Assembly (NCBI RefSeq): GCF_003334315.1
Contig: NZ_QOWR01000043.1
Origin: Escherichia coli
GTDB taxonomy: Bacteria > Pseudomonadota > Gammaproteobacteria > Enterobacterales > Enterobacteriaceae
Length of the DNA stretch: 42,323 bases
Strand: one strand, 5' to 3'
In this document: in pieces, positions 1 through 42,323 of the stretch
How positions within the stretch are numbered: position 1 is the stretch's first letter
Layout of the letters: each line of letters opens with the position of its first letter
Made by a program: the position numbers and the translations under genes
The notes under the pieces: model-generated
The model's database searches: none
Told to the model about the DNA's origin: nothing
Seen by the model: the letters and a program-made list of their open reading frames with translations, nothing else

Positions 1-244
1 CTAGTCTAAAAACTAGTATTAAGACTATCACTAACTTAAGTGATACCAACTGTCTGGAGATTCAGGGGGCCAGTCTACGACCCGATATTTTCTAAGTCTA
101 ATGGATTCACGATGAACTCCGATTTCGGTCTTCTCTCTCTGATTTAAACATCCGCAGCCAACCGGTTAGCGGCTTACACGCGGTCACATTCAAATGCGAT
201 TCTGCTACAATCCTCCCCCCGTTCGAAGATTGAGCAATACACCT

Positions 245-2266
245 ATGCGTCTAAACCCCGGCCAACAACAAGCTGTCGAATTCGTTACCGGCCCCTGCCT
301 GGTGCTGGCGGGCGCGGGTTCCGGTAAAACTCGTGTTATCACCAATAAAATCGCCCATCTGATCCGCGGTTGCGGTTATCAGGCGCGGCACATTGCGGCG
401 GTGACCTTTACTAATAAAGCAGCGCGCGAGATGAAAGAGCGTGTAGGGCAGACGCTGGGGCGCAAAGAGGCGCGTGGGCTGATGATCTCCACTTTCCATA
501 CGTTGGGGCTGGATATCATCAAACGCGAGTATGCGGCGCTTGGGATGAAAGCGAACTTCTCGTTGTTTGACGATACCGATCAGCTTGCTTTGCTTAAAGA
601 GTTGACCGAGGGGCTGATTGAAGATGACAAAGTTCTCCTGCAACAACTGATTTCGACCATCTCTAACTGGAAGAATGATCTCAAAACACCGTCCCAGGCG
701 GCAGCAAGTGCGATTGGCGAGCGGGACCGTATTTTTGCCCATTGTTATGGGCTGTATGATGCACACCTGAAAGCCTGTAACGTTCTCGACTTCGATGATC
801 TGATTTTATTGCCGACGTTGCTGCTGCAACGCAATGAAGAAGTCCGCGAGCGCTGGCAGAACAAAATTCGCTACCTGCTGGTGGACGAATATCAGGACAC
901 CAACACCAGCCAGTATGAACTAGTGAAACTGCTGGTGGGCAGCCGCGCGCGCTTTACCGTGGTGGGTGACGATGACCAGTCGATCTACTCCTGGCGCGGT
1001 GCACGTCCGCAAAACCTGGTGCTGCTGAGTCAGGATTTTCCGGTGCTGCAGGTGATTAAGCTTGAGCAGAACTACCGCTCTTCCGGACGTATTTTGAAAG
1101 CGGCGAACATCCTGATCGCCAATAATCCGCACGTCTTTGAAAAGCGTCTGTTCTCCGAACTGGGTTACGGCACAGAGCTAAAAGTTTTAAGCGCGAATAA
1201 CGAGGAACATGAAGCCGAGCGCGTTACTGGCGAGCTTATCGCCCATCACTTCGTCAATAAAACGCAGTACAAAGATTACGCCATTCTTTATCGCGGTAAC
1301 CATCAGTCGCGGGTGTTTGAAAAATTCCTGATGCAAAACCGCATCCCGTACAAAATTTCTGGTGGTACGTCGTTTTTCTCTCGTCCTGAAATCAAGGACT
1401 TGCTGGCTTATCTGCGCGTGCTGACTAACCCGGATGATGACAGCGCATTTCTGCGTATCGTTAACACGCCGAAGCGAGAGATTGGCCCGGCGACGCTGAA
1501 AAAGCTGGGTGAGTGGGCGATGACGCGCAATAAAAGCATGTTTACCGCCAGCTTTGATATGGGCCTGAGTCAGACGCTTAGCGGACGTGGTTATGAAGCA
1601 TTGACCCGCTTCACTCACTGGTTGGCAGAAATCCAGCGCCTGGCGGAGCGGGAGCCGATTGCTGCGGTGCGTGATCTGATCCATGGCATGGATTATGAAT
1701 CCTGGCTGTACGAAACATCGCCCAGCCCGAAAGCTGCCGAAATGCGCATGAAGAACGTCAACCAACTGTTTAGCTGGATGACGGAGATGCTCGAAGGCAG
1801 CGAACTGGATGAGCCGATGACGCTCACCCAGGTGGTGACGCGCTTTACTTTACGCGACATGATGGAGCGTGGTGAGAGTGAAGAAGAGCTGGATCAGGTG
1901 CAACTGATGACTCTCCACGCGTCAAAAGGGCTGGAGTTTCCTTATGTCTACATGGTCGGTATGGAAGAAGGGTTTTTGCCACACCAGAGCAGTATCGATG
2001 AAGATAATATCGATGAGGAGCGGCGGCTGGCCTATGTCGGCATTACCCGCGCCCAGAAGGAATTGACCTTTACGCTGTGTAAAGAACGCCGTCAGTACGG
2101 CGAACTGGTGCGCCCGGAGCCGAGCCGCTTCCTGCTGGAGCTGCCGCAGGATGATCTGATTTGGGAACAGGAGCGCAAAGTGGTCAGTGCCGAAGAACGG
2201 ATGCAGAAAGGGCAAAGCCATCTGGCGAATCTGAAAGCGATGATGGCGGCAAAACGAGGGAAATAA
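245..2266 (+). CDS. rep: ATP-dependent DNA helicase Rep (SF1 helicase), 673 aa
   Basis: ORF 194..2266; recognised Rep N-terminus [31 protein letters not shown] begins at ATG 245; Walker A GAGSGKT and helicase motifs visible; upstream ORF extension lacks homology. Confidence 0.95.
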
Positions 2267-2270
2267 TCAA

Positions 2271-2304
2271 GGCCGGAGAAGATGCGTCAGCATCGCATCC
2301 GGCA
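2271..2304. repeat. REP (repetitive extragenic palindromic) element between convergent rep and gppA
   Basis: Palindromic GC-rich unit ggccggagaagatgcgtcagcatcgcatccggca; the same 24-mer recurs at 23876..23899. Confidence 0.8.
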
Positions 2305-2312
2305 CTTACTCA

Positions 2313-3797
2313 TTAATGCACTTCTAGCGGCCAGTGGACATAGCTCTGCCACTGGCTTTCCTGAGCAATAATCTCTTTACCCAGCGGATGTTGGGTTAGC
2401 CAACCTTGCGGAAGCGTCAAGGTCAACAGTTCATGGTTAGCCTGTAATGTCATCTCTGGCACGAGATCGTCACGGCGACGGCTGGCAAAAATGATGGCCA
2501 GGCGGAGTAAACGGCAGAGTTGTTCTGCGACGCGCGGCGGTACGGCATTTTGCTGATGCAGCGATGAGAGATCGACCGGATTAGTCTGGTTGAGCAGTAG
2601 CGTCGCCAGCAATTTTTTCTGTGCGGGGGTAAAACCGGGAAGATCCAGATTACGCACCAGATAAGCAGCGTGTTGCGGCGCTTGTTTGAAGTCAACGCTC
2701 AGGCCGATTTCATGAAGCTGACAGGCGCTGATGAGCAAATCGCGGCTTATTGCTTCAAGATGCCATTCCTTTTCCACCTGATCGAAGAAGTTAGCCGCAA
2801 CTTTGGCTACGCGCTGCGCCTGATCAATATCGATCATAAAGCGGCGCTGAATATTACGCAGCGTACGGCTGCGAATATCCTGCTCGACGGTAAGATGCAA
2901 CATACCGTAGACCAGACCTTCACGCAGCGCACCGCCCGCCAGGGTCATACACTGAATATTCAGTTCGGTAAAAATGGCAATCAGGATCGCCAGACCACTC
3001 GGGAACACTAACGCACGTTCCAGCGTCAGCCCGTCAATCTCCAGTTCCTCCAGCCGACCGCAATGAATGGCTCGCTGTTTCAATTGCTGCAACTTTTCCA
3101 GGGTAATGCGTTCATCCATCCCCTGTGCCATCATGATTTCCTGTAACGCCTGCACGGTGCCGGAAGCACCAACGCACACTTTCCAGCCGTGATACCGTAA
3201 TTCATCGGCAACCGGACGTAACACTTCGCGTGCCGCTTTTTCTGCAGCATCAAAATTTTCCTGCCCCAGATTACGATCGGCAAAATAGCGTTCCAGCCAG
3301 GTAACGCAGCCCATCGACAGGCTGAACAACGAGGTGGTTTGTGCACCCGTGCCGGTTACCAGTTCAGTACTGGCACCGCCTATATCCACCACCAGGCGCT
3401 GATCGGCACCGCCAGTTGTGTGAGCAACGCCCTGATAAATCAGACGTGCTTCCTCTTCACCGCTGATCACCTGTACCGGACAACCGAGGATTTCCTGCGC
3501 TTTGGCAATAAAATCACCCGCATTGACGGCAAGACGTAATGTCGCCGTAGCGACAACGCGAATTTGCGAGGGAGGGATATCTTGCAGACGTTCAGCAAAC
3601 AGGCGCAGACATTGCCAACCGCGCTCCATTGCTTCATTAGACAGGGCATTTTCGCTATTCAGGCCAGCAGCCAGACGCACTTTGCGTTTTATTCGCGTCA
3701 GCGTCTGGATGCTTCCAGCCACCTCGCGCACAACCAGCATATGAAAACTATTCGAACCGAGATCAATGGCTGCATACAGCGACGAGGTGGAACCCAT
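2313..3797 (-). CDS. gppA: Guanosine pentaphosphate phosphohydrolase / exopolyphosphatase GppA, 494 aa
   Basis: ORF 2313..3806 minus; recognised start [20 protein letters not shown] at the internal Met (3 codons into the ORF); Ppx/GppA family. Confidence 0.93.
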
Positions 3798-3930
3798 ACT
3801 CTTCATCCTTCAATCTGTCTCTGTGTTGGCTGCATTCTTTCACCTGAATCACTTACTACAGTATGCTCATCGGGATTCATTCTCTTGCCATCTTGATACA
3901 GTTTGAATGATTTTGAGTATGACATTTTAT

Positions 3931-5196
3931 TTAACCTGAACGACGACGATTACGCGGAGCGCCAGTACGACGCGGACCATTGCCTGTACGTGGGCGCGTG
4001 AGGCGCAGCGGTTTTGGCAGATCGGTCATCAATGCGTCCGGATTGTATTTGCTTACCGGAATTGAGTGACCAATATAGGTCTCAATAGCAGGCAAATTCA
4101 ATGCATACTCTTCACACGCCAGGCTGATAGAGTGACCGCTTGCGCCTGCGCGACCTGTACGACCAATACGGTGAACGTAATCTTCACAGTCATCGGGTAA
4201 ATCGTAGTTAAAGACGTGCGTCACTGCCGGAATATGCAAACCACGCGCGGCAACGTCGGTGGCAACCAGAATATCCAGATCGCCACGGGTAAATTCATCA
4301 AGAATACGCAGACGTTTTTTCTGCGCGACATCGCCTGTCAACAAACCGACACGATGACCATCTGCCGCCAGGTGGCCCCAGATCTCTTCACAACGGTGTT
4401 TGGTATTGGCGAAAATAATCGCTCTGTCTGGCCACTCTTCTTCGATCAGCGTTTGCAGCAAACGCATTTTTTCTTCGTTAGAAGGGTAGAAAAGCTCTTC
4501 TTTAATACGGTGGCCCGTTTTCTGTTCCGGTTCCACTTCAATATATTCGGCATTGTTCATCTGCTCGAACGCCAGTTCACGTACCCGGTACGAAAGCGTG
4601 GCGGAGAACAGCATGTTGAGGCGCTGGTTTGCAGGCGGCATACGGCGGAACAGCCAGCGGATATCTTTAATAAAGCCCAGATCGTACATGCGATCGGCTT
4701 CGTCCAGTACCACTACCTGAATGGCACCGAGGTTAATATGGTTCTGCTTGGCATAGTCAATTAAACGACCCGTGGTGCCAATCAGAATGTCAACGCCGCT
4801 TTCCAGCACTTTCAGCTGTTTGTCGTAGCCATCACCACCGTAAGCCAGACCCAGCTTCAGGCCAGTAGCTTCCGCCAGCGGTTCTGCGTCGGCATGGATC
4901 TGCACGGCAAGTTCACGCGTCGGTGCCATAATTAAGGCACGCGGTTGATTCACCTTGCGATCGGCAATCGCAGGATGAGAGAGAAGATAATGAAACGTTG
5001 ACGTAAGAAACGCCATCGTTTTCCCGGTACCGGTTTGCGCCTGCCCGGCTACGTCACGACCCGCCAGCGTCAGCGGAAGGGCCAGTGCCTGAATGGGCGT
5101 ACAGTTATGAAACCCTTTTTTTTCAAGGGCTTCTACAACCTTCGGATGCAGGGCGAAGTCGGAAAACTTCTGTTCTGTTAAATGTGTTTTGCTCAT
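3931..5196 (-). CDS. rhlB: ATP-dependent RNA helicase RhlB (DEAD-box, degradosome component), 421 aa
   Basis: ORF 3931..5196 minus; DEAD-box motifs (GTGKT, DEAD in [12 protein letters not shown]); Arg-rich C-terminal tail. Confidence 0.95.
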
Positions 5197-5326
5197 AGTG
5201 TGGTAGAATATCAGCTTACTATTGCTTTACGAAAGCGTATCCGGTGAAATAAAGTCAACCTTTAGTTGGTTAATGTTACACCAACAACGAAACCAACACG
5301 CCAGGCTTATTCCTGTGGAGTTATAT

Positions 5327-5656
5327 ATGAGCGATAAAATTATTCACCTGACTGACGACAGTTTTGACACGGATGTACTCAAAGCGGACGGGGCGATCCT
5401 CGTCGATTTCTGGGCAGAGTGGTGCGGTCCGTGCAAAATGATCGCCCCGATTCTGGATGAAATCGCTGACGAATATCAGGGCAAACTGACCGTTGCAAAA
5501 CTGAACATCGATCAAAACCCTGGCACTGCGCCGAAATATGGCATCCGTGGTATCCCGACTCTGCTGCTGTTCAAAAACGGTGAAGTGGCGGCAACCAAAG
5601 TGGGTGCACTGTCTAAAGGTCAGTTGAAAGAGTTCCTCGACGCTAACCTGGCGTAA
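5327..5656 (+). CDS. trxA: Thioredoxin 1, 109 aa
   Basis: ORF 5222..5656; canonical start [18 protein letters not shown] at ATG 5327; WCGPC active site present. Confidence 0.97.
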
Positions 5657-5725
5657 GGGAATTTCATGTTCGGGTGCCCCGTCGCTAAAAACTGGACGCC
5701 CGGCGTGAGTCATGCTAACTTAGTG

Positions 5726-5754
5726 TTGACTTCGTATTAAACATACCTTATTAA
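5726..5754 (+). promoter_or_regulatory. Candidate sigma70 promoter for rhoL-rho (TTGACT, 17-bp spacer, TATTAA)
   Basis: -35-like ttgact at 5726..5731 and -10-like tattaa at 5749..5754, about 45 bp upstream of rhoL; motif inspection only. Confidence 0.35.
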
Positions 5755-5796
5755 GTTTGAATCTTGTAATTTCCAACGCTTCCCGTTTTATCTTAA

Positions 5797-5898
5797 ATGC
5801 GAAGTGAACAGATTTCTGGCTCGTCACTCAATCCGTCTTGTCGTTTCAGTTCTGCGTACTCTCCTGTGACCAGGCAGCGAAAAGACATGAGTCGATGA
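5797..5898 (+). CDS. rhoL: rho operon leader peptide, 33 aa
   Basis: Short ORF MRSEQISGSSLNPSCRFSSAYSPVTRQRKDMSR read directly from sequence, immediately upstream of rho; not in the supplied ORF track. Confidence 0.75.
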   Translation: MRSEQISGSSLNPSCRFSSAYSPVTRQRKDMSR

Positions 5899-5982
5899 CC
5901 GTAAACAGGCATGGATGATCCTGCCATACCATTCACAACATTAAGTTCGAGATTTACCCCAAGTTTAAGAACTCACACCACT

Positions 5983-7242
5983 ATGAATCTTACCGAATTA
6001 AAGAATACGCCGGTTTCTGAGCTGATCACTCTCGGCGAAAATATGGGGCTGGAAAACCTGGCTCGTATGCGTAAGCAGGACATTATTTTTGCCATCCTGA
6101 AGCAGCACGCAAAGAGTGGCGAAGATATCTTTGGTGATGGCGTACTGGAGATATTGCAGGATGGATTTGGTTTCCTCCGTTCCGCAGACAGCTCCTACCT
6201 CGCCGGTCCTGATGACATCTACGTTTCCCCTAGCCAAATCCGCCGTTTCAACCTCCGCACTGGTGATACCATCTCTGGTAAGATTCGCCCGCCGAAAGAA
6301 GGTGAACGCTATTTTGCGCTGCTGAAAGTTAACGAAGTTAACTTCGACAAACCTGAAAACGCCCGCAACAAAATCCTCTTTGAGAACTTAACCCCGCTGC
6401 ACGCAAACTCTCGTCTGCGTATGGAACGTGGTAACGGTTCTACTGAAGATTTAACTGCTCGCGTACTGGATCTGGCATCACCTATCGGTCGTGGTCAGCG
6501 TGGTCTGATTGTGGCACCGCCGAAAGCCGGTAAAACCATGCTGCTGCAGAACATTGCTCAGAGCATTGCTTACAACCACCCGGATTGTGTGCTGATGGTT
6601 CTGCTGATCGACGAACGTCCGGAAGAAGTAACCGAGATGCAGCGTCTGGTAAAAGGTGAAGTTGTTGCTTCTACCTTTGACGAACCCGCATCTCGCCACG
6701 TTCAGGTTGCGGAAATGGTGATCGAGAAGGCCAAACGCCTGGTTGAGCACAAGAAAGACGTTATCATTCTGCTCGACTCCATCACTCGTCTGGCGCGCGC
6801 TTACAACACTGTTGTTCCGGCGTCAGGTAAAGTGTTGACCGGTGGTGTGGACGCCAATGCCCTTCATCGTCCGAAACGCTTCTTCGGTGCGGCGCGTAAC
6901 GTGGAAGAGGGCGGCAGCCTGACCATTATCGCGACGGCGCTTATCGATACCGGTTCTAAAATGGACGAAGTTATTTACGAAGAGTTTAAAGGTACAGGCA
7001 ACATGGAACTGCACCTCTCTCGTAAGATCGCTGAAAAACGCGTCTTCCCGGCTATCGACTACAACCGTTCCGGTACCCGTAAAGAAGAACTGCTCACTAC
7101 TCAGGAAGAACTGCAGAAAATGTGGATCCTGCGCAAAATCATTCACCCGATGGGCGAAATCGATGCAATGGAATTCCTCATTAATAAACTGGCCATGACC
7201 AAGACCAATGACGATTTCTTCGAAATGATGAAACGCTCATAA
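5983..7242 (+). CDS. rho: Transcription termination factor Rho, 419 aa
   Basis: ORF 5911..7242; canonical start [19 protein letters not shown] at ATG 5983; Walker A PPKAGKT present. Confidence 0.97.
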
Positions 7243-7257
7243 ATTTGTCTTATGCCA

Positions 7258-7293
7258 AAAACGCCACGTGTTTACGTGGCGTTTTGCTTTTAT
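7258..7293 (+). terminator. Rho-independent terminator downstream of rho
   Basis: Hairpin aaaacgccacgtg-ttta-cgtggcgtttt followed by a T-rich tract, 15 bp after the rho stop. Confidence 0.8.
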
Positions 7294-7481
7294 ATCTGTA
7301 ATCTTAATGCCGCGCTGGCGATGTTAGGAAAATTCCTGGAATTTGCTGGCATATTATGCAATTTGCATATCAAATGGTTAATTTTTGCACAGGACTGGTG
7401 GGTTCGGAACGGACTTTCCCTTCTGAATAAAGGTCTTCGTGGTTATACTTCTGCTAATAATTTTCTCTGAGAGCATGCATT

Positions 7482-8585
7482 GTGAATTTACTGACAGTGA
7501 GTACTGATCTCATCAGTATTTTTTTATTCACGACACTGTTTCTGTTTTTTGCCCGTAAGGTGGCAAAAAAAGTCGGTTTAGTGGATAAACCAAACTTCCG
7601 CAAACGTCACCAGGGGTTGATACCACTCGTTGGGGGTATTTCGGTTTACGCAGGGATTTGCTTCACGTTCGGAATTGTCGATTACTATATTCCGCATGCA
7701 TCTCTCTATCTCGCTTGTGCCGGTGTGCTTGTTTTCATTGGCGCGCTGGATGACCGTTTTGATATCAGCGTAAAAATCCGTGCCACCATACAGGCCGCTG
7801 TTGGCATTGTTATGATGGTGTTTGGCAACCTTTATCTCAGTAGCCTGGGTTATATCTTTGGCTCCTGGGAGATGGTGCTCGGACCGTTTGGTTACTTCCT
7901 GACGCTATTTGCCGTCTGGGCGGCCATTAATGCGTTCAACATGGTTGATGGCATTGATGGCTTGCTGGGCGGGTTGTCCTGCGTCTCGTTTGCAGCAATC
8001 GGTATGATTTTGTGGTTCGACGGGCAAACCAGCCTCGCAATCTGGTGCTTTGCGATGATCGCCGCCATCCTGCCATATATCATGCTTAACCTTGGTATCC
8101 TGGGTCGCCGCTACAAAGTCTTTATGGGTGATGCGGGCAGTACGCTGATTGGTTTTACCGTGATCTGGATCCTGCTCGAAACGACCCAGGGCAAAACCCA
8201 TCCCATCAGCCCGGTTACCGCTTTGTGGATAATCGCCATTCCGCTAATGGATATGGTGGCGATTATGTACCGTCGCCTGCGTAAAGGCATGAGCCCATTC
8301 TCTCCTGACCGTCAGCATATTCACCATTTGATCATGCGTGCCGGGTTTACTTCCCGTCAGGCGTTTGTGCTGATTACCCTTGCCGCAGCACTGCTCGCTT
8401 CCATTGGCGTGCTGGCAGAATATTCTCATTTTGTCCCGGAGTGGGTCATGCTGGTGCTCTTTTTGCTAGCATTCTTCCTCTATGGATATTGCATTAAGCG
8501 TGCCTGGAAAGTTGCTCGCTTTATTAAGCGCGTAAAACGCAGACTGCGTAGAAATCGTGGTGGCAGCCCCAATTTAACCAAATAA
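7482..8585 (+). CDS. wecA: UDP-GlcNAc:undecaprenyl-phosphate GlcNAc-1-phosphate transferase WecA, 367 aa
   Basis: ORF 7482..8585 with GTG start; polytopic membrane protein; first gene of the ECA cluster. Confidence 0.93.
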   Translation: MNLLTVSTDLISIFLFTTLFLFFARKVAKKVGLVDKPNFRKRHQGLIPLVGGISVYAGICFTFGIVDYYIPHASLYLACAGVLVFIGALDDRFDISVKIRATIQAAVGIVMMVFGNLYLSSLGYIFGSWEMVLGPFGYFLTLFAVWAAINAFNMVDGIDGLLGGLSCVSFAAIGMILWFDGQTSLAIWCFAMIAAILPYIMLNLGILGRRYKVFMGDAGSTLIGFTVIWILLETTQGKTHPISPVTALWIIAIPLMDMVAIMYRRLRKGMSPFSPDRQHIHHLIMRAGFTSRQAFVLITLAAALLASIGVLAEYSHFVPEWVMLVLFLLAFFLYGYCIKRAWKVARFIKRVKRRLRRNRGGSPNLTK

Positions 8586-8596
8586 ATGAGGATGTG

Positions 8597-9643
8597 ATGA
8601 CACAACCAATGCCTGGGAAACCGGCCGAAGACGCTGAAAATGAACTGGATATTCGTGGGTTGTTTCGTACCTTGTGGGCTGGGAAGCTATGGATTATTGG
8701 CATGGGGCTGGCGTTTGCGTTAATCGCGCTGGCGTATACGTTTTTTGCTCGTCAGGAGTGGAGCTCGACGGCGATTACCGATCGTCCAACGGTGAATATG
8801 CTGGGGGGATATTACTCGCAGCAGCAATTTTTGCGTAACCTGGATGTCCGTTCAAACATGGCTTCTGCCGACCAACCATCGGTCATGGACGAAGCCTATA
8901 AAGAGTTTGTTATGCAACTGGCCTCGTGGGATACCCGCAGAGAGTTCTGGCTGCAAACCGACTATTACAAACAGCGGATGGTGGGCAACAGCAAAGCCGA
9001 TGCGGCGTTGCTGGATGAAATGATTAACAACATCCAGTTTATCCCCGGAGACTTTACCCGCGCGGTCAATGACAGCGTGAAGCTTATTGCCGAAACCGCG
9101 CCTGACGCTAATAACCTGTTACGTCAGTATGTTGCTTTTGCCAGCCAGCGTGCAGCCAGCCATCTGAATGATGAGCTGAAAGGCGCATGGGCGGCGCGTA
9201 CCATCCAGATGAAAGCTCAGGTGAAGCGTCAGGAAGAGGTGGCGAAAGCCATCTACGACCGCCGGATGAACAGTATTGAACAGGCGCTGAAAATTGCTGA
9301 GCAGCATAATATTTCGCGCAGTGCGACAGATGTGCCTGCCGAGGAATTACCTGATTCAGAAATGTTCCTGCTTGGGCGTCCAATGCTCCAGGCTCGACTG
9401 GAAAATTTACAGGCCGTCGGTCCGGCCTTTGATCTCGACTATGATCAGAATCGGGCCATGTTAAACACCCTGAATGTTGGTCCAACCCTGGATCCGCGTT
9501 TTCAGACCTATCGCTATTTGCGTACGCCGGAAGAACCGGTAAAACGCGATAGCCCACGTCGTGCCTTCCTGATGATTATGTGGGGCATTGTCGGGGGGCT
9601 GATCGGGGCTGGTGTCGCATTAACCCGCCGTTGCTCGAAATAG
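8597..9643 (+). CDS. wzzE: ECA polysaccharide chain-length modulation protein WzzE, 348 aa
   Basis: ORF 8594..9643; ATG at 8597 gives the recognised [18 protein letters not shown] start; GTG at 8594 is an alternative. Confidence 0.9.
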
Positions 9644-9698
9644 CAACACTGCTGCGGTGAGCGCAAAGGCGCTCGCCGCTTATTCGAAGAGAATCGAT

Positions 9699-10829
9699 GT
9701 GAAAGTACTGACTGTATTTGGTACGCGCCCGGAAGCCATCAAGATGGCGCCGTTGGTGCATGCGTTGGCAAAAGATCCTTTTTTTGAGGCTAAAGTTTGC
9801 GTCACTGCGCAGCATCGGGAGATGCTCGATCAGGTGCTGAAACTCTTTTCCATTGTACCTGACTACGATCTCAACATAATGCAGCCAGGACAGGGCCTGA
9901 CAGAGATAACCTGTCGGATTCTGGAAGGGCTAAAACCTATTCTTGCCGAGTTCAAACCAGACGTCGTGCTGGTTCACGGCGATACGACAACGACGCTGGC
10001 AACCAGCCTGGCGGCGTTTTATCAGCGTATTCCTGTTGGTCACGTTGAGGCTGGTCTGCGCACGGGCGATCTCTATTCGCCGTGGCCGGAAGAGGCTAAC
10101 CGTACATTGACCGGGCATCTGGCGATGTATCACTTCTCTCCAACCGAAACTTCCCGGCAAAACTTGCTGCGTGAAAACGTTGCGGATAGCCGAATCTTCA
10201 TTACCGGTAATACAGTCATTGATGCACTGTTATGGGTGCGTGACCAGGTGATGAGCAGCGACACGCTGCGTTCAGAACTGGCGGCAAATTACCCGTTTAT
10301 CGACCCCGATAAAAAGATGATTCTGGTGACCGGTCACAGGCGTGAGAGTTTCGGTCGTGGCTTTGAAGAAATCTGCCACGCGCTGGCAGACATCGCCACC
10401 ACGCACCAGGACATCCAGATTGTCTATCCGGTGCATCTCAACCCGAACGTCAGAGAGCCGGTCAATCGCATTCTGGGGCATGTGAAAAATGTCATTCTGA
10501 TCGATCCCCAGGAGTATTTACCGTTTGTCTGGCTGATGAACCACGCCTGGCTGATTTTGACCGACTCAGGCGGCATTCAGGAAGAAGCGCCTTCGCTGGG
10601 GAAACCTGTGCTGGTGATGCGCGATACCACTGAGCGTCCGGAAGCGGTGACGGCGGGTACGGTGCGTCTGGTAGGCACGGATAAGCAGCGAATTGTCGAG
10701 GAAGTGACGCGTCTTTTAAAAGACGAAAACGAATATCAAGCTATGAGCCGCGCCCATAACCCGTATGGTGATGGTCAGGCATGCTCTCGCATTCTGGAAG
10801 CGTTAAAAAATAATCGGATATCACTATGA
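9699..10829 (+). CDS. wecB: UDP-N-acetylglucosamine 2-epimerase WecB, 376 aa
   Basis: ORF 9657..10829; recognised start [18 protein letters not shown] corresponds to GTG at 9699; the upstream in-frame extension is probably not translated. Confidence 0.9.
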
Positions 10830-12088
10830 GTTTTGCGACCATTTCTGTTATCGGACTGGGTTATATCGGGCTGCCAACGGCAGCAGCGTTTGCCTCACGG
10901 CAAAAACAGGTAATTGGTGTCGATATCAACCAACATGCGGTTGATACCATCAATCGTGGCGAAATCCATATCGTCGAACCTGATTTGGCGAGTGTAGTAA
11001 AAACTGCCGTAGAAGGCGGTTTTTTACGAGCGAGCACGACGCCAGTTGAAGCGGATGCCTGGCTGATTGCTGTACCCACGCCGTTTAAGGGCGATCATGA
11101 GCCAGATATGACCTACGTTGAATCGGCTGCTCGCTCCATTGCGCCAGTGCTGAAAAAAGGCGCGCTGGTGATCCTTGAATCCACCTCGCCGGTGGGGTCA
11201 ACCGAGAAGATGGCAGAATGGTTAGCAGAGATGCGTCCGGATCTCACTTTCCCGCAGCAGGTGGGCGAGCAGGCGGACGTCAACATTGCTTACTGCCCGG
11301 AACGCGTGTTACCAGGACAGGTAATGGTCGAGCTGATTAAAAACGATCGCGTGATTGGTGGTATGACGCCGGTTTGTTCGGCCCGCGCCAGCGAACTGTA
11401 CAAAATTTTCCTCGAAGGTGAGTGTGTCGTCACTAACTCGCGGACGGCGGAAATGTGTAAGCTCACCGAAAACAGCTTCCGCGATGTGAATATCGCTTTT
11501 GCTAATGAATTGTCGCTGATTTGTGCCGATCAGGGGATTAACGTCTGGGAACTGATTCGCCTGGCGAATCGTCACCCTCGCGTTAATATTCTTCAGCCTG
11601 GCCCTGGCGTGGGCGGTCACTGCATTGCTGTTGATCCGTGGTTTATCGTGGCACAGAACCCCCAGCAGGCGCGGCTTATCCGTACCGCGCGCGAAGTGAA
11701 CGATCACAAACCGTTCTGGGTTATCGATCAGGTGAAAGCGGCGGTGGCTGATTGCCTGGCGGCTACCGATAAACGCGCCAGTGAACTGAAAATCGCCTGC
11801 TTTGGTCTGGCGTTTAAACCGAATATTGATGACCTGCGCGAAAGCCCGGCGATGGAAATCGCTGAACTGATCGCCCAGTGGCATAGCGGCGAAACTCTGG
11901 TTGTTGAGCCTAACATCCACCAGTTGCCGAAAAAACTGACCGGGCTTTGTACTCTGGCGCAGCTTGACGAGGCGCTGGCAACGGCAGACGTGCTGGTGAT
12001 GCTGGTCGATCATAGTCAGTTCAAAGTTATCAATGGCGACAATGTCCATCAGCAGTATGTTGTCGATGCCAAAGGAGTCTGGCGCTGA
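10826..12088 (+). CDS. wecC: UDP-N-acetyl-D-mannosamine dehydrogenase WecC, 420 aa
   Basis: ORF 10826..12088; Rossmann motif GLGYIGLP at N-terminus; start overlaps wecB stop (ATGA). Confidence 0.95.
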
Positions 12089-13155
12089 TGAGAAAAATTC
12101 TGATAACAGGTGGTGCCGGGTTTATTGGCTCGGCGCTGGTGCGTTATATCATCAACGAAACGAGCGACGCGGTGGTAGTGGTCGATAAGCTGACCTACGC
12201 CGGAAACCTGATGTCGCTGGCACCGGTCGCGCAAAGCGAGCGCTTTGCCTTTGAGAAAGTTGATATCTGCGATCGGGCAGAACTGGCACGCGTATTCACT
12301 GAGCATCAGCCAGACTGTGTCATGCATCTGGCAGCCGAAAGCCATGTTGACCGTTCTATTGACGGCCCGGCAGCGTTTATTGAAACCAACATTGTCGGGA
12401 CTTATACATTGCTTGAAGCGGCGCGGGCTTACTGGAATGCGCTGACGGAAGATAAAAAATCAGCGTTCCGTTTTCATCATATCTCCACTGACGAAGTATA
12501 TGGTGACCTGCACTCGACGGATGATTTCTTCACCGAAACCACGCCGTATGCGCCGAGCAGCCCTTATTCCGCGTCAAAAGCCAGCAGCGACCATCTGGTG
12601 CGCGCCTGGCTGCGGACCTATGGTCTGCCGACGCTTATCACCAACTGCTCGAATAACTACGGCCCTTACCACTTTCCGGAAAAACTGATCCCGCTGATGA
12701 TCCTCAACGCGCTGGCGGGTAAATCGCTGCCGGTATATGGCAACGGGCAGCAAATCCGTGACTGGCTGTATGTGGAAGATCACGCCCGCGCGCTGTATTG
12801 CGTGGCGACCACCGGGAAAGTCGGTGAAACCTATAATATTGGTGGTCACAACGAGCGTAAGAATCTCGATGTTGTGGAAACCATTTGCGAGCTGCTGGAA
12901 GAACTGACTCCGAACAAGCCGCACGGCGTGGTGCACTATAGTGACTTGATCACCTTTGTCGCTGACCGTCCGGGGCATGATCTGCGTTATGCCATTGATG
13001 CTTCGAAAATTGCCCGTGAACTTGGCTGGCTGCCGCAGGAAACCTTTGAAAGTGGAATGCGTAAAACGGTGCAGTGGTATCTGGCTAATGAAAGCTGGTG
13101 GAAGCAGGTGCAGGACGGCAGCTATCAGGGCGAGCGTTTAGGTCTGAAAGGCTAA
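12088..13155 (+). CDS. rffG: dTDP-glucose 4,6-dehydratase RffG, 355 aa
   Basis: ORF 12088..13155; SDR motif TGGAGFIGS; start overlaps wecC stop. Confidence 0.95.
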
Positions 13156-13173
13156 TTTTCAGCGGAGGCAAAC

Positions 13174-14055
13174 ATGAAAGGTATTATCCTGGCGGGCGGT
13201 TCCGGCACCCGATTGCATCCGATTACGCGCGGCGTATCGAAGCAACTGTTGCCGATTTACGATAAGCCAATGATTTACTATCCGCTGTCGGTGCTGATGC
13301 TGGCCGGTATCCGCGAAATTCTCATCATCACTACGCCGGAAGATAAAGGTTATTTCCAGCGCCTGCTGGGCGATGGTAGTGAGTTCGGTATCCAGCTGGA
13401 ATATGCCGAACAGCCCAGCCCGGACGGTCTGGCGCAGGCCTTTATCATCGGTGAAACCTTCCTTAATGGTGAACCTTCTTGTCTGGTGCTGGGCGATAAC
13501 ATCTTCTTCGGTCAGGGCTTCAGTCCGAAGCTGCGTCATGTTGCGGCGCGCACCGAAGGGGCGACGGTTTTTGGCTATCAGGTGATGGACCCGGAACGCT
13601 TTGGCGTGGTGGAGTTTGACGACAATTTCCGCGCTATCTCGCTGGAAGAAAAGCCAAAACAGCCGAAGTCAAACTGGGCGGTGACCGGGCTTTATTTCTA
13701 CGACAGTAAAGTCGTGGAGTACGCAAAGCAGGTGAAGCCGTCGGAGCGTGGTGAACTGGAGATTACCTCCATCAACCAGATGTACCTCGAGGCGGGCAAC
13801 CTGACCGTTGAACTGCTCGGGCGCGGATTTGCCTGGCTGGATACCGGCACTCACGACAGCCTGATTGAAGCCAGCACCTTTGTACAGACGGTGGAAAAAC
13901 GCCAGGGCTTTAAGATTGCCTGCCTGGAAGAGATTGCCTGGCGTAACGGCTGGCTCGATGACGAGGGTGTGAAGCGTGCTGCCAGTTCATTAGCGAAAAC
14001 TGGCTACGGCCAATATCTGCTGGAGTTACTTCGTGCCCGTCCGCGCCAGTATTGA
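13174..14055 (+). CDS. rffH: Glucose-1-phosphate thymidylyltransferase RffH, 293 aa
   Basis: ORF 13174..14055; nucleotidyltransferase motif [11 protein letters not shown]. Confidence 0.95.
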
Positions 14056-14707
14056 GCCACTAACCTGGGAAAACGCCTTCTTTGGTGTTAACAGCGCCAT
14101 CGTGCGCATTACGTCTGAAGCACCGCTCCTGACGCCAGACGCGTTAGCGCCGTGGTCACGGGTGCAGGCCAAAATTGCGGCATCAAATACGGGTGAACTG
14201 GATGCCCTGCAACAGCTGGGATTCTCCCTGGTAGAAGGTGAAGTTGATTTGGCGCTACCCGTGAACAATGCCAGTGATAGCGGTGCTGTAGTGGCACAAG
14301 AGACCGATATTCCCGCATTACGTCAGTTAGCCAGCGCCGCATTTGCGCAAAGCCGTTTTCGTGCGCCGTGGTATGCGCCTGACGCCAGCAGTCGCTTTTA
14401 TGCACAGTGGATTGAAAATGCCGTGCGCGGCACCTTTGATCATCAATGTCTGATTTTACGTGCGGCGTCCGGCGATATTCGCGGCTATGTCTCTTTACGG
14501 GAACTCAATGCGACAGATGCGCGAATTGGCCTGCTGGCTGGACGCGGTGCAGGTGCTGAGCTGATGCAAACGGCGCTAAACTGGGCGTATGCTCGCGGTA
14601 AAACAACTTTGCGGGTGGCGACCCAAATGGGCAACACCGCCGCGCTTAAACGATACATACAAAGTGGTGCGAATGTAGAAAGCACCGCGTACTGGTTATA
14701 CAGGTGA
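14033..14707 (+). CDS. wecD: dTDP-fucosamine acetyltransferase WecD (GNAT family); start codon uncertain
   Basis: ORF 14033..14707 begins at GTG and overlaps the rffH 3' end by 23 nt; a shorter product from an internal GTG (codon 44) is possible; acetyl-CoA-binding-like C-terminal half. Confidence 0.8.
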
Positions 14708-14711
14708 TCAC

Positions 14712-15842
14712 ATGATTCCATTTAACGCACCGCCGGTGGTGGGAACCGAACTCGACTATATGCAGTCGGCAATGGGTAGCGGCAAACTGTGTGGCGATGG
14801 CGGTTTTACCCGTCGCTGCCAGCAGTGGCTGGAGCAACGTTTTGGCAGCGCCAAAGTGTTACTGACGCCGTCCTGCACCGCTTCGCTGGAGATGGCGGCG
14901 CTGCTGCTCGATATCCAGCCTGGCGATGAAGTGATCATGCCGAGCTACACCTTTGTCTCCACCGCCAATGCCTTTGTGCTGCGTGGCGCAAAAATCGTTT
15001 TTGTGGATGTTCGCCCGGACACCATGAACATCGACGAAACGCTGATTGAAGCGGCGATCACCGACAAAACGCGCGTTATCGTGCCGGTCCATTACGCGGG
15101 TGTGGCCTGCGAAATGGACACCATTATGGCGTTGGCGAAAAAGCATAATTTGTTTGTGGTAGAAGATGCCGCTCAGGGCGTGATGTCCACTTACAAAGGG
15201 CGTGCACTGGGAACCATTGGTCATATTGGCTGCTTTAGCTTCCATGAAACCAAAAACTACACGGCGGGCGGTGAAGGCGGCGCGACGCTGATTAACGATA
15301 AAGCGTTAATCGAACGAGCCGAGATCATCCGTGAAAAGGGCACTAACCGCAGCCAGTTCTTCCGTGGTCAGGTCGATAAATATACCTGGCGCGATATTGG
15401 CTCCAGCTATTTGATGTCCGATCTGCAAGCTGCATACCTGTGGGCGCAACTGGAAGCAGCGGATCGTATCAACCAGCAACGTCTGGCGCTGTGGCAAAAC
15501 TACTACGATGCGTTAGCGCCTCTGGCGAAAGCCGGGCGTATCGAGCTGCCGTCGATTCCCGATGGCTGCGTGCAGAACGCGCATATGTTCTACATTAAAC
15601 TGCGGGATATTGATGACCGGAGCGCGTTGATTAACTTTCTGAAAGAAGCGGAAATCATGGCGGTGTTTCATTACATTCCGCTGCACGGTTGCCCTGCGGG
15701 GGAACACTTTGGTGAGTTCCACGGTGAAGATCGCTACACCACCAAAGAGAGCGAGCGCCTGCTGCGCCTGCCGCTGTTCTACAACCTGTCGCCCGTCAAT
15801 CAGCGTACGGTAATTGCGACTTTGTTGAACTACTTTTCCTGA
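14712..15842 (+). CDS. wecE: dTDP-4-amino-4,6-dideoxygalactose transaminase WecE, 376 aa
   Basis: ORF 14712..15842; DegT/DnrJ/EryC1-type PLP aminotransferase. Confidence 0.95.
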   Translation: MIPFNAPPVVGTELDYMQSAMGSGKLCGDGGFTRRCQQWLEQRFGSAKVLLTPSCTASLEMAALLLDIQPGDEVIMPSYTFVSTANAFVLRGAKIVFVDVRPDTMNIDETLIEAAITDKTRVIVPVHYAGVACEMDTIMALAKKHNLFVVEDAAQGVMSTYKGRALGTIGHIGCFSFHETKNYTAGGEGGATLINDKALIERAEIIREKGTNRSQFFRGQVDKYTWRDIGSSYLMSDLQAAYLWAQLEAADRINQQRLALWQNYYDALAPLAKAGRIELPSIPDGCVQNAHMFYIKLRDIDDRSALINFLKEAEIMAVFHYIPLHGCPAGEHFGEFHGEDRYTTKESERLLRLPLFYNLSPVNQRTVIATLLNYFS

Positions 15843-15843
15843 T

Positions 15844-17094
15844 ATGTCGTTGGCAAAAGCGTCCTTGTGGACGGCGGCCAGTACACTGGTCAAGATTGGT
15901 GCCGGGTTACTGGTCGGTAAGTTGCTGGCGGTGTCATTTGGTCCGGCGGGGCTTGGGCTGGCGGCAAATTTCCGCCAGTTGATTACCGTGCTCGGCGTGC
16001 TTGCCGGGGCTGGCATCTTTAACGGTGTAACCAAATACGTTGCCCAGTACCATGATAATCCGCAACAGCTGCGCCGCGTGGTCGGCACTTCATCAGCGAT
16101 GGTACTTGGTTTCTCTACGCTGATGGCGCTGGTTTTTGTGCTGGCAGCTGCGCCAATCAGCCAGGGATTGTTTGGTAATACCGACTATCAGGGGCTGGTG
16201 CGTTTAGTGGCGCTGGTGCAAATGGGGATCGCCTGGGGCAACCTGTTACTGGCGCTGATGAAAGGCTTTCGCGATGCCGCAGGTAATGCGTTATCGCTGA
16301 TTGTCGGCAGCTTGATTGGCGTTCTCGCGTACTACGTCAGTTACCGTTTGGGCGGTTATGAAGGGGCGTTGCTGGGTCTGGCGCTGATTCCCGCGCTGGT
16401 GGTAATTCCTGCCGCCATCATGTTGATCAAACGTGGTGTCATCCCGTTAAGCTATCTGAAACCCAGCTGGGATAACGGTCTGGCAGGGCAGTTGAGCAAA
16501 TTTACGCTCATGGCGTTGATTACGTCGGTGACCTTGCCTGTTGCTTACATCATGATGCGTAAACTGCTGGCGGCGCAGTATAGCTGGGATGAGGTGGGGA
16601 TCTGGCAAGGGGTGAGCAGTATTTCCGATGCCTACCTGCAATTTATTACGGCATCGTTCAGCGTATATTTGCTGCCCACGTTGTCGCGGCTAACGGAAAA
16701 GCGCGATATCACCCGGGAAGTGGTTAAATCGCTGAAATTCGTCTTACCGGCAGTGGCGGCGGCGAGTTTTACCGTCTGGCTGCTGCGTGATTTTGCTATC
16801 TGGCTGCTGTTGTCGAATAAATTTACCGCTATGCGCGATCTCTTTGCCTGGCAGTTAGTGGGTGATGTGTTAAAAGTGGGCGCTTATGTCTTTGGTTATC
16901 TGGTGATCGCCAAAGCGTCACTGTGGTTTTATATTCTGGCGGAAGTCAGCCAGTTCACTTTATTGATGGTATTTGCCCACTGGCTAATCCCTGCGCATGG
17001 TGCACTGGGCGCGGCGCAGGCATATATGGCAACTTATATCGTCTATTTTTCTCTTTGTTGTGGCGTGTTTTTACTCTGGCGTAGGCGGGCATGA
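15844..17094 (+). CDS. wzxE: ECA lipid III flippase WzxE, 416 aa
   Basis: ORF 15844..17094; polytopic membrane protein of the Wzx flippase family. Confidence 0.93.
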
Positions 17095-18170
17095 CTGTAC
17101 TGATTCACGTACTGGGATCGGATATCCCTCACCATAACCGAACCGTTTTGCGGTTTTTCAATGACGCGCTGGCCGCGACGAGCGAGCACGCGCGCGAGTT
17201 TATGGTTGTTGGCAAGGACGACGGCTTAAGTGATAGCTGTCCGGCGCTTTCTGTGCAATTTTTCCCTGGGAAAAAATCGCTGGCGGAAGCGGTCATCGCG
17301 AAAGCAAAAGCTAACCGTCAGCAGCGTTTTTTCTTCCACGGTCAGTTCAATCCCACACTGTGGCTGGCTCTGCTGAGTGGTGGCATTAAGCCCAGCCAGT
17401 TTTTCTGGCATATCTGGGGGGCAGACCTGTATGAGCTTTCCAGTGGCTTGAGATATAAGCTTTTTTACCCACTACGTCGCCTGGCGCAAAAGCGAGTCGG
17501 CTGTGTATTTGCCACCCGCGGCGATTTGAGCTTTTTTGCCAAAACGCACCCAAAGGTGCGGGGCGAACTGCTGTACTTCCCGACGCGGATGGACCCTTCG
17601 CTCAATACGATGGCGAACGATCGGCAACGTGAAGGGAAAATGACCATTCTGGTGGGGAACTCCGGCGACCGCAGCAATGAGCATATTGCTGCCTTGCGCG
17701 CCGTTCATCAGCAATTTGGCGATACGGTAAAAGTGGTGGTGCCGATGGGATATCCGCCTAATAACGAAGCGTACATTGAGGAAGTTCGTCAGGCGGGGCT
17801 GGAGTTATTCAGCGAAGAAAATCTACAAATTCTGAGCGAAAAACTGGAATTTGACGCCTATCTGGCGCTACTTCGTCAGTGCGATCTTGGTTACTTTATT
17901 TTTGCCCGCCAGCAGGGCATTGGTACGCTGTGCTTACTGATTCAGGCGGGCATTCCTTGTGTGCTTAACCGGGAAAATCCGTTCTGGCAGGATATGACGG
18001 AACAATATTTGCCGGTGCTGTTTACTACCGACGATCTCAACGAGGATATTGTGCGTGAAGCGCAGCGCCAGTTGGCGTCGGTGGATAAAAACACCATTGC
18101 CTTCTTTAGCCCTAACTATCTACAAGGCTGGCAGCGGGCGTTGGCGATTGCCGCCGGGGAGGTCGCATGA
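17091..18170 (+). CDS. wecF: TDP-Fuc4NAc:lipid II Fuc4NAc transferase WecF, 359 aa
   Basis: ORF 17091..18170; start overlaps wzxE stop; position in ECA cluster. Confidence 0.93.
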
Positions 18171-19519
18171 GTCTGCTGCAATTCAGTGGCCTGTTTGTTG
18201 TCTGGCTGCTCTGCACGCTGTTTATTGCCACGCTGACCTGGTTTGAGTTTCGCCGTGTGCGCTTTAACTTCAATGTCTTCTTTTCATTGCTGTTTTTGCT
18301 CACCTTTTTCTTCGGCTTCCCGCTGACCAGCGTGCTGGTATTTCGCTTTGATGTTGGTGTCGCGCCGCCAGAAATCTTGTTGCAGGCGTTGCTTTCTGCG
18401 GGCTGCTTCTACGCGGTTTACTATGTCACCTACAAAACCCGCCTACGCAAACGCGTTGCTGATGTACCGCGCCGTCCGCTGTTTACCATGAACCGCGTGG
18501 AGACCAATCTTACGTGGGTGATCCTGATGGGTATCGCGCTGGTAAGCGTCGGCATCTTCTTCATGCACAACGGCTTTTTGCTGTTCCGGCTTAACTCCTA
18601 CAGTCAGATCTTTTCCAGTGAAGTCTCCGGCGTGGCGTTAAAACGCTTCTTTTACTTTTTCATCCCGGCGATGCTGGTGGTCTACTTTCTGCGCCAGGAC
18701 AGCAAAGCGTGGCTGTTTTTCCTCGTCAGCACGGTCGCCTTTGGCTTGCTGACTTATATGATTGTCGGCGGCACTCGCGCCAATATCATCATCGCATTCG
18801 CTATCTTCCTGTTTATTGGCATTATTCGCGGCTGGATTTCGTTGTGGATGCTGGCGGCGGCGGGCGTGCTGGGGATTGTTGGCATGTTCTGGCTGGCACT
18901 AAAACGCTATGGAATGAATGTGAGCGGCGATGAAGCGTTCTATACGTTTCTCTATCTCACTCGCGACACCTTCTCGCCGTGGGAGAATCTGGCGTTGCTG
19001 TTGCAGAACTACGACAACATCGACTTCCAGGGCCTGGCTCCAATTGTCCGCGATTTCTATGTCTTTATCCCTTCCTGGCTGTGGCCGGGTCGCCCGAGTA
19101 TGGTGCTGAACTCAGCCAACTACTTTACCTGGGAAGTGCTGAATAACCACTCCGGACTGGCGATCTCGCCTACGCTTATAGGCTCACTGGTGGTGATGGG
19201 CGGCGCGTTGTTCATCCCGCTCGGGGCGATCGTGGTTGGTCTGATCATCAAATGGTTCGACTGGCTGTATGAGCTGGGCAACCGCGAGCCTAATCGCTAT
19301 AAAGCTGCGATATTGCACAGTTTCTGCTTTGGGGCGATCTTCAATATGATCGTGCTGGCGCGTGAAGGGCTGGATTCGTTTGTCTCACGCGTGGTCTTTT
19401 TTATCGTGGTCTTCGGCGCATGTCTGATGATCGCAAAACTGTTGTACTGGCTTTTTGAAAGCGCCGGACTCATTCATAAACGTACAAAATCATCGCTCCG
19501 GACGCAGGTTGAAGGATAA
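18167..19519 (+). CDS. wzyE: ECA polymerase WzyE, 450 aa
   Basis: ORF 18167..19519; highly hydrophobic polytopic membrane protein; start overlaps wecF stop. Confidence 0.93.
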
Positions 19520-19521
19520 CA

Positions 19522-20262
19522 ATGAATAACAACACCACGGCACCAACCTATACGCTGCGTGGCTTACAGTTGATTGGTTGGCGTGATATGCAGCACGCCC
19601 TCGATTATCTGTTTGCTGACGGGCAGCTTAAGCAGGGAACGCTGGTTGCCATTAATGCTGAAAAAATGCTGACTATTGAAGATAACGCCGAGGTCAGGGA
19701 GTTAATTAACGCTGCCGAATTTAAATATGCGGATGGCATCAGCGTTGTACGTTCAGTACGTAAAAAGTACCCGCAGGCGCAGGTTTCCCGCGTTGCCGGT
19801 GCCGATCTCTGGGAAGAGCTGATGGCGCGCGCAGGCAAAGAAGGGACGCCGGTATTTCTTGTGGGCGGTAAACCTGAAGTGCTGGCGCAAACTGAAGCTA
19901 AACTGCGCAACCAGTGGAATGTGAATATCGTTGGCAGTCAGGATGGTTATTTTAAACCCGAGCAGCGTCAGGCGCTGTTTGAACGCATTCATGCCAGCGG
20001 TGCGCAAATCGTCACCGTTGCGATGGGATCGCCAAAGCAGGAGATCATCATGCGCGACTGCCGTCTGGTACATCCAGATGCGCTGTATATGGGCGTTGGC
20101 GGGACTTACGATGTTTTCACCGGTCACGTAAAACGCGCACCGAAAATCTGGCAAACGCTGGGGCTGGAGTGGCTCTACCGCCTGCTTTCGCAGCCGAGCC
20201 GCATTAAGCGTCAGCTTCGTTTGCTGCGTTATTTACGCTGGCACTACACCGGCAACCTATGA
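19522..20262 (+). CDS. wecG: UDP-ManNAcA:lipid I ManNAcA transferase WecG, 246 aa
   Basis: ORF 19522..20262; WecB/TagA/CpsF glycosyltransferase family; last gene of the ECA cluster. Confidence 0.95.
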
Positions 20263-20280
20263 TTTTCCTCTCTTTGTAAA

Positions 20281-20319
20281 GCGACGGAGTGGTCACTCCG
20301 TCGCCTGTCTGCTTTTTTA
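20281..20319 (+). terminator. Rho-independent terminator at the end of the wec operon
   Basis: Hairpin gcgacggagtg-gtc-actccgtcgc followed by ctgtctgctttttt. Confidence 0.8.
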
Positions 20320-20452
20320 TTACACAAAGCATTCAAATTTTTAATGCTTTATTTGCCATTTCTCCTGAATTACGAAAACATTTGCAACACTCGATGTACC
20401 CATAACGATAACCGGTAACACCGGAAAGCATGCAAACACAACACGAGGATTT

Positions 20453-21838
20453 ATGGCAGATAACAAACCAGAGCTACAGCGTGGGCTGGAAGCTCGACAT
20501 ATCGAACTCATCGCCCTGGGGGGCACCATTGGCGTCGGCCTGTTTATGGGGGCCGCCAGTACCCTGAAATGGGCCGGGCCATCCGTATTGTTGGCCTATA
20601 TCATCGCCGGGCTGTTCGTCTTTTTCATCATGCGTTCAATGGGCGAAATGTTGTTCCTCGAACCGGTTACCGGTTCGTTCGCCGTTTATGCGCATCGTTA
20701 TATGAGCCCGTTCTTTGGCTATCTCACCGCCTGGTCTTACTGGTTTATGTGGATGGCGGTGGGGATCTCTGAAATCACCGCCATTGGCGTTTATGTCCAG
20801 TTCTGGTTCCCGGAGATGGCGCAGTGGATACCCGCATTGATCGCAGTGGCGCTGGTGGCGTTGGCGAATCTGGCGGCGGTGCGGTTGTACGGCGAAATCG
20901 AGTTCTGGTTCGCGATGATCAAAGTCACCACGATTATCGTGATGATTGTCATTGGCCTGGGCGTGATTTTCTTTGGCTTTGGCAATGGCGGGCAGTCGAT
21001 TGGTTTTAGCAATCTCACAGAGCATGGCGGTTTCTTTGCGGGTGGCTGGAAAGGGTTCCTGACCGCTCTGTGTATTGTGGTGGCGTCCTACCAGGGCGTG
21101 GAGCTGATTGGCATTACTGCCGGTGAAGCGAAGAATCCGCAGGTGACGCTGCGCAGTGCCGTAGGCAAGGTGCTGTGGCGGATCCTGATTTTCTACGTAG
21201 GCGCGATTTTCGTTATCGTCACCATCTTCCCGTGGAATGAAATAGGCAGCAACGGCAGCCCGTTCGTACTGACTTTTGCCAAAATCGGTATTACCGCAGC
21301 GGCGGGCATTATCAACTTTGTGGTGCTGACGGCTGCGCTCTCTGGCTGTAACAGCGGCATGTACAGTTGCGGACGTATGCTCTACGCACTGGCGAAAAAC
21401 CGTCAGTTACCGGCGGCAATGGCGAAAGTTTCCCGTCACGGCGTACCGGTTGCGGGTGTGGCAGTATCTATTGCTATTCTGCTAATTGGCTCATGCCTGA
21501 ACTACATCATTCCCAATCCGCAGCGTGTGTTTGTCTACGTCTACAGTGCCAGCGTGCTTCCGGGGATGGTGCCATGGTTTGTGATATTGATAAGCCAGCT
21601 GCGTTTTCGGCGTGCACATAAAGCGGCGATTGCCAGCCATCCGTTCCGCTCAATCCTGTTCCCGTGGGCCAATTACGTAACAATGGCATTCCTGATTTGC
21701 GTTTTGATCGGCATGTACTTTAATGAAGATACGCGTATGTCGCTGTTTGTTGGCATCATCTTTATGCTGGCGGTGACGGCGATTTATAAAGTTTTTGGCC
21801 TTAATCGCCACGGGAAAGCGCATAAACTGGAGGAATAA
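20453..21838 (+). CDS. yifK: Amino acid permease (APC superfamily) YifK, 461 aa
   Basis: ORF 20453..21838; 12-TM amino acid permease fold. Confidence 0.93.
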
Positions 21839-21890
21839 GCAGCAAAACGCACAAACCGTAACCAAACGCGCAATTTATTTAAAAAGGGAC

Positions 21891-21919
21891 TAGACAGAGG
21901 GGTGGGAAGTCCGTATTAT
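21891..21919 (+). promoter_or_regulatory. Promoter of the argX-hisR-leuT-proM tRNA operon
   Basis: tagaca (21891..21896), 17-bp spacer, tattat (21914..21919), GC-rich discriminator ccaccccc, AT-rich upstream tract; about 20 bp before argX. Confidence 0.6.
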
Positions 21920-21940
21920 CCACCCCCGCAACGGCGCTAA

Positions 21941-22017
<77 letters not shown>

Positions 22018-22074
22018 TTTAGTCCCGGCGCTTGAGCTGCGGTGGTAGTAATACCGCGTAACAAGATTTGTAGT

Positions 22075-22151
22075 GGTGGCTATAGCTCAGTTGGTAGAGC
22101 CCTGGATTGTGATTCCAGTTGTCGTGGGTTCGAATCCCATTAGCCACCCCA
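22075..22151 (+). tRNA. hisR: tRNA-His (anticodon GUG), with extra 5' G(-1)
   Basis: ggtggctatagctcagttggtagagccctggattgtgattccag...ggttcgaatcccattagccacccca. Confidence 0.95.
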
Positions 22152-22171
22152 TTATTAGAAGTTGTGACAAT

Positions 22172-22258
22172 GCGAAGGTGGCGGAATTGGTAGACGCGCT
22201 AGCTTCAGGTGTTAGTGTCCTTACGGACGTGGGGGTTCAAGTCCCCCCCCTCGCACCA
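22172..22258 (+). tRNA. leuT: tRNA-Leu (anticodon CAG), class II with long variable arm
   Basis: gcgaaggtggcggaattggtagacgcgctagcttcaggtgttag...gggggttcaagtcccccccctcgcacca. Confidence 0.95.
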
Positions 22259-22300
22259 CGACTTTAAAGAATTGAACTAAAAATTCAAAAAGCAGTATTT

Positions 22301-22377
22301 CGGCGAGTAGCGCAGCTTGGTAGCGCAACTGGTTTGGGACCAGTGGGTCGGAGGTTCGAATCCTCTCTCGCCGACCA
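22301..22377 (+). tRNA. proM: tRNA-Pro (anticodon UGG)
   Basis: cggcgagtagcgcagcttggtagcgcaactggtttgggaccag...ggttcgaatcctctctcgccgacca. Confidence 0.95.
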
Positions 22378-22385
22378 ATTTTGAA

Positions 22386-22410
22386 CCCCGCTTCGGCGGG
22401 GTTTTTTGTT
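22386..22410 (+). terminator. Rho-independent terminator of the tRNA operon
   Basis: ccccgc-ttcg-gcgggg hairpin followed by tttttt. Confidence 0.9.
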
Positions 22411-22523
22411 TTCTGTGCATTTCGTCACCCTCCCTTCGCAATAAACGCCCGTAATAACTCATTGCCCCACGGTATGATTTCGCCCTTAACGTATTGAAGG
22501 ATGACTTCAGGCAAGGAGTGACC

Positions 22524-23759
22524 ATGCTGCAACAGGTTCCAACGCGTGCTTTTCATGTGATGGCGAAACCGAGTGGTTCCGATTGTAATCTGAACTGTGA
22601 CTACTGTTTTTATCTCGAAAAACAATCCCTTTACCGCGAAAAGCCAGTCACGCATATGGACGATGACATGCTGGAAGCGTATGTCCGTCACTATATCGCT
22701 GCCAGCGAACCGCAAAACGAAGTGGCTTTTACCTGGCAGGGCGGCGAACCAACGCTACTCGGGCTGGAGTTTTACCGCCGTGCCGTAGCGCTACAGGCGA
22801 AATATGGTGCTGGCAGGAAGATAAGTAACAGCTTCCAGACTAACGGCGTGCTGCTGGATGACGAATGGTGCGCGTTTCTCGCGGAGCATCATTTTCTTGT
22901 TGGTTTATCGCTGGATGGCCCGCCTGAGATCCACAATCAATATCGCGTGACTAAAGGTGGCAGACCCACGCATAAGCTGGTGATGCGTGCCCTGACGTTC
23001 CTGCAAAAACATCATGTCGACTATAACGTGCTGGTCTGCGTTAATCGCACCAGCGCGCAGCAACCGTTGCAGGTATATGATTTTTTGTGCGATGCGGGAG
23101 TGGAATTCATCCAGTTTATTCCGGTGGTCGAGCGCCTGGCTGATGAAACGGCTGCCCGCGAAGGACTGAAATTGCATGCGCCTGGTGATATTCAGGGTGA
23201 GCTAACGGAATGGTCTGTGCGCCCCGATGAATTTGGTGAATTTCTGGTGGCGATTTTTGACCACTGGATCAAACGCGACGTCGGCAAGATTTTCGTGATG
23301 AATATCGAATGGGCGTTTGCCAATTTTGTCGGTGCGCCGGGTGCGGTTTGCCATCATCAGCCAACCTGTGGGCGCTCGGTGATTGTTGAGCACAATGGCG
23401 ACGTTTACGCCTGCGATCACTATGTTTATCCGCAATATCGGCTGGGGAATATGCACCAGCAAACAATTGCAGAAATGATCGATTCCCCGCAACAGCAGGT
23501 GTTTGGTGAAGATAAATTTAAGCAGTTACCGGCGCAGTGTCGTAGTTGTAACGTGTTAAAAGCGTGCTGGGGAGGCTGCCCGAAACACCGCTTTATGCTC
23601 GATGCCAGCGGCAAGCCTGGGCTGAATTATTTATGTGCCGGGTATCAGCGTTATTTTCGCCATCTGCCGCCGTATCTTAAAGCAATGTCTGATTTGCTGG
23701 CGCATGGCCGCCCGGCCAGCGACATTATGCATGCGCATTTGCTGGTGGTGAGTAAGTAA
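22524..23759 (+). CDS. aslB: Anaerobic sulfatase-maturating enzyme homolog AslB (radical SAM), 411 aa
   Basis: ORF 22494..23759; start MLQQVPTRAF at ATG 22524 with aggag RBS; CxxxCxxC motif CNLNCDYC plus C-terminal Cys clusters. Confidence 0.92.
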   Translation: MLQQVPTRAFHVMAKPSGSDCNLNCDYCFYLEKQSLYREKPVTHMDDDMLEAYVRHYIAASEPQNEVAFTWQGGEPTLLGLEFYRRAVALQAKYGAGRKISNSFQTNGVLLDDEWCAFLAEHHFLVGLSLDGPPEIHNQYRVTKGGRPTHKLVMRALTFLQKHHVDYNVLVCVNRTSAQQPLQVYDFLCDAGVEFIQFIPVVERLADETAAREGLKLHAPGDIQGELTEWSVRPDEFGEFLVAIFDHWIKRDVGKIFVMNIEWAFANFVGAPGAVCHHQPTCGRSVIVEHNGDVYACDHYVYPQYRLGNMHQQTIAEMIDSPQQQVFGEDKFKQLPAQCRSCNVLKACWGGCPKHRFMLDASGKPGLNYLCAGYQRYFRHLPPYLKAMSDLLAHGRPASDIMHAHLLVVSK

Positions 23760-23769
23760 AAAAGCGGCC

Positions 23770-23920
<151 letters not shown>

Positions 23921-23926
23921 GCCGGC

Positions 23927-25582
23927 TTAGTCAGATTTAATCTGCGCGCGTGGTGGATATTTTTTCAGGATCTCCATATACGCGTGCATTTCGGTCTGTA
24001 GCGGTACACCCATCGGAATATGGCGCACGCCGATGGAGTCGCTTTCCTGCGGATCGGTGTAGAGGTTAAACACCGACGATCCCGCCGTTTGCATTACTGT
24101 GCCGGTGAATCCACCCTGATATCCGCTCTGGGTATAAGCGTAAGGTTGCTGAATCAGGACGTGATACTTGAACTCATCCATACGCACAGCAGCGAGTTTA
24201 CCGTTGAGGAAGTAGTGCTCGGCCTTACGGTTAGACTGACCATTTGTTCCCAGGAAGAAGGATGTCTGGTCCACACCATCGATAAAGGTGGTTTTCGGCA
24301 CTAAATTCGCCACTTTCGCTCCAGGATGCCCTGCCAGATCCAGCGCGGTAGGGAAGAGATCTGCCAGATCGACAATACCGTCAGATTTACGCGGTTGGAT
24401 CATCCCTTTCCAGTAAACGAAAGTCGGTACGCGAACGCCGCCTTCCCAGGTCGAACCTTTCGCACCACGGAACGGGGTGCGTCCGTGCGGCGGTACTTCG
24501 GCTTCCGGTCCGTTATCGGAGGTAAAGACGATCAGCGTGTTATCAAGCTGACCGTTTTTCTCCAGTGTTTTATACAGATTAGCGAACACATCGTTCATCT
24601 CCACCATGCAGTCGCCATACGAGGTGCGTGCCGGAGAGCTACCCGCATATTTAGCGTTCGGGTAGTTATCGAAGTGACAGCCGCGAGTGCCGTAATAGAG
24701 GAAGAAAGGCTTATCGCTCTTCGCCATCTTGTCGAGGAACTTAACGCCATATTCCATCCAGCGTTGATCCAGATCTTCCATATATTTCGGCGTAATGTCG
24801 GCAATGGCCTGTTGTTCGCCGCCGCGCACTGCATGAACATCATCTTTGCTGAACGGTAATTGCTTGATGTATTCAGAATGGTCCGGACTCAGGGCCACTT
24901 CCGGATTGACGTGAACGTCGCGCCATTCGGTGTACATATCAGACACCGAGTTAAAGCCACGGAAATCATCAAAGCCAACGTTCTGCGGCTGCGACTCTTT
25001 GTTTTCCCCCATATGCCATTTCCCGATAGCCTGGGTGACGTAACCTTGGTCGTGCAGCAATTGCGGCAGGGTGGTTAACCCTTGCAGACCTCCCGGTTGC
25101 CCGTACATTGGCGGCATCAGAATGCCGTGGTGGATGGAGTATTGTCCGGTGAGAATGGTGGCGCGGGTTGGGGAAGAGCTTGGTTGAGAATACGCCGACG
25201 TTAAAATCAGCCCCTGGCTGGCAACTGCATCGATATCTGGTGTAGGGTTACCCACCGCCACGCCGCCACCGTTAAAACCGACGTCCATCCAGCCCACATC
25301 GTCCAGCAGGAAGATAACCACATTGGGCTTCTTACCGGTTTTTTTCTCAAGTTCTGCCAGCTTCTGCTGGGTTTCTTTATCCTGCGCCGGATGCTGCATT
25401 ACTGGCATCATGTTGTCGGCAATAGTGGTCGCCGGTTTAACCAGATACTGGTTTGGGTGATCGTATCCGGCAAAGCCTTTGCGTGCGGTGGCAGTTGACG
25501 GGGTATCTGCTGCGCTGGCCATGAGAGGAAGAGCGGCGGCGACAGCAACAACAAGACGTTTGGGTGAAAACGAAATTTCCAT
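23927..25582 (-). CDS. aslA: Arylsulfatase-like protein AslA, 551 aa, with N-terminal signal peptide
   Basis: ORF 23927..25582 minus; sulfatase signature S-x-P-x-R ([11 protein letters not shown]); hydrophobic signal sequence ending ASAADTP. Confidence 0.93.
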
Positions 25583-26006
25583 GCAAAATGCTCCGGTTTC
25601 ATGTCATCAAAATGATGACGTAATTAAGCATTGATAATTGAGATCCCTCTCCCTGACAGGATGATTACATAAATAATAGTGACAAAAATAAATTATTTAT
25701 TTATCCAGAAAATGAATTGGAAAATCAGGAGAGCGTTTTCAATCCTACCTCTGGCGCAGTTGATATGTAAGGCAGGTTTATTATATCGCGTTGATTATTG
25801 ATGCTGTTTTTAGTTTTAACGGCAATTAATATATGTGTTATTAATTGAATGAATTTTATCATTCATAATAAGTATGTGTAGGATCAAGCTCAGGTTAAAT
25901 ATTCACTCAGGAAGTTATTACTCAGGAAGCAAAGAGGATTACAGAATTATCTCATAACAAGTGTTAAGGGATGTTATTTCCCGATTCTCTGTGGCATAAT
26001 AAACGA

Positions 26007-26203
26007 GTAGATGCTCATTCCATCTCTTATGTTCGCCTTAGTGCCTCATAAACTCCGGAATGACGCAGAGCCGTTTACGGTGCTTATCGTCCACTGACAG
26101 ATGTCGCTTATGCCTCATCAGACACCATGGACACAACGTTGAGTGAAGCACCCACTTGTTGTCATACAGACCTGTTTTAACGCCTGCTCCGTAATAAGAG
26201 CAG
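26007..26203 (+). ncRNA. glmZ: Small regulatory RNA GlmZ (activator of glmS translation); ends approximate
   Basis: ORF-free stretch beginning gtagatgctcattccatctcttatgttcgcc, preceded by a cataat -10 (25995..26000) and ending in terminator gcctgctccgtaataagagcaggc + T7; matches the GlmZ sequence as I recall it, in the aslA-hemY intergenic region. Confidence 0.8.
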
Positions 26204-26260
26204 GCGTTTTTTTATGTGTCAGGAAGGCCCCGGAGGTGCTTGCCCCCGGGTGAGAAGGAA

Positions 26261-27457
26261 CTACTGTGGTGGGTTGTTCTGCAACGTTAACATCAAACCG
26301 TCGTGACGCATCGCTGCAGCTTCTTCCGGCTTGTGCAGTCTGTCCAGCGCGTCGGCAAGCCATGCGTAATCGTAGGCGTCCGGACGTTGTTTCAGCGCTG
26401 CGCGGAAGGCGAGCGATGCTTCCTGCCATTCTCCGTGCTTCATCAGTGACTGGCCCAGTGTGCTCCACAACAGCGGGCGATCGCCGACGTTTTTGATCTG
26501 CTGGCGCAGCACTTTTTCCAGCTGTTCCGGATTGTTGGTTTTCAGTCGAGGAATCGGCAGCAGTAGGCGATCGTCATACTGGCGTTTCAGGCCGTCGATG
26601 ATAATTTGCTGGGCAGTATCATGATCGTCACATTCAATAAGATGTTCCGCCATTGCCACCTGCAACGCTACCTGATGACGCGTTTTCCGGCTTTGGTTTT
26701 TCCACCAGTTACGCAAGCCTTCGCTACCGTTATCGGCACGCGCCTGATCCATCAGGCCAATCCATGCCTGTTGTTCCAGCATTGCACGATGTTCTTCATC
26801 GCCAACGTGGGCTTTCGCCATTGATGGGATGATATCCAGCAGCGAACTCCATGCACCAGTGCGGATATACGCCTGTTCCGCCAGACGTAATACTTCCGGA
26901 TGGCGTGGCGTAACTTCCAGCAGCTTATCCACGCCGTGGCGTGCAGCATGGTTTTCATTACGGGCCAGTTGCAGACGTACACGGGTGATTTCTACCGGAA
27001 TTGTGTCGTTGCCGGCCAGCTCCGCTGCGCGTTCCAGATGTTGGTTGGCGCGTGCTTCATCACCGCGTTGTTGCGCGGCTTCGGCAGCCAGCAGATAGTT
27101 CACCACCGGTTGTTCAGCGTGATCGGCATTTTTCGCCATCAGCTTTTCAACTTGCTGATAATCGCCTTCCGCTAGTTTCAGCAGCGCCTGTTCGGTCTGC
27201 TTACGGGCACGGCGACGCTTACGTCCGACAAACCACCCACGGGTGTGTGCGCCTGTGCGGAAGATCCGCCGCAGTAGCCACTCAATGGCAAACAGCACTA
27301 CCATCGCCAGAATCAAAATAATCGCCAGGCCAGTGACGCTGGTTTCGATATTGTAGTTGTCGGTCTGAATCAATACGTACCCCTGATGACCGGCAATCAT
27401 CGGGCCAACCACGATCCCCGCAATCAGCAAAACAAAGAGCAATAGCACTTTTAGCAT
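26261..27457 (-). CDS. hemY: HemY protein (TPR-containing inner membrane protein), 398 aa
   Basis: ORF 26261..27457 minus; N-terminal TM segments; last gene of hemCDXY. Confidence 0.93.
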   Translation of the reverse strand: MLKVLLLFVLLIAGIVVGPMIAGHQGYVLIQTDNYNIETSVTGLAIILILAMVVLFAIEWLLRRIFRTGAHTRGWFVGRKRRRARKQTEQALLKLAEGDYQQVEKLMAKNADHAEQPVVNYLLAAEAAQQRGDEARANQHLERAAELAGNDTIPVEITRVRLQLARNENHAARHGVDKLLEVTPRHPEVLRLAEQAYIRTGAWSSLLDIIPSMAKAHVGDEEHRAMLEQQAWIGLMDQARADNGSEGLRNWWKNQSRKTRHQVALQVAMAEHLIECDDHDTAQQIIIDGLKRQYDDRLLLPIPRLKTNNPEQLEKVLRQQIKNVGDRPLLWSTLGQSLMKHGEWQEASLAFRAALKQRPDAYDYAWLADALDRLHKPEEAAAMRHDGLMLTLQNNPPQ

Positions 27458-27459
27458 GG

Positions 27460-28641
27460 TTATTCTCCTTGCGGCGCGGCTGCCGGAGTATCAGCTTGCG
27501 GTGCAGGTGCAGGTTTAGCTTCCGTTGCCCCTGCTGTCGGTTGTGCCAGCAGGTTACGCACGCGAGTCTGCATCAGTTTTTCCAGCATCGCCTGGCTTTG
27601 CAGGGTTTCCGGAAGATCCATCGAGATATTTTGCTGGCTTAACTGGTCCACCTCGTCGAGGAACGCTTTGGTGGTGGCATCATCAGTATCGTAGTAAGCA
27701 CGTACCCAGGTGGAGACGTTCTCCAGCGCCTGGCGATAAGTCTCTTCCTGGTGACGCGGTACAGCTTGTGCTGCGACCAGCAGGCGAGAGCGAATATTTT
27801 CGCGCAGATAGATATCCTGATTTGGCGCTAACAGCGGTACGGCGGTGTCATCACGACGGCGAATCGTAATGAAGTTGTCCATAAAGTTCTGCCAGCTTTT
27901 TTGCAGATTGATACGCCATTCGCTGATGGAACTGGAAAGCTCTTCACCGTCTGAATCCATCGGCGAACCATCGCTGTCATTATCGGCCAGACGCAGGTTA
28001 TCTACCTGATTTGAAAGCTGATTAAGCTTAAGGATGATGCCGTCATAATCCACCTGCGATACTGCAGAAAGGCTGGCGATATCATCGGTAATTGCCCGAC
28101 GAACGGTAATCAGACTCGGGTCATTCATATCCGCCAGGCTGGCGTCTGCACTTTTCAGCAACGCTGCAGCGGTCGTGACGTCCTGATCGCTCCACAGCTT
28201 CCGTCCGGCGAGTTTCACCAGAAAATCGGCCTGAGCCAGCAGCCAGGTTTTAGCATCGCTGCCGGAAATGGTGGCGACCTTTTGTTGGACCTCATCCAAC
28301 TGTTTTGCCAGCGTTTCTTGCTGACGATTCGCCTGCTTAAGCTGTGCAGCTTGTTGCTTAATAATGCCTTCCAGCTCGGCTTTTTGGCTCTCCTGGGCTT
28401 TTTGCAATGCCGTCAGTTGGTTAGCCAGGGCATCGCTGGTGGCGGTCTGATTGACGGCCTGTTGTTTACCCCAGCCATACAAACCGACGCCCGCCGCCAG
28501 AGCAATAGCGATAGCCACCGCGCTGAGAATCAATGCGGTATTGTTCTTACTCTTTTTTTCTGTTGCGACAGGTTGTGACGTGGTGTCCACGGCCTCCCTG
28601 GTCTCTTCAACCACGGCGGAGGTTTTTTCTTGTTCCGTCAT
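27460..28641 (-). CDS. hemX: HemX protein (membrane protein with coiled-coil/Ala-Gln-rich region), 393 aa
   Basis: ORF 27460..28641 minus; low-complexity AQ-rich central region; hem operon context. Confidence 0.93.
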
Positions 28642-28662
28642 TATGGCTTCCTGTTATGAGAG

Positions 28663-29403
28663 TTATTGTAATGCCCGTAAAAGCGCATCGTTGTCAGCGT
28701 TATCGGCGACCTTAATGTCTTGCCAGCCCAGTTCCCGGGCGAGTTTCGCCAAACGCTCACTGACGACCAATAGTCGACAGTGTAGTAACCAGTGCTCACG
28801 ATACCATTGTGGGATCAGCGACCAGAGTTGCTGCAACATTTCACCGCTGGTAACAACGACCGTCGTCACCTCGCGGGATTGCCAGCGCATCGCTTCTTCT
28901 GCACCATCGTAATGGATTGCGCATCGTTGATAACATTCACAAAAAGTGACCTCAGCACCGCGCGCCGTCAGGGTATCCCCAATTAGCTCACGACCACCAT
29001 TGCCACGTAATATCAGCGCACGTTTGCCCGCAATATTTTGTAATTCAGGTAATTGTAGCAAGACTTCGCTGATTTCCCGATCCTGCGGGTAGAGAATCTT
29101 CTGTCCGCTTACGGTATGTAGTGCCAGTGCGGTGGTGCGTCCAATGGCGAAATAATCAGGTAGTCGGGGCCATTTACGATCTTGCTGATGCAGCTGTGAT
29201 TGGGCAAAAGCAACCGCGTGTTGCGAGAGGGCAAACAACAGATCGCTCTCCCCCAGCGCTGCCAGTTGATCAGCAAGTTGCGGTAATTGTTGACCCGGAG
29301 AAAACTCAATCAGCGGAAAATGCCAGGCCACCTGCCCCAGTGTGCGCAGACGGCTCACTAACTCTTCTCCAGCGGGAGACGGGCGGGTGACAAGGATACT
29401 CAT
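28663..29403 (-). CDS. hemD: Uroporphyrinogen-III synthase HemD, 246 aa
   Basis: ORF 28663..29403 minus; start overlaps hemC stop. Confidence 0.93.
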
Positions 29404-30341
29404 GCCGGGGCGTCTCCGTTATAGACTTCAGCGAGGATCTCGCGCGCGCCGTTATTCAGTAGCTCTTCTGCCAGCGAAATCCCCATTTGTTCGGCATCTT
29501 GCGGCGCACCGCGGCGTTCACCGCGAATAATCTGCGAACCGTCCGGCGCGCCGACCAGCGCACGCAGCCAGATTTCGCCATCAATAAGCTCGGCGTAGCT
29601 ACCAATTGGCACCTGACATCCGCCTTCGAGACGGGTATTCATGGCGCGTTCTGCGGTAACGCGCAGTGCAGTTTCGTGGTGATTCAGCGCGGCAAGCAGC
29701 TCGCGAGTGCGTGAATCATCAAGGCGGCATTCAATACCCACCGCACCTTGTCCTACCGCCGGAAGAGAAATCTCGGGTGGCAACGCGGCGCGAATACGTG
29801 ACTCCAGACCTAAACGTTTTAGTCCGGCTACGGCAAGAATGATGGCATCGTATTCGCCGTTATCCAGTTTGCTCAGGCGAGTGCCGACGTTGCCGCGCAG
29901 GGAGCGGATAATCAGATCCGGACGGCGTTCAGCCAGTTGGCACTGGCGACGTAAACTGGACGTCCCGACGATACTGCCTGCCGGTAACGCATCCAGACTG
30001 TCATAGTTATTGGACACAAAGGCATCGCGAGGATCTTCACGCTCACAAATAGTGACCAGTCCCAGACCTTGCGGGAATTCAACCGGCACATCTTTCATTG
30101 AGTGTACGGCGATATCGGCGCGATTTTCGAGGAGCGCGACTTCCAGCTCTTTTACAAATAAGCCTTTTCCGCCTACTTTCGCCAGCGGCGTATCAAGAAT
30201 CACATCGCCGCGCGTCACCATCGGTACCAGTTCAACGACCAGGCCCGGATGGCTCGCCATCAACTTGTCTTTGACATAGTGTGCCTGCCAGAGTGCAAGT
30301 GGGCTTTGGCGTGTGGCAATTCTTAAAACATTGTCTAACAT
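29400..30341 (-). CDS. hemC: Porphobilinogen deaminase (hydroxymethylbilane synthase) HemC, 313 aa
   Basis: ORF 29400..30362 minus; recognised start [20 protein letters not shown] at the internal ATG (minus-strand codon at 30339..30341). Confidence 0.93.
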
Positions 30342-30727
30342 GCTTGTTACCGTCATTATCATCCGTGGTCCATCCTAACATCCTTGCCAGAGTGATGTCA
30401 GTGTTGTGGTGAAACGTAGACGCCTGCGCAAACCGTAAAATGAGGTCTGGCAGTGGATCCTGACAGGCGTTTCACGCCGTTGTAATAAGGAATTTACAGA
30501 GAATAAACGGTGCTACACTTGTATGTAGCGCATCTTTCTTTACGGTCAATCAGCAAGGTGTTAAATTGATCACGTTTTAGACCATTTTTTCGTCGTGAAA
30601 CTAAAAAAACCAGGCGCGAAAAGTGGTAACGGTTACCTTTGACATACGAAATATCCCGAATGCCGCGTGTTACCGTTGATGTTGGCGGAATCACAGTCAT
30701 GACGGGTAGCAAATCAGGCGATACGTC

Positions 30728-33274
30728 TTGTACCTCTATATTGAGACTCTGAAACAGAGACTGGATGCCATAAATCAATTGCGTGTGGATCGCGCGCTTG
30801 CTGCTATGGGGCCTGCATTCCAACAGGTCTACAGTCTACTGCCGACATTGTTGCACTATCACCATCCGCTAATGCCGGGTTACCTTGATGGTAACGTTCC
30901 CAAAGGCATTTGCCTTTACACGCCTGATGAAACTCAACGCCACTACCTGAACGAGCTTGAACTGTATCGTGGAATGTCAGTACAGGATCCGCCGAAAGGT
31001 GAGCTTCCAATTACTGGTGTATACACCATGGGCAGCACCTCGTCCGTAGGGCAAAGTTGTTCCTCTGACCTGGATATCTGGGTCTGTCATCAATCCTGGC
31101 TCGATAGCGAAGAGCGCCAATTGCTACAACGTAAATGTAGCCTGCTGGAAAACTGGGCCGCCTCGCTGGGTGTGGAAGTCAGCTTCTTCCTGATTGATGA
31201 AAACCGCTTCCGTCATAATGAAAGCGGCAGCCTGGGGGGCGAAGATTGTGGCTCCACCCAGCATATACTGCTGCTTGACGAATTTTATCGTACCGCCGTG
31301 CGTCTCGCCGGTAAGCGTATTCTGTGGAATATGGTGCCGTGCGACGAAGAAGAGCATTACGACGACTATGTGATGACGCTTTACGCGCAGGGCGTGCTGA
31401 CGCCAAATGAATGGCTGGATCTCGGTGGCTTAAGCTCGCTTTCTGCTGAAGAGTACTTTGGTGCCAGCCTTTGGCAGCTCTACAAGAGTATCGATTCCCC
31501 ATACAAAGCGGTACTGAAAACACTGCTGCTGGAAGCCTATTCCTGGGAATACCCGAACCCACGTCTGCTGGCGAAAGATATCAAACAGCGTTTGCACGAC
31601 GGCGAGATTGTATCGTTTGGTCTCGATCCATACTGCATGATGCTGGAGCGTGTTACTGAATACCTGACGGCGATTGAAGATTTTACCCGTCTGGATTTAG
31701 TACGTCGCTGCTTCTATTTAAAAGTGTGCGAAAAGCTCAGCCGTGAACGCGCCTGCGTAGGCTGGCGTCGCGCAGTGTTGAGCCAGTTAGTGAGCGAGTG
31801 GGGTTGGGACGAAGCTCGTCTGGCAATGCTCGATAACCGCGCTAACTGGAAGATTGATCAGGTGCGTGAGGCGCACAACGAGTTGCTCGACGCGATGATG
31901 CAGAGCTACCGTAATCTGATCCGCTTTGCGCGTCGCAATAACCTTAGCGTCTCCGCCAGTCCGCAGGATATCGGCGTGCTGACGCGTAAGCTGTATGCCG
32001 CGTTTGAAGCATTACCAGGTAAAGTGACGCTGGTAAACCCGCAGATTTCACCCGATCTCTCGGAACCGAATCTGACCTTTATTTGTGTGCCGCCGGGCCG
32101 GGCTAACCGTTCAGGTTGGTATCTGTATAACCGCGCGCCAAATATTGAGTCGATCATCAGCCATCAGCCGCTGGAATATAACCGTTACCTGAATAAACTG
32201 GTGGCGTGGGCATGGTTTAACGGCCTGCTGACCTCGCGCACCCGTTTGTATATTAAAGGTAACGGCATTGTCGATTTGCCTAAGTTGCAGGAGATGGTCG
32301 CCGACGTGTCGCACCATTTCCCGCTGCGCTTACCTGCACCGACACCGAAGGCGCTCTACAGCCCGTGTGAGATCCGCCATCTGGCGATTATCGTTAACCT
32401 GGAATATGACCCGACAGCGGCGTTCCGCAATCAGGTGGTGCATTTCGATTTCCGTAAGCTGGATGTCTTCAGCTTTGGCGAGAATCAAAATTGCCTGGTA
32501 GGTAGCGTTGACCTGCTGTACCGCAACTCGTGGAACGAAGTGCGTACGCTGCACTTCAACGGCGAGCAATCGATGATCGAAGCCCTGAAAACTATTCTCG
32601 GCAAAATGCATCAGGACGCCGCACCGCCAGATAGCGTGGAAGTCTTCTGTTATAGCCAGCATCTGCGCGGCTTAATTCGTACTCGCGTGCAGCAACTGGT
32701 TTCTGAGTGTATTGAATTGCGTCTTTCCAGCACCCGCCAGGAAACCGGGCGTTTCAAGGCGCTGCGCGTTTCTGGTCAAACCTGGGGGTTGTTCTTCGAA
32801 CGCCTGAATGTATCGGTACAGAAACTGGAAAACGCCATCGAGTTTTATGGCGCGATTTCGCATAACAAACTGCACGGCCTGTCAGTGCAGGTTGAAACCA
32901 ATCACGTCAAATTACCGGCGGTGGTGGACGGCTTTGCCAGCGAAGGGATCATCCAGTTCTTTTTCGAAGAAACGCAAGACGAGAATGGCTTTAATATCTA
33001 CATTCTCGACGAAAGCAACCGGGTTGAGGTATATCACCACTGCGAAGGCAGCAAAGAGGAGCTGGTACGTGACGTCAGTCGCTTCTACTCGTCATCGCAT
33101 GACCGTTTTACCTACGGCTCAAGCTTCATCAACTTCAACCTGCCGCAGTTCTATCAGATTGTGAAGGTTGATGGTCGTGAACAGGTGATTCCGTTCCGCA
33201 CAAAATCTATCGGTAACATGCCGCCTGCCAATCAGGATCACGATACGCCGCTATTACAGCAATATTTTTCGTGA
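30728..33274 (+). CDS. cyaA: Adenylate cyclase (class I) CyaA, 848 aa, TTG start codon
   Basis: ORF 30728..33274 begins at ttg; N-terminus [32 protein letters not shown] recognised; divergent from hemC. Confidence 0.95.
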
Positions 33275-33313
33275 TGAACGTGCCGGAAAGCGAGGCTTAT
33301 CCGGCATGCAATC

Positions 33314-33634
33314 TTAGCGGAAACTGACTGTTTCACCCGCCTGCTGCGTCGCCGCCTGTTCCAGCAAATCCCAGAAGGTTTCGCCGCTGCGATCACAAAT
33401 CCACTCATCGCCTTTCAGGTCAAAATGGTAGCCGCCCTGTTTGGTTGCCAGCCATACCTGGTGCAGCGGCTCCTGGCGGTTGATAATGATTTTGCTGCCA
33501 TTCTCAAAGGTAATGGTCAGTACGCCGCCGTTGATTTCGCAGTCGATATCGCTGTCGCCATCCCAGTCGTCCAGGCGTTCTTCAATGGTCAGCCAGAGTT
33601 GATCAGCCAGGCGATGAAATTCACTGTCGTTCAT
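33314..33634 (-). CDS. cyaY: Frataxin homolog CyaY (iron-sulfur cluster assembly), 106 aa
   Basis: ORF 33314..33634 minus; [33 protein letters not shown] acidic ridge typical of frataxin. Confidence 0.95.
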
Positions 33635-34096
33635 TGTTGTATCCTGTTTTTAAGTGATGGCGGCAGTATAGCGGCATGGGGTCAGGGCTTCAAAGTTTGC
33701 ACCTCTGCGGCTGCGTTCCGGCACGATTCATCCGTCACCGGAATAATGATGTCTCTGTGTAGCGAAAGATTTGTCTCTTCATTAGGGCGCAGTTACACCA
33801 CGTCTTTCCCTGTTTCTGGTAAACATTATGATCAGGTTTACCGAGCGAGCATCCTCACGCTGACGGAACTAAAAAAGACAACAAACAAACCACATTGCGA
33901 TAGTGCATAAAGCCATCCTGGCGCGAGGTGCCGATCACGAAACTACCAGCAAAACATAAATCCCCACGAGTAAGCGTTATACTCGCAGCATTTCCTCACT
34001 TTTCAGACTTCATAAAGAGTCGCTAAACGCTTGCTTTTACGTCTTCTCCTGCGATGATAGAAAGCAGAAAGCGATGAACTTTACAGGCAATCCATA

Positions 34097-34300
34097 ATGA
34101 AAAACGTGTTTAAGGCACTCACTGTATTACTTACTCTCTTCAGCCTGACGGGCTGCGGTCTGAAAGGTCCGCTCTATTTCCCGCCTGCAGATAAAAACGC
34201 ACCGCCGCCGACCAAACCGGTAGAGACGCAAACGCAATCCACGGTGCCGGATAAAAACGATCGCGCCACTGGCGATGGTCCATCCCAGGTGAATTACTAA
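34097..34300 (+). CDS. yifL: Small predicted lipoprotein YifL, 67 aa
   Basis: ORF 34097..34300; lipobox LTGC after a signal peptide; Pro-rich low-complexity tail. Confidence 0.85.
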   Translation: MKNVFKALTVLLTLFSLTGCGLKGPLYFPPADKNAPPPTKPVETQTQSTVPDKNDRATGDGPSQVNY

Positions 34301-34336
34301 AAGTCAGTTTCTGTACCCGCGTGATTGGAGTAAATG

Positions 34337-35161
34337 ATGCAGTTCTCGAAAATGCATGGCCTTGGCAACGATTTTATGGTCGTCGACGCGGTAACGCAGA
34401 ATGTCTTTTTTTCACCGGAGCTGATTCGTCGCCTGGCTGATCGGCACCTGGGGGTAGGGTTTGACCAACTGCTGGTGGTTGAGCCGCCGTATGATCCTGA
34501 ACTGGATTTTCACTATCGCATTTTCAATGCTGATGGCAGTGAAGTGGCGCAGTGCGGCAACGGTGCGCGCTGCTTTGCCCGTTTTGTGCGTCTGAAAGGA
34601 CTGACCAATAAGCGTGATATCCGCGTCAGCACCGCCAACGGGCGGATGGTTCTGACCGTCACCGATGATGATCTGGTCCGCGTAAATATGGGCGAACCCA
34701 ACTTCGAACCTTCCGCCGTGCCGTTTCGCGCTAACAAAGCGGAAAAGACCTATATTATGCGCGCCGCCGAGCAGACAATCTTATGCGGCGTGGTGTCGAT
34801 GGGAAATCCGCATTGCGTGATTCAGGTCGATGATGTCGATACCGCGGCGGTAGAAACGCTTGGTCCTGTTCTGGAAAGCCACGAGCGTTTTCCGGAGCGC
34901 GCCAATATCGGTTTTATGCAAGTGGTTAAGCGCGAGCATATTCGTTTACGCGTTTATGAGCGTGGGGCAGGAGAAACCCAGGCCTGCGGCAGCGGCGCGT
35001 GTGCGGCGGTTGCAGTAGGGATTCAGCAAGGTTTGCTGGCCGAAGAAGTACGCGTGGAACTCCCCGGCGGTCGTCTTGATATCGCCTGGAAAGGTCCGGG
35101 TCACCCGTTATATATGACTGGCCCGGCGGTACATGTCTACGACGGATTTATTCATCTATGA
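34337..35161 (+). CDS. dapF: Diaminopimelate epimerase DapF, 274 aa
   Basis: ORF 34334..35161; recognised start [17 protein letters not shown] at ATG 34337; catalytic Cys motifs (GNGARC, CGSGAC). Confidence 0.95.
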
Positions 35162-35865
35162 AGCAACCAGGGGAAGAACTGCAGGAAACACTCACGGAGC
35201 TTGATGACCGGGCGGTTGTCGATTATCTGATTAAAAATCCTGAGTTTTTTATCCGTAATGCGCGCGCAGTAGAAGCGATACGTGTGCCGCATCCGGTACG
35301 CGGCACCGTTTCGTTGGTCGAGTGGCACATGGCCCGCGCACGTAATCATATTCATGTTCTGGAAGAGAACATGGCGCTGTTGATGGAACAGGCTATCGCC
35401 AACGAAGGCCTGTTTTATCGCCTACTCTACCTGCAGCGCAGTCTCACCGCCGCCAGCAGTCTCGACGATATGCTGATGCGCTTTCACCGCTGGGCGCGCG
35501 ATCTCGGCCTGGCAGGTGCGAGTCTGCGCCTGTTTCCGGATCGCTGGCGCTTAGGTGCGCCGTCGAACCACACTCATCTGGCATTAAGCCGTCAGTCTTT
35601 CGAACCGCTGCGTATTCAGCGTTTGGGGCAGGAACAGCACTATCTTGGGCCGCTTAACGGACCAGAGCTGCTGGTGGTGCTACCGGAAGCGAAAGCGGTG
35701 GGATCGGTGGCGATGTCGATGCTGGGAAGCGATGCTGATTTGGGTGTCGTGCTGTTTACCAGTCGCGATGCCAGTCACTATCAACAAGGGCAAGGAACGC
35801 AGTTACTTCATGAAATTGCGCTGATGTTGCCGGAGCTTCTGGAGCGTTGGATTGAACGCGTATGA
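35158..35865 (+). CDS. yigA: DUF484-family protein YigA, 235 aa
   Basis: ORF 35158..35865; start overlaps dapF stop; conserved dapF-yigA-xerC-yigB arrangement. Confidence 0.9.
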
Positions 35866-36758
35866 CCGATTTACACACCGATGTAGAACGCTACCTACGT
35901 TATCTGAGCGTGGAGCGCCAGCTTAGCCCGATAACCCTGCTTAACTACCAGCGTCAGCTTGAGGCGATCATCAATTTTGCCAGCGAAAACGGCCTGCAAA
36001 GCTGGCAGCAATGTGATGTGACGATGGTGCGCAATTTTGCTGTACGCAGTCGCCGTAAAGGGCTGGGAGCAGCAAGTCTGGCGTTACGGCTTTCTGCGCT
36101 ACGTAGCTTTTTTGACTGGCTGGTCAGCCAGAACGAACTCAAAGCTAACCCGGCGAAAGGTGTTTCGGCACCGAAAGCGCCGCGTCATCTGCCGAAAAAC
36201 ATCGACGTCGACGATATGAATCGGCTGCTGGATATTGATATCAATGATCCCCTCGCTGTACGCGACCGTGCAATGCTGGAAGTGATGTACGGCGCGGGTC
36301 TGCGTCTTTCTGAGCTGGTGGGGCTGGATATTAAACACCTCGACCTGGAGTCTGGTGAAGTGTGGGTTATGGGGAAAGGCAGCAAAGAGCGCCGCCTGCC
36401 GATTGGTCGCAACGCTGTGGCGTGGATTGAGCACTGGCTTGATTTGCGCGACCTGTTTGGTAGCGAAGACGACGCGCTTTTTCTGTCGAAACTGGGCAAG
36501 CGTATCTCCGCGCGTAATGTGCAGAAACGCTTTGCCGAATGGGGCATAAAACAAGGGCTGAATAATCACGTTCATCCGCATAAATTACGTCACTCGTTCG
36601 CCACGCATATGCTGGAGTCGAGCGGCGATCTTCGTGGTGTGCAGGAGCTGCTGGGTCATGCCAACCTCTCCACCACGCAAATCTATACTCATCTTGATTT
36701 TCAACACCTTGCCTCGGTGTACGATGCGGCGCATCCACGCGCCAAACGGGGGAAATAA
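35862..36758 (+). CDS. xerC: Tyrosine site-specific recombinase XerC (chromosome dimer resolution), 298 aa
   Basis: ORF 35862..36758; conserved catalytic residues (R...HxxR...Y) near C-terminus: [10 protein letters not shown]...[14 protein letters not shown]. Confidence 0.95.
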
Positions 36759-37474
36759 TGCGTTTTTACCGGCCTTTGGGGCGCATCTCGGCGCTCACCT
36801 TTGACCTGGATGATACCCTTTACGATAACCGTCCGGTGATTTTGCGCACCGAGCGAGAGGCGCTTACCTTTGTGCAAAATTATCATCCGGCGCTGCGCAG
36901 CTTCCAGAATGAAGATCTGCAACGCCTGCGCCAGGCGGTACGGGAAGCGGAACCCGAGATTTATCACGACGTGACGCGCTGGCGTTTTCGTTCGATTGAA
37001 CAAGCGATGCTCGACGCCGGGCTGAGTGCCGAAGAAGCCAGTGCAGGCGCACACGCAGCAATGATCAACTTTGCCAAATGGCGCAGCCGAATCGACGTCC
37101 CGCAGCAAACTCACGACACCTTAAAACAGCTGGCGAAGAAATGGCCGCTGGTGGCGATCACCAACGGTAACGCCCAGCCGGAGCTGTTTGGTTTGGGGGA
37201 TTATTTTGAGTTTGTGCTGCGCGCTGGCCCGCACGGGCGCTCAAAACCGTTCAGCGATATGTACTTTTTGGCTGCGGAAAAACTCAACGTGCCGATCGGC
37301 GAGATCTTACATGTTGGGGACGATCTCACCACTGACGTGGGTGGGGCAATTCGCAGCGGAATGCAGGCTTGTTGGATCAGACCGGAAAATGGCGATCTGA
37401 TGCAAACCTGGGACAGCCGTTTACTGCCGCATCTGGAAATTTCCCGGTTGGCATCTCTGACCTCGCTGATATAA
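36758..37474 (+). CDS. yigB: HAD-superfamily phosphatase YigB (5-amino-6-(5-phospho-D-ribitylamino)uracil/FMN phosphatase), 238 aa
   Basis: ORF 36758..37474; HAD motif I DLDDTLYD near N-terminus. Confidence 0.9.
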
Positions 37475-37483
37475 TCAGCAAAT

Positions 37484-37499
37484 CTGTATATATACCCAG
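37484..37499. promoter_or_regulatory. LexA (SOS) box upstream of uvrD
   Basis: ctgtatatatacccag fits CTGT-N8-ACAG with one mismatch in the right arm, 58 bp upstream of the uvrD ATG. Confidence 0.75.
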
Positions 37500-37557
37500 C
37501 TTTTTGGCGGAGGGCGTTGCGCTTCTCCGCCCAACCTATTTTTACGCGGCGGTGCCA

Positions 37558-39720
37558 ATGGACGTTTCTTACCTGCTCGACAGCCTTAATGACAAACAGC
37601 GCGAAGCGGTGGCCGCGCCACGCAGCAACCTTCTGGTGCTGGCGGGCGCGGGCAGTGGTAAGACGCGCGTACTGGTGCATCGTATCGCCTGGTTGATGAG
37701 CGTGGAAAACTGCTCGCCATACTCGATTATGGCGGTGACGTTTACCAACAAAGCGGCGGCGGAGATGCGTCATCGTATCGGGCAACTGATGGGCACGAGC
37801 CAGGGCGGTATGTGGGTCGGCACCTTCCACGGGCTGGCGCACCGTTTGTTGCGTGCGCACCATATGGACGCCAATCTGCCGCAGGATTTCCAGATCCTCG
37901 ACAGTGAAGACCAGCTACGCCTGCTTAAGCGTCTGATCAAAGCCATGAACCTCGACGAGAAGCAGTGGCCGCCGCGGCAGGCAATGTGGTACATCAACAG
38001 CCAGAAAGATGAAGGCCTGCGTCCGCATCATATTCAAAGCTACGGTAATCCGGTGGAGCAGACCTGGCAGAAGGTGTATCAGGCGTATCAGGAAGCGTGT
38101 GACCGCGCGGGCCTGGTGGACTTCGCCGAGCTGCTGCTGCGCGCTCACGAGTTGTGGCTTAACAAGCCGCATATCCTGCAACACTACCGCGAACGTTTTA
38201 CCAATATCCTGGTGGACGAATTCCAGGATACCAACAACATTCAGTACGCGTGGATCCGCCTGCTGGCGGGCGACACCGGCAAAGTGATGATCGTCGGTGA
38301 TGACGACCAGTCAATCTACGGCTGGCGCGGGGCGCAGGTGGAGAATATTCAGCGTTTCCTTAATGATTTCCCCGGTGCCGAAACTATTCGTCTGGAGCAA
38401 AACTACCGCTCTACCAGCAATATTCTGAGCGCCGCTAACGCCCTGATTGAAAACAATAACGGGCGTCTGGGTAAAAAACTGTGGACCGATGGCGCGGACG
38501 GTGAGCCTATTTCCCTCTATTGCGCTTTTAACGAACTCGATGAAGCGCGTTTTGTGGTTAACCGCATCAAAACCTGGCAGGACAACGGCGGAGCGCTTGC
38601 CGAGTGCGCCATTCTCTACCGCAGCAACGCCCAGTCGCGGGTGCTCGAAGAGGCGTTATTGCAGGCCAGTATGCCGTACCGTATTTACGGCGGGATGCGC
38701 TTCTTCGAACGCCAGGAAATCAAAGATGCGCTCTCGTATCTGCGCCTGATTGCCAACCGCAACGACGACGCGGCCTTTGAGCGTGTGGTGAATACGCCAA
38801 CGCGGGGTATTGGTGACCGGACGCTGGACGTGGTACGTCAGACATCGCGCGATCGCCAGTTAACACTCTGGCAGGCATGTCGTGAGCTGTTGCAGGAAAA
38901 AGCCCTCGCCGGGCGAGCTGCCAGCGCCTTGCAGCGATTTATGGAATTAATCGACGCCTTAGCGCAGGAAACTGCCGATATGCCGCTGCATGTACAGACT
39001 GACCGGGTAATTAAAGACTCCGGCCTGCGTACCATGTATGAGCAGGAGAAGGGCGAAAAAGGTCAGACGCGTATCGAAAACTTAGAGGAACTGGTGACGG
39101 CAACGCGCCAGTTCAGCTACAACGAAGAAGACGAAGATTTAATGCCGCTGCAGGCGTTCCTCTCCCATGCGGCACTGGAAGCAGGTGAAGGGCAGGCGGA
39201 TACCTGGCAGGATGCGGTGCAGTTGATGACGCTACACTCGGCGAAAGGCCTGGAGTTCCCGCAGGTGTTTATCGTTGGTATGGAAGAGGGCATGTTCCCA
39301 AGCCAGATGTCGCTGGATGAAGGCGGGCGTCTGGAAGAAGAACGCCGTCTGGCCTACGTTGGCGTAACCCGCGCGATGCAGAAACTGACGCTGACCTACG
39401 CGGAAACCCGCCGTCTGTATGGTAAAGAGGTTTACCATCGCCCGTCGCGCTTTATCGGCGAGCTGCCGGAAGAGTGTGTGGAAGAGGTGCGCCTGCGCGC
39501 CACGGTAAGCCGCCCGGTCAGCCATCAGCGGATGGGTACGCCGATGGTCGAGAACGACAGCGGCTACAAGCTCGGCCAGCGCGTACGCCACGCTAAGTTT
39601 GGTGAAGGCACCATTGTCAATATGGAAGGCAGCGGTGAGCATAGCCGTTTGCAGGTGGCATTTCAGGGCCAGGGTATTAAATGGCTGGTGGCGGCATACG
39701 CCCGGCTGGAGTCGGTGTAA
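37558..39720 (+). CDS. uvrD: DNA helicase II UvrD (SF1 helicase; nucleotide excision and mismatch repair), 720 aa
   Basis: ORF 37369..39720; recognised start MDVSYLLDSLNDKQREAVAAP at ATG 37558; Walker A GAGSGKT; upstream in-frame extension overlaps yigB and the LexA box. Confidence 0.95.
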   Translation: MDVSYLLDSLNDKQREAVAAPRSNLLVLAGAGSGKTRVLVHRIAWLMSVENCSPYSIMAVTFTNKAAAEMRHRIGQLMGTSQGGMWVGTFHGLAHRLLRAHHMDANLPQDFQILDSEDQLRLLKRLIKAMNLDEKQWPPRQAMWYINSQKDEGLRPHHIQSYGNPVEQTWQKVYQAYQEACDRAGLVDFAELLLRAHELWLNKPHILQHYRERFTNILVDEFQDTNNIQYAWIRLLAGDTGKVMIVGDDDQSIYGWRGAQVENIQRFLNDFPGAETIRLEQNYRSTSNILSAANALIENNNGRLGKKLWTDGADGEPISLYCAFNELDEARFVVNRIKTWQDNGGALAECAILYRSNAQSRVLEEALLQASMPYRIYGGMRFFERQEIKDALSYLRLIANRNDDAAFERVVNTPTRGIGDRTLDVVRQTSRDRQLTLWQACRELLQEKALAGRAASALQRFMELIDALAQETADMPLHVQTDRVIKDSGLRTMYEQEKGEKGQTRIENLEELVTATRQFSYNEEDEDLMPLQAFLSHAALEAGEGQADTWQDAVQLMTLHSAKGLEFPQVFIVGMEEGMFPSQMSLDEGGRLEEERRLAYVGVTRAMQKLTLTYAETRRLYGKEVYHRPSRFIGELPEECVEEVRLRATVSRPVSHQRMGTPMVENDSGYKLGQRVRHAKFGEGTIVNMEGSGEHSRLQVAFQGQGIKWLVAAYARLESV

Positions 39721-39866
39721 CGTTGCCGGATGCGGTGCTGCGCACCTTATTTGGCCTAAAAAATCATTCAGATTCAATAAATTGCAACGTCATGTAGGCC
39801 GGATAGGGCGTTTACGCCGCATCCGGCATCTGCGCCATCTTCAGTATCTGACACAAAACTATCGTT
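39721..39866. repeat. BIME/REP cluster between convergent uvrD and yigE
   Basis: Palindromic units gttgccggatgcggtgctgcgcacc... and tgtaggccggatagggcgtttacgccgcatccggca with the same attcaataaattgca linker seen at 23841..23855. Confidence 0.8.
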
Positions 39867-40631
39867 TTAACCTTTCCGCTCGACGGAAATCATGGTGACA
39901 AAAGGATAGCGTTGCCACGGGATTGCCCCGCCTTTCATATACATATGTGAAATCGTGCCATCAAGATAAAGCAGCTGCTCAACGTTCAGTTTCGCTTTGG
40001 CATAACAGGCAAAATCATAAAAATTTGTCGCCTGCTGGCTCAACAAAAACACGGCATTCCCATGTTTATTAATCCCAACACCGTTACGAATTTTACGTGA
40101 GGCGACGTTGGGATGAATACGCGGATTAATTACACTGTTTTCCATCAACATTGGCCCTGACTGCACCGCAAACTGAATCTCTTTACTGGTTTTGAAGGCA
40201 TCCAGACGAACGATGCCGACTTTATCTCCCGCGACATAAAACACGCCGCCAGGACGGATAAAGAAATTCCCTTCACCTGAAGCGAGATTTAACGCCACCT
40301 TCTGCTGACCGTTTTCGATGTACAAACCGAGCGGCGCATAGCTTTCATCATAGATGCCGCCGTTCATCGCCATCTGCACCTGACCCTGACTATTCATATC
40401 CGCCAGCAGAGCATGTAACGTTCCCCACGCTTCGCCATTGGCTTTTTGCCAGTACATTTTCACCCGCTCTGTTTGAGGATTAACGGTATACGCCTGTACG
40501 GTCAGCGTCGGATCTGAGAGTGCGCAATCATCAGCGGCAACAGCAAACAAGGGAAGTAAGGTGAGGGCGAGAAAAATCCGTTTGAGATTCAAGGTGATCA
40601 TTCCTTTACCAATGAGTAGCCGATGCGCCAT
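39867..40631 (-). CDS. yigE: DUF2233-family secreted protein YigE, 254 aa
   Basis: ORF 39867..40631 minus; N-terminal signal peptide LALTLLPLFAVAADD. Confidence 0.88.
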   Translation of the reverse strand: MAHRLLIGKGMITLNLKRIFLALTLLPLFAVAADDCALSDPTLTVQAYTVNPQTERVKMYWQKANGEAWGTLHALLADMNSQGQVQMAMNGGIYDESYAPLGLYIENGQQKVALNLASGEGNFFIRPGGVFYVAGDKVGIVRLDAFKTSKEIQFAVQSGPMLMENSVINPRIHPNVASRKIRNGVGINKHGNAVFLLSQQATNFYDFACYAKAKLNVEQLLYLDGTISHMYMKGGAIPWQRYPFVTMISVERKG

Positions 40632-41000
40632 TATAGGTCCTGGATGTGGGATTTTTTTATCCTGTTAGCGACCTTGACGAGTACCAAAAAGCGCGAAGTT
40701 CAACTATTGTTCTGTGGTGTTCTGTTGCGTGTTGACGGCAAAATTTTGCTGGCGTAACATGCGCGCACGATCACTCTAAGAGGACATTCGCCTTGGACAC
40801 ACCCAGTAGATACTGGCTCACTATCCTGTCATCCAGGATCAACTCCTAAGGCTATCCCTTTTTGCTGATAGCCTTAGCGGTTGTCAGCGACCTCAATTTT
40901 TCCCGTCGCGCTGAGTCAGGCTGTTTAATGGTCTGAAACCCAATTTGTTTCTGTGTGCCCACCGAACTGTCCGATATTTTAAGCATTGGGAGTCCCGGTC

Positions 41001-41951
41001 ATGCTGAGCGCATTTCAACTGGAAAATAACCGACTGACCCGGCTGGAAGTCGAAGAGTCACAACCCCTTGTAAATGCAGTATGGATTGATCTTGTCGAAC
41101 CGGACGACGACGAGCGACTGCGCGTACAATCTGAACTTGGTCAGAGCCTGGCAACCCGCCCGGAACTGGAAGACATCGAAGCATCGGCACGTTTCTTTGA
41201 AGACGACGACGGCCTGCATATTCACTCCTTCTTCTTCTTTGAAGATGCGGAAGATCACGCCGGTAACTCCACTGTGGCATTTACCATCCGTGATGGTCGT
41301 CTGTTTACTCTGCGTGAGCGTGAACTGCCCGCTTTTCGTCTGTATCGTATGCGTGCCCGTAGCCAGTCGATGGTGGACGGTAACGCCTACGAGCTGCTGC
41401 TGGATCTGTTCGAAACCAAAATCGAACAGTTGGCAGATGAAATTGAAAATATCTATAGCGACCTGGAGCAGTTGAGCCGGGTGATTATGGAAGGGCATCA
41501 GGGCGATGAGTACGACGAGGCGCTCTCCACTCTGGCGGAACTGGAAGATATCGGCTGGAAAGTGCGCCTGTGTCTGATGGATACCCAGCGTGCGCTCAAC
41601 TTCCTGGTGCGTAAAGCGCGTTTACCGGGTGGGCAACTGGAGCAGGCGCGTGAAATCCTGCGAGATATCGAATCCCTGCTGCCGCATAACGAATCCCTGT
41701 TCCAGAAGGTGAACTTCCTGATGCAGGCGGCAATGGGTTTTATCAACATCGAGCAGAACCGCATCATCAAAATCTTCTCGGTGGTATCCGTGGTATTCCT
41801 GCCGCCGACGCTCGTTGCTTCCAGCTATGGCATGAACTTTGAGTTTATGCCAGAACTGAAGTGGAGCTTCGGCTACCCTGGCGCGATTATCTTTATGATC
41901 CTCGCGGGCCTGGCACCGTATCTGTACTTTAAGCGGAAGAACTGGTTGTAA
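41001..41951 (+). CDS. corA: Magnesium/cobalt transport protein CorA, 316 aa
   Basis: ORF 40986..41951; recognised start [20 protein letters not shown] at ATG 41001; signature GMNF motif ([11 protein letters not shown]) before C-terminal TM helices. Confidence 0.95.
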
Positions 41952-41962
41952 AAAACGAGAGC

Positions 41963-41987
41963 GGTGGCTTAGTCTGGCTAAGCCACC
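41963..41987. terminator. Bidirectional terminator hairpin between corA and the convergent minus-strand gene
   Basis: ggtggcttag-tctgg-ctaagccacc perfect 10-bp stem; A-run upstream (U-run for the minus-strand transcript) and weak T-rich tract downstream. Confidence 0.6.
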
Positions 41988-41993
41988 TGTTAT

Positions 41994-42119
41994 TCAAAGG
42001 CTCCAGGTATTTAACCCTTTTACCTCTTTCTCATAGAACCATTTGTTCGTGTTAACAGCAACATAGGCTGCTACGGCAATTCCCAGAATGTTAACGCCAA
42101 TTAGTGCACCAACAAATAG
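41994..42119 (-). pseudogene. 3' fragment of a small membrane-protein gene truncated by IS1
   Basis: Minus-strand frame reads ...LFVGALIGVNILGIAVAAYVAVNTNKWFYEKEVKGLNTWSL* (stop at 41994..41996); open frame runs uninterrupted into the first base of IS1 at 42120; in K-12 gene order the gene convergent with corA is yigF, but I cannot confirm the protein identity. Confidence 0.5.
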
Positions 42120-42323
42120 GGTGATGCTGCCAACTTACTGATTTAGTGTATGATGGTGTTTTTGAGGTGCTCCAGTGGCTTCTGTTTCTATCAGCTGTCC
42201 CTCCTGTTCAGCTACTGACGGGGTGGTGCGTAACGGCAAAAGCACCGCCGGACATCAGCGCTATCTCTGCTCTCACTGCCGTAAAACATGGCAACTGCAG
42301 TTCACTTACACCGCTTCTCAACC
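42120..42323 (+). mobile_element. Insertion sequence IS1, left end (partial; continues beyond the window)
   Basis: Begins with the IS1 terminal inverted repeat ggtgatgctgccaacttactgat and continues with the IS1 left arm and insA 5' region as I recall it; only about 204 of about 768 bp are in the window. Confidence 0.92.
42175..42323 (+). CDS. insA: IS1 InsA (transposition repressor / N-terminal part of InsAB' transposase), 5' partial
   Basis: GTG start at 42175; translation [49 protein letters not shown] with zinc-finger CxxC...CxxC; runs off the window. Confidence 0.88.

Follow-up and report, generated by a model that had tools for sequence, protein, structure and literature searches.

The left terminal inverted repeat (IRL) of IS2 is 42 bp long and ends in a TA-3' tip, not in the CA-3' that is usual in the IS3 family; the OrfA repressor site occupies IS residues 39-48, with a weak extended -10 promoter, P_IRL, immediately interior to it, and the signals of the left end read inward only (PMC3299598). 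Members of the IS2 group transpose by a copy-out-paste-in pathway via a minicircle, and an outward -35, which can give rise to hybrid promoters, is located in the right end (PMC3219604). A literature search on yifN turned up only one unrelated case, in which IS2 had inserted within this gene during laboratory evolution (PMC4340650). Literature searches found no mapped promoter or transcription start for rep. The window described here is a stretch of 42,323 nucleotides from Escherichia coli (contig NZ_QOWR01000043.1), and its first 244 bases, which precede rep, consist of two ordinary parts, an IS end (1-77) and the native yifN-rep spacer (78-244). The IS end is very probably a recently inserted IS2-group left end at CGACC, followed by an unaltered spacer, with rep read from its own extended -10 promoter. 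The features are listed in Table 1.

Table 1. Features at the start of the window and IS2 copies inserted at the same site in other E. coli genomes (for these, the positions of the target duplications)
Feature	Position	Strand or orientation	Basis or remark
Entire non-coding left end of an IS (IS3 family, IS2 group)	1..77	-	100% identity with the termini of two complete elements of 1331 bp
Left terminal inverted repeat (IRL), IS residues 1-42	36..77	-	IS2 IRR/IRL alignment; PMC3299598
Inverted repeat and putative operator/promoter region	22..45	-	Sequence read directly; residue numbering from PMC3299598
CGACC, right copy of the presumed 5-bp target-site duplication	78..82	.	Left copy off the window
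Native spacer between yifN and rep, belonging to the yifN cassette	78..199	.	100% identity across many E. coli genomes
Probable core rep promoter with a short leader	200..244	+	Promoter scan and cross-genus conservation
rep (DNA helicase Rep) CDS	245..2266	+	RefSeq annotation of matching loci and ORF list
IS2 at the same site, ST540	L001 2742-2746 and 4078-4082	As in the window	Duplication CGACC
IS2 at the same site, ESDR8	L003 1706-1710 and 3042-3046	Opposite	Duplication CGACC
IS2 at the same site, Z226-5/-6	L007 about 1206-1210 and 2542-2546	Opposite	Duplication ACGAC, 1 bp shift

The GC content is 0.437 in bases 1-190 and 0.447 in bases 1-244, compared with 0.532 in rep and 0.525 in the whole window, and lies within the lowest 5% of equal-size windows. 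By part, it is 0.39 in 1-77 and 0.47 in 78-244. The original prediction, which was made from the letters of the sequence, described the 5' flank as AT-richer than the neighboring genes and its first ~190 bp as free of ORFs of 60 aa or more; both descriptions are accurate, the longest ORFs confined to 1-244 being 35, 28, and 22 aa. Short palindromic segments were also pointed out. CTTAAG is indeed present at 35-40, but 6-bp palindromes as a class are no more common than expected by chance (five observed vs 3.7 ± 1.9 in shuffles, P = 0.31). The composite nature of the region was overlooked, as was the mobile-element end that holds the quoted palindrome; the low GC content and the palindrome that caught attention are mainly due to this end. 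An Rfam scan of bases 1-600 at permissive thresholds gave best scores of 9-17 bits against gathering thresholds of 45-50, which is the chance level, and a terminator scan of bases 1-400 found none. The annotated start of rep is the ATG at 245, and the N-terminal sequence that follows from it, MRLNPGQQ..., is conserved across 101 loci of Enterobacterales.

When window bases 1-300 were compared by megablast with 5426 complete E. coli genomes, bases 1-75 gave thousands of dispersed matches, plasmids included, and nearly all E. coli matched only from base 76 onwards. Alignment with MG1655, ST540, and ESDR8 revealed a sharp boundary at 77|78, ...GGGGGCCAGTCTA|CGACCCGAT, also written ...CCAGTCTA|CGACCCGAT. 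The BLAST boundary is given as 76, not 77, because TA is common by chance to the IS tip and the empty site. The empty site, GTTACGACCCGAT, is uninterrupted in MG1655 (K-12) and in AHM9C68I, a genome in which 21,423 bp show 3 SNPs relative to the window and the IS1 junction of the far window end is also present. Among the 4016 genomes that bear the spacer the site is intact in 4008 and interrupted in 8. The insertion point is located 167 bp upstream of the rep start codon, and the insertion is recent in this lineage. A reading of the whole of 1-244 as conserved rep upstream or promoter region, with nothing foreign in it, would agree with the 100% identity of bases 78-244 in many E. coli genomes and with the promoter that they carry. 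It is almost certainly wrong, and the empty-site alignment already refutes it: bases 1-77 are without counterpart at this locus in MG1655 and in the near-identical AHM9C68I, and they form part of a multi-copy element present on chromosomes and plasmids. The 77-nt end was found at 19,135 places in 4457 of the 5426 genomes, with 3391 of these places on plasmids. The proposal that the flank is the rep promoter region survives for 78-244, above all for 200-244, which is identical in many E. coli and includes the -10 of the sole sigma-70-like site, and fails for the IS end in 1-77. BLASTN against E. coli genomes, suggested with the original prediction as a check, returned a conserved intergenic region for 78-244 and a foreign IS end for 1-77.

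The tip of the element at base 77 reads 5'-TAGACTGG... on the minus strand, and window 36-77 can be aligned with both inverted repeats of IS2, IRL and IRR. An inverted repeat with 7-bp arms, TATCACT (26-32) and AGTGATA (39-45), encloses CTTAAG and is a conserved trait of IS2-group left ends. In IS2 the OrfA repressor site spans IS residues 39-48 (numbering from PMC3299598), which map to window 30-39, and the CTTAAG palindrome is assigned by this correspondence to the putative IS2-type OrfA operator region. The motif TGATAGTCT (22-30, minus strand) is likely the extended -10 of the inward promoter P_IRL, with the exact hexamer chosen provisionally. The transposase gene reads leftwards, away from rep and off the window edge. 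By comparison with L004 and L005, two loci with full-length elements, the start codon of orfA would fall about 14 nt past window base 1, so that the window comprises the whole non-coding left end only. Between canonical IS2 copies the operator palindrome differs by a flipped loop: those of ST540 (L001 about 4031-4040) and Z226-5 (L007 about 1249-1258) read TTATTTAAGT, and that of ESDR8 (L003 about 1749-1758) reads TTAAATAAGT, as does published IS2.

Both ends of the window lie in ISs. At the far end, 42120-42323, the window runs into the left end of IS1 (GGTGATGCTGCCAACTTACTG...), and IS1 here interrupts a small ORF for a membrane protein that lies downstream of corA. AHM9C68I, the closest complete genome, has the identical IS1 junction, with an IS1A transposase gene between corA and rarD beside a truncated hypothetical gene. 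The window almost certainly represents a contig with repeats at both borders, and probably a complete one, assembled from short reads and interrupted there; its IS2-group part is exactly 77 nt, and 77 nt is a common assembler k-mer length. Since the window stops inside the element, these properties could also belong to a solo or truncated IS end, or to an assembly artifact at the contig end, and not to the edge of a full-length active element. We consider this improbable. An artifact would not reproduce a base-exact junction between tip and target at a site where other IS2 copies have inserted, intact elements have an end with 100% identity to it, and a multi-copy full-length IS gives a contig break exactly here. 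The 77 bases are therefore best read as the edge of what would be a full-length element continuing past base 1.

At least four independent insertions, including the different element of the window, fall within 6 bp in unrelated E. coli, at most 1 bp apart and in both orientations. By a rough estimate of our own, if 5000 independent IS2 events are spread over 4.6 Mb, three more in a given 6 bp are expected with a probability of ~5e-8. The insertions are rare, yet their coincidence at the site is far beyond uniform expectation. Transposase target preference is the simplest explanation of the recurrence and describes the site as an IS2-group hot spot. Selection is the weaker alternative because both orientations occur. 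It is possible, although we put it forward only tentatively, that sequence or structure directs IS2-group transposases to CGACC, 167 bp upstream of rep, which would make the pentamer a genuine hot spot; it is less likely that the insertions were kept for altered expression of rep or of the yifN-like gene. A true hot spot would offer a natural, compact target for the study of site choice in the IS2 group. A function of the insertion for the host, selected for changed expression of rep or the yifN-like gene and hence recurrent, is unlikely. Four independent events at most 1 bp apart and the position of the site, ~50 bp upstream of the yifN start and where the yifN promoter should be, would fit such selection, but the occurrence of both orientations argues against a specific promoter effect, and the left end has no known outward promoter and forms no detected junction promoter. 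Moreover, yifN is already frameshifted in the closest relative, the site is interrupted in only 8 of 4016 genomes, and target preference accounts for the recurrence more simply.

Bases 78-244 are the unaltered native spacer and run up to the rep gene. The segment corresponding to 78-199 is specific to the yifN cassette, was found in 4016 of the 5426 complete E. coli genomes and can only be loosely aligned with Superficieibacter electus, the sole other taxon retrieved with yifN, in which conservation is patchy. Positions 154-173 hold an imperfect palindrome, GCAGCCAACCGGTTAGCGGC, whose 8-mer core, AACCGGTT, is perfect; it is identical in the E. coli compared and not conserved outside E. coli, S. 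electus aligning poorly there. The yifN gene is a divergent PemK/MazF-like gene (Pfam PF02452, PemK_toxin, E = 1.5e-10), and a search of the YifN protein against NCBIfam gave no match. It is intact in ESDR8 (149 aa, L003 1207-1656) and also in S. electus (84% identity), and it is frameshifted in K-12, ST540, Z226-5, and AHM9C68I. In relatives its start codon is ~50 bp left of the insertion point; in the strain of the window, yifN must be situated past the IS, off the window.

In type II systems the antitoxin gene usually precedes that of the toxin. An antitoxin gene before yifN would fall in the spacer, on the minus strand, and a frameshifted gene of the PemK/MazF family (PF02452, E = 1.5e-10) is present upstream in relatives. 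Both points would suit a degraded-gene remnant in the region, either the antitoxin partner of yifN or yifN itself; the original prediction had likewise allowed for the remnant of a degraded upstream gene. Such a remnant is very unlikely, and the prediction is not borne out in this respect within the window. No ORF longer than 35 aa exists on either strand, none of the three short ORFs of 1-244 matches NCBIfam at E ≤ 10, and no antitoxin partner adjoining yifN is annotated in ESDR8, where the gene is intact. Between E. coli and S. electus, bases 78-199 are conserved in patches and not evenly, and yifN itself is beyond the IS.

A promoter scan of bases 1-400 detected only one sigma-70-like site, GTCACA-17-TACAAT at 183-211, with TG before the -10. 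The extended -10, TGCTACAAT, is located at 203-211, 33 nt before the ATG, and the -35-like GTCACA at 183-188 is weak. Across 19 loci of other genera the identity in block 200-240 is 92-100%, and the rep leader CCCCCGTTCGAAGATTGAGCAAT is conserved. The sequence TTTCTGCTACAAT is invariant in 12 of 12 other aligned genera with this promoter type (including Salmonella, Citrobacter, Raoultella, Hafnia, Proteus, Providencia, and Edwardsiella), with flanks that diverge on both sides. In 33 of 101 rep loci taken from species-representative Enterobacterales genomes, CTGCTACAAT occurs no more than 80 nt from the rep ATG. The rep promoter is most likely an extended -10 promoter, TGCTACAAT, that would not need a -35. 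The transcription start is predicted near 218, which would give a leader of ~26 nt. This clear phylogenetic footprint, by which the rep promoter is placed at an extended -10 element, is a by-product of the analysis.

Two classes of sequence are found upstream of rep in E. coli. The yifN cassette with the TGCTACAAT promoter is present in 4016 of the 5426 complete genomes, and in 1409 of the 5426 ppiC directly adjoins rep and the promoter region is a different one of 70 nt, TTGAGT-18-TATACT (L035 3986-4125). E. coli therefore has two alternative upstream cassettes for rep, an essential-pathway helicase. Both promoter classes are scattered across genera of the Enterobacterales (loci L009-L128). 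Global alignment with MAFFT of the regions upstream of rep from 100 loci could not be used, as it mixed two promoter classes that cannot be aligned with each other; it was replaced by local BLAST, motif classes, and a curated subset. The promoter types are mosaic within genera, differing between Citrobacter werkmanii and C. youngae, between Enterobacter mori and E. cloacae, and likewise between Superficieibacter electus and Superficieibacter sp. 1612_C1. The mosaic distribution suggests repeated replacement of the ppiC-rep spacer.

In the proposed account, an IS2-group element would have landed in the divergent yifN-rep spacer at CGACC with its transposase genes facing away from rep, and rep would still be transcribed from its own extended -10, independently of the sequence upstream. 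The outward -35 of the group is in the other (right) end, so the copy in the window brings no known promoter activity towards rep. The promoter scan of bases 1-400 detected no junction promoter at the boundary of IS and flank, and inspection by eye for a hybrid promoter with the right-end -35 found no -10 at the needed spacing in the flanks. The rep -10 is 125 bp from the IS tip, and rep expression is for this reason probably unaffected; judged from the sequence, the insertion most likely has no effect on rep. The yifN-like gene, itself already defective, has probably had its promoter displaced by the insertion. The feature is of an ordinary, already-known kind, an IS end next to a native promoter spacer, and the main value of the finding is for annotation, as the odd composition and the palindrome signal an IS end and not rep regulation. 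The recurrent IS2-group insertion site between yifN and rep is a further by-product.

Among known elements, IS2 has a left end of the same length and layout, with the TA-3' tip, the GGCCCCC...CTCCAGAC core, the operator palindrome, and the region of the inward promoter. The IS2 copy of ST540 has the same insertion junction and is identical to the window end at 69 of 77 nt; it differs by 8 substitutions, clustered at IS residues 28-32 and 42-45 (inner IRL and OrfA operator). All 77 nt are identical to the ends of two other elements, each 1331 bp long with a 5-bp duplication. One is an ISEc27-family element (L005 1247-2577, target duplication GGCAC, transposase WP_148116659.1), whose gene is annotated as "IS3-like element ISEc27 family transposase". 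The other is an unnamed IS3-family element near IS26 and qnrS1 (L004 1247-2577, target duplication GATTA; L004/L006, WP_163428417.1), annotated as "IS3 family transposase"; both annotations include a programmed frameshift. ISEcl2 was considered for the L004 copy on account of the nearby qnrS1 and was dropped, as IS26 and a truncated transposase gene lie between the copy and qnrS1 and published ISEcl2 is 303 bp from qnrS1. The L004 and L005 elements are 86% identical to each other, and 88% and 81% identical, respectively, to the canonical IS2 of ST540. As the 77-mer is common to at least two elements only 86% alike, and as the assignment rests on the 77 nt that lie in the window, with the rest off its edge, the exact IS cannot be named: the element is ISEc27-like, L004-like, or a third relative, among which the 77 nt do not discriminate. 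The rep promoter resembles the extended -10 (TGn) class of sigma-70 promoters, TGCTACAAT matching TGnTATAAT at 8 of 9 string positions. At rep the -35 region is poorly conserved between genera and the TGn and -10 are invariant, which is the pattern to be expected of that class.

Follow-up and report, generated by a model that had tools for sequence, protein, structure and literature searches.

Do rep and uvrD, two SF1 helicase genes that lie some 37 kb apart on the same stretch of the Escherichia coli chromosome, form an ordinary pair of paralogues with different regulation, or does this locus hold something new? The window analysed here is the whole stretch of 42,323 nucleotides, and the reading that best accounts for it, with a probability of about 97%, is that both genes are orthodox: ancient paralogues of the SF1A UvrD/Rep/PcrA type, at their normal places on the chromosome about 37 kb from each other, with uvrD alone regulated by LexA.

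The window is a segment of the E. coli chromosome running from rep to corA. Over positions 76-41989 it aligns with the annotated genome of E. coli CP53 at 99.94% nucleotide identity (12 mismatches and one 12-nt indel over 41.9 kb), and the gene order is collinear with that of CP53: rep-gppA-rhlB-trxA-rho-wec/rff-thrP-tRNAs-aslBA-hemYXDC-cyaA-cyaY-lptM-dapF-yigA-xerC-yigB-uvrD-yigE-corA. This agrees with the remark in the sequence-only reading that nothing here suggests a novel variant. Of 5426 complete E. coli genomes, 5425 carry rep and every one carries uvrD, at a coverage of at least 80%. Both genes lie on the plus strand, and their starts are separated by 37,313 nt, as the earlier figure of about 37 kb implied; the end points given for the pair were exact, since the rep ATG begins at 245 and the uvrD TAA stop ends at 39720. 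The description of the two genes as bracketing the window was nearly right: rep has 244 nt to its left, but uvrD is followed by 2.6 kb with yigE, corA, yigF in truncated form and the end of an IS1. Strain-specific features are limited to IS ends at the two window edges, an IS2-like end upstream of rep and the IS1 end past corA.

The rep gene (245-2266, plus strand) encodes a DNA helicase Rep of 673 residues, followed by a stop codon, and was assigned by NCBIfam, Pfam and alignment with the E. coli K-12 protein in PDB 1UAA. It scores 1530.5 bits against NF008172, 'DNA helicase Rep' (cut-off 1168), with residues 1-672 of 673 matched, and 1221.4 bits against TIGR01074 (cut-off 951), and it reaches only 575 and 552 bits on the two UvrD models, under both of their cut-offs. 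Pfam finds PF00580 at residues 3-266 (6.6e-92) and PF13361 at 271-613 (4.5e-78), and the SF1 motifs lie on the plus strand at 299-337 (I), 401-433 (Ia), 881-904 (II), 962-1003 (III), 1061-1081 (IV), 1904-1942 (V) and 2015-2053 (VI). A start at 194, given by the mechanical open reading frame, was rejected in favour of 245 on the full-length NCBIfam equivalog and 1UAA matches. Rep of the window has the same length as the K-12 protein, aligns with it over its full length and is identical to it in all SF1 motifs; the five substitutions, none of them in a motif, are R196 (A in 1UAA), E202 (K), V267 (A), Q269 (K) and T310 (A). V267 is absent from CP53 too, corresponding to the nucleotide difference at 1044. 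Residues 619-673 are also identical to those of 1UAA and include the 33-residue C-terminal tail that binds DnaB (PMC3035471), so that DnaB binding is predicted for the window protein as well.

The uvrD gene (37558-39720, plus strand) encodes a DNA helicase II of 720 residues plus stop, the length of the known E. coli UvrD (PDB 2IS1, 3LFU), and was assigned by NCBIfam, PDB 2IS1 and Pfam. It scores 1423 bits against NF008743, 'DNA helicase II' (cut-off 965), with all 720 residues matched, and 1413.7 bits against TIGR01075 (cut-off 1144), and its 610 and 485 bits on the Rep models are under both cut-offs. Its Pfam domains are PF00580 (2.2e-94), PF13361 (5.2e-84) and the Tudor domain PF21196 at residues 673-715 (E 4e-14), and its SF1 motifs lie on the plus strand at 37633-37671 (I), 37735-37767 (Ia), 38212-38235 (II), 38293-38334 (III), 38392-38412 (IV), 39223-39261 (V) and 39337-39375 (VI). 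The mechanical start at 37369 was rejected for 37558 on the full-length NCBIfam equivalog and 2IS1 matches. Among the 680 residues crystallised in 2IS1 there is one difference, A399 here and V in 2IS1, and at the nucleotide level the gene is 100% identical to uvrD of CP53 and of several complete E. coli genomes. A search for frameshifts, premature stops or loss of motifs in the two open reading frames found none.

The published LexA box, promoter and Tudor C-terminal domain of E. coli UvrD are all present in the window. The promoter candidate (37448-37475, plus strand) consists of TTGGCA, a 16-nt spacer and TATAAT, with an extended -10 TG, and matches the consensus at 11 of 12 positions. Further downstream, minimum-free-energy folding of the uvrD leader gives a GC-rich hairpin, GGCGGAGGGCG...CGCTTCTCCGCC, at 37506-37531 (plus strand), with a run of five T 8 nt further on. 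An attenuator is said to have been reported for uvrD by Easton and Kushner in 1983, and we take this hairpin to be a candidate for it; shuffled versions of the 79-nt region are just as stable (z = 0.03), and the fold thus has no statistical support.

Upstream of rep the window departs from the K-12 arrangement in having an IS2-like element. Alignment with E. coli ST540 and CP53 shows that positions 1-77 (minus strand) are the terminal 77 nt, the left inverted-repeat end, of an IS2-like element of the IS3 family; ST540 has an IS2 transposase gene at the corresponding place and CP53 has none. The junction with the rep upstream region, at 77/78, reads ...CCAGTCTA on the side of the element and CGACCC on the side of rep, and lies 168 nt before the rep ATG. 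Of the 5,426 complete E. coli genomes, just three records have this junction, all of ST540, which carries a canonical IS2 at that very junction, whereas the element in the window is a sequence variant of IS2. This element is the only feature of the locus that is not shared with nearly all other E. coli.

Could the insertion change rep expression in this strain and thereby alter the balance between Rep and UvrD? The end of the element directly adjoins the rep upstream region at this rare junction, and IS3-family ends can, as is generally known, influence neighbouring promoters. Moreover, because the element sits 168 nt upstream of the gene, any native rep transcription signals further upstream would have been displaced. 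However, the rep reading frame is intact, and the sole promoter-like site found, a candidate sigma-70 promoter at 183-211 (plus strand; GTCACA, a 17-nt spacer and TACAAT, with TG before the -10; 9 of 12 consensus positions in a pattern match), sits 34 nt before the ATG in the stretch that separates it from the junction, and this stretch is identical in strains free of the IS. In addition, the transposase at the rep-proximal end is read away from rep, and read-through from it into rep is therefore not expected. Thus, an effect of the insertion on rep expression is improbable, and a consequent shift in the strain's reliance on UvrD as back-up accessory helicase, through altered rep transcription, is slightly less probable again.

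The orthodox reading also holds that LexA regulates uvrD alone. The sequence-only reading had seen a recognisable LexA box at uvrD, and the box is indeed there: ATCTGTATATATACCCAGCT, at 37482-37501 (unstranded), 57 nt upstream of the ATG, with the promoter candidate ending 6 nt before it. The pattern CTGT-N8-ACAG, searched for with one mismatch, occurs 14 times where 12.6 occurrences are expected, and this search was uninformative alone; a position weight matrix with exact background probabilities was therefore used instead. The matrix was made from a training set of LexA boxes, of which fifteen were later matched in the tables of a UV tiling-array study (PMC3009722), and it was built without the uvrD box. 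With this matrix the uvrD site scores 17.3 bits, the best of the window and within the 13.9-28.0 bits of the training boxes (per-position P 6.5e-7, or 0.028 sites expected per window and 1e-4 per 150-nt upstream region). When the window as a whole was put through 30 mononucleotide shuffles, the top random site reached up to 18.6 bits and occasionally equalled the uvrD score; the call thus rests on the position of the box and on its identity to the published one. The available part of the same study lists uvrD with a LexA motif in its promoter analysis and gives the motif as AAATCTGTATATATACCCAGCTTTT, identical to the box in the window (PMC3009722). By this box next to its promoter, uvrD is assigned to the LexA (SOS) regulon. 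The second-best matrix site scores 13.5 bits and lies where thrP/yifK ends, at 21825-21844; it was rejected as a chance match: the expected number of such sites is 0.26 per window, its score is under that of every training box, and it is outside any promoter.

No comparable site was found for rep. The best score upstream of the gene in the window is 7.7 bits, inside the IS2 end, and about four such sites are expected per window by chance; the IS2-like end truncates the native upstream region in which the box was sought. In the uninterrupted ppiC-rep spacer of CP53, the maximum is 7.2 bits, again at chance level. The earlier claim that only uvrD has a LexA box therefore holds both for the window and for the intact CP53 spacer. 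One may argue that a cryptic or degenerate site places rep, too, under SOS control, and a sequence resembling CTGT-N8-NCAG, AACTGTCTGGAGATTCAGGG, does occur upstream of rep at 48-67. This is the 7.7-bit site just mentioned, and it was rejected as a LexA site: no training box scores less than 13.9 bits, and the site belongs to the inverted repeat at the end of the IS2-like element rather than to native rep DNA. In addition, the IS-free CP53 spacer holds nothing above 7.2 bits, and rep does not appear among the genes with LexA motifs in the available part of the tiling-array study (PMC3009722). SOS control of rep is thus very unlikely.

How, then, are the two helicases related? Pairwise BLASTP of the two translations gives 246 identities in 641 positions (38%), at 399 bits and an E-value of 9e-134, whereas with 50 shuffled UvrD sequences in place of the real one the score of Rep averages 18.9 bits and never exceeds 25 bits. 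Since the shuffled controls reach only 25 bits, the similarity is far above background, and together with the equivalog scores it upholds the earlier description of Rep and UvrD as paralogous SF1 helicases. The shared peptides that had been singled out are present in both proteins: the 13-residue peptide at residues 19-31 of Rep and 26-38 of UvrD, VTFTNKAA[R/A]EM at 53-63 and 60-70, and LEQNYRS at 273-279 and 279-285, respectively. The earlier view that the two have the same N-terminal architecture was right about the sharing and too narrow in confining it to the N terminus, since the homology extends over the entire helicase core (Rep 3-636, UvrD 10-639). All seven SF1 motifs, I (Walker A), Ia, II (DExx), III, IV, V and VI, are intact and in canonical order in both proteins, and PF00580 followed by PF13361 is their common domain architecture.

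Judged by sequence, both proteins belong to the SF1A UvrD/Rep/PcrA group. PcrA of Gram-positives (PDB 1PJR/3PJR; TIGR01073) has the SF1A core in common with both and the Tudor C-terminal domain in common with UvrD. The two window proteins score 659 and 814 bits against the PcrA equivalog model, under its cut-off of 911 bits, and are thus relatives of PcrA rather than members of that equivalog family. Recent duplication, or ongoing gene conversion between the linked copies, is the least credible alternative of all: although the genes lie on the same strand, just 37 kb apart, and share the exact 20-nt word CTGGTGCTGGCGGGCGCGGG (at 299 and 37633), this word is the longest in common over about 2 kb and encodes the invariant Walker A peptide, protein identity is just 38%, the C-terminal domains are unlike, and the proteins fall into separate curated equivalog families, each far under the other's cut-off. 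Ancient paralogy thus accounts for the pair, and, more speculatively, the same-strand linkage over about 37 kb may be left over from the duplication that gave rise to rep.

The architectural difference between the two proteins is in their C-terminal tails, a DnaB-binding tail in Rep and a Tudor domain in UvrD; Pfam finds no PF21196 in Rep, and UvrD is its sole carrier of the pair. As both are near-identical to E. coli proteins that have been crystallised and studied biochemically, they would be expected to carry out ATP-dependent 3'-to-5' translocation and unwinding. Both would act as 3'-to-5' translocases on single-stranded DNA and as helicases, with a motor core of four subdomains in common, and would differ in how they are targeted. 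The Rep tail would direct Rep to the replicative helicase DnaB, and at the fork Rep would be the principal accessory replicative helicase and would clear away transcription complexes along with other proteins. The Tudor domain of UvrD/PcrA contacts RNA polymerase, which Rep does not bind (PMC5397179), and UvrD would make this contact through its C terminus; its roles would include nucleotide excision repair, mismatch repair, removal of RecA filaments and back-up for Rep. LexA would repress uvrD through the box just downstream of its promoter and uvrD would therefore be SOS-inducible, while rep would be without such a site.

These biochemical roles, and the conditional synthetic lethality of the pair, come from the literature and would be expected to apply to this strain. 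The statement that rep uvrD double mutants are inviable is correct for rich medium; on minimal medium the double mutants are viable, and the inviability is suppressible (PMC4999830). Partial suppression is conferred by spoT mutations and by mutations in recF, recO, recR, recQ or recJ, and the rpoB*35 allele of RNA polymerase, with which there are fewer transcriptional barriers to replication, provided a viable Δrep ΔuvrD background in the same study (PMC4999830).

In summary, the relationship, regulation and genetic interaction of rep and uvrD are textbook knowledge, and nothing novel was found. The results of use are negative: rep and uvrD are each intact and orthodox, and uvrD has its canonical SOS box where rep has none. 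To the conditional synthetic lethality of the pair, a classic case tied to conflict between replication and transcription, the window adds nothing. Rep and UvrD are the classic paralogous helicases, built on a common motor and equipped with different targeting modules.

Each end of the window holds a long plus-strand open reading frame, as seen in the ORF listing, the translation and the DNA itself. The mechanical ORF starts (194 and 37369) both lie upstream of the assigned starts, which were placed at 245 for rep (MRLNPGQQ...) and 37558 for uvrD (MDVSYLLD...) because from these positions the products match, over their full length, both the NCBIfam equivalog models and the proteins of known crystal structure. 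The sequence-only reading had placed the pair exactly: the rep ATG begins at 245, and the uvrD stop codon ends at 39720. The 673-aa Rep reaches 1530.5 bits against NF008172 ("DNA helicase Rep", cut-off 1168) and 575 and 552 bits against the UvrD models, under their cut-offs, while the 720-aa UvrD reaches 1423 bits against NF008743 ("DNA helicase II", cut-off 965) and only 610 and 485 bits against the Rep models. In addition, Rep aligns over its whole length with crystallised E. coli Rep (PDB 1UAA), from which it departs at five residues, all outside the helicase motifs; UvrD differs from crystallised E. coli UvrD (PDB 2IS1) at one of 680 residues, and several complete E. coli genomes carry a uvrD that is 100% identical to it in nucleotides. 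One nonsynonymous change in Rep, A267V (window 1044, rep codon 267), differs from both 1UAA and the E. coli comparison genome CP53; it lies six residues ahead of motif IV (LEQNYRS, aa 273-279), outside the conserved motifs.

The two helicases had been proposed to be paralogs, and their pairwise protein alignment bears this out: BLASTP gives 246 identities over 641 positions (38%; 56% positives, 399 bits, E 9e-134) across Rep 3-636 and UvrD 10-639. Identity at background level is ruled out, since 50 shuffled UvrD sequences reach at most 25 bits against Rep. The similarity, noted at first as a shared N-terminal architecture, is not confined to the N terminus: each protein carries motifs I, Ia, II, III, IV, V and VI in order, and PF00580 followed by PF13361. 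The longest nucleotide word common to rep and uvrD is 20 nt and encodes the Walker A peptide, so nothing points to the genes having duplicated recently or undergone gene conversion. The two proteins differ at their C-termini. UvrD carries a PcrA/UvrD-type Tudor domain (PF21196, aa 673-715, E 4e-14), described as an RNA polymerase interaction module that Rep lacks (PMC5397179), and the last 33 residues of Rep's short C-terminal tail bind DnaB (PMC3035471); this tail is identical in the window and in reference Rep.

The claim that a LexA box is recognisable for uvrD but not for rep also holds. A crude search for CTGT-N8-ACAG with one mismatch allowed found 14 sites in the window against 12.6 expected, which is chance level, and a symmetrised 20-nt weight matrix was therefore built from 24 E. 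coli SOS boxes, with the uvrD box excluded so that the test would not be circular. These training boxes score from 13.9 to 28.0 bits, and at least 15 of the 24 are listed in tables of PMC3009722. The top site of the whole window is ATCTGTATATATACCCAGCT (37482-37501, 17.3 bits), upstream of uvrD, with an exact per-position probability of 6.5e-7, so that 0.028 such sites would be expected over the window and 1e-4 per 150-nt upstream region; PMC3009722 gives a uvrD motif that matches it letter for letter. The box starts 6 nt past a candidate uvrD promoter (TTGGCA-16-TATAAT, 37448-37475, 11/12 match to the sigma-70 consensus) and 57 nt ahead of the uvrD ATG. A GC-rich hairpin in the uvrD leader (37506-37531) may be the uvrD attenuator reported in the 1980s, and its region shows no extra stability over shuffles (z = 0.03). 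The second-best site, AACTGGAGGAATAAGCAGCA (21825-21844, 13.5 bits), at the thrP/yifK 3' end directly upstream of a tRNA operon, is judged to be chance: its score is lower than that of any training box, and the window would be expected to hold 0.26 sites of this kind. Upstream of rep, the best site (48-67) scores only 7.7 bits, a level that chance alone should reach at about four sites per window, and falls within an insertion-sequence end rather than native rep upstream DNA. Since this insertion truncates the native region, the uninterrupted ppiC-rep spacer of CP53 was also scanned, and its best site scores 7.2 bits.

Positions 76-41989 align with CP53 as a single block (99.94% identity), in which the two differ by 12 mismatches and a single 12-nt indel. 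According to the CP53 annotation, the gene order is the classical one: rep, gppA, rhlB, trxA, rhoL-rho, the wec/rff enterobacterial common antigen cluster, thrP (yifK), tRNA Arg-His-Leu-Pro, aslB, aslA, hemYXDC, cyaA, cyaY, lptM, dapF, yigA, xerC, yigB, uvrD, yigE, ysgD and corA. At coverage of at least 80%, all 5426 complete E. coli genomes searched contain uvrD and 5425 of them contain rep. The indel, at 27514 in hemX (27460-28641, minus strand), is in frame and equals two copies of a GCAGGT unit, so that HemX has 393 aa versus 397 in CP53; it is probably due to slippage in a short tandem repeat. Rfam and ARAGORN place the TrxA 5'-UTR thermometer (5257-5356, 78.8 bits), the GlmZ sRNA (26007-26213, 218 bits) and the tRNA operon Arg(CCG)-His-Leu(CAG)-Pro(UGG) (21941-22377) at their expected E. 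coli positions. By the CP53 annotation, four genes of the window, within 245-7242 and 37558-39720, specify helicases or translocases of distinct classes: Rep and UvrD (SF1A), the DEAD-box RNA helicase RhlB (3931-5196, minus strand) and the hexameric transcription terminator Rho (about 5983-7242, plus strand).

Both window edges are insertion-sequence ends, whose details are strain-specific and unrelated to the rep/uvrD finding. Positions 1-77 belong to an IS2-like (IS3-family) element, whose terminal inverted-repeat end adjoins rep upstream DNA 168 nt ahead of the rep ATG. Of the 5,426 complete E. coli genomes, only three records, all of ST540, share this junction; there a canonical IS2 end meets the rep upstream DNA at the identical position but differs in sequence at 8 positions (window 33-50), which suggests either that a hot spot was hit twice or that one IS2 variant has taken the place of another. 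In the last 203 nt (42121-42323) an IS1 begins (GGTGATGCTGCCAACTTACTG...) that is inserted in yigF (DUF2628) downstream of corA. The same junction is found in 64 complete E. coli genomes, all IS1-rich strains with at least 40 IS1 places, whereas in the otherwise near-identical CP53 an IS1 lies nearer to corA by about 130 nt.

What the window shows directly is the identity of the genes, their intact motifs and domain content, and the regulatory sites; for the mechanistic roles of Rep and UvrD we infer from the cited literature. Both would act as 3'-to-5' SF1A motors, with Rep tethered via DnaB to the replisome, clearing protein blocks ahead of the fork, and SOS-inducible UvrD contacting RNA polymerase via its Tudor domain, serving excision and mismatch repair and substituting in part for Rep. 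The literature backs a functional overlap of the two helicases but makes the inviability of rep uvrD double mutants conditional: Δrep ΔuvrD cells fail to survive on rich medium but grow on minimal medium (PMC4999830). Mutations in spoT that raise (p)ppGpp restore viability in part, and loss of RecF, RecO, RecR, RecQ or RecJ does so to a smaller extent; the RNA polymerase allele rpoB*35, which lowers transcriptional barriers to replication, has served as a viable Δrep ΔuvrD background (PMC4999830). The observation made by the sequence-only reading is confirmed and its interpretation supported, with two small refinements. Its expectation of no novel variant at rep/uvrD is borne out by the 99.94% identity to CP53 and the classical gene order, and the pair represents biology that is already known.

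Follow-up and report, generated by a model that had tools for sequence, protein, structure and literature searches.

[quoted passage not shown] Does the control of rho depend on this peptide and its translation, or on the promoter and the RNA in which the ORF lies? We studied this question in a window of 42,323 nucleotides of E. coli DNA; the window is the whole stretch that was analysed, and all the positions below are given in its coordinates. An earlier note on this DNA had placed the ORF behind a promoter match and had read the region as a leader for the autoregulation of Rho by Rho-dependent attenuation. The gene order around rhoL in the window was found to be rhlB(-)/trxA/rhoL/rho/wecA. 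The ORF was present between trxA and rho, all on one strand, which is the position expected of RhoL.

5327-5656, + strand: trxA, upstream of rhoL on the same strand
5797-5898, + strand: rhoL, 33 codons, ATG to TGA (UGA in the RNA), annotated as the rho operon leader peptide
5983-7242, + strand: rho coding sequence, from the annotation

The ORF was found exactly at the coordinates given in the earlier note (5797..5898, ATG..TGA, + strand). Its product, MRSEQISGSSLNPSCRFSSAYSPVTRQRKDMSR, contains 33 amino acids, and the gap to rho, which had been put at about 85 nucleotides, was 84 nucleotides (5899-5982), ending at the rho ATG at position 5983. The note had also proposed a comparison with annotated rhoL, which proved the two to be the same gene. 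A query of 351 nucleotides (5650-6000) was present in all 5426 of 5426 complete E. coli genomes, where the ORF is annotated as rhoL, "rho operon leader peptide RhoL", and about 90% of the 5426 genomes were 100% identical over 5690-5990. Across 801 nucleotides, no mismatch was found to K-12 MG1655, where rhoL is b3782 (3966231-3966332; the window coordinate is the K-12 coordinate minus 3,960,434). The RhoL peptide matched the NCBIfam equivalog NF007433 with 95.2 bits (E = 1.5e-27, residues 1-33 of 33), above the curated cut-off of 85 bits. The locus is therefore the rhoL-rho leader of E. coli K-12, with no sequence difference, the same annotation and a peptide that passes the family cut-off. 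It is a known, annotated element, and the leader has long been known for Rho autoregulation. By themselves, neither the ORF nor the promoter match is statistically remarkable; 51 ORFs of at least 20 amino acids overlapped the 3.3-kb stretch around rhoL. It is because of its identity to the annotated gene, and not because of statistics, that rhoL is a real, named feature.

In our study, neither the start codon nor the frame of rhoL was found to be conserved. The rho upstream regions were gathered by the conserved N-terminus of rho and not by rhoL, in order to avoid bias. At least 120 loci were gathered from the Enterobacterales and other gammaproteobacteria; the Salmonella and Klebsiella reference genomes were not among them. 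The similarity of the peptides to RhoL fell to the background beyond the core of the Enterobacteriaceae. In the nucleotide alignment of the trxA-rho spacer, the ATG of rhoL was confined to E. coli and E. albertii. Among the 24 other Enterobacteriaceae, an ATG was found at the aligned start in one, which contained a stop at codon 4; net indels that were not a multiple of three were found in 16/24, and a stop inside the first five aligned codons in 18/24. The variation at the first, second and third codon positions was 0.148, 0.158 and 0.159 in the whole rhoL, without a third-position bias, and 0.098, 0.118 and 0.141 in its conserved core, whereas it was 0, 0 and 0.58 in codons 11-20 of rho, the control in the same species, where all the variation was found at third positions. 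Between E. coli and E. albertii, rhoL contained three synonymous changes, two non-synonymous changes and one nonsense change. When 1.84 billion representative proteins were searched exhaustively, RhoL gave only seven matches. One of them was a large cluster of 108 members on more than 1000 contigs, which takes in E. fergusonii (32 amino acids) and E. ruysiae; only Escherichia and Shigella names were found among the 15 members listed. The matches in Salmonella, Klebsiella and Citrobacter were singletons from single genomes with different N-termini. The earlier note had made its reading depend on the conservation of the leader ORF among enterobacterial rho upstream regions, and this conservation failed for the start codon, for the frame and for the codon periodicity.

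No Shine-Dalgarno sequence was found at rhoL, where the anti-SD duplex was +1.2 kcal/mol against -5.9 kcal/mol at trxA, and no run of one particular codon was evident on inspection of MRSEQISGSSLNPSCRFSSAYSPVTRQRKDMSR. Published Ribo-RET data contain a start signal at rhoL, which rises from 10.9 RPM to 42.5 RPM (3.9-fold) at low Mg2+; by these data, ribosomes initiate on rhoL at a low level in E. coli. Taken with the comparisons, rhoL appears to be a real, weakly translated ORF that is restricted to Escherichia, and nothing in the alignments indicates that a conserved mechanism involves the peptide or its translation. Because the peptide and the frame both lack conservation, rhoL would not belong to the core of that mechanism.

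What is conserved over the same nucleotides appears to be the pairing of the RNA. The elements of the leader are as follows.

5728-5982, + strand: probable rho 5' leader, about 255 nucleotides with the conserved promoter described below, G-poor (C 25%, G 17%)
5777-5806, + strand: hairpin H0 of the predicted fold, outer stem CGCUUC/GAAGUG, inner stem CGUUU/AAAUG
5818-5900, + strand: long imperfect hairpin across the body of rhoL, RNAalifold consensus of 26 species
5818-5825/5894-5900, + strand: H1, stem of the long hairpin
5837-5846/5883-5891, + strand: H2, stem of the long hairpin
5849-5854/5871-5878, + strand: H3, stem of the long hairpin
5908-5925, + strand: short conserved hairpin H4 (GGCAuGGaugaUCCUGCC), stems 5908-5914/5920-5925, RNAalifold

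The long hairpin contained a pyrimidine-rich 5' arm and a purine-rich 3' arm. In the long hairpin and H4 together, 96.1% of the cells were paired, against 34-49% in the slid controls. Compensatory change was found in 5 pairs, a number reached by 8 of 500 shuffles, and in 11 cells, a number reached by none of the 500. The support from covariation is moderate, with 5 of 28 pairs, related sequences and a structure drawn from the same alignment. The motif CAGGCATGGAT was found at -72 to -77 in the Enterobacteriaceae, Erwiniaceae, Yersiniaceae and Edwardsiella, and a block CCCGAGTTTAAGAAC at about -24 was kept in most of the sampled Enterobacterales families. The stability of the whole-leader fold was not unusual (z = -1.5). 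No Rfam family matched 5657-5982 at E <= 1; the sole Rfam match above the gathering score was the TrxA thermometer at 5257-5356.

The H0 stem, CUUC...GAAG, was found in about 18 Enterobacteriaceae, where it encloses loops of unrelated sequence, 6-17 nucleotides long. In the predicted fold, the AUG of rhoL (5797-5799) was base-paired within the inner stem of H0. This inner stem reads AAAUG in Escherichia alone, and no ATG was present there in the others, which suggests that an inner stem that happened to spell AUG may have been the origin of the rhoL ORF. The ORF would thus lie on an RNA element that is older than itself and would be specific to Escherichia. The roles of the hairpins in the regulation are putative.

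The annotation as a leader peptide implies another reading, in which rhoL is a true regulatory leader peptide and its translation, or the release or stalling of the ribosome at the UGA beside the C-rich spacer, controls the loading of Rho. Such a device would resemble tnaC before tnaA, mgtL and corL and would couple the dosage of Rho to the status of translation, at least in Escherichia. In its favour, the stop codon of rhoL (5896-5898) adjoins the rut-like stretch described below, a translating ribosome would need to open both H0 and the long hairpin, E. albertii, E. fergusonii, E. ruysiae and Shigella have retained the ORF, and the Ribo-RET signal rises at low Mg2+. However, the stronger signal may just mean more leader RNA, and the start lacks a Shine-Dalgarno sequence and is paired. 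The start codon, frame and peptide are not conserved beyond Escherichia, whereas the surrounding RNA and the autoregulation of Rho are, and the changes between E. coli and E. albertii do not suggest that the peptide is under purifying selection. Published work further reported that tetracycline did not significantly change the occupancy of RNA polymerase in rho, and that the deletion of rhoL has only a mild phenotype. The conserved upstream coding sequence of leader-peptide attenuation of the tnaC, mgtL or trpL type was not found in rhoL. We consider it unlikely that rhoL acts as a regulatory leader peptide.

The transcript in which rhoL lies could start from either of two promoter candidates, one of which overlaps the end of trxA transcription.

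5663-5709, + strand: trxA 3' hairpin, end of the trxA transcript (MFE of 5655-5725, -21.4 kcal/mol)
5693-5721, + strand: conserved candidate rho promoter, -35 TGGACG (5693-5698), 17-nucleotide spacer, extended -10 TG-c-TAACTT (5713-5721), probable start G5728 or A5729
5726-5754, + strand: promoter-like match of the earlier note, TTGACT (5726-5731), 17 nucleotides, TATTAA (5749-5754), predicted start near 5760-5762

The upstream candidate, TGGACG-17-TGcTAACTT, was found with the exact spacing in 29/30 Enterobacteriaceae and in 10/15 Erwiniaceae. It was also kept in Moritella, Idiomarina, Psychromonas and Cricetibacter (Pasteurellaceae), where the rest of the leader does not align. Judged as a pattern in a single sequence, it occurred about as often as chance predicts (6 and 3 matches against 4.0 expected). 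Its -35 hexamer shares nucleotides with the 3' arm of the trxA hairpin, and Term-seq 3' ends of trxA were reported at 3966142 and 3966145, which are window positions 5708 and 5711 (Adams 2021, supplement). Part of the conservation of TGGACG could accordingly serve the formation of the trxA 3' end and not a -35 element.

The earlier note had taken TTGACT-17-TATTAA for a good promoter and, if it were the main rho promoter in E. coli, the leader would be about 222 nucleotides with a start near 5760-5762. The sequence is indeed present upstream of the ORF, its -35 matches the consensus at 5/6 positions, the spacer of 17 nucleotides is optimal, and GTTTGAATCTT, just downstream of it, is well conserved. 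Its quality as a promoter match did not hold, however. The -10 lacks the near-invariant final T, and matches as good as this one occurred at chance frequency in the window (18 on the + strand and 11 on the - strand, against about 16 per strand in shuffles). TATTAA was limited to Escherichia and Citrobacter, and elsewhere the -10 was lost through indels. The arrangement TTGACW-N16-18-TAnnnW was found in 10/30 Enterobacteriaceae and not outside this family, in contrast to the upstream promoter, which is kept with fixed spacing across families. A stricter scan for promoters and terminators over 5200-6100 gave no sites, with a -10 rule that excludes both candidates.

The rho leader was reportedly mapped in the 1980s at about 255 nucleotides, which agrees with a start at 5728 but not with one at 5761. 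The conserved extended -10 promoter is probably the main rho promoter, with a start at about 5728-5729 and a leader of about 255 nucleotides; it is doubtful that TTGACT-17-TATTAA holds this role, although it could be a second, lineage-specific promoter. Conservation and the reported length of the leader make the upstream candidate the more likely of the two. With either promoter rhoL would lie inside the transcript, as both predicted starts are upstream of 5797; a start beyond rhoL, which would have spoken against the reading in the earlier note, is predicted by neither candidate.

Downstream of rhoL, the composition of the RNA was found to change.

5899-5997, + strand: C-rich, G-poor, largely unstructured stretch, likely Rho-loading (rut) site, which includes the weak rho start

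The spacer 5899-5982 contained 29% C and 14% G, and the 78 nucleotides from 5920 to 5997 were at the 99.5th percentile of C minus G within the 42-kb window. The earlier note had proposed to look for a C-rich, G-poor composition over 5760..5980; it was present in the spacer and the first bases of rho (5899-5997) and absent from rhoL itself, where C/G was 1.0. This value, together with a pyrimidine-rich 5' half that pairs with a purine-rich 3' half, led us to reject rhoL as the rut site. The comparison covered 114 gammaproteobacterial loci of more than 10 families in which the upstream sequence was long enough, and C exceeded G over the last 80 nucleotides before the rho AUG in 114/114 loci, against 46/114 for a control segment. 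The anti-SD duplex at rho was -1.4 kcal/mol against -5.9 kcal/mol at trxA; its median was -0.6 to -2.4 kcal/mol in nearly all the families and +0.4 kcal/mol, that is none, in the Aeromonadales. Poor coupling of translation to transcription at rho is thus indicated, judged solely by a sequence proxy, the weak anti-SD duplex. RNA of the rut type, C-rich, G-poor and unstructured and upstream of a termination zone, was found at 5899-5997, and this stretch is likely to function as the rut site, the exact position of which we infer from the composition. An N-terminally extended Rho starting from the ATG at 5911 was also considered and rejected, since indels disrupt this frame in several genera.

The termination zone itself is known from published experiments.

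6033-6070, + strand: zone of Rho-dependent premature termination, rho +50 to +87, Term-seq/bicyclomycin (Adams 2021, supplement)
5888, + strand: abundant RNA 3' end in the 3' arm of the long hairpin, Term-seq 3966322

A Term-seq 3' end at 3966467 (window 6033, rho +50) has a Rho score of 7.07, is called "Yes" for Rho dependence and is sensitive to bicyclomycin, and a Rho termination region was reported at 3966504 (window 6070, rho +87) with a score of 7.8 and p = 1.3e-215 (Adams 2021, supplement). The Rho-dependent 3' ends were found 40-150 nucleotides downstream of the C-rich stretch. In published ChIP data, RNA polymerase in rho relative to rhoL is increased 12-fold in the rho R66S mutant, and a similar ChIP result was reported in another study. 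In Salmonella, rho mRNA is raised by the depletion of NusG or by Rho Y80C, and the small RNA SraL was reported to pair with the rho leader, to overlap a putative rut site and to counteract the termination. Attenuation in the rho leader is attributed by reviews to Matsumoto 1986 and Barik 1985, and the autogenous regulation of rho is attributed by later papers to Matsumoto et al. 1986. According to these published data, rho is autoregulated by Rho-dependent premature termination. The reading of the region as a leader for Rho autoregulation by Rho-dependent attenuation, given in the earlier note, agrees with the termination at rho +50 to +87 and with the 12-fold rise of RNA polymerase in rho R66S.

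The 3' end at 5888 (about 6200 reads, present in 2/3 condition sheets) lies 91 nucleotides into rhoL and at -95 from rho. [quoted passage not shown] However, prematurely terminated transcripts that are trimmed by an exonuclease would also end at the foot of a hairpin, and no target or phenotype is tied to the RNA. The deletion of rhoL also alters rho in cis, and an IS2 insertion in rhoL was reported to reduce Rho to 40%. A trans-acting small RNA is therefore improbable in our judgement, and the 3' end at 5888 is most simply the trimmed product of terminated transcripts.

Taking these results together, the region 5693-6070 very probably comprises the rho promoter and a 5' leader in which Rho exerts classical negative feedback on its own gene. 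Transcription would start at about 5728 (5728-5729) from the conserved extended -10 promoter, and the leader would fold into H0, the long hairpin (5818-5900) and H4. The C-rich, G-poor tail, which continues into the rho start codon, where a Shine-Dalgarno sequence is almost lacking, would stay free of ribosomes. Because this stretch would be naked and the ribosomes slow to engage at rho, Rho could load on 5899-5997. Rho with NusG would then catch the RNA polymerase and terminate the transcription at rho +50 to +90, so that more Rho would lead to more termination and to less rho mRNA. The translation of rhoL would not be needed, and it is absent in most of the species that keep all the other features.

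Several known systems resemble this leader in part. The tnaC-tnaA leader likewise contains a short upstream ORF with a stop that abuts a Rho-loading region, and Rho-dependent termination occurs before or early in the downstream gene. In tnaC, the coding sequence is conserved, a Trp codon is essential and the ribosome stalls in response to a ligand, whereas rhoL was found to be without coding conservation or a Shine-Dalgarno sequence and is not known to contain a stalling signal. The leaders of rpoS (DsrA/ArcZ/RprA) and of Salmonella rho (SraL) are long 5' UTRs in which premature Rho termination is countered by a base-pairing small RNA. We searched the E. coli leader for a SraL site, and unlike the reported pairing in Salmonella, the predicted duplexes were no better than with shuffled sequences: without restriction, the duplex reached -62.1 kcal/mol, while shuffled sequences averaged -59.7 kcal/mol, and the best duplex in 24-nucleotide windows (SraL 35-48 with leader 5739-5753, -21.8 kcal/mol) was equalled by 35% of the shuffled leaders. 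Rho autoregulation in Bacillus subtilis and other bacteria, as reviewed, follows the same principle of Rho-dependent attenuation in the leader or the early coding region of its own gene, with sequences that are unrelated to the E. coli rho leader. Within the gammaproteobacteria, the excess of C over G and the weak Shine-Dalgarno sequence were conserved, whereas the hairpins were limited to the Enterobacteriaceae and near relatives.

What our study adds to the known K-12 locus is the apparent limitation of the ORF to Escherichia, together with the finding that conservation lies in the promoter, the RNA pairing and the composition. Deep conservation was seen for a promoter upstream of the one in the earlier note, for hairpins in the RNA and for the C-rich, G-poor sequence that precedes the weak start of rho. 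The label "leader peptide" implies a conserved, translated regulator, for which the comparative data give no support, and the conserved RNA of the rho leader has no Rfam family. These corrections would be useful for annotation and for the design of experiments on the rho leader. A more speculative picture, to which we give little weight, is that rhoL is a young ORF that arose in Escherichia when the variable loop and inner stem of an ancient hairpin of the leader happened to spell AUG, and that its translation, 3.9-fold up at low Mg2+, could open H0 and the long hairpin and alter the C-rich RNA that Rho can reach; a role of the fragment of about 160 nucleotides as a small RNA is a related idea. 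If this were true, it would provide an Escherichia-specific link between translation capacity and the dosage of Rho. Rho terminates a large share of bacterial transcription, and the circuit that sets the level of Rho therefore matters for global gene expression.

The sequence at the 3' end of trxA would be common to trxA 3'-end formation and rho initiation, since the trxA 3' hairpin overlapped the -35 element of the conserved candidate rho promoter (TGGACG, 5693–5698). The hairpin was devoid of a U-tract and its RNA 3' ends were present at 5708 and 5711. The features of the trxA-rho region are listed below.

Features of the trxA-rho region (coordinates, strand, description)
5196, minus strand: rhlB transcription start, the window equivalent of NC_000913.2 3963653
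5257–5356, plus strand: TrxA 5' UTR thermometer (RF02773), an Rfam match across the trxA start
5663–5721, plus strand: trxA 3' hairpin region with overlap of the candidate rho promoter, from the fold and RNA 3' ends
5888, plus strand: abundant Term-seq 3' end (about 6200 reads) at the base of the conserved hairpin, within rhoL
5911–5982, plus strand: upstream extension from an ATG in frame with rho, an ORF call
6180–6297, plus strand: second C>G stretch, rho codons 66–105, by composition

Of the three condition sheets, two list the Term-seq 3' end within rhoL, and it was missing from the sheet that contained the rho +50 end. This distribution points to a leader fragment of about 160 nucleotides that depends on the condition.

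Among the relatives, the leader motif GTCAGTTTGAAC was found in tandem duplication in two Pseudescherichia loci, with two copies in L027 and three in L096; the duplicated motif aligned to window positions ~5755–5766, just downstream of the position of TATTAA, the -10 element proposed in the earlier note. A 12-nucleotide deletion, aligned to 5966–5977, was found in three loci of Pluralibacter and relatives (L028, L084, and L106). The deletion removed most of the CGAGTTTAAGAA block, which lies just 5' of the rho start and is otherwise conserved order-wide; judged by this alignment, the block is thus not an absolute requirement.

The mechanical ORF 5911–7242 contained no stop between the ATG and rho and would add 24 N-terminal codons. 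The ATG was conserved because it lies inside the short hairpin H4 (5908–5925). As an alternative rho start it was rejected, since indels broke the frame in several genera in the alignment of relatives, and it is probably not used as such.

The RF02773 match scored 78.8 bits (E = 1.6e-13; gathering score 58). On the opposite strand, rhlB is listed as a leaderless mRNA, whose transcription starts at the first base of the start codon (Kim et al., 2012, Table S4).

The C>G stretch within rho was stronger than that of the leader. In the composition scan, its first 78 nucleotides (6180–6257) contained 41% C and 17% G, at the 100th percentile among the window. This stretch may be the counterpart of the attenuators that have been reported within the rho gene.

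Follow-up and report, generated by a model that had tools for sequence, protein, structure and literature searches.

[quoted passage not shown] 2019, 2023; PMC6728339, PMC10666635). Strong, weak and absent Shine-Dalgarno (SD) motifs are mixed in both sets. Coupling in the described pairs was established with premature-stop reporters, whereas the pairs presented here are known from sequence. In addition, subunits of heteromeric complexes are over-represented in the coupled ATGA/TGATG class, whereas most pairs here code for separate proteins of one pathway, either enzymes or membrane proteins. A second group of related systems comprises trpB-trpA, galT-galK and rplK-rplA, the classical cases of translational coupling, in which the region around the downstream start is unfolded (PMC7538156). 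As in our pairs, these are adjacent operon genes in which a stop codon lies near or overlaps the next start, and the downstream start is located inside upstream coding sequence that is able to fold over it; unlike in those systems, junction-specific inhibitory structure was not detected here by folding prediction. Finally, the bioB/bioF pair has the same 4-nt ATGA overlap between genes for biosynthetic enzymes and a weak SD, but bioF is initiated de novo and is uncoupled, so overlap by itself is no proof of coupling (PMC6728339). It was the exception in reporter assays of native E. coli ATGA pairs, in which four of five were coupled (PMC6728339). The distance range for coupling is about -8 to +10 nt (PMC10666635), and its efficiency drops steeply as the gap widens (PMC6728339, PMC10666635). 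In genome-wide studies coupling strength is variable and the mechanism is disputed. Termination-reinitiation is favored by two studies (PMC6728339, PMC10666635) and opposed as the main route by a third, in which depletion of ribosome recycling factor (RRF) left coupling unchanged and re-initiation is therefore unlikely to be the main mechanism (PMC7538156).

The window is a 42,323-nt stretch of the E. coli chromosome that extends from rep to corA. Gene ends from RefSeq were placed on it, the start codon, stop codon and open frame of the genes were verified, and the junctions were then read directly (Table 1). The original prediction had listed eight adjacent pairs with overlaps of 1-4 nt, and all eight junctions were re-derived exactly, 10826 and 36758 being the first and last junction of the set. 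This re-derivation was the check named in the prediction, and none of the eight came out as non-overlapping. The eight stop/start overlaps are confirmed as genuine: six are 4-nt ATGA overlaps and two are 1-nt overlaps (TGATG and TAATG), and all eight pairs belong to the same-strand class of -4 ATGA and -1 TRATG overlaps. In K-12 MG1655 the listed pairs have the same junctions, and the 81-nt junction contexts are identical to those of the window or, at two junctions, differ by 1 nt. A ninth overlap, rffH/rffC (23 nt), was missing from the original list. Several further pairs nearly abut (rffA/wzxE at +1, wzyE/wecG at +2, hemX/hemY at +2 and rffC/rffA at +4).

Table 1. Stop/start overlaps in the window (positions are those of the whole stretch).
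Feature	Position	Strand	Basis
wecB stop / wecC start, ATGA, 4-nt overlap	10826..10829	+	junction reading
wecC stop / rffG start, TGATG, 1-nt overlap at 12088	12086..12090	+	junction reading
rffH end / rffC GTG start, 23-nt overlap	14033..14055	+	junction reading
wzxE stop / wecF start, ATGA, 4-nt overlap, SD motif absent	17091..17094	+	
wecF stop / wzyE start, ATGA, 4-nt overlap, strong SD GGGGAGG	18167..18170	+	
hemC stop / hemD start, ATGA, 4-nt overlap	29400..29403	-	
dapF stop / yigA start, ATGA, 4-nt overlap, weak SD	35158..35161	+	
yigA stop / xerC start, ATGA, 4-nt overlap, weak SD	35862..35865	+	
xerC stop / yigB start, TAATG, 1-nt overlap at 36758, SD GGGGGAAA	36756..36760	+	

The overlaps had been taken to support operon membership, and this is borne out. 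The pairs are contained in published transcription units (wecA-rffM, hemCDXY and yifL-dapF-yigA-xerC-yigB; PMC11376589, PMC3045617). No strong terminator-like site was found inside the three units in a scan of the window, and published K-12 mRNA levels are continuous over the junctions, with ratios of 0.66-1.13, as for one transcript that crosses each junction without an internal terminator. The downstream start lies within the footprint of the terminating ribosome and there is no space for a promoter or terminator, which means that the genes are co-transcribed. The pairs are thereby shown to be consecutive, co-transcribed genes of three known operons, namely wecA-rffM for enterobacterial common antigen (ECA), hemCDXY and lptM-dapF-yigA-xerC-yigB.

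The choice of start codons also held up. Every overlapping start is the 5'-most start of its open reading frame, is preceded by an in-frame stop at a distance of 9-81 nt, and agrees with both the RefSeq and the K-12 annotation. The wec positions are conserved across Enterobacterales: the position of the rffG start is shared by 31/31 loci that carry this gene, those of the wecC, wecF and wzyE starts by 47-53 of 54 loci, and that of the rffC start by 40/55, the N-terminus of RffC being conserved with or without rffH upstream. These positions behave as true starts, with the hem- and dapF-side starts supported only by agreement with gene calls, from six relatives at most. We consider it very improbable that some overlaps are annotation artefacts in which the true start is a later in-frame codon and the genes do not overlap. 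Start-like codons do occur further in (TTG at yigB codon 7, GTG at hemD codon 16 and GTG at xerC codon 17), and some gene callers predict a YigA of 223 aa in Citrobacter. However, the N-terminal sequences are conserved from residue 1, the start codon position is shared by most loci, and RefSeq and K-12 curation concur. Furthermore, GLGYIG (WecC residues 10-15) and GGAGFIG (RffG residues 8-14), the nucleotide-binding glycine motifs of these folds, begin no more than 10 residues from the starts, and the YigB motif DLDDT lies at residues 16-20. Misannotated starts were rejected based on the first-start position and cross-locus conservation. Least probable of all, to the point of being negligible, is that the junctions are programmed frameshifting or readthrough sites which fuse adjacent proteins. 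Nothing was found in its favor beyond the +1/-1 frame relation that is present at any such junction; slippery-site and pseudoknot signals are absent, the proteins are annotated separately, and the solved WecD chain (2FS5/2FT0) is a separate one that matches from residue 2. Fusions were rejected on account of this chain and of the in-frame stops upstream of the downstream starts.

Conservation of the junctions was analysed in 55 Enterobacterales loci for the wec genes, with denominators that vary with gene presence. The wec overlaps are kept in 83-100% of the loci. The -4 overlap is found in 44/53 loci for wecB/wecC, 48/54 for wzxE/wecF and 47/54 for wecF/wzyE (with -1 in a further 4), and rffH/rffC overlaps by 23 nt in 27/27 loci that contain rffH. 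The wecC/rffG overlap is present in 31/31 loci with rffG, mostly at -4 and initiated by TTG or GTG, and at -1 with an ATG start in Escherichia and Citrobacter. In the same loci, the true spacers (wecA/wzzE, wzzE/wecB, rffG/rffH and wzyE/wecG) differ widely in length. This conservation is in part forced, because any indel at an overlap alters two proteins. At the hem and dapF junctions Salmonella and Kosakonia are the same as E. coli; the -4 arrangement of hemC/hemD, for example, recurs in Salmonella salamae and Kosakonia sacchari, and the spacing is +4 in one more distant relative. The homologues found with YigA as query were all relatives with identities of 78% or more, and distant ones were reached by a search of representatives. 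The distant hem- and dapF-side comparison comprises four loci with gene-caller starts. The dapF/yigA junction is -4 in L082, L083, L084 and L086 and spaced in L085 and L087; yigA/xerC is -4 in L082-L084, -8 in L086, -1 in L087 and +8 in L085; and xerC/yigB has the 1-nt overlap in L082-L085 and a spacer in L086 and L087. Gene order is retained in the distant Gammaproteobacteria.

The junctions fall into two classes with respect to ribosome recruitment. In one, which comprises wecC/rffG, wecF/wzyE and xerC/yigB, a putatively selected SD lies inside the upstream coding sequence, and initiation could use SD pairing. At wecC/rffG, the motif AAGGAG within the end of wecC is built by GGA or GGG Gly codons in 31/31 loci with rffG. 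The codon belongs to the WecC tail K-G-V-W-R*, and in 15/20 loci without rffG it is GGC or GGT (Fisher p = 5e-9, with loci counted as independent and kinship ignored). The Gly codons that hold this motif are rare codons. The contrast between GGR with rffG and GGY without it serves as a natural experiment and shows, at the level of codon comparison, apparent selection for a coding-embedded SD that arises or relaxes as the downstream gene is gained or lost. At wecF/wzyE, 94% of loci have a strong SD, and the GGRGA motif ahead of wzyE is kept while the WecF tail beyond it varies. The other class, with little or no SD, includes wzxE/wecF, dapF/yigA, yigA/xerC and, in E. coli, wecB/wecC; in most other species an AGGTGA-like motif is found at the latter, where the E. 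coli SD is weak. At wzxE/wecF the SD duplex was weaker than -6 kcal/mol in all of the ~54 loci. It is at junctions of this class that reliance on the upstream ribosome is most probable.

Translational coupling at these pairs, which the overlaps had been taken to indicate, goes further than the sequence by itself and is plausible. We found no direct coupling tests in the literature for hemC/hemD, dapF/xerC or the ECA operon pairs. The stop-to-start distances of the listed junctions all lie within the coupling range. In a published K-12 table of translation efficiencies (Burkhardt et al. 2017), four of the nine overlapping pairs are measurable, as hemD, xerC, yigB, wzxE, wecF and wzyE are below the expression cut-off of that table. 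The ratios are 1.31 for wecB->wecC, 0.71 for wecC->rffG, 0.60 for rffH->rffC and 0.97 for dapF->yigA, corresponding to a change of at most 1.7-fold; the efficiency changes 5.3-fold at rffC->rffA (+4) and 9-fold at lptM->dapF (+36). The range of 0.60-1.31 for the four overlapping pairs compares with 0.11-5.3 for six non-overlapping ones (p = 0.057, with small n). Overlapping starts showed no difference from the remaining starts in the predicted accessibility of the SD and start (p = 0.19). The 100-nt contexts of overlapping starts fold more stably (p = 0.005), a difference confounded by the G+C content of coding sequence.

Bare motifs in which a start-like codon shares 4 or 1 nt with the stop are common (14/36 window genes). 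Long open reading frames (>133 codons) are opened only by the eight listed motifs, and the other six open 3-18 codons. Overlaps occur in 9/27 same-strand neighbor pairs of the window (33%), compared with a reported overlap frequency of ~15% among E. coli ORF pairs (binomial p = 0.014), and in 9/18 closely spaced pairs (gap of at most 55 nt), compared with >30% from a second study (p = 0.06). This slight enrichment arises because three long operons lie in the window.

We consider it probable that the junctions are genuine, conserved overlaps of co-transcribed operon genes at which downstream translation is partly linked to upstream translation. The terminating ribosome may re-initiate on the spot, or it may keep the start region from folding, which would allow a free 30S subunit to load, and the translation of the downstream gene would in either case probably be tied in part to that of the upstream gene. 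It is unlikely, in our estimate, that the overlaps instead arose neutrally as operons were compacted and stop and start codons were lost and replaced, with independent 30S initiation and no regulatory role. Such an origin would fit a mutation-only model, which reproduces, without selection, a large part of how same-strand overlaps are distributed in length and phase (PMC3887535), and genome-wide data in which translation-efficiency ratios vary about as much for overlapping as for non-overlapping pairs (PMC5318159). Both the result of RRF depletion, which points to de novo initiation (PMC7538156), and the uncoupled bioBF pair (PMC6728339) can be read in the same way, as can the fact that in distant relatives the junctions turn over among -4, -1, -8 and short gaps. 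Three junctions also have a strong SD of their own, sufficient for independent initiation. However, neutral origin does not readily account for the wecF (-4) and wzxE (+1) starts, which are retained without an SD in ~54 species and at which efficient independent initiation is hard to explain. It is also opposed by the coupling of most tested E. coli ATGA pairs, which is lost at gaps of ~20-40 nt (PMC6728339, PMC10666635), and by the similar translation efficiencies within the measurable overlapping pairs of the window.

Within the favored reading of partial linkage, a more specific proposal, which is possible and which we put forward tentatively, is that the SD-less succession rffA->wzxE (+1)->wecF (-4) would be an obligatorily coupled relay and that, separately, the switch of the wecC Gly codon would reflect a selected embedded SD. 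The rffA->wzxE->wecF arrangement is present in almost all Enterobacterales. If the proposal is true, the relay would fix the ratio of membrane-bound ECA assembly proteins without independent ribosome entry.

Stop/start overlap is already known as the commonest and a well-described packing of bacterial operon genes, and the finding is correct but ordinary. Scans for tandem repeats and Rfam families gave nothing relevant to the junctions, and current understanding is unchallenged by these results. Their main value is in quality control, as they confirm where the genes of this E. coli region start and how they are organized into operons. When indels are made in wecB, wecC, rffH, wzxE, wecF, hemC, dapF, yigA or xerC, the upstream gene should retain its final ~20-30 nt, as their loss may alter expression of the next gene. 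In summary, the cross-species data provide a small, clean case of apparent selection for a coding-embedded ribosome-binding site, which is known biology.

Direct reading of the junctions in the window recovered all eight adjacent gene pairs that the original prediction had listed as overlapping by 1–4 nt, and the overlap observation is correct. A ninth overlap, rffH/rffC, was missing from that list because the list was confined to overlaps of 1–4 nt. Four further pairs nearly abut: rffA/wzxE (+1), wzyE/wecG and hemX/hemY (both +2), and rffC/rffA (+4). All annotated gene ends were placed on the window, and start codon, stop codon and open frame were checked for each; non-ATG starts are used by wecA (GTG, 7482), wecB (GTG, 9699), rffC (GTG) and cyaA (TTG, 30728). 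Each of the 5,426 complete E. coli genomes has a match to a 20-kb slice of the window, with 100% identity in strain AHM9C68I. In the annotations of AHM9C68I (RefSeq) and K-12 MG1655, the 5′ part runs rep, gppA, rhlB, trxA, rhoL, rho and then the enterobacterial common antigen (ECA) cluster, wecA-wzzE-wecB-wecC-rffG-rffH-rffC-rffA-wzxE-wecF-wzyE-wecG, and the 3′ part lptM-dapF-yigA-xerC-yigB, uvrD, yigE, ysgD and corA; between them lie thrP, four tRNAs, aslB, aslA, glmZ, hemYXDC (minus strand), cyaA and cyaY.

Gene junctions and other features of the window, with K-12 translation-efficiency (TE) ratios (downstream to upstream gene)
Feature	Position	Strand	Description	TE ratio
wecB/wecC	10826-10829	+	4-nt overlap, ATGA	1.31
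wecC/rffG	12088	+	1-nt overlap, TGATG	0.71
rffH/rffC	14033-14055	+	23-nt overlap, rffC GTG start	0.60
wzxE/wecF	17091-17094	+	4-nt overlap, ATGA	
wecF/wzyE	18167-18170	+	4-nt overlap, ATGA	
hemC/hemD	29400-29403	-	4-nt overlap, ATGA	
dapF/yigA	35158-35161	+	4-nt overlap, ATGA	0.97
yigA/xerC	35862-35865	+	4-nt overlap, ATGA	
xerC/yigB	36758	+	1-nt overlap, TAATG	
wecA/wzzE			gap, +11	0.79
wzzE/wecB			gap, +55	1.91
rffG/rffH			gap, +18	0.64
rffC/rffA			gap, +4	5.29
hemX/hemY			gap, +2	0.51
lptM/dapF			gap, +36	0.11
trxA 5′ UTR thermometer	5257-5356	+	Rfam	
Four tRNAs	21941-22374	+	Rfam; Arg, His, Leu, Pro in RefSeq; argX-hisR-leuT-proM in K-12	
GlmZ sRNA	26007-26213	+	Rfam; between aslA and hemY	
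hemX	27460-28641	-	1182 nt here and in K-12, 1224 nt in AHM9C68I, otherwise identical (42-nt in-frame length polymorphism)	
161-codon ORF	33425-33910	+	yzcX in K-12 annotation; antisense to cyaY (33314-33634, -); frameshifted DKNYY-family pseudogene fragment, opposite strand, in AHM9C68I PGAP annotation	
Sigma-70 promoter, near-consensus	37448-37475	+	TTGGCA, 16 nt, TATAAT, upstream TG; within last yigB codons, just 5′ of uvrD	

As a bare motif, a stop/start overlap is not special. An ATG, GTG or TTG overlaps the stop codon by 4 or 1 nt in 14 of the 36 window genes, and only the eight listed cases open ORFs of more than 133 codons, the remaining six opening 3–18 codons. Overlaps account for 9/27 same-strand neighbour pairs (binomial p = 0.014 vs 15%) and 9/18 closely spaced pairs (gap ≤ 55 nt; p = 0.06 vs 30%), a density that is expected because three long operons fill the window. 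Same-strand neighbours in E. coli are most often spaced at −4 and next most often at −1 (PMC10666635).

The overlaps had also been taken to support operon membership and the chosen start codons, and both hold. The window scan found strong terminator-like hairpins downstream of rho and of the tRNA cluster, as well as at glmZ, and none inside the operon units; published K-12 mRNA abundance is continuous over the junctions (ratios 0.66–1.13). The sigma-70 promoter preceding uvrD indicates that this gene probably has its own promoter, despite lying on the same strand as the preceding operon. For 9/9 pairs, the ORF of the downstream gene offers no start earlier than the overlapping one, and an in-frame stop lies 9–81 nt upstream of it. 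An RffA scan with one genome per species gave ~55 Enterobacterales loci with 10-kb flanks, in which all ECA junctions were re-derived by homology. Starts lie at the position of E. coli residue 1 for rffG in 31/31 loci, for wecC, wecF and wzyE in 47–53 of 54, and for rffC in 40/55. The RffC N-terminus is kept with or without rffH upstream and the match to the solved WecD chain begins at residue 2; the 23-nt overlap is therefore real.

The junctions themselves are conserved, with protein identity across these loci falling to 46–67%. The distance is −4 for wecB/wecC in 44/53 loci, for wzxE/wecF in 48/54 and for wecF/wzyE in 47/54 (−1 in 4), and exactly −23 for rffH/rffC in all 27 loci with rffH; wecC and rffG overlap in 31/31 (26 at −4, 5 at −1). 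Unlike these overlaps, the true spacers (wecA/wzzE, wzzE/wecB, rffG/rffH and wzyE/wecG) take many different lengths. At wecC/rffG (12086-12091), most Enterobacterales have −4 with a TTG or GTG start, and Escherichia and Citrobacter have −1 with ATG; the shift from CGTTGA (TTG start) to CGCTGATG or CGCTAATG leaves the last WecC residues unchanged. The hem and dapF junctions of Salmonella salamae and Kosakonia sacchari are exactly those of E. coli. Distant YigA relatives (34–56% identity) retain the order dapF-DUF484-xerC-HAD hydrolase, with junctions varying among −4, −8, −1 and short or longer gaps (gene-caller coordinates), so close packing is ancient and the precise overlap changes over evolution.

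The starts fall into two classes by Shine-Dalgarno (SD) strength, for which random intragenic windows served as the reference (median −2.7 kcal/mol, 13% at or below −6). A strong SD precedes rffG in 97% of species and wzyE in 94%, and the GGRGA ahead of wzyE is retained while the following WecF residues vary freely. An SD is found at the wecF start in 0/54 loci and at the wzxE start (15842-15846, 1 nt past the rffA stop) in 1/55 (2%). The wecC SD is intermediate across species, the AGGTGA of other species being lost in E. coli. The clearest sign of function is the Gly codon of the WecC tail K-G-V-W-R* (12071-12088): it is GGA or GGG, which yields AAGGAG at the correct SD distance, in 31/31 loci with rffG next, and GGC or GGT in 15/20 loci without rffG and rffH (Fisher p = 5e-9, phylogeny not corrected for). 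Both genes are absent from the ECA cluster in ~24/55 loci, scattered over several families.

Translational coupling, which the original prediction had read from the overlaps, is a reasonable expectation; a literature search found no published coupling experiment on these overlapping pairs. Reporter assays with mRNA controls detected coupling in 4/5 native E. coli ATGA pairs, bioBF being the exception (PMC6728339), and coupling drops steeply at gaps above ~14–38 nt (PMC10666635). Elsewhere, translation-efficiency ratios were about as variable in overlapping as in non-overlapping pairs (p = 0.06; PMC5318159), and coupling was unchanged under depletion of ribosome recycling factor, overlapping pairs included (PMC7538156); the mechanism is disputed in the field. 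For this locus, published K-12 translation efficiencies were used, the junction contexts being identical or differing by 1 nt. Efficiencies are more alike in overlapping pairs, in a comparison of only 4 vs 6 pairs (exact one-sided p = 0.057) that left out the other five overlapping pairs, which fell below the expression cut-off. Local RNA folding around overlapping vs other starts gave no decisive signal. At the rffC/rffA junction (14707-14714), rffA has a good SD (AGGTGA), and its translation efficiency in K-12 is 5.3-fold above that of rffC, whose stop lies 4 nt upstream; genes this close together thus need not be translated equally.

Overall, the overlaps add nothing new and are of low interest, because this is a textbook phenomenon in genes that are annotated as well as almost any in biology. 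Worth keeping are the Gly-codon contrast in wecC, the overlooked overlap of rffH with rffC and the possible SD-less rffA-wzxE-wecF relay.

Follow-up and report, generated by a model that had tools for sequence, protein, structure and literature searches.

The window, a stretch of 42,323 nt from Escherichia coli (contig NZ_QOWR01000043.1), carries the ECA (wec/rff) gene cluster in the order wecC-rffG-rffH-wecD-wecE-wzxE. The features around the junction of rffH and wecD are listed in Table 1. The names wecD and rffH, under which the original prediction had described the two genes, are correct, as the RefSeq annotation has rffC with exactly the coordinates 14033..14707, flanked by rfbA/rffH and rffA/wecE. 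As expected of a WecD/RffC gene, wecD adjoins wecE (rffA), and this gene order is common to the window and to two more distant orthologous loci, L082 and L083. The gene is the same as that of E. coli K-12 WecD/RffC (UniProt WECD_ECOLI; PDB 2FS5, 2FT0; Hung et al. 2006, J Bacteriol 188:5606), with no substantive difference. Over positions 13900-14800 the DNA matches that of the K-12 derivative JM83 with 100% identity, and this segment was found in 5,426 of the 5,426 complete E. coli genomes searched.

Table 1. Features at the rffH-wecD junction; coordinates are positions of the window.
Feature	Position	Strand	Basis or remark
rffH (RmlA-ECA; RefSeq name rfbA), glucose-1-phosphate thymidylyltransferase, 5' of wecD	13174..14055	+	ORF list, RefSeq
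Nearest in-frame stop 5' of wecD, TAG	13991..13993	+	leaves 13 codons with 0 canonical starts
Shine-Dalgarno sequence GGAGU, spacer 6 nt	14022..14026	+	within rffH Leu-Glu codons
wecD start codon very probably in use, GTG	14033..14035	+	sole ATG/GTG/TTG between stop 13991 and the W12 codon
Dual-coding overlap, 23 nt	14033..14055	+	rffH 3' end (RARPRQY*) and wecD codons 1-8
wecD (rffC) CDS, 224 aa, dTDP-4-amino-4,6-dideoxy-D-galactose (TDP-fucosamine) acetyltransferase	14033..14707	+	ORF list, RefSeq, NF008212
[quoted passage not shown]
W-[ED]-[SN]-x-F-F motif (here W-E-N-A-F-F), codons 12-17	14066..14083	+	5' of both internal GTGs (codons 24 and 44)
GTG at codon 24, probably an internal valine codon and not a start	14102..14104	+	weak Shine-Dalgarno pairing; GTG in 36/80 species
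GTG at codon 44, probably an internal valine codon and not a start	14162..14164	+	weak Shine-Dalgarno pairing; codon drift; inside strand 43-49
Catalytic GNAT domain binding acetyl-CoA, residues 70-218	14240..14686	+	2FT0 review, Pfam

The surrounding operon (10826-19519) is tightly packed. Overlaps of 4 nt are present between wecB and wecC, wzxE and wecF, and wecF and wzyE, and one of 1 nt between wecC and rffG; wecD and wecE are separated by a gap of 4 nt, and an AGGTGA Shine-Dalgarno sequence spans the wecD stop. The 23-nt overlap of rffH and wecD is the longest in this operon.

The longest wecD frame begins at GTG 14033, exactly 23 nt inside rffH and in a different frame from it, and the coordinates given in the original prediction are thereby confirmed; rffH terminates at TGA 14053-14055. 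The prediction also held that no in-frame ATG occurs for more than 170 codons, and indeed the first is codon 178 (14564). The second start which it considered, the GTG at codon 44 (14162), would yield a protein of exactly 181 aa, compared to the "about 181" stated there. Further in-frame candidates, absent from the prediction, are a GTG at codon 24 (14102, 201 aa), a TTG at codon 73 and GTGs at codons 77, 87 and 131. An N-terminal extension upstream of 14033 was considered and rejected: only 13 codons are available, with no canonical start and no conservation among them.

When 1.84 billion representative proteins were searched exhaustively with HMMER, 398 relatives were returned at E ≤ 1e-10, and for full-length relatives (220-250 aa) the alignment begins at residues 1-12 of the query and at residues 1-15 of the relative. 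Conservation was assessed on an alignment of 94 homologues with 29-90% identity. W12 and F17 are invariant among them, down to 29% identity, and F16 is at least 90% conserved. The mean frequency of the most common residue is 0.52 over residues 8-23, which are thus conserved to the same degree as residues 44-224 (0.48), and two stretches are variable, residues 1-7 (0.30) and residues 24-43 (0.26). By this profile WecD is conserved from about residue 8 onwards, a position well ahead of both internal GTGs and only a little past GTG 14033. The predicted N-termini of the homologues, which derive from gene callers and from sequences chosen at 215-260 aa, lie 5-20 residues before W12, with a mode of 11 that equals the E. 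coli value.

One distant homologue (P0166, 223 aa) retains the motif as W-x-S-x-F-F and is missing most of the equivalent of residues 20-43, so that the motif leads almost straight into the conserved QAK strand. This agrees with residues 24-43 being under less constraint than any other part of the WecD N-terminal domain.

Ribosome-binding sites were scored by pairing the 3' end of the 16S rRNA to the 22 nt that precede each candidate. At GTG 14033 the pairing amounts to -5.9 kcal/mol, which ranks it in the top 8% of the window's 774 plus-strand GTGs. Pairing is weak at the internal GTGs, with -2.8 kcal/mol at codon 24 and -2.2 kcal/mol at codon 44, both close to the median of window GTGs; among these three codons only GTG 14033 has a Shine-Dalgarno sequence. 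The GGA of this sequence is invariant in the 45 rffH-bearing species examined, a pattern which is confounded by the coding function of rffH at the same positions. Both the alignment of orthologues, with conservation from about residue 8, and the scoring of ribosome-binding sites had been proposed in the original prediction as means of distinguishing the starts, and both favour GTG 14033.

The start was further compared at the DNA level among 80 wecD loci, all from Enterobacteriaceae, with L082 and L083 taken separately. None of the 80 species has the wecD frame closed ahead of the W12 codon. At the position of wecD codon 1, 70 of them have a canonical start (GTG in 55, ATG in 14, TTG in one); in the remaining ten such a start lies 10-16 codons before W12, at most five codons from the homologous position. 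For 34 species the homologous start is the only canonical one between the upstream in-frame stop and W12. Codon 44 drifts like an ordinary Val/Leu codon. It is GTG in 51 species, GTA in 17, CTG in seven, TTG in three, TTA in one and GTT in one, so that GTG or TTG is found in 54/80 species only, and codon 24 is GTG in 36/80 species and GTT, GTC, GTA, CTG and others elsewhere.

Codons 8-43 carry a clear coding signature. Median dN/dS against E. coli, taken from 52 species with ≥72% identity and approximate since pS is near saturation in many pairs, amounts to 0.146 over codons 8-43 (and to 0.09 when only codons 8-23 are taken), while codons 44-69 and 70-224 have 0.10 and 0.11, respectively. The column entropy of codons 8-43 is 0.82, 0.63 and 1.38 bits at the first, second and third codon position, respectively. 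Upstream of codon 44, where a conserved site of internal initiation should leave raised synonymous constraint, none is seen: codons 34-40 have 1.66 bits, and the mean of the gene is 1.28.

The upstream gene differs among these species, as classified with full-length WecC, RffG and RffH. Intact rffH precedes wecD in 46 species, every one of which has an overlap of exactly 23 nt; the orthologue L082 (53% identical) likewise keeps both the GTG and the 23-nt overlap. By contrast, 32 of the 80 species have no rffG-rffH between wecC and wecD, and wecC lies directly upstream of wecD. Here wecD overlaps the wecC stop by 4 nt in 13 species and by 1 nt in three, and a gap of 9-78 nt separates the genes in 16. 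The two remaining species have rffG directly upstream of wecD in one case and only a fragment of rffH in the other. In the orthologue L083 (44% identical) a free-standing ATG, 11 codons before the W, comes after a 171-nt AT-rich spacer, with a GAGGA Shine-Dalgarno sequence ahead of it and an in-frame TGA eight codons upstream. The same N-terminus across these contexts implies that the start position is a property of wecD itself rather than a by-product of the overlap with rffH.

The loci without rffG-rffH include L005, L011, L016, L019, L034, L044, L056, L057, L065-L070, L072, L074-L077 and L079-L081, among others; the 4-nt overlap of wecC and wecD has the form xTGA.

Within the overlap, the third positions of wecD codons, which are the first positions of rffH codons, are invariant in the 45 rffH-bearing species examined, and all variation falls on the second positions of wecD, which are the wobble positions of rffH. 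RffH thereby keeps its C-terminus RARPRQY, and the changes are seen in WecD at residues 2, 4 and 6, which vary among P/L/R/H, R/H/L and S/N.

WecD catalyses the acetyl-CoA-dependent N-acetylation of dTDP-Fuc4N, according to PMC7439462 and PMC4964394. The chain in PDB 2FS5/2FT0, entered as TDP-fucosamine acetyltransferase, has 235 residues, composed of an 11-residue tag and residues 2-224, and WecD of the window is ~99% identical to it over residues 2-224, with three differences (A79V, S120G and one more). [quoted passage not shown] Since a recombinant with a tag, made to match the annotated gene, was crystallised, the structure demonstrates the folding of residues 3-69 but not the place where the native ribosome starts. 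Matches to Pfam GNAT families are confined to residues 89-208 (PF00583, residues 115-208, E = 4.5e-6; PF13302, residues 89-206).

Mean pLDDT is 97.2 for an AlphaFold2 model based on the alignment of 94 homologues, with values ≥96 over residues 1-70. Its secondary-structure elements are strands 4-9, 21-26, 43-49 and 65-76, the last running past residue 69, and helices 11-17, 35-38 and 53-61. V44 is located inside the strand 43-49, and a start at codon 44 would therefore remove two strands and two helices and begin within the third strand. According to the original prediction, the choice of start decides whether WecD has an extra N-terminal domain. The ~70-residue partial-GNAT domain with its W-x-x-x-F-F motif is present only with the start at 14033; the wording is imprecise in that a codon-44 start would not remove the domain of residues 3-69 as a unit but cut it in half.

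Taken together, conservation, Shine-Dalgarno pairing and gene context make it very probable that wecD is translated from GTG 14033 into the known two-domain enzyme of 224 residues, and we infer that this codon is the native start in vivo. In the TRAINSPOTTER and TetRP supplements wecD has no entry. The 224-aa start is already given in RefSeq and UniProt and used in the crystal structure. Ribosomes would be recruited by the GGAGU sequence within the last codons of rffH and would initiate at GTG 14033, 23 nt before rffH terminates, with the GTGs at codons 24 and 44 presumably read as ordinary internal valine codons. Judging from the gene arrangement, initiation at wecD is probably coupled to the translation of rffH, because in 70-odd of the 80 species the start overlaps a terminating upstream ORF or lies no more than a few nucleotides from it.

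This arrangement resembles that of translationally coupled overlapping operon pairs, as the Shine-Dalgarno sequence and start of wecD are both contained in the last part of rffH, and as this layout recurs among the species compared. It differs from such pairs in that the wecD start does not seem to be masked by a structure which upstream translation would have to open: no masking RNA structure was detected at the start, and the local fold is no more stable than that of shuffled sequence (z = 0.32). It is possible to go further and regard the 23-nt overlap as a functional coupling device, or to assume a low-level 181-aa isoform from codon 44, but we consider such a reading unlikely. If the overlap is such a device, the weak GTG may be used efficiently only when upstream translation terminates at the TGA 23 nt inside wecD. 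This would be in line with eight species which have lost rffG-rffH and in which a remnant mini-ORF still runs to the same TGA.

In these eight species (L025, L029, L030, L033, L036, L045 and L055, with the remnant ~80 nt upstream of wecD, and L037; L029 and L030 are from Raoultella) the spacer between wecC and wecD consists of an in-frame rffG'-'rffH deletion remnant. The mini-ORF has ~20-35 codons and extends from the wecC stop (GTGA/TTGA) to the TGA 23 nt inside wecD. The frame is uninterrupted in 8 of 8 species, though its peptide is very divergent. The remnant may preserve translational coupling, but it may also be open by chance, with a probability of ~0.29 per independent lineage that 26 codons stay open.

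We also have to consider that initiation occurs mostly at GTG 14033 and to a minor extent at codon 44 (or 24), with a truncated isoform that has some role. GTG codons do exist at 14102 and 14162, pairing of Shine-Dalgarno type (≤ -5 kcal/mol) is found upstream of codon 44 in 26% of the species, and in-frame internal starts are known in E. coli (bioRxiv 10.1101/520783). Nevertheless, dual initiation appears very improbable for wecD. Genes with a functional in-frame internal start, such as infB and arcB, are distinguished by an SD-like element, which codons 24 and 44 lack in E. coli, and by a conserved codon with raised synonymous constraint, neither of which is seen at codon 44: this codon drifts synonymously (canonical start in 54/80 species), codon 24 is GTG or TTG in 41/80, and codons 34-40 show no elevated constraint (1.66 vs 1.28 bits). 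The product would moreover begin inside a beta-strand and be devoid of half of a folded domain. The main text of the Ribo-RET study (bioRxiv 10.1101/520783) does not mention wecD.

A nearby non-canonical start, either the ATT at codon 7 (14051) or the upstream CTG 14000 or ATC 14015, is scarcely credible. Such codons are present in frame and residues 1-7 are poorly conserved (0.30), but ATT, CTG and ATC are very poor start codons in E. coli. A canonical start is present at the homologous position in 70/80 species with a correctly spaced Shine-Dalgarno sequence, and the upstream extension is unconserved and interrupted by in-frame stops at varying distances. Among the INRI-seq entries listed (Table S3), wecD is represented by a weak CTG signal at -13 (RPF 6.6, 2/5 replicates, Ribo-RET 0), which is near the start but out of frame. 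A CTG 13 nt upstream of the annotated start fits only CTG 14020 together with a start at 14033, and this offset implies that the annotated wecD start of MG1655 (NC_000913.3) is the equivalent of 14033; it corresponds to position 3974466 there, with codons 24 and 44 at 3974535 and 3974595.

The original prediction regarded the start of wecD as ambiguous. This holds insofar as at least two GTGs are formally possible and databases differ, but conservation and Shine-Dalgarno pairing favour 14033. By exact look-up, one and the same E. coli protein is on deposit at three different lengths. The 224-aa form (WECD_ECOLI) is present on at least 1000 contigs, the 201-aa form on 21 contigs (AJE58355.1, STJ83551.1) and the 181-aa form on 23 contigs (AAG58985.1, "hypothetical protein Z5301" of EDL933; ABV08199.1; ABV21158.1; ACT41306.1). 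The older model TIGR02382 (wecD_rffC, 191 positions) matches residues 44-224 exactly (14162-14704), which implies that it was built on a truncated start. The truncated forms, which persist only in older GenBank records, and TIGR02382 begin at the codon-44 or codon-24 GTG of the same gene and drop residues 1-43 (or 1-23); this segment is conserved, shows coding-type evolution and has an ordered structure. RefSeq and the newer NCBIfam equivalog NF008212, unlike these records, use the full 224 aa; residues 1-224 match NF008212 over profile positions 1-231/232 with 357.6 bits (cut-off 219). The ambiguity is a real historical inconsistency of annotation which is already settled in curated resources.

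That the codon-44 GTG is the only real start, with codons 1-43 as an untranslated spacer, would agree with the 181-aa depositions and the exact span of TIGR02382 and would avoid the gene overlap, but it is almost certainly wrong and already contradicted by the conservation data, as codons 8-43 evolve as coding (dN/dS 0.146, entropy excess at third positions), W12 and F17 do not vary even in homologues of 29% identity, 80/80 species keep an open frame, codon 44 has no Shine-Dalgarno sequence and residues 3-43 are ordered in the crystal structure.

The question of the wecD start matters little beyond annotation hygiene. The truncated 181- and 201-aa records and TIGR02382 are still circulating, and newly annotated sequences can inherit the short start from them. 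The gene is also a clean worked example of how conservation, Shine-Dalgarno scoring and varying gene context fix an overlapping GTG start. A further oddity of the databases is that the 90%-identity cluster with WecD also contains RfbA/RffH sequences of 293 aa, one of which is its representative. This is probably a clustering artefact derived from fused or frameshifted rffH-wecD ORFs, such as the 276-aa P0003.

Follow-up and report, generated by a model that had tools for sequence, protein, structure and literature searches.

The glmZ small RNA gene in the aslA–hemY intergenic region of an Escherichia coli contig: boundaries, structure and predicted pairing with glmS

The DNA analyzed here, termed the window, is a stretch of 42,323 nt from contig NZ_QOWR01000043.1 of the Escherichia coli genome assembly GCF_003334315.1. 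aslA, which encodes a putative sulfatase, is found at positions 23927..25582 on the minus strand, and hemY is at positions 26261..27457, also on the minus strand, with a score of 828.8 bits to the NF008017 HemY equivalog. hemX comes after hemY. The small RNA gene glmZ is situated between aslA and hemY and has an orientation opposite to both; aslA is its divergent neighbor upstream and hemY its convergent neighbor downstream. The gene order aslA / glmZ / hemY-hemX, as shown by the window genes, the family matches and a comparison with E. coli K-12 MG1655, represents the orthologous glmZ position, and the aslA–hemY interval is the described synteny of glmZ (PMC4152352).

A cmscan search of the entire window against Rfam 15 shows a match to RF00083 (GlmZ_SraJ) at positions 26007..26213 of the plus strand (218.4 bits, E-value = 2.2e-56; the gathering score is 60). 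The match encompasses model positions 1–214 of 214, is not truncated, and is present at full length on the plus strand only. The original prediction, made from the DNA sequence alone, had assigned the locus to GlmZ and had named a covariance model search and an alignment with the annotated E. coli glmZ as ways of checking this. Both uphold the assignment: the score exceeds the gathering score, and the gene and its promoter are base-for-base the same as those of MG1655. A permissive Rfam rescan of the spacer gave only sub-threshold noise (SNORA68, 21.5 bits, and Thr_leader, 18.5 bits, on the terminator hairpin). All features of glmZ that can be examined computationally were found at this locus and no contradicting evidence was encountered; positions 26007..26213 (+) are almost certainly glmZ of E. 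coli (formerly sraJ/ryiA), whose RNA is the activator of glmS. Elsewhere in the window, the Rfam search displays a TrxA 5′ UTR thermometer at positions 5257–5356 (78.8 bits) and, at positions 21941–22374, four clustered tRNA genes, which the matching E. coli record annotates as Arg, His, Leu and Pro.

Between the start of aslA and the stop of hemY (window positions 25583–26262), 678 of 680 bases are the same as in MG1655 by alignment, and the 207-nt glmZ gene together with the whole 424-nt intergenic region upstream of it shows 100% identity. E. coli K-12 GlmZ (SraJ/RyiA; b4456) thus has the same sequence, neighbors, promoter and terminator as the gene in the window, with no difference inside the gene. 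Just two positions of the 680-nt spacer differ from MG1655, and both are 3′ of the terminator: 26218 (G vs. A) and 26245 (C vs. T). The substitution at 26245 changes a perfect CCGGAGG/CCTCCGG hairpin just past the hemY stop into a hairpin with an A.C mismatch.

Every one of the 5426 complete E. coli genomes contains a 701-nt region that includes the gene, and the 207-nt gene is found with 99% or greater identity in 5425 of them; in the one remaining genome the 207-nt gene has no megablast match. This distribution indicates that the window is E. coli chromosome and that the gene is glmZ. In at least 15 genomes the 701-nt region is 100% identical to that of the window. Some genomes match the 207-nt gene in two places, and one match is to a record that is classed as a plasmid. 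In strain 720632, aslA is a 138-nt pseudogene fragment (positions 2346–2483 of locus L001), and the spacer and glmZ are still 100% identical to those of the window. Since the aslA fragment is found beside an intact glmZ in this strain, aslA appears to be dispensable in some lineages where glmZ has been kept.

The primary transcript of glmZ is placed at positions 26007..26213 of the plus strand (207 nt), on the basis of the full RF00083 model, the MG1655 start and the published length. The MG1655 ncRNA feature glmZ (b4456, 3986432–3986603) corresponds to window positions 26007–26178 and starts at the base equivalent to 26007; thus the annotated MG1655 5′ end and the Rfam 5′ end meet at G26007. 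GlmZ has been described as a 207-nt primary transcript with a processed form of ~151 nt (PMC4152352). When 207 nt are counted from 26007, the last T of the T-run is reached at 26213, which is the exact 3′ end of the Rfam match. The original prediction had put the gene in the right place but had given its ends as 25995 and 26206; the RNA starts 12 nt later and finishes 7 nt later. The earlier start is incorrect because CATAAT, at 25995–26000, is the −10 hexamer and 25995 is its first base; the earlier end, 26206, is just short of the U tail. In MG1655, the RefSeq feature spans 172 nt: it stops before the terminator and falls 35 nt short of the 207-nt transcript. In the PGAP-annotated E. coli genomes that were examined, there is no feature over glmZ.

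The promoter can be read from the sequence. The predicted element CATAAT in the original prediction is present at positions 25995..26000 of the plus strand, i.e. at −12 to −7, and represents the sigma-70 −10 hexamer of the glmZ promoter. It is preceded by a TG at 25992–25993, which makes an extended −10 (TGgCATAAT, at −15 to −7). A probable weak −35, ATGTTA, is placed at positions 25971..25976 (+); it has three of six matches to TTGACA and a spacer of 18 nt. The E. coli glmZ −35 motif is known to have three consensus bases (PMC3045617). A generic sigma-70 scan did not call the glmZ promoter because the −35 is weak. The three sites the scan did report (25638–25680 and 25880–25853; 2.3 expected) are at chance level and unrelated to glmZ. 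The consensus of GlrR sites is TGTC-N10-GACA. No sequence of this type, with up to one mismatch, is found at positions 25583–26006, and matches in the whole window are at chance level.

The promoter region of the window has the same sequence as the K-12 fragment assayed by others, who found that E. coli glmZ has one constitutive sigma-70 promoter which is rpoN-independent and to which GlrR does not bind; expression was lost upon mutation of the −10 motif, and sequence upstream of −40 was dispensable (PMC3045617). The locus appears to carry a single sigma-70 promoter of this E. coli type, with no GlrR upstream activating sites. In Salmonella and Yersinia, glmZ belongs to the same RNA family and has the same target as in E. 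coli, but is driven by sigma-54 promoters with GlrR and IHF sites, which have been lost in E. coli (PMC3045617).

The AT-rich aslA–glmZ spacer also displays a tandem 15-nt direct repeat, TATTCACTCAGGAAG / TTATTACTCAGGAAG, at window positions 25900–25929 (−107 to −78 relative to the glmZ +1). This repeat might concern aslA instead of glmZ, since glmZ does not need the sequence upstream of −40 in the published truncations. In strain C9 (NZ_CP010129.1), an IS1 element is present in the spacer (locus L004, 640–1407) with a 9-bp duplication of window positions 25930–25938. The insertion point, at −77 to −69 of glmZ, is directly after the tandem repeat and leaves both the gene and its core promoter intact. 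In NZ_OY754409.1 and NZ_CM194533.1, the region is likewise matched in two pieces, with an IS1 annotated.

The RNA has three stem-loops. Stem-loop I (SL1), nt 1–66, is at positions 26007..26072 (+) and is found in the Rfam consensus structure as well as in the MFE and centroid folds; it is bound by a RapZ CTD dimer in the cryoEM structure (PMC9841335). The central stem-loop II (SL2), nt 73–146, at positions 26079..26152 (+), is given by the Rfam structure and has the closing helix GGUGCUU/AAGCACC. This stem-loop is decisive for RapZ/RNase E cleavage (PMC4737144; PMC9841335) and contacts both RapZ and RNase E (PMC9841335). Between SL2 and the terminator is a single-stranded region, nt 147–172, at positions 26153..26178 (+). 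It contains the glmS pairing boxes and is a determinant of Hfq binding (PMC4737144).

The intrinsic terminator (SL3) with its U7 tail is at positions 26179..26213 (+), with the hairpin at 26179–26208 and the U7 at 26207–26213. Its arms, at 26179–26189 and 26198–26208, are 11 nt each and 100% complementary, with a loop of 8 nt. It is the only terminator-like site at positions 25580–26300, where 0.3 are expected from shuffles. The strong plus-strand terminator with a T7 that had been predicted is therefore present, with an 11-bp stem and the T7 at 26207–26213. Hfq binding requires the oligo(U) tail (PMC4737144), which is a second point of contact for this protein, at its proximal face.

Folding of the plus strand gives z = −3.3 relative to shuffled sequences and reproduces SL1, SL2 and the terminator; folding of the minus strand gives z = −3.7. 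With these two values, the folding energy cannot choose the strand, and it is the covariance model, together with the T-run of the terminator and the annotation, that selects the plus strand. The terminator hairpin is fully symmetrical and is located 53 nt past the hemY stop; on the minus strand (26208–26179) it is followed by TTAAAACAGG instead of a T-run. The glmZ terminator hairpin may contribute weakly to ending hemCDXY transcripts.

The pairing of GlmZ with glmS was analyzed using the glmU–glmS spacer of MG1655 as the target, with the duplex limited to GlmZ's single-stranded region and the final 60 nt of the leader. Two boxes are predicted to pair: GlmZ nt 150–157, UUGUUGUC (window positions 26156–26163), with glmS positions −29 to −22, and GlmZ nt 163–169, GACCUGU (window positions 26169–26175), with glmS positions −40 to −34. 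The two-box duplex has an energy of −19.2 kcal/mol, which was equalled by 14 of 2000 shuffles, a modest statistic when taken alone. The glmS pairing site that characterizes the GlmZ activator is thus predicted to be present in this RNA; this represents computed complementarity, as distinct from a functional test. A whole-molecule RNAduplex calculation with the 207-nt GlmZ and the 201-nt glmU–glmS spacer was discarded: the duplex ran from end to end, had no meaning and was less favorable than those of shuffles.

In the predicted fold of the glmS leader by itself, the start-codon region is paired with positions −43 to −34, and the SD has a small hairpin beside it. This predicted fold agrees with the published model, in which GlmZ opens a stem-loop that masks the SD (PMC4152352). 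The part of the original prediction which states that the RNA activates glmS translation is correct.

The identity, boundaries, structure-model match, glmS complementarity and conservation described here were computed, and the action of Hfq, RapZ and RNase E and the promoter activity are taken from the literature on the identical K-12 sequence. Put together, these suggest the following scheme. A constitutive sigma-70 promoter would give rise to an RNA of 207 nt, in which two 5′ stem-loops are followed by a single-stranded region and then by a Rho-independent terminator. Hfq would bind the single-stranded region and the U tail, where it is reported to protect GlmZ against cleavage (PMC4737144), and GlmZ nt ~150–169 would pair with the glmS leader at −40 to −22. 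This pairing would open the stem-loop that masks the ribosome-binding site, allowing the synthesis of GlmS (GlcN6P synthase), an enzyme for a cell-wall precursor.

With GlcN6P in ample supply, the adaptor RapZ would bind stem-loops I and II and present GlmZ to RNase E; in the published structure, a RapZ tetramer on SLI and SLII presents the single-stranded region to the nuclease (PMC9841335). RNase E would then cut the single-stranded region at ~nt 151 (near window position 26157) and the pairing site would be removed. The product described for K-12 is the form of ~151 nt, which is without the pairing nucleotides (PMC4152352). When GlcN6P is scarce, the paralog GlmY would sequester RapZ and GlmZ would be spared; sequestration at low GlcN6P has been reported (PMC4152352; PMC7073468).

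The original prediction had GlmZ itself titrating RapZ. This does not hold for full-length GlmZ, which is the substrate that RapZ hands to RNase E (PMC4152352, PMC9841335), the decoy being GlmY. It holds only for the processed fragment of ~151 nt, which provides a secondary feedback by competing for RapZ (PMC6602413).

A locus whose RNA titrates RapZ would fit GlmY, the RapZ decoy, and the relationship between the two RNAs is close. GlmY (SroF/Tke1; RF00128) is homologous to GlmZ, is in the same Rfam clan (CL00011) and has a similar SL1/SL2 architecture that is bound by RapZ (PMC4737144; PMC9841335). The alignment of GlmY and GlmZ shows 76% column identity over SL1 and SL2, and at this site cmscan dropped one lower-scoring overlap from the same clan in favor of RF00083. 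The model scores nevertheless separate the two genes: RF00083 is the best model for the gene in the window (218 bits), and RF00128 is the best model (146 bits) for K-12 glmY beside glrK, which was used as a control. SL1 and SL2 are conserved in the alignment and the sequences diverge after SL2, where GlmY differs in having neither the glmS pairing boxes (UUGUUGUC and GACCUGU) nor a long terminator with an accessible U tail. The equivalent segment of GlmY gives −13.3 kcal/mol, at another place on the glmS leader, compared with −19.2 kcal/mol for GlmZ. The aslA–hemY synteny, moreover, belongs to glmZ (PMC4152352). In view of the model scores, the synteny and the glmS pairing site found here, it is extremely improbable that the gene is glmY, and this identity was rejected in favor of glmZ.

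The region also contains open reading frames, and one of these could be a real protein gene with the RNA signal incidental to it. A mechanical ORF list has a 116-aa open reading frame with a GTG start at positions 26118..26468 (−), and, as the only others of 30 aa or more that touch the glmZ RNA, one of 37 aa at positions 26038..26151 (−) and one of 36 aa at positions 26143..26253 (+). The 116-aa sequence has no NCBIfam match, and neither MG1655 nor the PGAP genomes have an annotated CDS at this place. Of its length, 208 nt lie over the 3′ end of hemY in a different frame, and its C-terminal part is antisense to the terminator hairpin and the single-stranded region of the structured RNA. Conservation of the region is explained by the covariance model match. 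The original prediction had called the 116-aa open reading frame spurious, and we likewise judge that it is not a gene; that it or either of the small open reading frames encodes a real protein is very unlikely. A further alternative is that the region is only an untranslated or terminator region of hemCDXY or aslA with no independent transcript. The hairpin could indeed also stop convergent transcription, because it is symmetrical and is 53 nt past the hemY stop. Against this, there is a functional promoter with mutational support at the −35/−10 of 26007 (PMC3045617), the plus strand carries both the T7 run and the only full-length Rfam match, and published promoter fusions and Northern data on the identical K-12 sequence contradict a purely untranslated region. 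The probability of this alternative is close to negligible, and the reading of the locus as an independently transcribed glmZ gene is retained.

There is a small chance of something more at this locus. It is improbable that either the 424-nt AT-rich spacer, with its repeat beside a recurrent IS1 insertion point, contains an as yet undescribed element that regulates aslA or controls glmZ under particular conditions, or the symmetrical glmZ terminator doubles as the hemCDXY terminator and couples both units.

GlmZ has been characterized since 2001–2008, as far as a cryoEM structure with RapZ and RNase E. The locus in the window is the reference GlmZ itself and not a variant; it is already known, and no new biology comes from it. 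The practical value of the finding is in annotation: PGAP is silent at this position, RefSeq gives the MG1655 gene a length of 172 nt, and a naive ORF track puts a spurious 116-aa open reading frame over glmZ.

Follow-up and report, generated by a model that had tools for sequence, protein, structure and literature searches.

The AT-rich aslA–glmZ spacer of Escherichia coli as a probable aslA regulatory region with the glmZ promoter at its far end

The 424 bp that separate aslA from glmZ in Escherichia coli (25583..26006, GC ~0.325, in the 42,323-nucleotide stretch of contig NZ_QOWR01000043.1 analysed here, hereafter the window) probably constitute the regulatory region of aslA, which shares its far end with the glmZ promoter, carries AT tracts on both sides of the aslA core promoter and experiences modest dampening by H-NS. 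Outward from aslA, this region would comprise a conserved leader of ~153 nt with a Shine-Dalgarno sequence at -12, the sequence cTTACA-18-TAGGAT as a weak sigma-70 core promoter inside an island of normal GC content, a conserved 40-bp block upstream of that promoter, ~75-125 bp evolving near the neutral rate and, at the far end, the constitutive sigma-70 promoter of glmZ. Two extreme AT tracts (12-23% GC), one upstream and one in the leader, would flank the aslA core promoter, a layout that could let H-NS nucleate on either side of it, and aslA would also be held low by a poor promoter, which matches the consensus at 8 of 12 positions and has an 18-nt spacer. The spacer is an ordinary and largely known divergent regulatory region, already in the literature as H-NS-binding; the glmZ promoter and the in vitro binding of H-NS are taken from published work, and the sole new element would be the phylogenetic placement of a candidate aslA promoter.

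On the minus strand, aslA (23927..25582) encodes an arylsulfatase of 551 amino acids, and its ATG (25580-25582) keeps its position in all relatives, in agreement with the start at 25582 proposed in a sequence-only reading of this DNA. On the plus strand, the glmZ sRNA (26007..26213) is identified by Rfam (RF00083, 218 bits) and by the NC_000913.3 annotation, ends in an intrinsic terminator (26179-26208) and is followed downstream by hemY (26261..27457). The window aligns to positions 3960426-4002748 of MG1655 with 99.43% identity (230 mismatches, 3 gaps), and from aslA onwards its coordinates equal those of MG1655 minus 3960425. The spacer was found in all 5426 complete E. coli genomes, with a median of one place per genome, and 19 of the 5426 do not reach 80% coverage of the 626-bp query. 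The sequence-only reading had described 25583..25995 as a strongly AT-rich block upstream of aslA, and base composition bears this out. The block has a GC content of 0.329, and the full stretch from the aslA ATG to the glmZ +1 one of 0.326, both far below the 0.525 of the window (z = -5.5 for the block relative to all 413-bp windows, with mean 0.5255 and sd 0.036). No 413-bp segment in the 42 kb has a lower GC content than the one beginning at 25567, and the AT runs quoted in that reading are present (aaataaattatttatttatcc at ~25686-25706 and ttaatatatg...cataataag at ~25826-25872). Intergenic regions are a fairer GC baseline than the whole window, and among the 18 of at least 50 bp in the window the spacer ranks first in both length and AT-richness, the remaining ones ranging from 0.376 to 0.564 in GC (pooled 0.458). 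The end assigned to the block falls on the opening base of the glmZ -10 hexamer (25995), and the block as originally delimited thereby cuts the glmZ promoter.

The AT-richness of the spacer is patchy. GC falls to 0.23 at 25653..25722 and to 0.20 at 25813..25862, and between these two extreme tracts lies an island with normal GC (25723-25772, 0.43-0.50). This pattern of AT tracts and GC island is common to six Escherichia lineages, across which the first tract, located inside the predicted leader and downstream of the putative aslA promoter, has a GC content of 0.18-0.23, and the second, upstream of that promoter, one of 0.12-0.20. The second tract contains a 9-bp inverted repeat, CAATTAATA/TATTAATTG (25823-25847); other Escherichia species do not conserve the right arm of the CAATTAATA palindrome, and the short direct and inverted repeats of the spacer mostly look like chance matches in AT-rich DNA. 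That the block should harbour an unannotated gene for a small protein or sRNA is very improbable. Each strand has mechanical ORFs, four in all and 23-45 aa long, and two conserved GC-richer islands (25643-25655 and 25721-25752) are able to pair with each other, but none of the five other Escherichia lineages keeps three of these ORFs unbroken, and only one of the five has the remaining ORF (40 aa, 25679-25801) intact, so the earlier statement that no ORF is present was right in substance. Moreover, a search of 20-30 kb against Rfam at E <= 1 returned no match inside the spacer, no terminator-like site lies inside it, the predicted fold of the leader is no better than those of shuffled sequences (z = -1.64), and the curated MG1655 record (NC_000913.3) has no annotated feature between aslA and glmZ, yet annotates tiny proteins, such as ysgD, elsewhere in the window.

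The glmZ end of the spacer has been dissected experimentally. The sigma-70 promoter, ATGTTA-N15-tggCATAAT on the plus strand (25971..26000; -35 at 25971-25976, extended -10 at 25992-26000), has hexamers that end 6 nt before the glmZ +1; it was mapped by deletion and point mutation as a single, constitutive promoter that needs no DNA upstream of -40 (Göpel et al., 2011; PMC3045617). In Salmonella and Yersinia, a region with a sigma-54 promoter along with three GlrR sites and two IHF sites occupies the same place, directly 5' of a conserved glmZ by hemY, and the E. coli block could accordingly be viewed as a degenerate remnant of this sigma-54/GlrR/IHF enhancer, given its same position relative to glmZ and the fact that such modules are AT-rich and carry IHF sites (Göpel et al., 2011). 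Unlike those regions, however, the E. coli spacer is devoid of any defining motif: the patterns TGTC-N10-GACA and TGGC-N8-TGC[AT] have no match in E. coli or in 13 aslA-linked relatives, and the IHF consensus has none in the spacer. Independence from GlrR and sigma-54 has been established experimentally, with no binding of GlrR to -424..+32 in EMSA and no effect of ΔglrR or ΔrpoN on glmZ, and the two groups of glmZ upstream sequences proved impossible to align (Göpel et al., 2011; PMC3045617). Only ~40 bp serve glmZ in E. coli, and the AT-rich block tracks aslA, not glmZ, in Salmonella arizonae and Citrobacter. The remnant hypothesis, already largely refuted, is therefore extremely unlikely.

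The promoter of aslA can be approached through its conservation across genera. Species-representative genomes were scanned with AslA, yielding 77 loci, and the order aslA–glmZ–hemY was also found in five more Escherichia lineages, in Kluyvera, Pseudocitrobacter and Superficieibacter, and in one other enterobacterium. In the 13 other lineages with this order the spacer measures 303-496 bp (mostly 400-436) and has a GC content of 0.30-0.36, and blastn does not align it beyond Escherichia. A single invariant footprint, which reads cTTACA-18-TAGGAT in the window (25771..25742, minus strand), is present in 17 aslA upstream regions from at least 6 genera. An alignment of 12 sequences (Escherichia, Kluyvera, Pseudocitrobacter, Superficieibacter and one further enterobacterium) has, outside the glmZ promoter, no invariant clusters but A25742, T25743, T25746 and A25747, together with TGTAA at 25766-25770, which map to T1, A2, A5 and T6 of a putative -10 hexamer (TAGGAT, 25742..25747, minus strand) and to positions 2-6 of a putative -35 hexamer (cTTACA, 25766..25771, minus strand; TTTACA in Kluyvera, S. 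arizonae and Citrobacter). The hexamers are kept, with a -35/-10 spacing within 15-19 nt, while the intervening sequence, 18 nt long in E. coli, varies freely across species. All 17 aslA upstream regions hold exactly one match to [CT]TTACA-N15-18-TAnn[AT][TG], located at -131 to -214 from the ATG (TTTACA-16-TATAAG in Kluyvera, TTTACA-16-TATAGT in S. arizonae), and the same pattern matches in 7% of spacer shuffles, a chance per sequence that flatters the footprint, since the pattern was written post hoc and the 17 sequences are related. In E. coli, both hexamers are unchanged in four divergent alleles.

As judged from this footprint, cTTACA-18-TAGGAT is most likely the core promoter of aslA, from which we infer transcription to start near 25736 and to produce a leader of ~153 nt. 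The sequence-only reading had held that the block hosts divergent promoters for aslA and glmZ, which fits the mapped glmZ promoter (Göpel et al., 2011) and the candidate aslA promoter suggested by the footprint. A consensus promoter scan returned 3 sites, with 2.5 expected, and was uninformative: it picked up neither the mapped glmZ promoter nor the putative aslA one, the latter being skipped because of its weak E. coli hexamers. This poor match to the consensus may itself explain the low expression of aslA. A point against the proposed placement is that the transcription start site supplements of Kim (2012) list none for the gene. Immediately upstream of the putative -35 hexamer, a block at 25773..25812 that contains TTGATTATTGATGC shows 84-95% identity in Escherichia and is possibly a regulator site or an UP-like element. 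Both the footprint and the AT-rich upstream DNA also accompany aslA in S. arizonae and Citrobacter sp., where aslA has another gene as its upstream neighbour and glmZ is absent within 4 kb. Because they follow aslA in genomes in which it does not neighbour glmZ, the AT-rich block is assigned, on this comparative evidence, to aslA and not to glmZ.

The aslA–glmZ spacer is itself an entry, at map position 85.83, in the published catalogue of 'type-A' divergent spacers, those with two constitutive RpoD promoters, but the sequences picked there coincide neither with the mapped glmZ promoter nor with the putative aslA promoter (Shimada et al., 2014; PMC3946193). For glmZ, the catalogued TTGAGA-17-GATGAT and the mapped promoter of Göpel et al. 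(2011) are ~340 bp apart, with the former lying upstream. In the aslA direction, the consensus-picked TTAACA-18-TGTAAT (25937..25966, minus strand) differs from the invariant cTTACA-18-TAGGAT and is only partly kept in Escherichia, with TTAATA and TGCAAT in other species. The segment 25939-25970 (-68 to -37 from the glmZ +1), which overlaps this candidate divergent promoter, is 88-96% conserved across Escherichia, although DNA beyond -40 is dispensable for glmZ.

Downstream of the predicted start site, the presumptive aslA leader (25583..25736, minus strand) carries a Shine-Dalgarno sequence, GGAGC (25591..25595, minus strand), whose GGAG at -12 is invariant in 15 of 15 aslA upstream regions from several genera, and the 70 nt of the leader nearest to aslA (25583-25652) show 86-98% identity among Escherichia species. 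Predicted folds pair the Shine-Dalgarno sequence with an upstream AAUGCUU, and the 5' end of the leader with 25643-25655, but no covariation was detected in this long-range stem (25723-33/25643-55), and the pairing probability of the Shine-Dalgarno sequence, computed without a null model, is suggestive, at 0.01 to 0.54 in 15 orthologues. A structured leader is thus a model prediction that stands unproven. A hairpin at 25603-25619 (GTCATC-N5-GATGAC) drew interest at first through a compensatory change in E. albertii and was dropped as a firm feature because it is broken in three E. coli alleles (BL21, O55:H7 and FDAARGOS_1292). In BL21, a 7-bp tandem duplication of ATTGATA at 25630-25636 falls inside the otherwise invariant aslA-proximal leader.

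Within Escherichia, mean pairwise identity is 0.80 for the spacer and 0.64 for the four-fold sites of aslA, indicating that the spacer is constrained as a whole, in a mosaic. Identity reaches 0.86-0.98 at 25583-25652, 0.91-0.93 at 25723-25752, 0.84-0.95 at 25763-25812 and 0.78-0.96 at 25939-26008, and drops in a neutral-like core (25863..25938) to 0.53-0.69, around the four-fold rate of ~0.64. This core, with GC 0.33-0.36 in all Escherichia lineages, invites the reading that everything outside the two core promoters is unconstrained filler, AT-rich through AT-biased mutation. The failure of blastn to align the spacer beyond Escherichia, the dispensability for glmZ of all DNA upstream of -40, the natural IS1 insertions and deletions that hit the spacer and its use by laboratories as a neutral chromosomal integration site are all in keeping with such filler. 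Nevertheless, ~70% of the spacer (25583-25652, 25723-25812 and 25939-26006, with identities of 0.78-0.98) lies above four-fold conservation, and the extreme AT tracts (GC 0.12-0.23), well below the neutral-like core in GC, are kept in every lineage. Moreover, the other intergenic regions of the window pool at a GC content of 0.458, and 25583-26213 has zero mismatches between the window and MG1655, whereas the flanking genes differ by ~2%. We consider the filler reading unlikely on these grounds. The neutral-like core also contains a perfect 10-bp direct repeat of K-12 type, ACTCAGGAAG, with copies at 25905-25914 and 25920-25929 (15 bp apart), which is kept among E. coli alleles but not in other Escherichia species.

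The sequence-only reading had further seen in the whole block an intrinsically curved DNA coated by nucleoid proteins (H-NS/Fis) that may keep aslA silent. The block is 67% AT and rich in TpA steps, which are favoured by H-NS and are 2.3-fold enriched in the spacer (9.7 vs 4.2 per 100 bp). Binding itself has been reported in vitro: 'aslA < HNS > glmZ' appears among the divergent spacers that bind RpoD holoenzyme, with an H-NS site identified by Genomic SELEX (Shimada et al., 2014; PMC3946193). Silencing would also be compatible with the lack of an aslA start site in the survey by Kim (2012) and with the description of aslA as 'latent' in a supplementary note (PMC4288151). Curvature, however, is not supported. 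In the Bolshoy-Trifonov wedge model, with approximate parameters, the spacer averages 6.35 deg/turn and the window 6.12, with one local peak in the spacer, at the aslA start codon, and AA/TT phasing at 10-11.2 bp, a test independent of the wedge parameters, is not above that of shuffles, 68% of which reach the observed power. The high-affinity H-NS motif tCGATAAATT (Lang, 2007) has a single site with up to 2 mismatches in the spacer (TGGATAAATA), a weak match that amounts to 2.4/kb vs 0.9/kb in the window.

Transcriptome data also argue against silencing by H-NS alone. In the comparison of wild type and Δhns by RNA-seq, aslA has a log2FC of +0.48 (P = 0.13) and a logCPM of 4.77, and glmZ a log2FC of +0.10, while the values for bglG, hdeB and proV listed alongside lie at +2.8 to +5.9 (Forrest et al., 2022; PMC8894471, Supplementary Data 2); positive values are read as higher expression in Δhns, as deduced from the classic H-NS targets in that table. 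The change in aslA is hence 1.4-fold and non-significant, and the gene is detectably expressed, leaving a role for H-NS unproven. Furthermore, glmZ lies 40 bp from the block and shows a constitutive activity that deletion of the block leaves unchanged. The aslA spacer does resemble H-NS-bound promoters of the proU (URE/DRE), bgl and hdeAB type in having AT- and TpA-rich DNA on both sides of a sigma-70 promoter, in binding H-NS in vitro and in the poor expression of its gene, but it differs from them in the absence of clear derepression in Δhns, of a good match to the high-affinity motif and of predicted curvature. [quoted passage not shown] Altogether, binding by a nucleoid protein stands in vitro, the curvature invoked to explain it does not, and a curved, H-NS-coated block that silences aslA has a low probability. 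In the preferred reading of the spacer as an aslA regulatory region, H-NS probably exerts a modest dampening rather than silencing, and any effect of H-NS in cells is one that we infer.

A further possibility, which we rate as quite unlikely, is that selection acts on the architecture itself (~400-430 bp, 30-36% GC, AT tracts flanking a promoter island), which would form an insulator loaded with H-NS/StpA. Such an architecture would have been kept across Escherichia, Kluyvera, Pseudocitrobacter and Superficieibacter despite a turnover of sequence beyond detection by blastn, and would shield aslA from being driven by, or suffering interference from, the constitutive promoter of glmZ, while the conserved 153-nt leader, with its often paired Shine-Dalgarno sequence, could act as a second, post-transcriptional brake.

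With the glmZ end already dissected and the spacer already in use for integration, the reading of the block as an aslA regulatory region changes little for the field. The well-supported position of the candidate aslA promoter and its long conserved leader could nonetheless aid the study of the poor expression of aslA in the laboratory. The gene has been reported to act as an invasion factor in meningitic E. coli K1. The locus also offers a caution, in that AT-rich here does not equate with curved or H-NS-silenced. For users of the integration site, it is relevant that purifying selection acts on most of the spacer and that an insertion between 25583 and ~25812 would separate aslA from its putative promoter.

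Natural variation at the locus includes two IS1 events. In PCP06171, IS1 is inserted at ~25672-25681, with duplication of the target, and 23865-25443 of aslA has been lost; in PSS-16, IS1 replaces 24662-25956, removing the 5' half of aslA and most of the spacer and leaving ~50 bp upstream of glmZ. In the O55:H7 strain USDA5905, the annotation lists aslA as a pseudogene because of an internal stop, although the spacer upstream of it retains 98.7% identity; decay of the gene appears to be under way in this lineage. Relative to MG1655, aslB, aslA, hemY and hemX accumulate ~115 mismatches (97.2-98.1% identity vs 99.43% windowwide), the 631 bp of spacer and glmZ contain none, and BL21, FDAARGOS_1292 and other strains carry spacer alleles that are only 94-95% identical, a distribution that looks like recombination mosaicism around the aslA–glmZ locus.

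Several observations concern other parts of the window. The convergent aslB–aslA spacer (23760-23926) contains REP-like repeats that match the Rfam family naRNA4 on both strands below its gathering threshold (44 bits, threshold 59.5), with a 9-bp indel relative to MG1655 at 23764-23776. The rho–wecA spacer (7050-7700) has the second-lowest GC content of the window (0.385 at its 413-bp minimum, 0.397 for the spacer), a predicted curvature peak at 7338 and a match to the IHF consensus at 7368-7380. The first ~75 bases of the window have no alignment to MG1655. At the other end, the last 204 bases (42120-42323) are 100% identical to the end of IS1, the same IS1 as in PCP06171 and PSS-16, and the MG1655 alignment stops at 42119, indicating that this strain has an IS1 insertion near yigF that is absent from K-12.

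Follow-up and report, generated by a model that had tools for sequence, protein, structure and literature searches.

The hemC-cyaA region of Escherichia coli very probably limits the output of adenylate cyclase at two levels, through feedback by CRP on the cyaA promoter and through weak translation from a UUG start codon. The region is the long-studied adenylate cyclase control region of this organism, and what we describe is textbook biology that is already known. Here, we present the evidence for both brakes in a window of 42,323 nucleotides (the whole stretch of DNA that was analysed), together with a comparison of 77 species sequences that gives a clean footprint of the bases that matter. 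The coordinates of the features are collected in Table 1.

Across 42 kb, the window and E. coli K-12 share 99.43% identity (230 mismatches, 3 gaps), and the window therefore comes from an E. coli strain other than K-12. Positions 30100..31000 are 100% identical to K-12 MG1655, and this stretch was found in all 5426 of the 5426 complete E. coli genomes. The identity, together with the annotated synteny (hemYXDC, with cyaA divergent and cyaY downstream), places the sequence as the E. coli hemC-cyaA locus, in which hemC is the first gene of hemCDXY. An earlier note on this DNA had named the two genes and a divergent gap of 386 bp between them, and the RefSeq starts of hemC (30341) and cyaA (30728) bear it out; all of the coordinates that it gave are exact to the base. 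The longest open reading frame of hemC reaches an upstream ATG at 30362 (320 aa), and that ATG is not kept in other genera.

The comparison draws on 80 cyaA loci from the Enterobacteriaceae, with one genome per species, including Escherichia, Citrobacter, Salmonella, Klebsiella, Enterobacter, Kosakonia, Cedecea and Atlantibacter. The start codon was scored in the 79 of these that include the start. The gap between hemC and cyaA measures 283-409 bp in 78 Enterobacteriaceae loci, and 77 unique intergenic regions, also 283-409 bp long, were aligned with MAFFT. In this alignment, positions 30532..30581 are nearly invariant, and positions 30402..30480 and 30655..30712 diverge freely or, in some genera, are deleted.

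Table 1. Features of the hemC-cyaA locus, in window coordinates
Feature	Coordinates	Strand	Description and basis
hemC CDS	29400..30341	-	Hydroxymethylbilane synthase, 313 aa; RefSeq annotation of the identical K-12 stretch
hemC-cyaA divergent intergenic region	30342..30727		386 bp
Predicted hemC promoter	30372..30401	-	-35 CTGACA (30401..30396), 18-bp spacer, TG, -10 TAGGAT (30377..30372); consensus scan
Conserved upstream block of cyaA	30482..30535	+	Holds GTA..GGAATTTACA; imperfect palindrome GCTACA-CTTGTA-TGTAGC at 30512..30529; upstream of the cyaA promoter
Predicted main cyaA promoter (P2-type)	30539..30567	+	-35 TTTACG (30539..30544), 17-bp spacer, extended TG (30559..30560), -10 TAAATT (30562..30567)
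Predicted CRP-cAMP site AGGTGTTAAATTGATCACGTTT	30556..30577		Core TGTTA-N6-TCACG; centre near -7.5 relative to the predicted start
Predicted cyaA 5' leader	30574..30727	+	About 154 nt; alignment, start predicted
Translation-initiation region ATCAGGCGATACGTC	30713..30727	+	Conserved; 3-nt Shine-Dalgarno match AGG (30716..30718), 9 nt before the start
cyaA initiation codon TTG	30728..30730	+	First possible start after the in-frame stop; RefSeq start
cyaA CDS	30728..33274	+	Class I adenylate cyclase, 848 aa; RefSeq annotation and open reading frame listing, TTG start

The elements of the predicted main cyaA promoter are strongly conserved. The -35 hexamer is identical in 76 of the 77 aligned intergenic regions and the TG in all 77, while the -10 hexamer reads TAAATT in 58 of them and TAGATT in the other 19. 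The nine bases after the -10 (30568..30576) are identical throughout (77/77). The promoter sequence predicts a transcription start near 30574; its exact position, and hence the geometry of occlusion discussed below, is what we infer from those letters. Our consensus promoter scanner missed this promoter because it has 8/12 hexamer matches, below the cut-off of 9/12, and the promoter was read directly from the sequence. A TTGACA at 30639..30644 was considered as a further promoter and rejected: it has no -10 at a usable distance and is conserved only in Escherichia, Citrobacter and Salmonella. On the opposite strand, the scanner finds the predicted hemC promoter, whose -10 and TG are identical in 77 of 77 sequences and whose -35 reads TGTCAG, TGTTAG or TGGCAG on the plus strand. 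From its sequence, we infer that it functions as the promoter of hemC.

The earlier note had also pointed to a sequence in the gap that resembles a pair of CRP half-sites, the 17-mer gtgttaaattgatcacg, which does lie at 30558..30574, and it had proposed a weight-matrix scan with an above-threshold score as the test. The core has 2 mismatches in 10 positions (in the left half-site, TGTTA, a T replaces the important G), and a bare core match is not rare: core-type matches with up to 3 mismatches number 102 in the window, against 140 expected. Our CRP weight matrix is symmetric, spans 22 bp and was built from 17 classic benchmark fragments with the cya fragment left out; the matrix is to be read as a lead rather than as a curated resource. 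Trained in this way without the cya site, it gives the 22-mer at 30556..30577 a score of 12.05 bits, which ranks first among the 42,302 window positions and passes the proposed test. By chance, about 0.012 sites this good are expected in the hemC-cyaA gap. The score lies at the low end of the 11.3-18.7 bits spanned by all but one of the training sites, and thus within the accepted range. In the orthologous regions the 22-mer occurs in two variants (58 and 19 of 77) that differ at spacer position 30564, both scoring about 12 bits. This conservation is confounded by overlap with the promoter: the 22-mer takes in the conserved TG, TAAATT and the predicted start, so that conservation of the site is inseparable from conservation of the promoter.

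The predicted site is of medium strength, and the poor left half of this asymmetric sequence suggests moderate affinity and thus occupancy only at high cAMP-CRP. Two other matches in the gap were rejected. The first, TGTTGGCGGAATCACA at 30680..30695, scores only 5.3 bits and lies in sequence that is unalignable between genera, and the other, at 30619..30640 and overlapping the palindrome GGTAACGGTTACC, is too weak at 6.1 bits. We take 30556..30577 to be the classic 'cya' CRP site, known from Aiba 1985 and included in the Stormo-Hartzell benchmark set; the 105-bp 'cya' fragment of the benchmark matches window positions 30507..30611 exactly. In 1985, Aiba reportedly described a CRP footprint at this cya site.

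Centred near -7.5 of the predicted start and lying over the -10 and that start point, the predicted CRP site would be placed to repress by occlusion. At high cAMP, CRP-cAMP would occupy 30556..30577, over the -10 and the start point, where it would block RNA polymerase and lower the transcription of cyaA; a cyaA promoter blocked in this way would provide negative feedback on cAMP synthesis. On the other side of the gap, hemC would be transcribed in the opposite direction from its own conserved promoter, some 170-200 bp away. Inada et al. reportedly found in 1996 that CRP has a modest repressive effect on cya transcription, most of the CRP-dependent lowering of cAMP being exerted on enzyme activity. 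Repression of cyaA by Crp has been described in E. coli, with reference to Aiba 1985, and likewise in Yersinia pestis (PMC3950509), and expression of a P_cyaA-gfp fusion is higher in a crp deletion (bioRxiv 10.1101/2024.06.10.598332).

The second brake concerns the start codon. The first codon of cyaA is TTG in all 79 Enterobacteriaceae loci that could be scored. In the window, an in-frame stop (TAG, 30707..30709) is found 21 nt upstream of the TTG, and the interval holds no further start codon; in 38 of the 79 loci, too, the upstream stop and the TTG enclose no other in-frame start. The codons that follow are under selection at the protein level: variable sites in codons 2-16 fall 2, 0 and 8 times at codon positions 1, 2 and 3, and 66 of 68 unique sequences agree in all of residues 1-27 of CyaA. 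This third-position bias and the invariant residues mean that these codons are translated, which excludes a start at the downstream ATG (codon 27). The proposal of the earlier note that cyaA starts at the TTG at 30728 is thus upheld, and downstream ATG initiation, the observation that the note itself had named as its refutation, is excluded by the variation in codons 2-16.

The translation-initiation region ahead of the TTG is also conserved, with five variants of 30713..30727 in 77 sequences and a C/T exchange at 30724 as the sole common change. No anti-Shine-Dalgarno complement of at least 4 nt precedes the cyaA TTG, where we find AGG only. This weak ribosome-binding region and the UUG, at the end of a leader of about 154 nt, would keep the synthesis of CyaA low. 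Expression of cyaA with UUG, GUG and AUG as initiators has been reported to stand in the ratio 1:2:6 (PMC5499595, citing Reddy et al. 1985), which supports the view, taken in the earlier note, that the TTG limits cyaA translation. According to the same source (PMC5499595), the UUG of cyaA is conserved across Enterobacterales and other gammaproteobacteria, in agreement with the TTG seen here in 79 of 79 loci.

The leader itself was considered as a structured element, whether a riboswitch, a thermometer or a known cis-regulatory RNA, and this reading was rejected. The predicted folds of the cyaA leader and of the initiation region are no more stable than those of shuffled sequence (z = -1.15 and -0.96), no Rfam family matches within the hemC-cyaA gap, and in several genera the central part of the leader (about 30650..30712) varies or has been deleted.

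Upstream of the cyaA promoter lies a further conserved block, 30482..30535, with mostly 70-100% column identity in the 77 sequences and variable columns at 30485, 30487 and 30499-30505. The substitutions in the arms of its imperfect palindrome are not compensatory, which argues against a hairpin in RNA or DNA, and we rejected a hairpin or terminator reading. The block is possibly the minor upstream cya promoter of the 1980s papers, a protein-binding site or an UP-like element. A DnaA scan, which had been suggested in the earlier note alongside the CRP scan, gave no box: within 30342..30727, there is no match to TTWTNCACA with at most 1 mismatch. Across the window, there are 68 DnaA-box matches, against 65.7 by chance.

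Two rival readings were weighed. The CRP-like sequence could be conserved merely as the -10 and start region, with CRP inactive there and the effect of Crp on cyaA indirect. That the site falls on the TG, the -10 and the predicted start is in keeping with this, since conservation cannot discriminate between the two, and so are the commonness of core matches with 2 mismatches and the score of 12 bits, which is low in the range of the training sites. On the other hand, the site is the best matrix match in 42 kb, in a gap where only about 0.012 such matches are expected, and the right half-site with its flank, GATCACGTTTT, which lies downstream of the -10, is invariant as well. In addition, repression by Crp is reported, and Aiba 1985 is cited for direct negative control (PMC3950509; bioRxiv 10.1101/2024.06.10.598332). 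We consider it very unlikely that the sequence serves the promoter only. In the second reading, translation would begin elsewhere, at the ATG of codon 27 or at the TTG or GTG codons 18 and 20, with the TTG at 30728 an annotation artefact. In its favour, genes usually start at ATG, the Shine-Dalgarno match ahead of the TTG amounts to AGG, and codons 18, 20 and 27 do offer in-frame candidates, but the near-identity of residues 1-27 (66/68), with changes concentrated at third positions (2/0/8), speaks against a start at these codons, as do the TTG in 79 of 79 loci and the E. coli stop 21 nt upstream without an earlier start. Mutagenesis of the UUG, moreover, alters expression in the ratio 1:2:6 (PMC5499595). 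The probability that translation starts at any of these other codons is, in our judgement, negligible.

A different kind of reading adds to the two brakes rather than replacing either of them: besides CRP, a further regulator may act via 30482..30535, for instance TyrR, by which cAMP synthesis would be coupled to aromatic amino acids. The block is conserved, and the sequence TGTAAT-AAGGAA-TTTACA (30481..30498) is the sole match in the window with at most 1 mismatch to TGTAAA-N6-TTTACA. The activity of the cyaA promoter has also been reported to be best explained by cAMP and L-phenylalanine (PMC5293157). However, the match was found post hoc, its left half TGTAAT is present in only 2 of the 77 sequences, most of which read CGTATT, although the right half TTTACA is kept in 63 of 77, and a minor upstream promoter or an UP-like element would account for the block just as well. 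We consider such a further input, through TyrR or otherwise, improbable. That a regulator hitherto unconnected with cyaA uses the block as its operator, with TyrR as one candidate in Escherichia, is likewise a long shot.

Feedback of CRP on cyaA resembles the autoregulation of crp and other CRP-repressed promoters, in that CRP-cAMP represses a gene of the very pathway through which it signals and so exerts negative feedback. At crp, repression is indirect, via a CRP-activated divergent transcript, whereas the cyaA site sits on the core promoter and fits simple occlusion. The other comparisons concern the cya locus itself. The E. coli cya P2 promoter and its overlapping CRP operator (Aiba 1985) come from the same organism and the same locus, and the window is identical to K-12 across the region. 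The UUG initiation of cyaA (Roy, Haziza and Danchin 1983; Reddy, Peterkofsky and McKenney 1985) concerns the same TTG codon, with no difference. The cya control region of Salmonella typhimurium (Thorner, Fandl and Artz 1990) is also alike: in our sample, the locus from S. enterica subsp. arizonae (L017) has an identical -35, TG, -10, CRP site and TTG, whereas sequence and length are different in the leader and upstream of 30480.

Both brakes, CRP feedback and the weak UUG start, have been in the literature since the 1980s, and their confirmation here adds nothing new. An operator in 30482..30535, if it is real, would give cAMP synthesis a second input. Enteric bacteria use cAMP-CRP as their master signal of carbon status, and the hemC-cyaA region matters as the place where the cell's amount of adenylate cyclase is set.

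The divergent hemC-cyaA intergenic region spans 386 bp. RefSeq places the hemC start at 30341, giving a protein of 313 aa, and a mechanical ORF call extends to an ATG at 30362 (320 aa). In our alignment of intergenic regions from Enterobacteriaceae, the ATG at 30362 is absent from most other genera, and a second in-frame ATG, at 30356, is missing in several. The 12 nt directly 5' of the annotated hemC ATG (30342..30353, GCTTGTTACCGT) are 100% identical in all 77 unique sequences, which is unusually strong given that the hemC leader has no clear Shine-Dalgarno sequence. Within this stretch, and adjoining the hemC start, lies one copy of the 9-mer TGTTACCGT (30345..30353); the other copy in the intergenic region is found in the cyaA leader (30668..30676), and this duplication could be due to chance. 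The cyaA leader also contains the palindrome GGTAACGGTTACC (30625..30637), whose conservation is partial.

At the other end of the region, a C/T difference at 30724 is the sole common polymorphism among the 15 nt 5' of the cyaA TTG. A possible small hairpin, AGGCG-AUA-(C/U)GUCU (30719..30731), pairs AGG with the bases just before the UUG and with its first U. The polymorphism would preserve this hairpin by exchanging a G-C for a G-U pair; with its very short stem, the hairpin lies in a region that folds no better than shuffled sequences.

Upstream of the predicted cyaA promoter, the sequence TGTAAT-AAGGAA-TTTACA (30481..30498) differs at a single position from the TyrR box consensus (TGTAAA-N6-TTTACA); nowhere else in the 42-kb window does a sequence come this close. 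Its right half is kept in 63 of the 77 sequences and its left half in two, both from Escherichia. Nearby lies the imperfect palindrome GCTACA-CTTGTA-TGTAGC, which received a terminator-like call on both strands in a consensus scan. We considered reading it as a hairpin and rejected this, as changes in one arm are not matched by compensating changes in the other; the palindrome therefore resembles an element for protein binding or promoter function.

The strain is an E. coli other than K-12. Positions 76..42119 of the window align to K-12 MG1655 with 99.43% identity (230 mismatches and 3 gaps), and the two ends (1..75 and 42120..42323) have no alignment to the K-12 span. The palindrome is listed below together with features found elsewhere in the window, among them a match to our CRP matrix (a 22-bp weight matrix made from classic benchmark fragments, not a curated resource) in the interval separating the tRNA cluster from aslB, ~100 bp 5' of where aslB starts.

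Coordinates of the cyaA-upstream palindrome and of other features in the window
Feature	Position	Strand	Details
trxA 5' UTR RNA thermometer match	5257..5356	+	Rfam RF02773, 78.8 bits; upstream of trxA
Four-tRNA gene cluster	21941..22374	+	Arg, His, Leu, Pro (K-12 annotation)
Candidate CRP site TTCTGTGCATTTCGTCACCCTC	22411..22432		CRP matrix, 9.2 bits; fourth-best in the window
GlmZ (SraJ) small RNA, full-length	26007..26213	+	Rfam RF00083, 218 bits; flanked by hemY and aslA
Imperfect palindrome	30512..30529		conserved; ~50 bp 5' of the predicted cyaA transcription start
DKNYY-family protein gene, frameshifted fragment (pseudogene)	about 33760..33938		RefSeq; between cyaY and lptM

Follow-up and report, generated by a model that had tools for sequence, protein, structure and literature searches.

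The analysed window, a 42,323-nt stretch of an Escherichia coli contig, ends inside an IS1 element that interrupts yigF. The insertion point follows codon 85 of the gene and lies 168 bp past the stop codon of corA. Insertions of IS1 rank with the most frequent differences between E. coli strains. A survey of 5,426 complete E. coli genomes found the same junction, exact to the base, in 40 records, with 4 strains present twice, and in these records the DNA on the right of the element is either intact or deleted to one of several points. The whole explanation we favor, to which we assign a probability of roughly 0.93, is that IS1 inserted into yigF as a single event that was later inherited, that deletions anchored on this copy followed in some descendants, and that the contig analysed here was broken at repeats.

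IS1 lies within yigF at the end of the window

The features of the corA-yigF region are listed below in window coordinates.

41001..41951, plus strand: corA (magnesium/cobalt transporter), intact, 951 nt, ATG at 41001
41963..41987: bidirectional terminator-like hairpin, intact, between the convergent corA and yigF genes, stems GGTGGCTTAG...CTAAGCCACC
41994..42119, minus strand: 3' remnant of yigF, codons 86-126 plus stop, stop codon at 41994-41996
42112..42119: 8-bp target sequence ACAAATAG, duplicated across IS1 in relatives with a simple insertion
42120..42323, plus strand: left part of IS1, ending with the window, with the left inverted repeat (IRL), the insA promoter-like site and 49 insA codons
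42120-42142: IRL GGTGATGCTGCCAACTTACTGAT (23 nt), exact match
42127-42154: insA promoter-like (sigma-70-like) site, within the inverted repeat

The initial annotation, made from the letters of the window, had placed the left end of IS1 at 42120, and three observations bear this out. Over the 204 nt from 42120 to 42323 the window has no mismatch to the start of the 768-bp IS1 elements of HS30-1 and further genomes. The IRL occurs once in the window and was absent from 100 shuffled versions (0 expected). Finally, translation from the GTG at 42175 on the plus strand gives 49 codons of the InsA N-terminus. In a profile search against NCBIfam these 49 codons scored 42.8 bits with the zinc-binding domain model NF050000 (IS1_IS1595_Zn), whose cut-off is 28. 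A further alignment, to positions 1-40 of NF033558 (transpos_IS1), stays below the full-length cut-off because only 49 amino acids are present in the window. In the relatives, PGAP starts the IS1 transposase coding sequence 55 nt inside the element, and in 17 relatives with the same junction IS1 measures 767-768 bp, ends with ...AAGTTGGAGTCATTACC and carries an annotated programmed frameshift.

The element is an ordinary IS1. Its IRL and InsA N-terminus are those of the known IS1 of E. coli K-12 (isoforms IS1A/IS1B), no difference from known IS1 was seen in the 204 nt present, and matching copies in the genomes bear the PGAP name 'IS1-like element IS1A/IS1B family transposase'. Eight positions separate the IS1 haplotypes found at this locus, and since all of them lie beyond nt 204 of the element the isoform of the window copy cannot be named.

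The sequence to the left of IS1 was compared with that of K-12. The minus strand from 41997 to 42119 encodes LFVGALIGVNILGIAVAAYVAVNTNKWFYEKEVKGLNTWSL, and all 41 residues are identical to residues 86-126 of K-12 YigF (41/41). The initial annotation was thus correct that IS1 sits in a coding sequence rather than between genes, and its expectation that the disrupted gene would prove to be yigF was borne out. Its description of the minus-strand frame, with a stop at 41994 and open to the IS1 boundary, was accurate in every coordinate. K-12 yigF runs 255 nt past the junction, so the outcome that would have refuted that annotation, a reference frame ending at or before 42119, did not occur. The left flank of IS1 ends at yigF base 126 counted from the stop codon, which is position 4545 of the K-12 locus used for comparison (L003, with yigF at 4420-4800); all positions of insertions and end points below refer to this locus.

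YigF is a DUF2628 inner-membrane protein of 126 amino acids, encoded in K-12 by 381 nt. In Pfam the domain (PF10947) spans residues 17-117 of K-12 YigF (E = 5e-10), while no NCBIfam model matches the protein. The window retains only the last third of this domain, and a hydrophobic stretch from residue 50 to 109 is cut mid-way, at residue 85/86. The remnant frame is open up to the IS1 boundary and for a further 5 codons into the IRL; it contains no ATG, GTG or TTG start and is absent from the program-made list of open reading frames. It is therefore a dead fragment without a start codon. The gene yigF is inactivated, because IS1 parts the last 41 codons from the promoter, the start codon and the first 85 codons.

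The surroundings are otherwise those of K-12, in which corA on the plus strand is followed by the minus-strand genes yigF, yigG, rarD and yigI and then by pldA. The yigF stop lies 42 nt past the corA stop in both, and the hairpin between the two genes, with stems of 10-11 pairs, reads as a terminator on both strands. An identical 951-nt corA (WP_000947159.1) is annotated by PGAP in all relatives examined. Of the co-oriented genes rarD, yigG and yigF, yigF is the last, and if the three are co-transcribed no polar effect of IS1 on its neighbours would be expected. Outward promoter activity from IS1 has no obvious target at this locus. A literature search on yigF or rarD with IS1 found nothing on this locus; one paper lists yigF as a database-derived 'virulence factor', without evidence.

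The junction is shared by an IS1-rich lineage

To count the junction, a 140-nt probe across it was compared with the 5,426 complete genomes, and only matches in one continuous piece with at least 99.3% identity were scored. The 40 records come from humans, chickens, ducks, pigs, frogs, a pangolin and sediment on several continents. Megablast of the flanking 25 kb gave 99.9-100% identity between the window and the junction records, and the flanks of this lineage are 99.5-99.6% identical to K-12. The junction records hold from 29 to at least 40 places that match IS1 (nearly all at least 40), against a median of 10. From these identities we infer a single ancestral insertion that has been inherited in an IS1-rich E. 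coli lineage, and the yigF::IS1 junction would serve as a marker of this IS1-expanded lineage. Independent IS1 insertions were seen at 4517, 4519, 4541 and 4547, between 2 and 28 bp from 4545, and in view of these repeated, independent insertion at exactly this base is, strictly, conceivable. Public genomes already contain the allele, with IS1 and pseudogene fragments in their annotation, and it is routine and known in kind.

The window begins in one repeat and ends in another, as is typical of short-read contigs, and the junction might accordingly be an assembly artefact in which a contig end was wrongly extended into a repeat, with no IS1 in yigF at all. We rejected this very improbable reading, as the same 140 nt are continuous in 40 complete, mostly long-read chromosomes and an assembler would not invent a join that agrees with them to the base.

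Deletions adjoin the right end of IS1 in most relatives

The 40 records were then compared to the right of the element. The initial annotation had anticipated a right inverted repeat followed by a target duplication of 8-9 bp. This is what 13 of the 40 records have: a simple insertion with an 8-bp duplication of ACAAATAG (4538-4545), followed by the remaining part of yigF. In TOE3 and ET220, for example, the left flank ends at 4545 and the sequence past the right inverted repeat restarts at 4538. The expectation failed for the other 27 records, in which no target duplication was found and from 290 to 1,678 bp of yigF', yigG and rarD are deleted, to 11 different end points. The end points, each given as the first base of the K-12 locus after the right end of IS1, are as follows.

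4836: 290 bp deleted, 2 records
5044: 498 bp deleted, 1 record
5125: 579 bp deleted, 1 record
5294: 748 bp deleted, 11 records (the commonest)
5303: 757 bp deleted, 1 record
5317: 771 bp deleted, 2 records (that of EC20-72C-1 was inferred from match length)
5361: 815 bp deleted, 3 records
5386: 840 bp deleted, 3 records
5732: 1,186 bp deleted, 1 record
6105: 1,559 bp deleted, 1 record
6224: 1,678 bp deleted, 1 record

With increasing length the deletions take the 5' part of yigF, then yigG, then rarD in part or whole. None of the 27 reaches yigI, and the longest stops 7 bp before the yigI stop codon. The locus is thus a nested series of IS-adjacent deletions anchored on one IS1 end, with one left junction and 12 allelic states. 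No record was found that keeps the right junction without the left one. This asymmetry needs no special mechanism, because only some 170 bp of neutral space are available towards corA. The losses suggest that E. coli in the wild can do without yigF, yigG and rarD, whereas corA and yigI are retained.

The commonest allele was read in JX21CE33 (L004, 3564-4454). In this strain rarD keeps 296 codons, with the substitution K296R and a stop codon taken from the right inverted repeat of IS1. PGAP annotates this rarD as intact because the inverted repeat supplies the last codon and the stop.

Two routes could have produced the deletions

The initial annotation had named IS1-mediated rearrangement as a possible consequence of the insertion, and relatives with the junction or with a nearby one do display it, as the deletions above and as an inversion in X14-3. 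The mechanism of deletion in the relatives can be inferred in outline. A 768-bp IS1 with insA on the plus strand would have transposed into yigF between codons 85 and 86, sparing corA and the hairpin. From then on this copy would have served as a fixed point from which the DNA beside its right end was deleted repeatedly. The likely route is either intramolecular transposition of IS1, or insertion of a second IS1 followed by recombination between the two copies.

In the two-step route a second IS1 inserts further downstream, oriented like the first, and the interval is then lost by RecA-dependent recombination between the copies. A possible intermediate is found in ET220 (L022, 3034-4836), which has a second, direct IS1 of a different variant (97.3% identity) between yigF and yigG, and hence one copy on either side of the yigF 5' part. 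The junction genomes hold dozens of IS1 copies, and IS1 at the locus varies at 8 positions, with a mosaic haplotype in JX21CE33 that shows exchange between copies. However, most deleted alleles carry the IS1 haplotype TATCACTT, which was read directly in the simple insertion of ET220 (TOE3 has another), and identity values suggest that most other simple-insertion strains carry it too. No chimeric element is needed, since the deleted alleles share their haplotype with simple-insertion strains. We put the two-step route at a little under even odds.

The one-step route, intramolecular replicative transposition by the resident IS1, would leave the same end product, so that the products do not tell the two routes apart. 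Its signature, an inversion between two inverted IS1 copies with a target overlap of about 10 bp, is seen in X14-3 (L021, 224-3800) and counts against the two-step route. In this strain the corA-ysgD-yigE' segment is inverted between the copies; one lies in yigE, with the overlap of about 10 bp at 2478-2487, and the other at yigF position 4519. The right junction of X14-3 is 5294, as in the commonest deletion allele, with an IS1 variant that differs (96% identity).

We also considered IS1 variants as a mark of the deletion mechanism, and discarded them because the haplotypes are common to deleted and undeleted alleles.

Independent insertions in yigF and the pattern of end points

IS1 was also found elsewhere in yigF, in other lineages; most of these insertions come with deletions of their own into yigG or rarD.

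4517: PI24 (L016)
4519: X14-3
4541: EH08-18-36 (L020) and CUPS04, IS1 variant of 95% identity, 9-bp duplication
4541: LF3-1 (L012), with a deletion to 5432
4547: EC96 (L023), in the opposite orientation, with a deletion to about 5144
4685: E1535 (L002), 140 bp from 4545, with a deletion to 5918

Two-piece matches in G5, 2017.06.04CC, TST3/TBE6, L73/PK5074 and EC23HZZ201 would place IS1 at still further positions of yigF. Thus yigF is a recurrent IS1 target, and yigF, yigG and rarD have been lost repeatedly.

The end points were examined for a common feature. At 4 of the 11 (4836, 5044, 5732 and 6105, read in L019, L006, L007 and L001) the last deleted triplet is GTA, as it is at the independent end point of E1535 (5918). 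The background frequency of GTA is 0.015, which gives P of about 1.5e-5; correction for 64 triplets raises this to about 9e-4. This pattern may be an IS1 target-choice preference of a rule not yet described. At two of the GTA end points the deleted side resembles positions 17-27 of the IS1 IRL (TACTGATTTAG). Five end points fall within 100 bp, a mildly significant clustering (p = 0.017). AT-richness was rejected as a cause, as the end points did not differ from background in a permutation test (p = 0.28).

Positive selection might lie behind the repeated loss of yigF, yigG and rarD, if IS1-rich E. coli of the gut and of farms benefit from losing yigG, the RarD transporter or both; a GTA site preference may contribute. 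This reading is drawn from the confinement of all 11 end points between corA and yigI and from the independent losses in E1535, LF3-1, PI24 and EC96. We consider it unlikely.

The source strain beyond the contig ends

The initial annotation had regarded IS1 as the sole departure of the window from canonical gene order. This did not hold at the other end, where positions 1-77 belong to the terminal part of an IS2-family element that lies upstream of rep (ATG at 245). The reverse complement of these positions, TAGACTGGCCCCCTGAATCTCCAGACAGTTGG..., is a variant of the IS2 inverted repeat. ST540 and ESDR8 carry an IS2 at the same place upstream of rep, adjoining a gene for a PemK/MazF-like toxin. 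The exact IS2-like junction of the window was found in no complete genome (best match 96%, in ST540), and the source strain is for this reason not among the 40 records. With IS fragments at both ends, the window is most likely a short-read contig broken at repeats, and the IS1 repeat explains the contig end at 42323.

What follows IS1 in the source strain was estimated from frequencies among its relatives. A plain insertion would give a full IS1, then ACAAATAG, the 255 nt from the 5' end of yigF, and yigG and rarD both intact. The 13 simple-insertion records include 2017.01.04CC, BL12 and GS04, which are about 100% identical to the window over 25 kb. This arrangement is a tenable possibility but falls clearly short of an even chance, given that 27 of the 40 records are deleted. 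The event in the source strain may have been an insertion plus a deletion, because same-junction records of this kind, without the duplication, are those 27. We hold it moderately probable that IS1 is followed by an adjacent deletion of yigF', yigG and possibly rarD, and the 748-bp deletion to 5294, present in 11 of the 27, is the single likeliest variant. The best three two-piece matches over 25 kb (JX21CE33 twice and 2017.13.01CC) are of this type, by margins of a few bases. Against inferring a deletion from these relatives, none of the 40 records agrees with the source strain at the other end of the window. Other rearrangements on the far side account for a small remainder. Thus yigG and rarD may be absent from the source strain, though the window itself holds no sign of this.

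All the best-matching genomes align to window positions 17400-42323 as two segments, and their records are longer by about 36-42 bases, which points to a small indel within the 25 kb, possibly of a repeat unit.

Comparison with known IS-adjacent deletions

Adjacent deletions promoted by IS1 are long known. Reif and Saedler reportedly found in 1975 that such deletions start exactly at the end of IS1 and that the element is retained, as in the present series. Theirs are said to have been selected in the laboratory at the gal locus, whereas the present series is inferred from genome comparison.

IS1 makes target duplications of 8 or 9 bp (PMC12428005), and the element in the relatives is like the IS1 described there, with 768 bp, a programmed frameshift and an 8-bp duplication. 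Stepwise IS-adjacent deletions without duplications have been reported in the E. coli long-term evolution experiment (LTEE) (PMC11708052; PMC4301190). The rbs-operon deletions beside IS150 in that experiment resemble those at yigF in having a fixed IS end, varied downstream points and no duplication (PMC4301190; PMC11708052). They differ in that the element here is IS1 rather than IS150 and that the genes lost are yigF, yigG and rarD, whose loss is not known to affect fitness. Moreover, the rbs deletions arose in a laboratory population, while those at yigF are found in natural isolates from humans, poultry, pigs, frogs and sediment. The 12 allelic states at one IS1 anchor illustrate in nature what IS1 is known to do and do not amount to a new kind of system.
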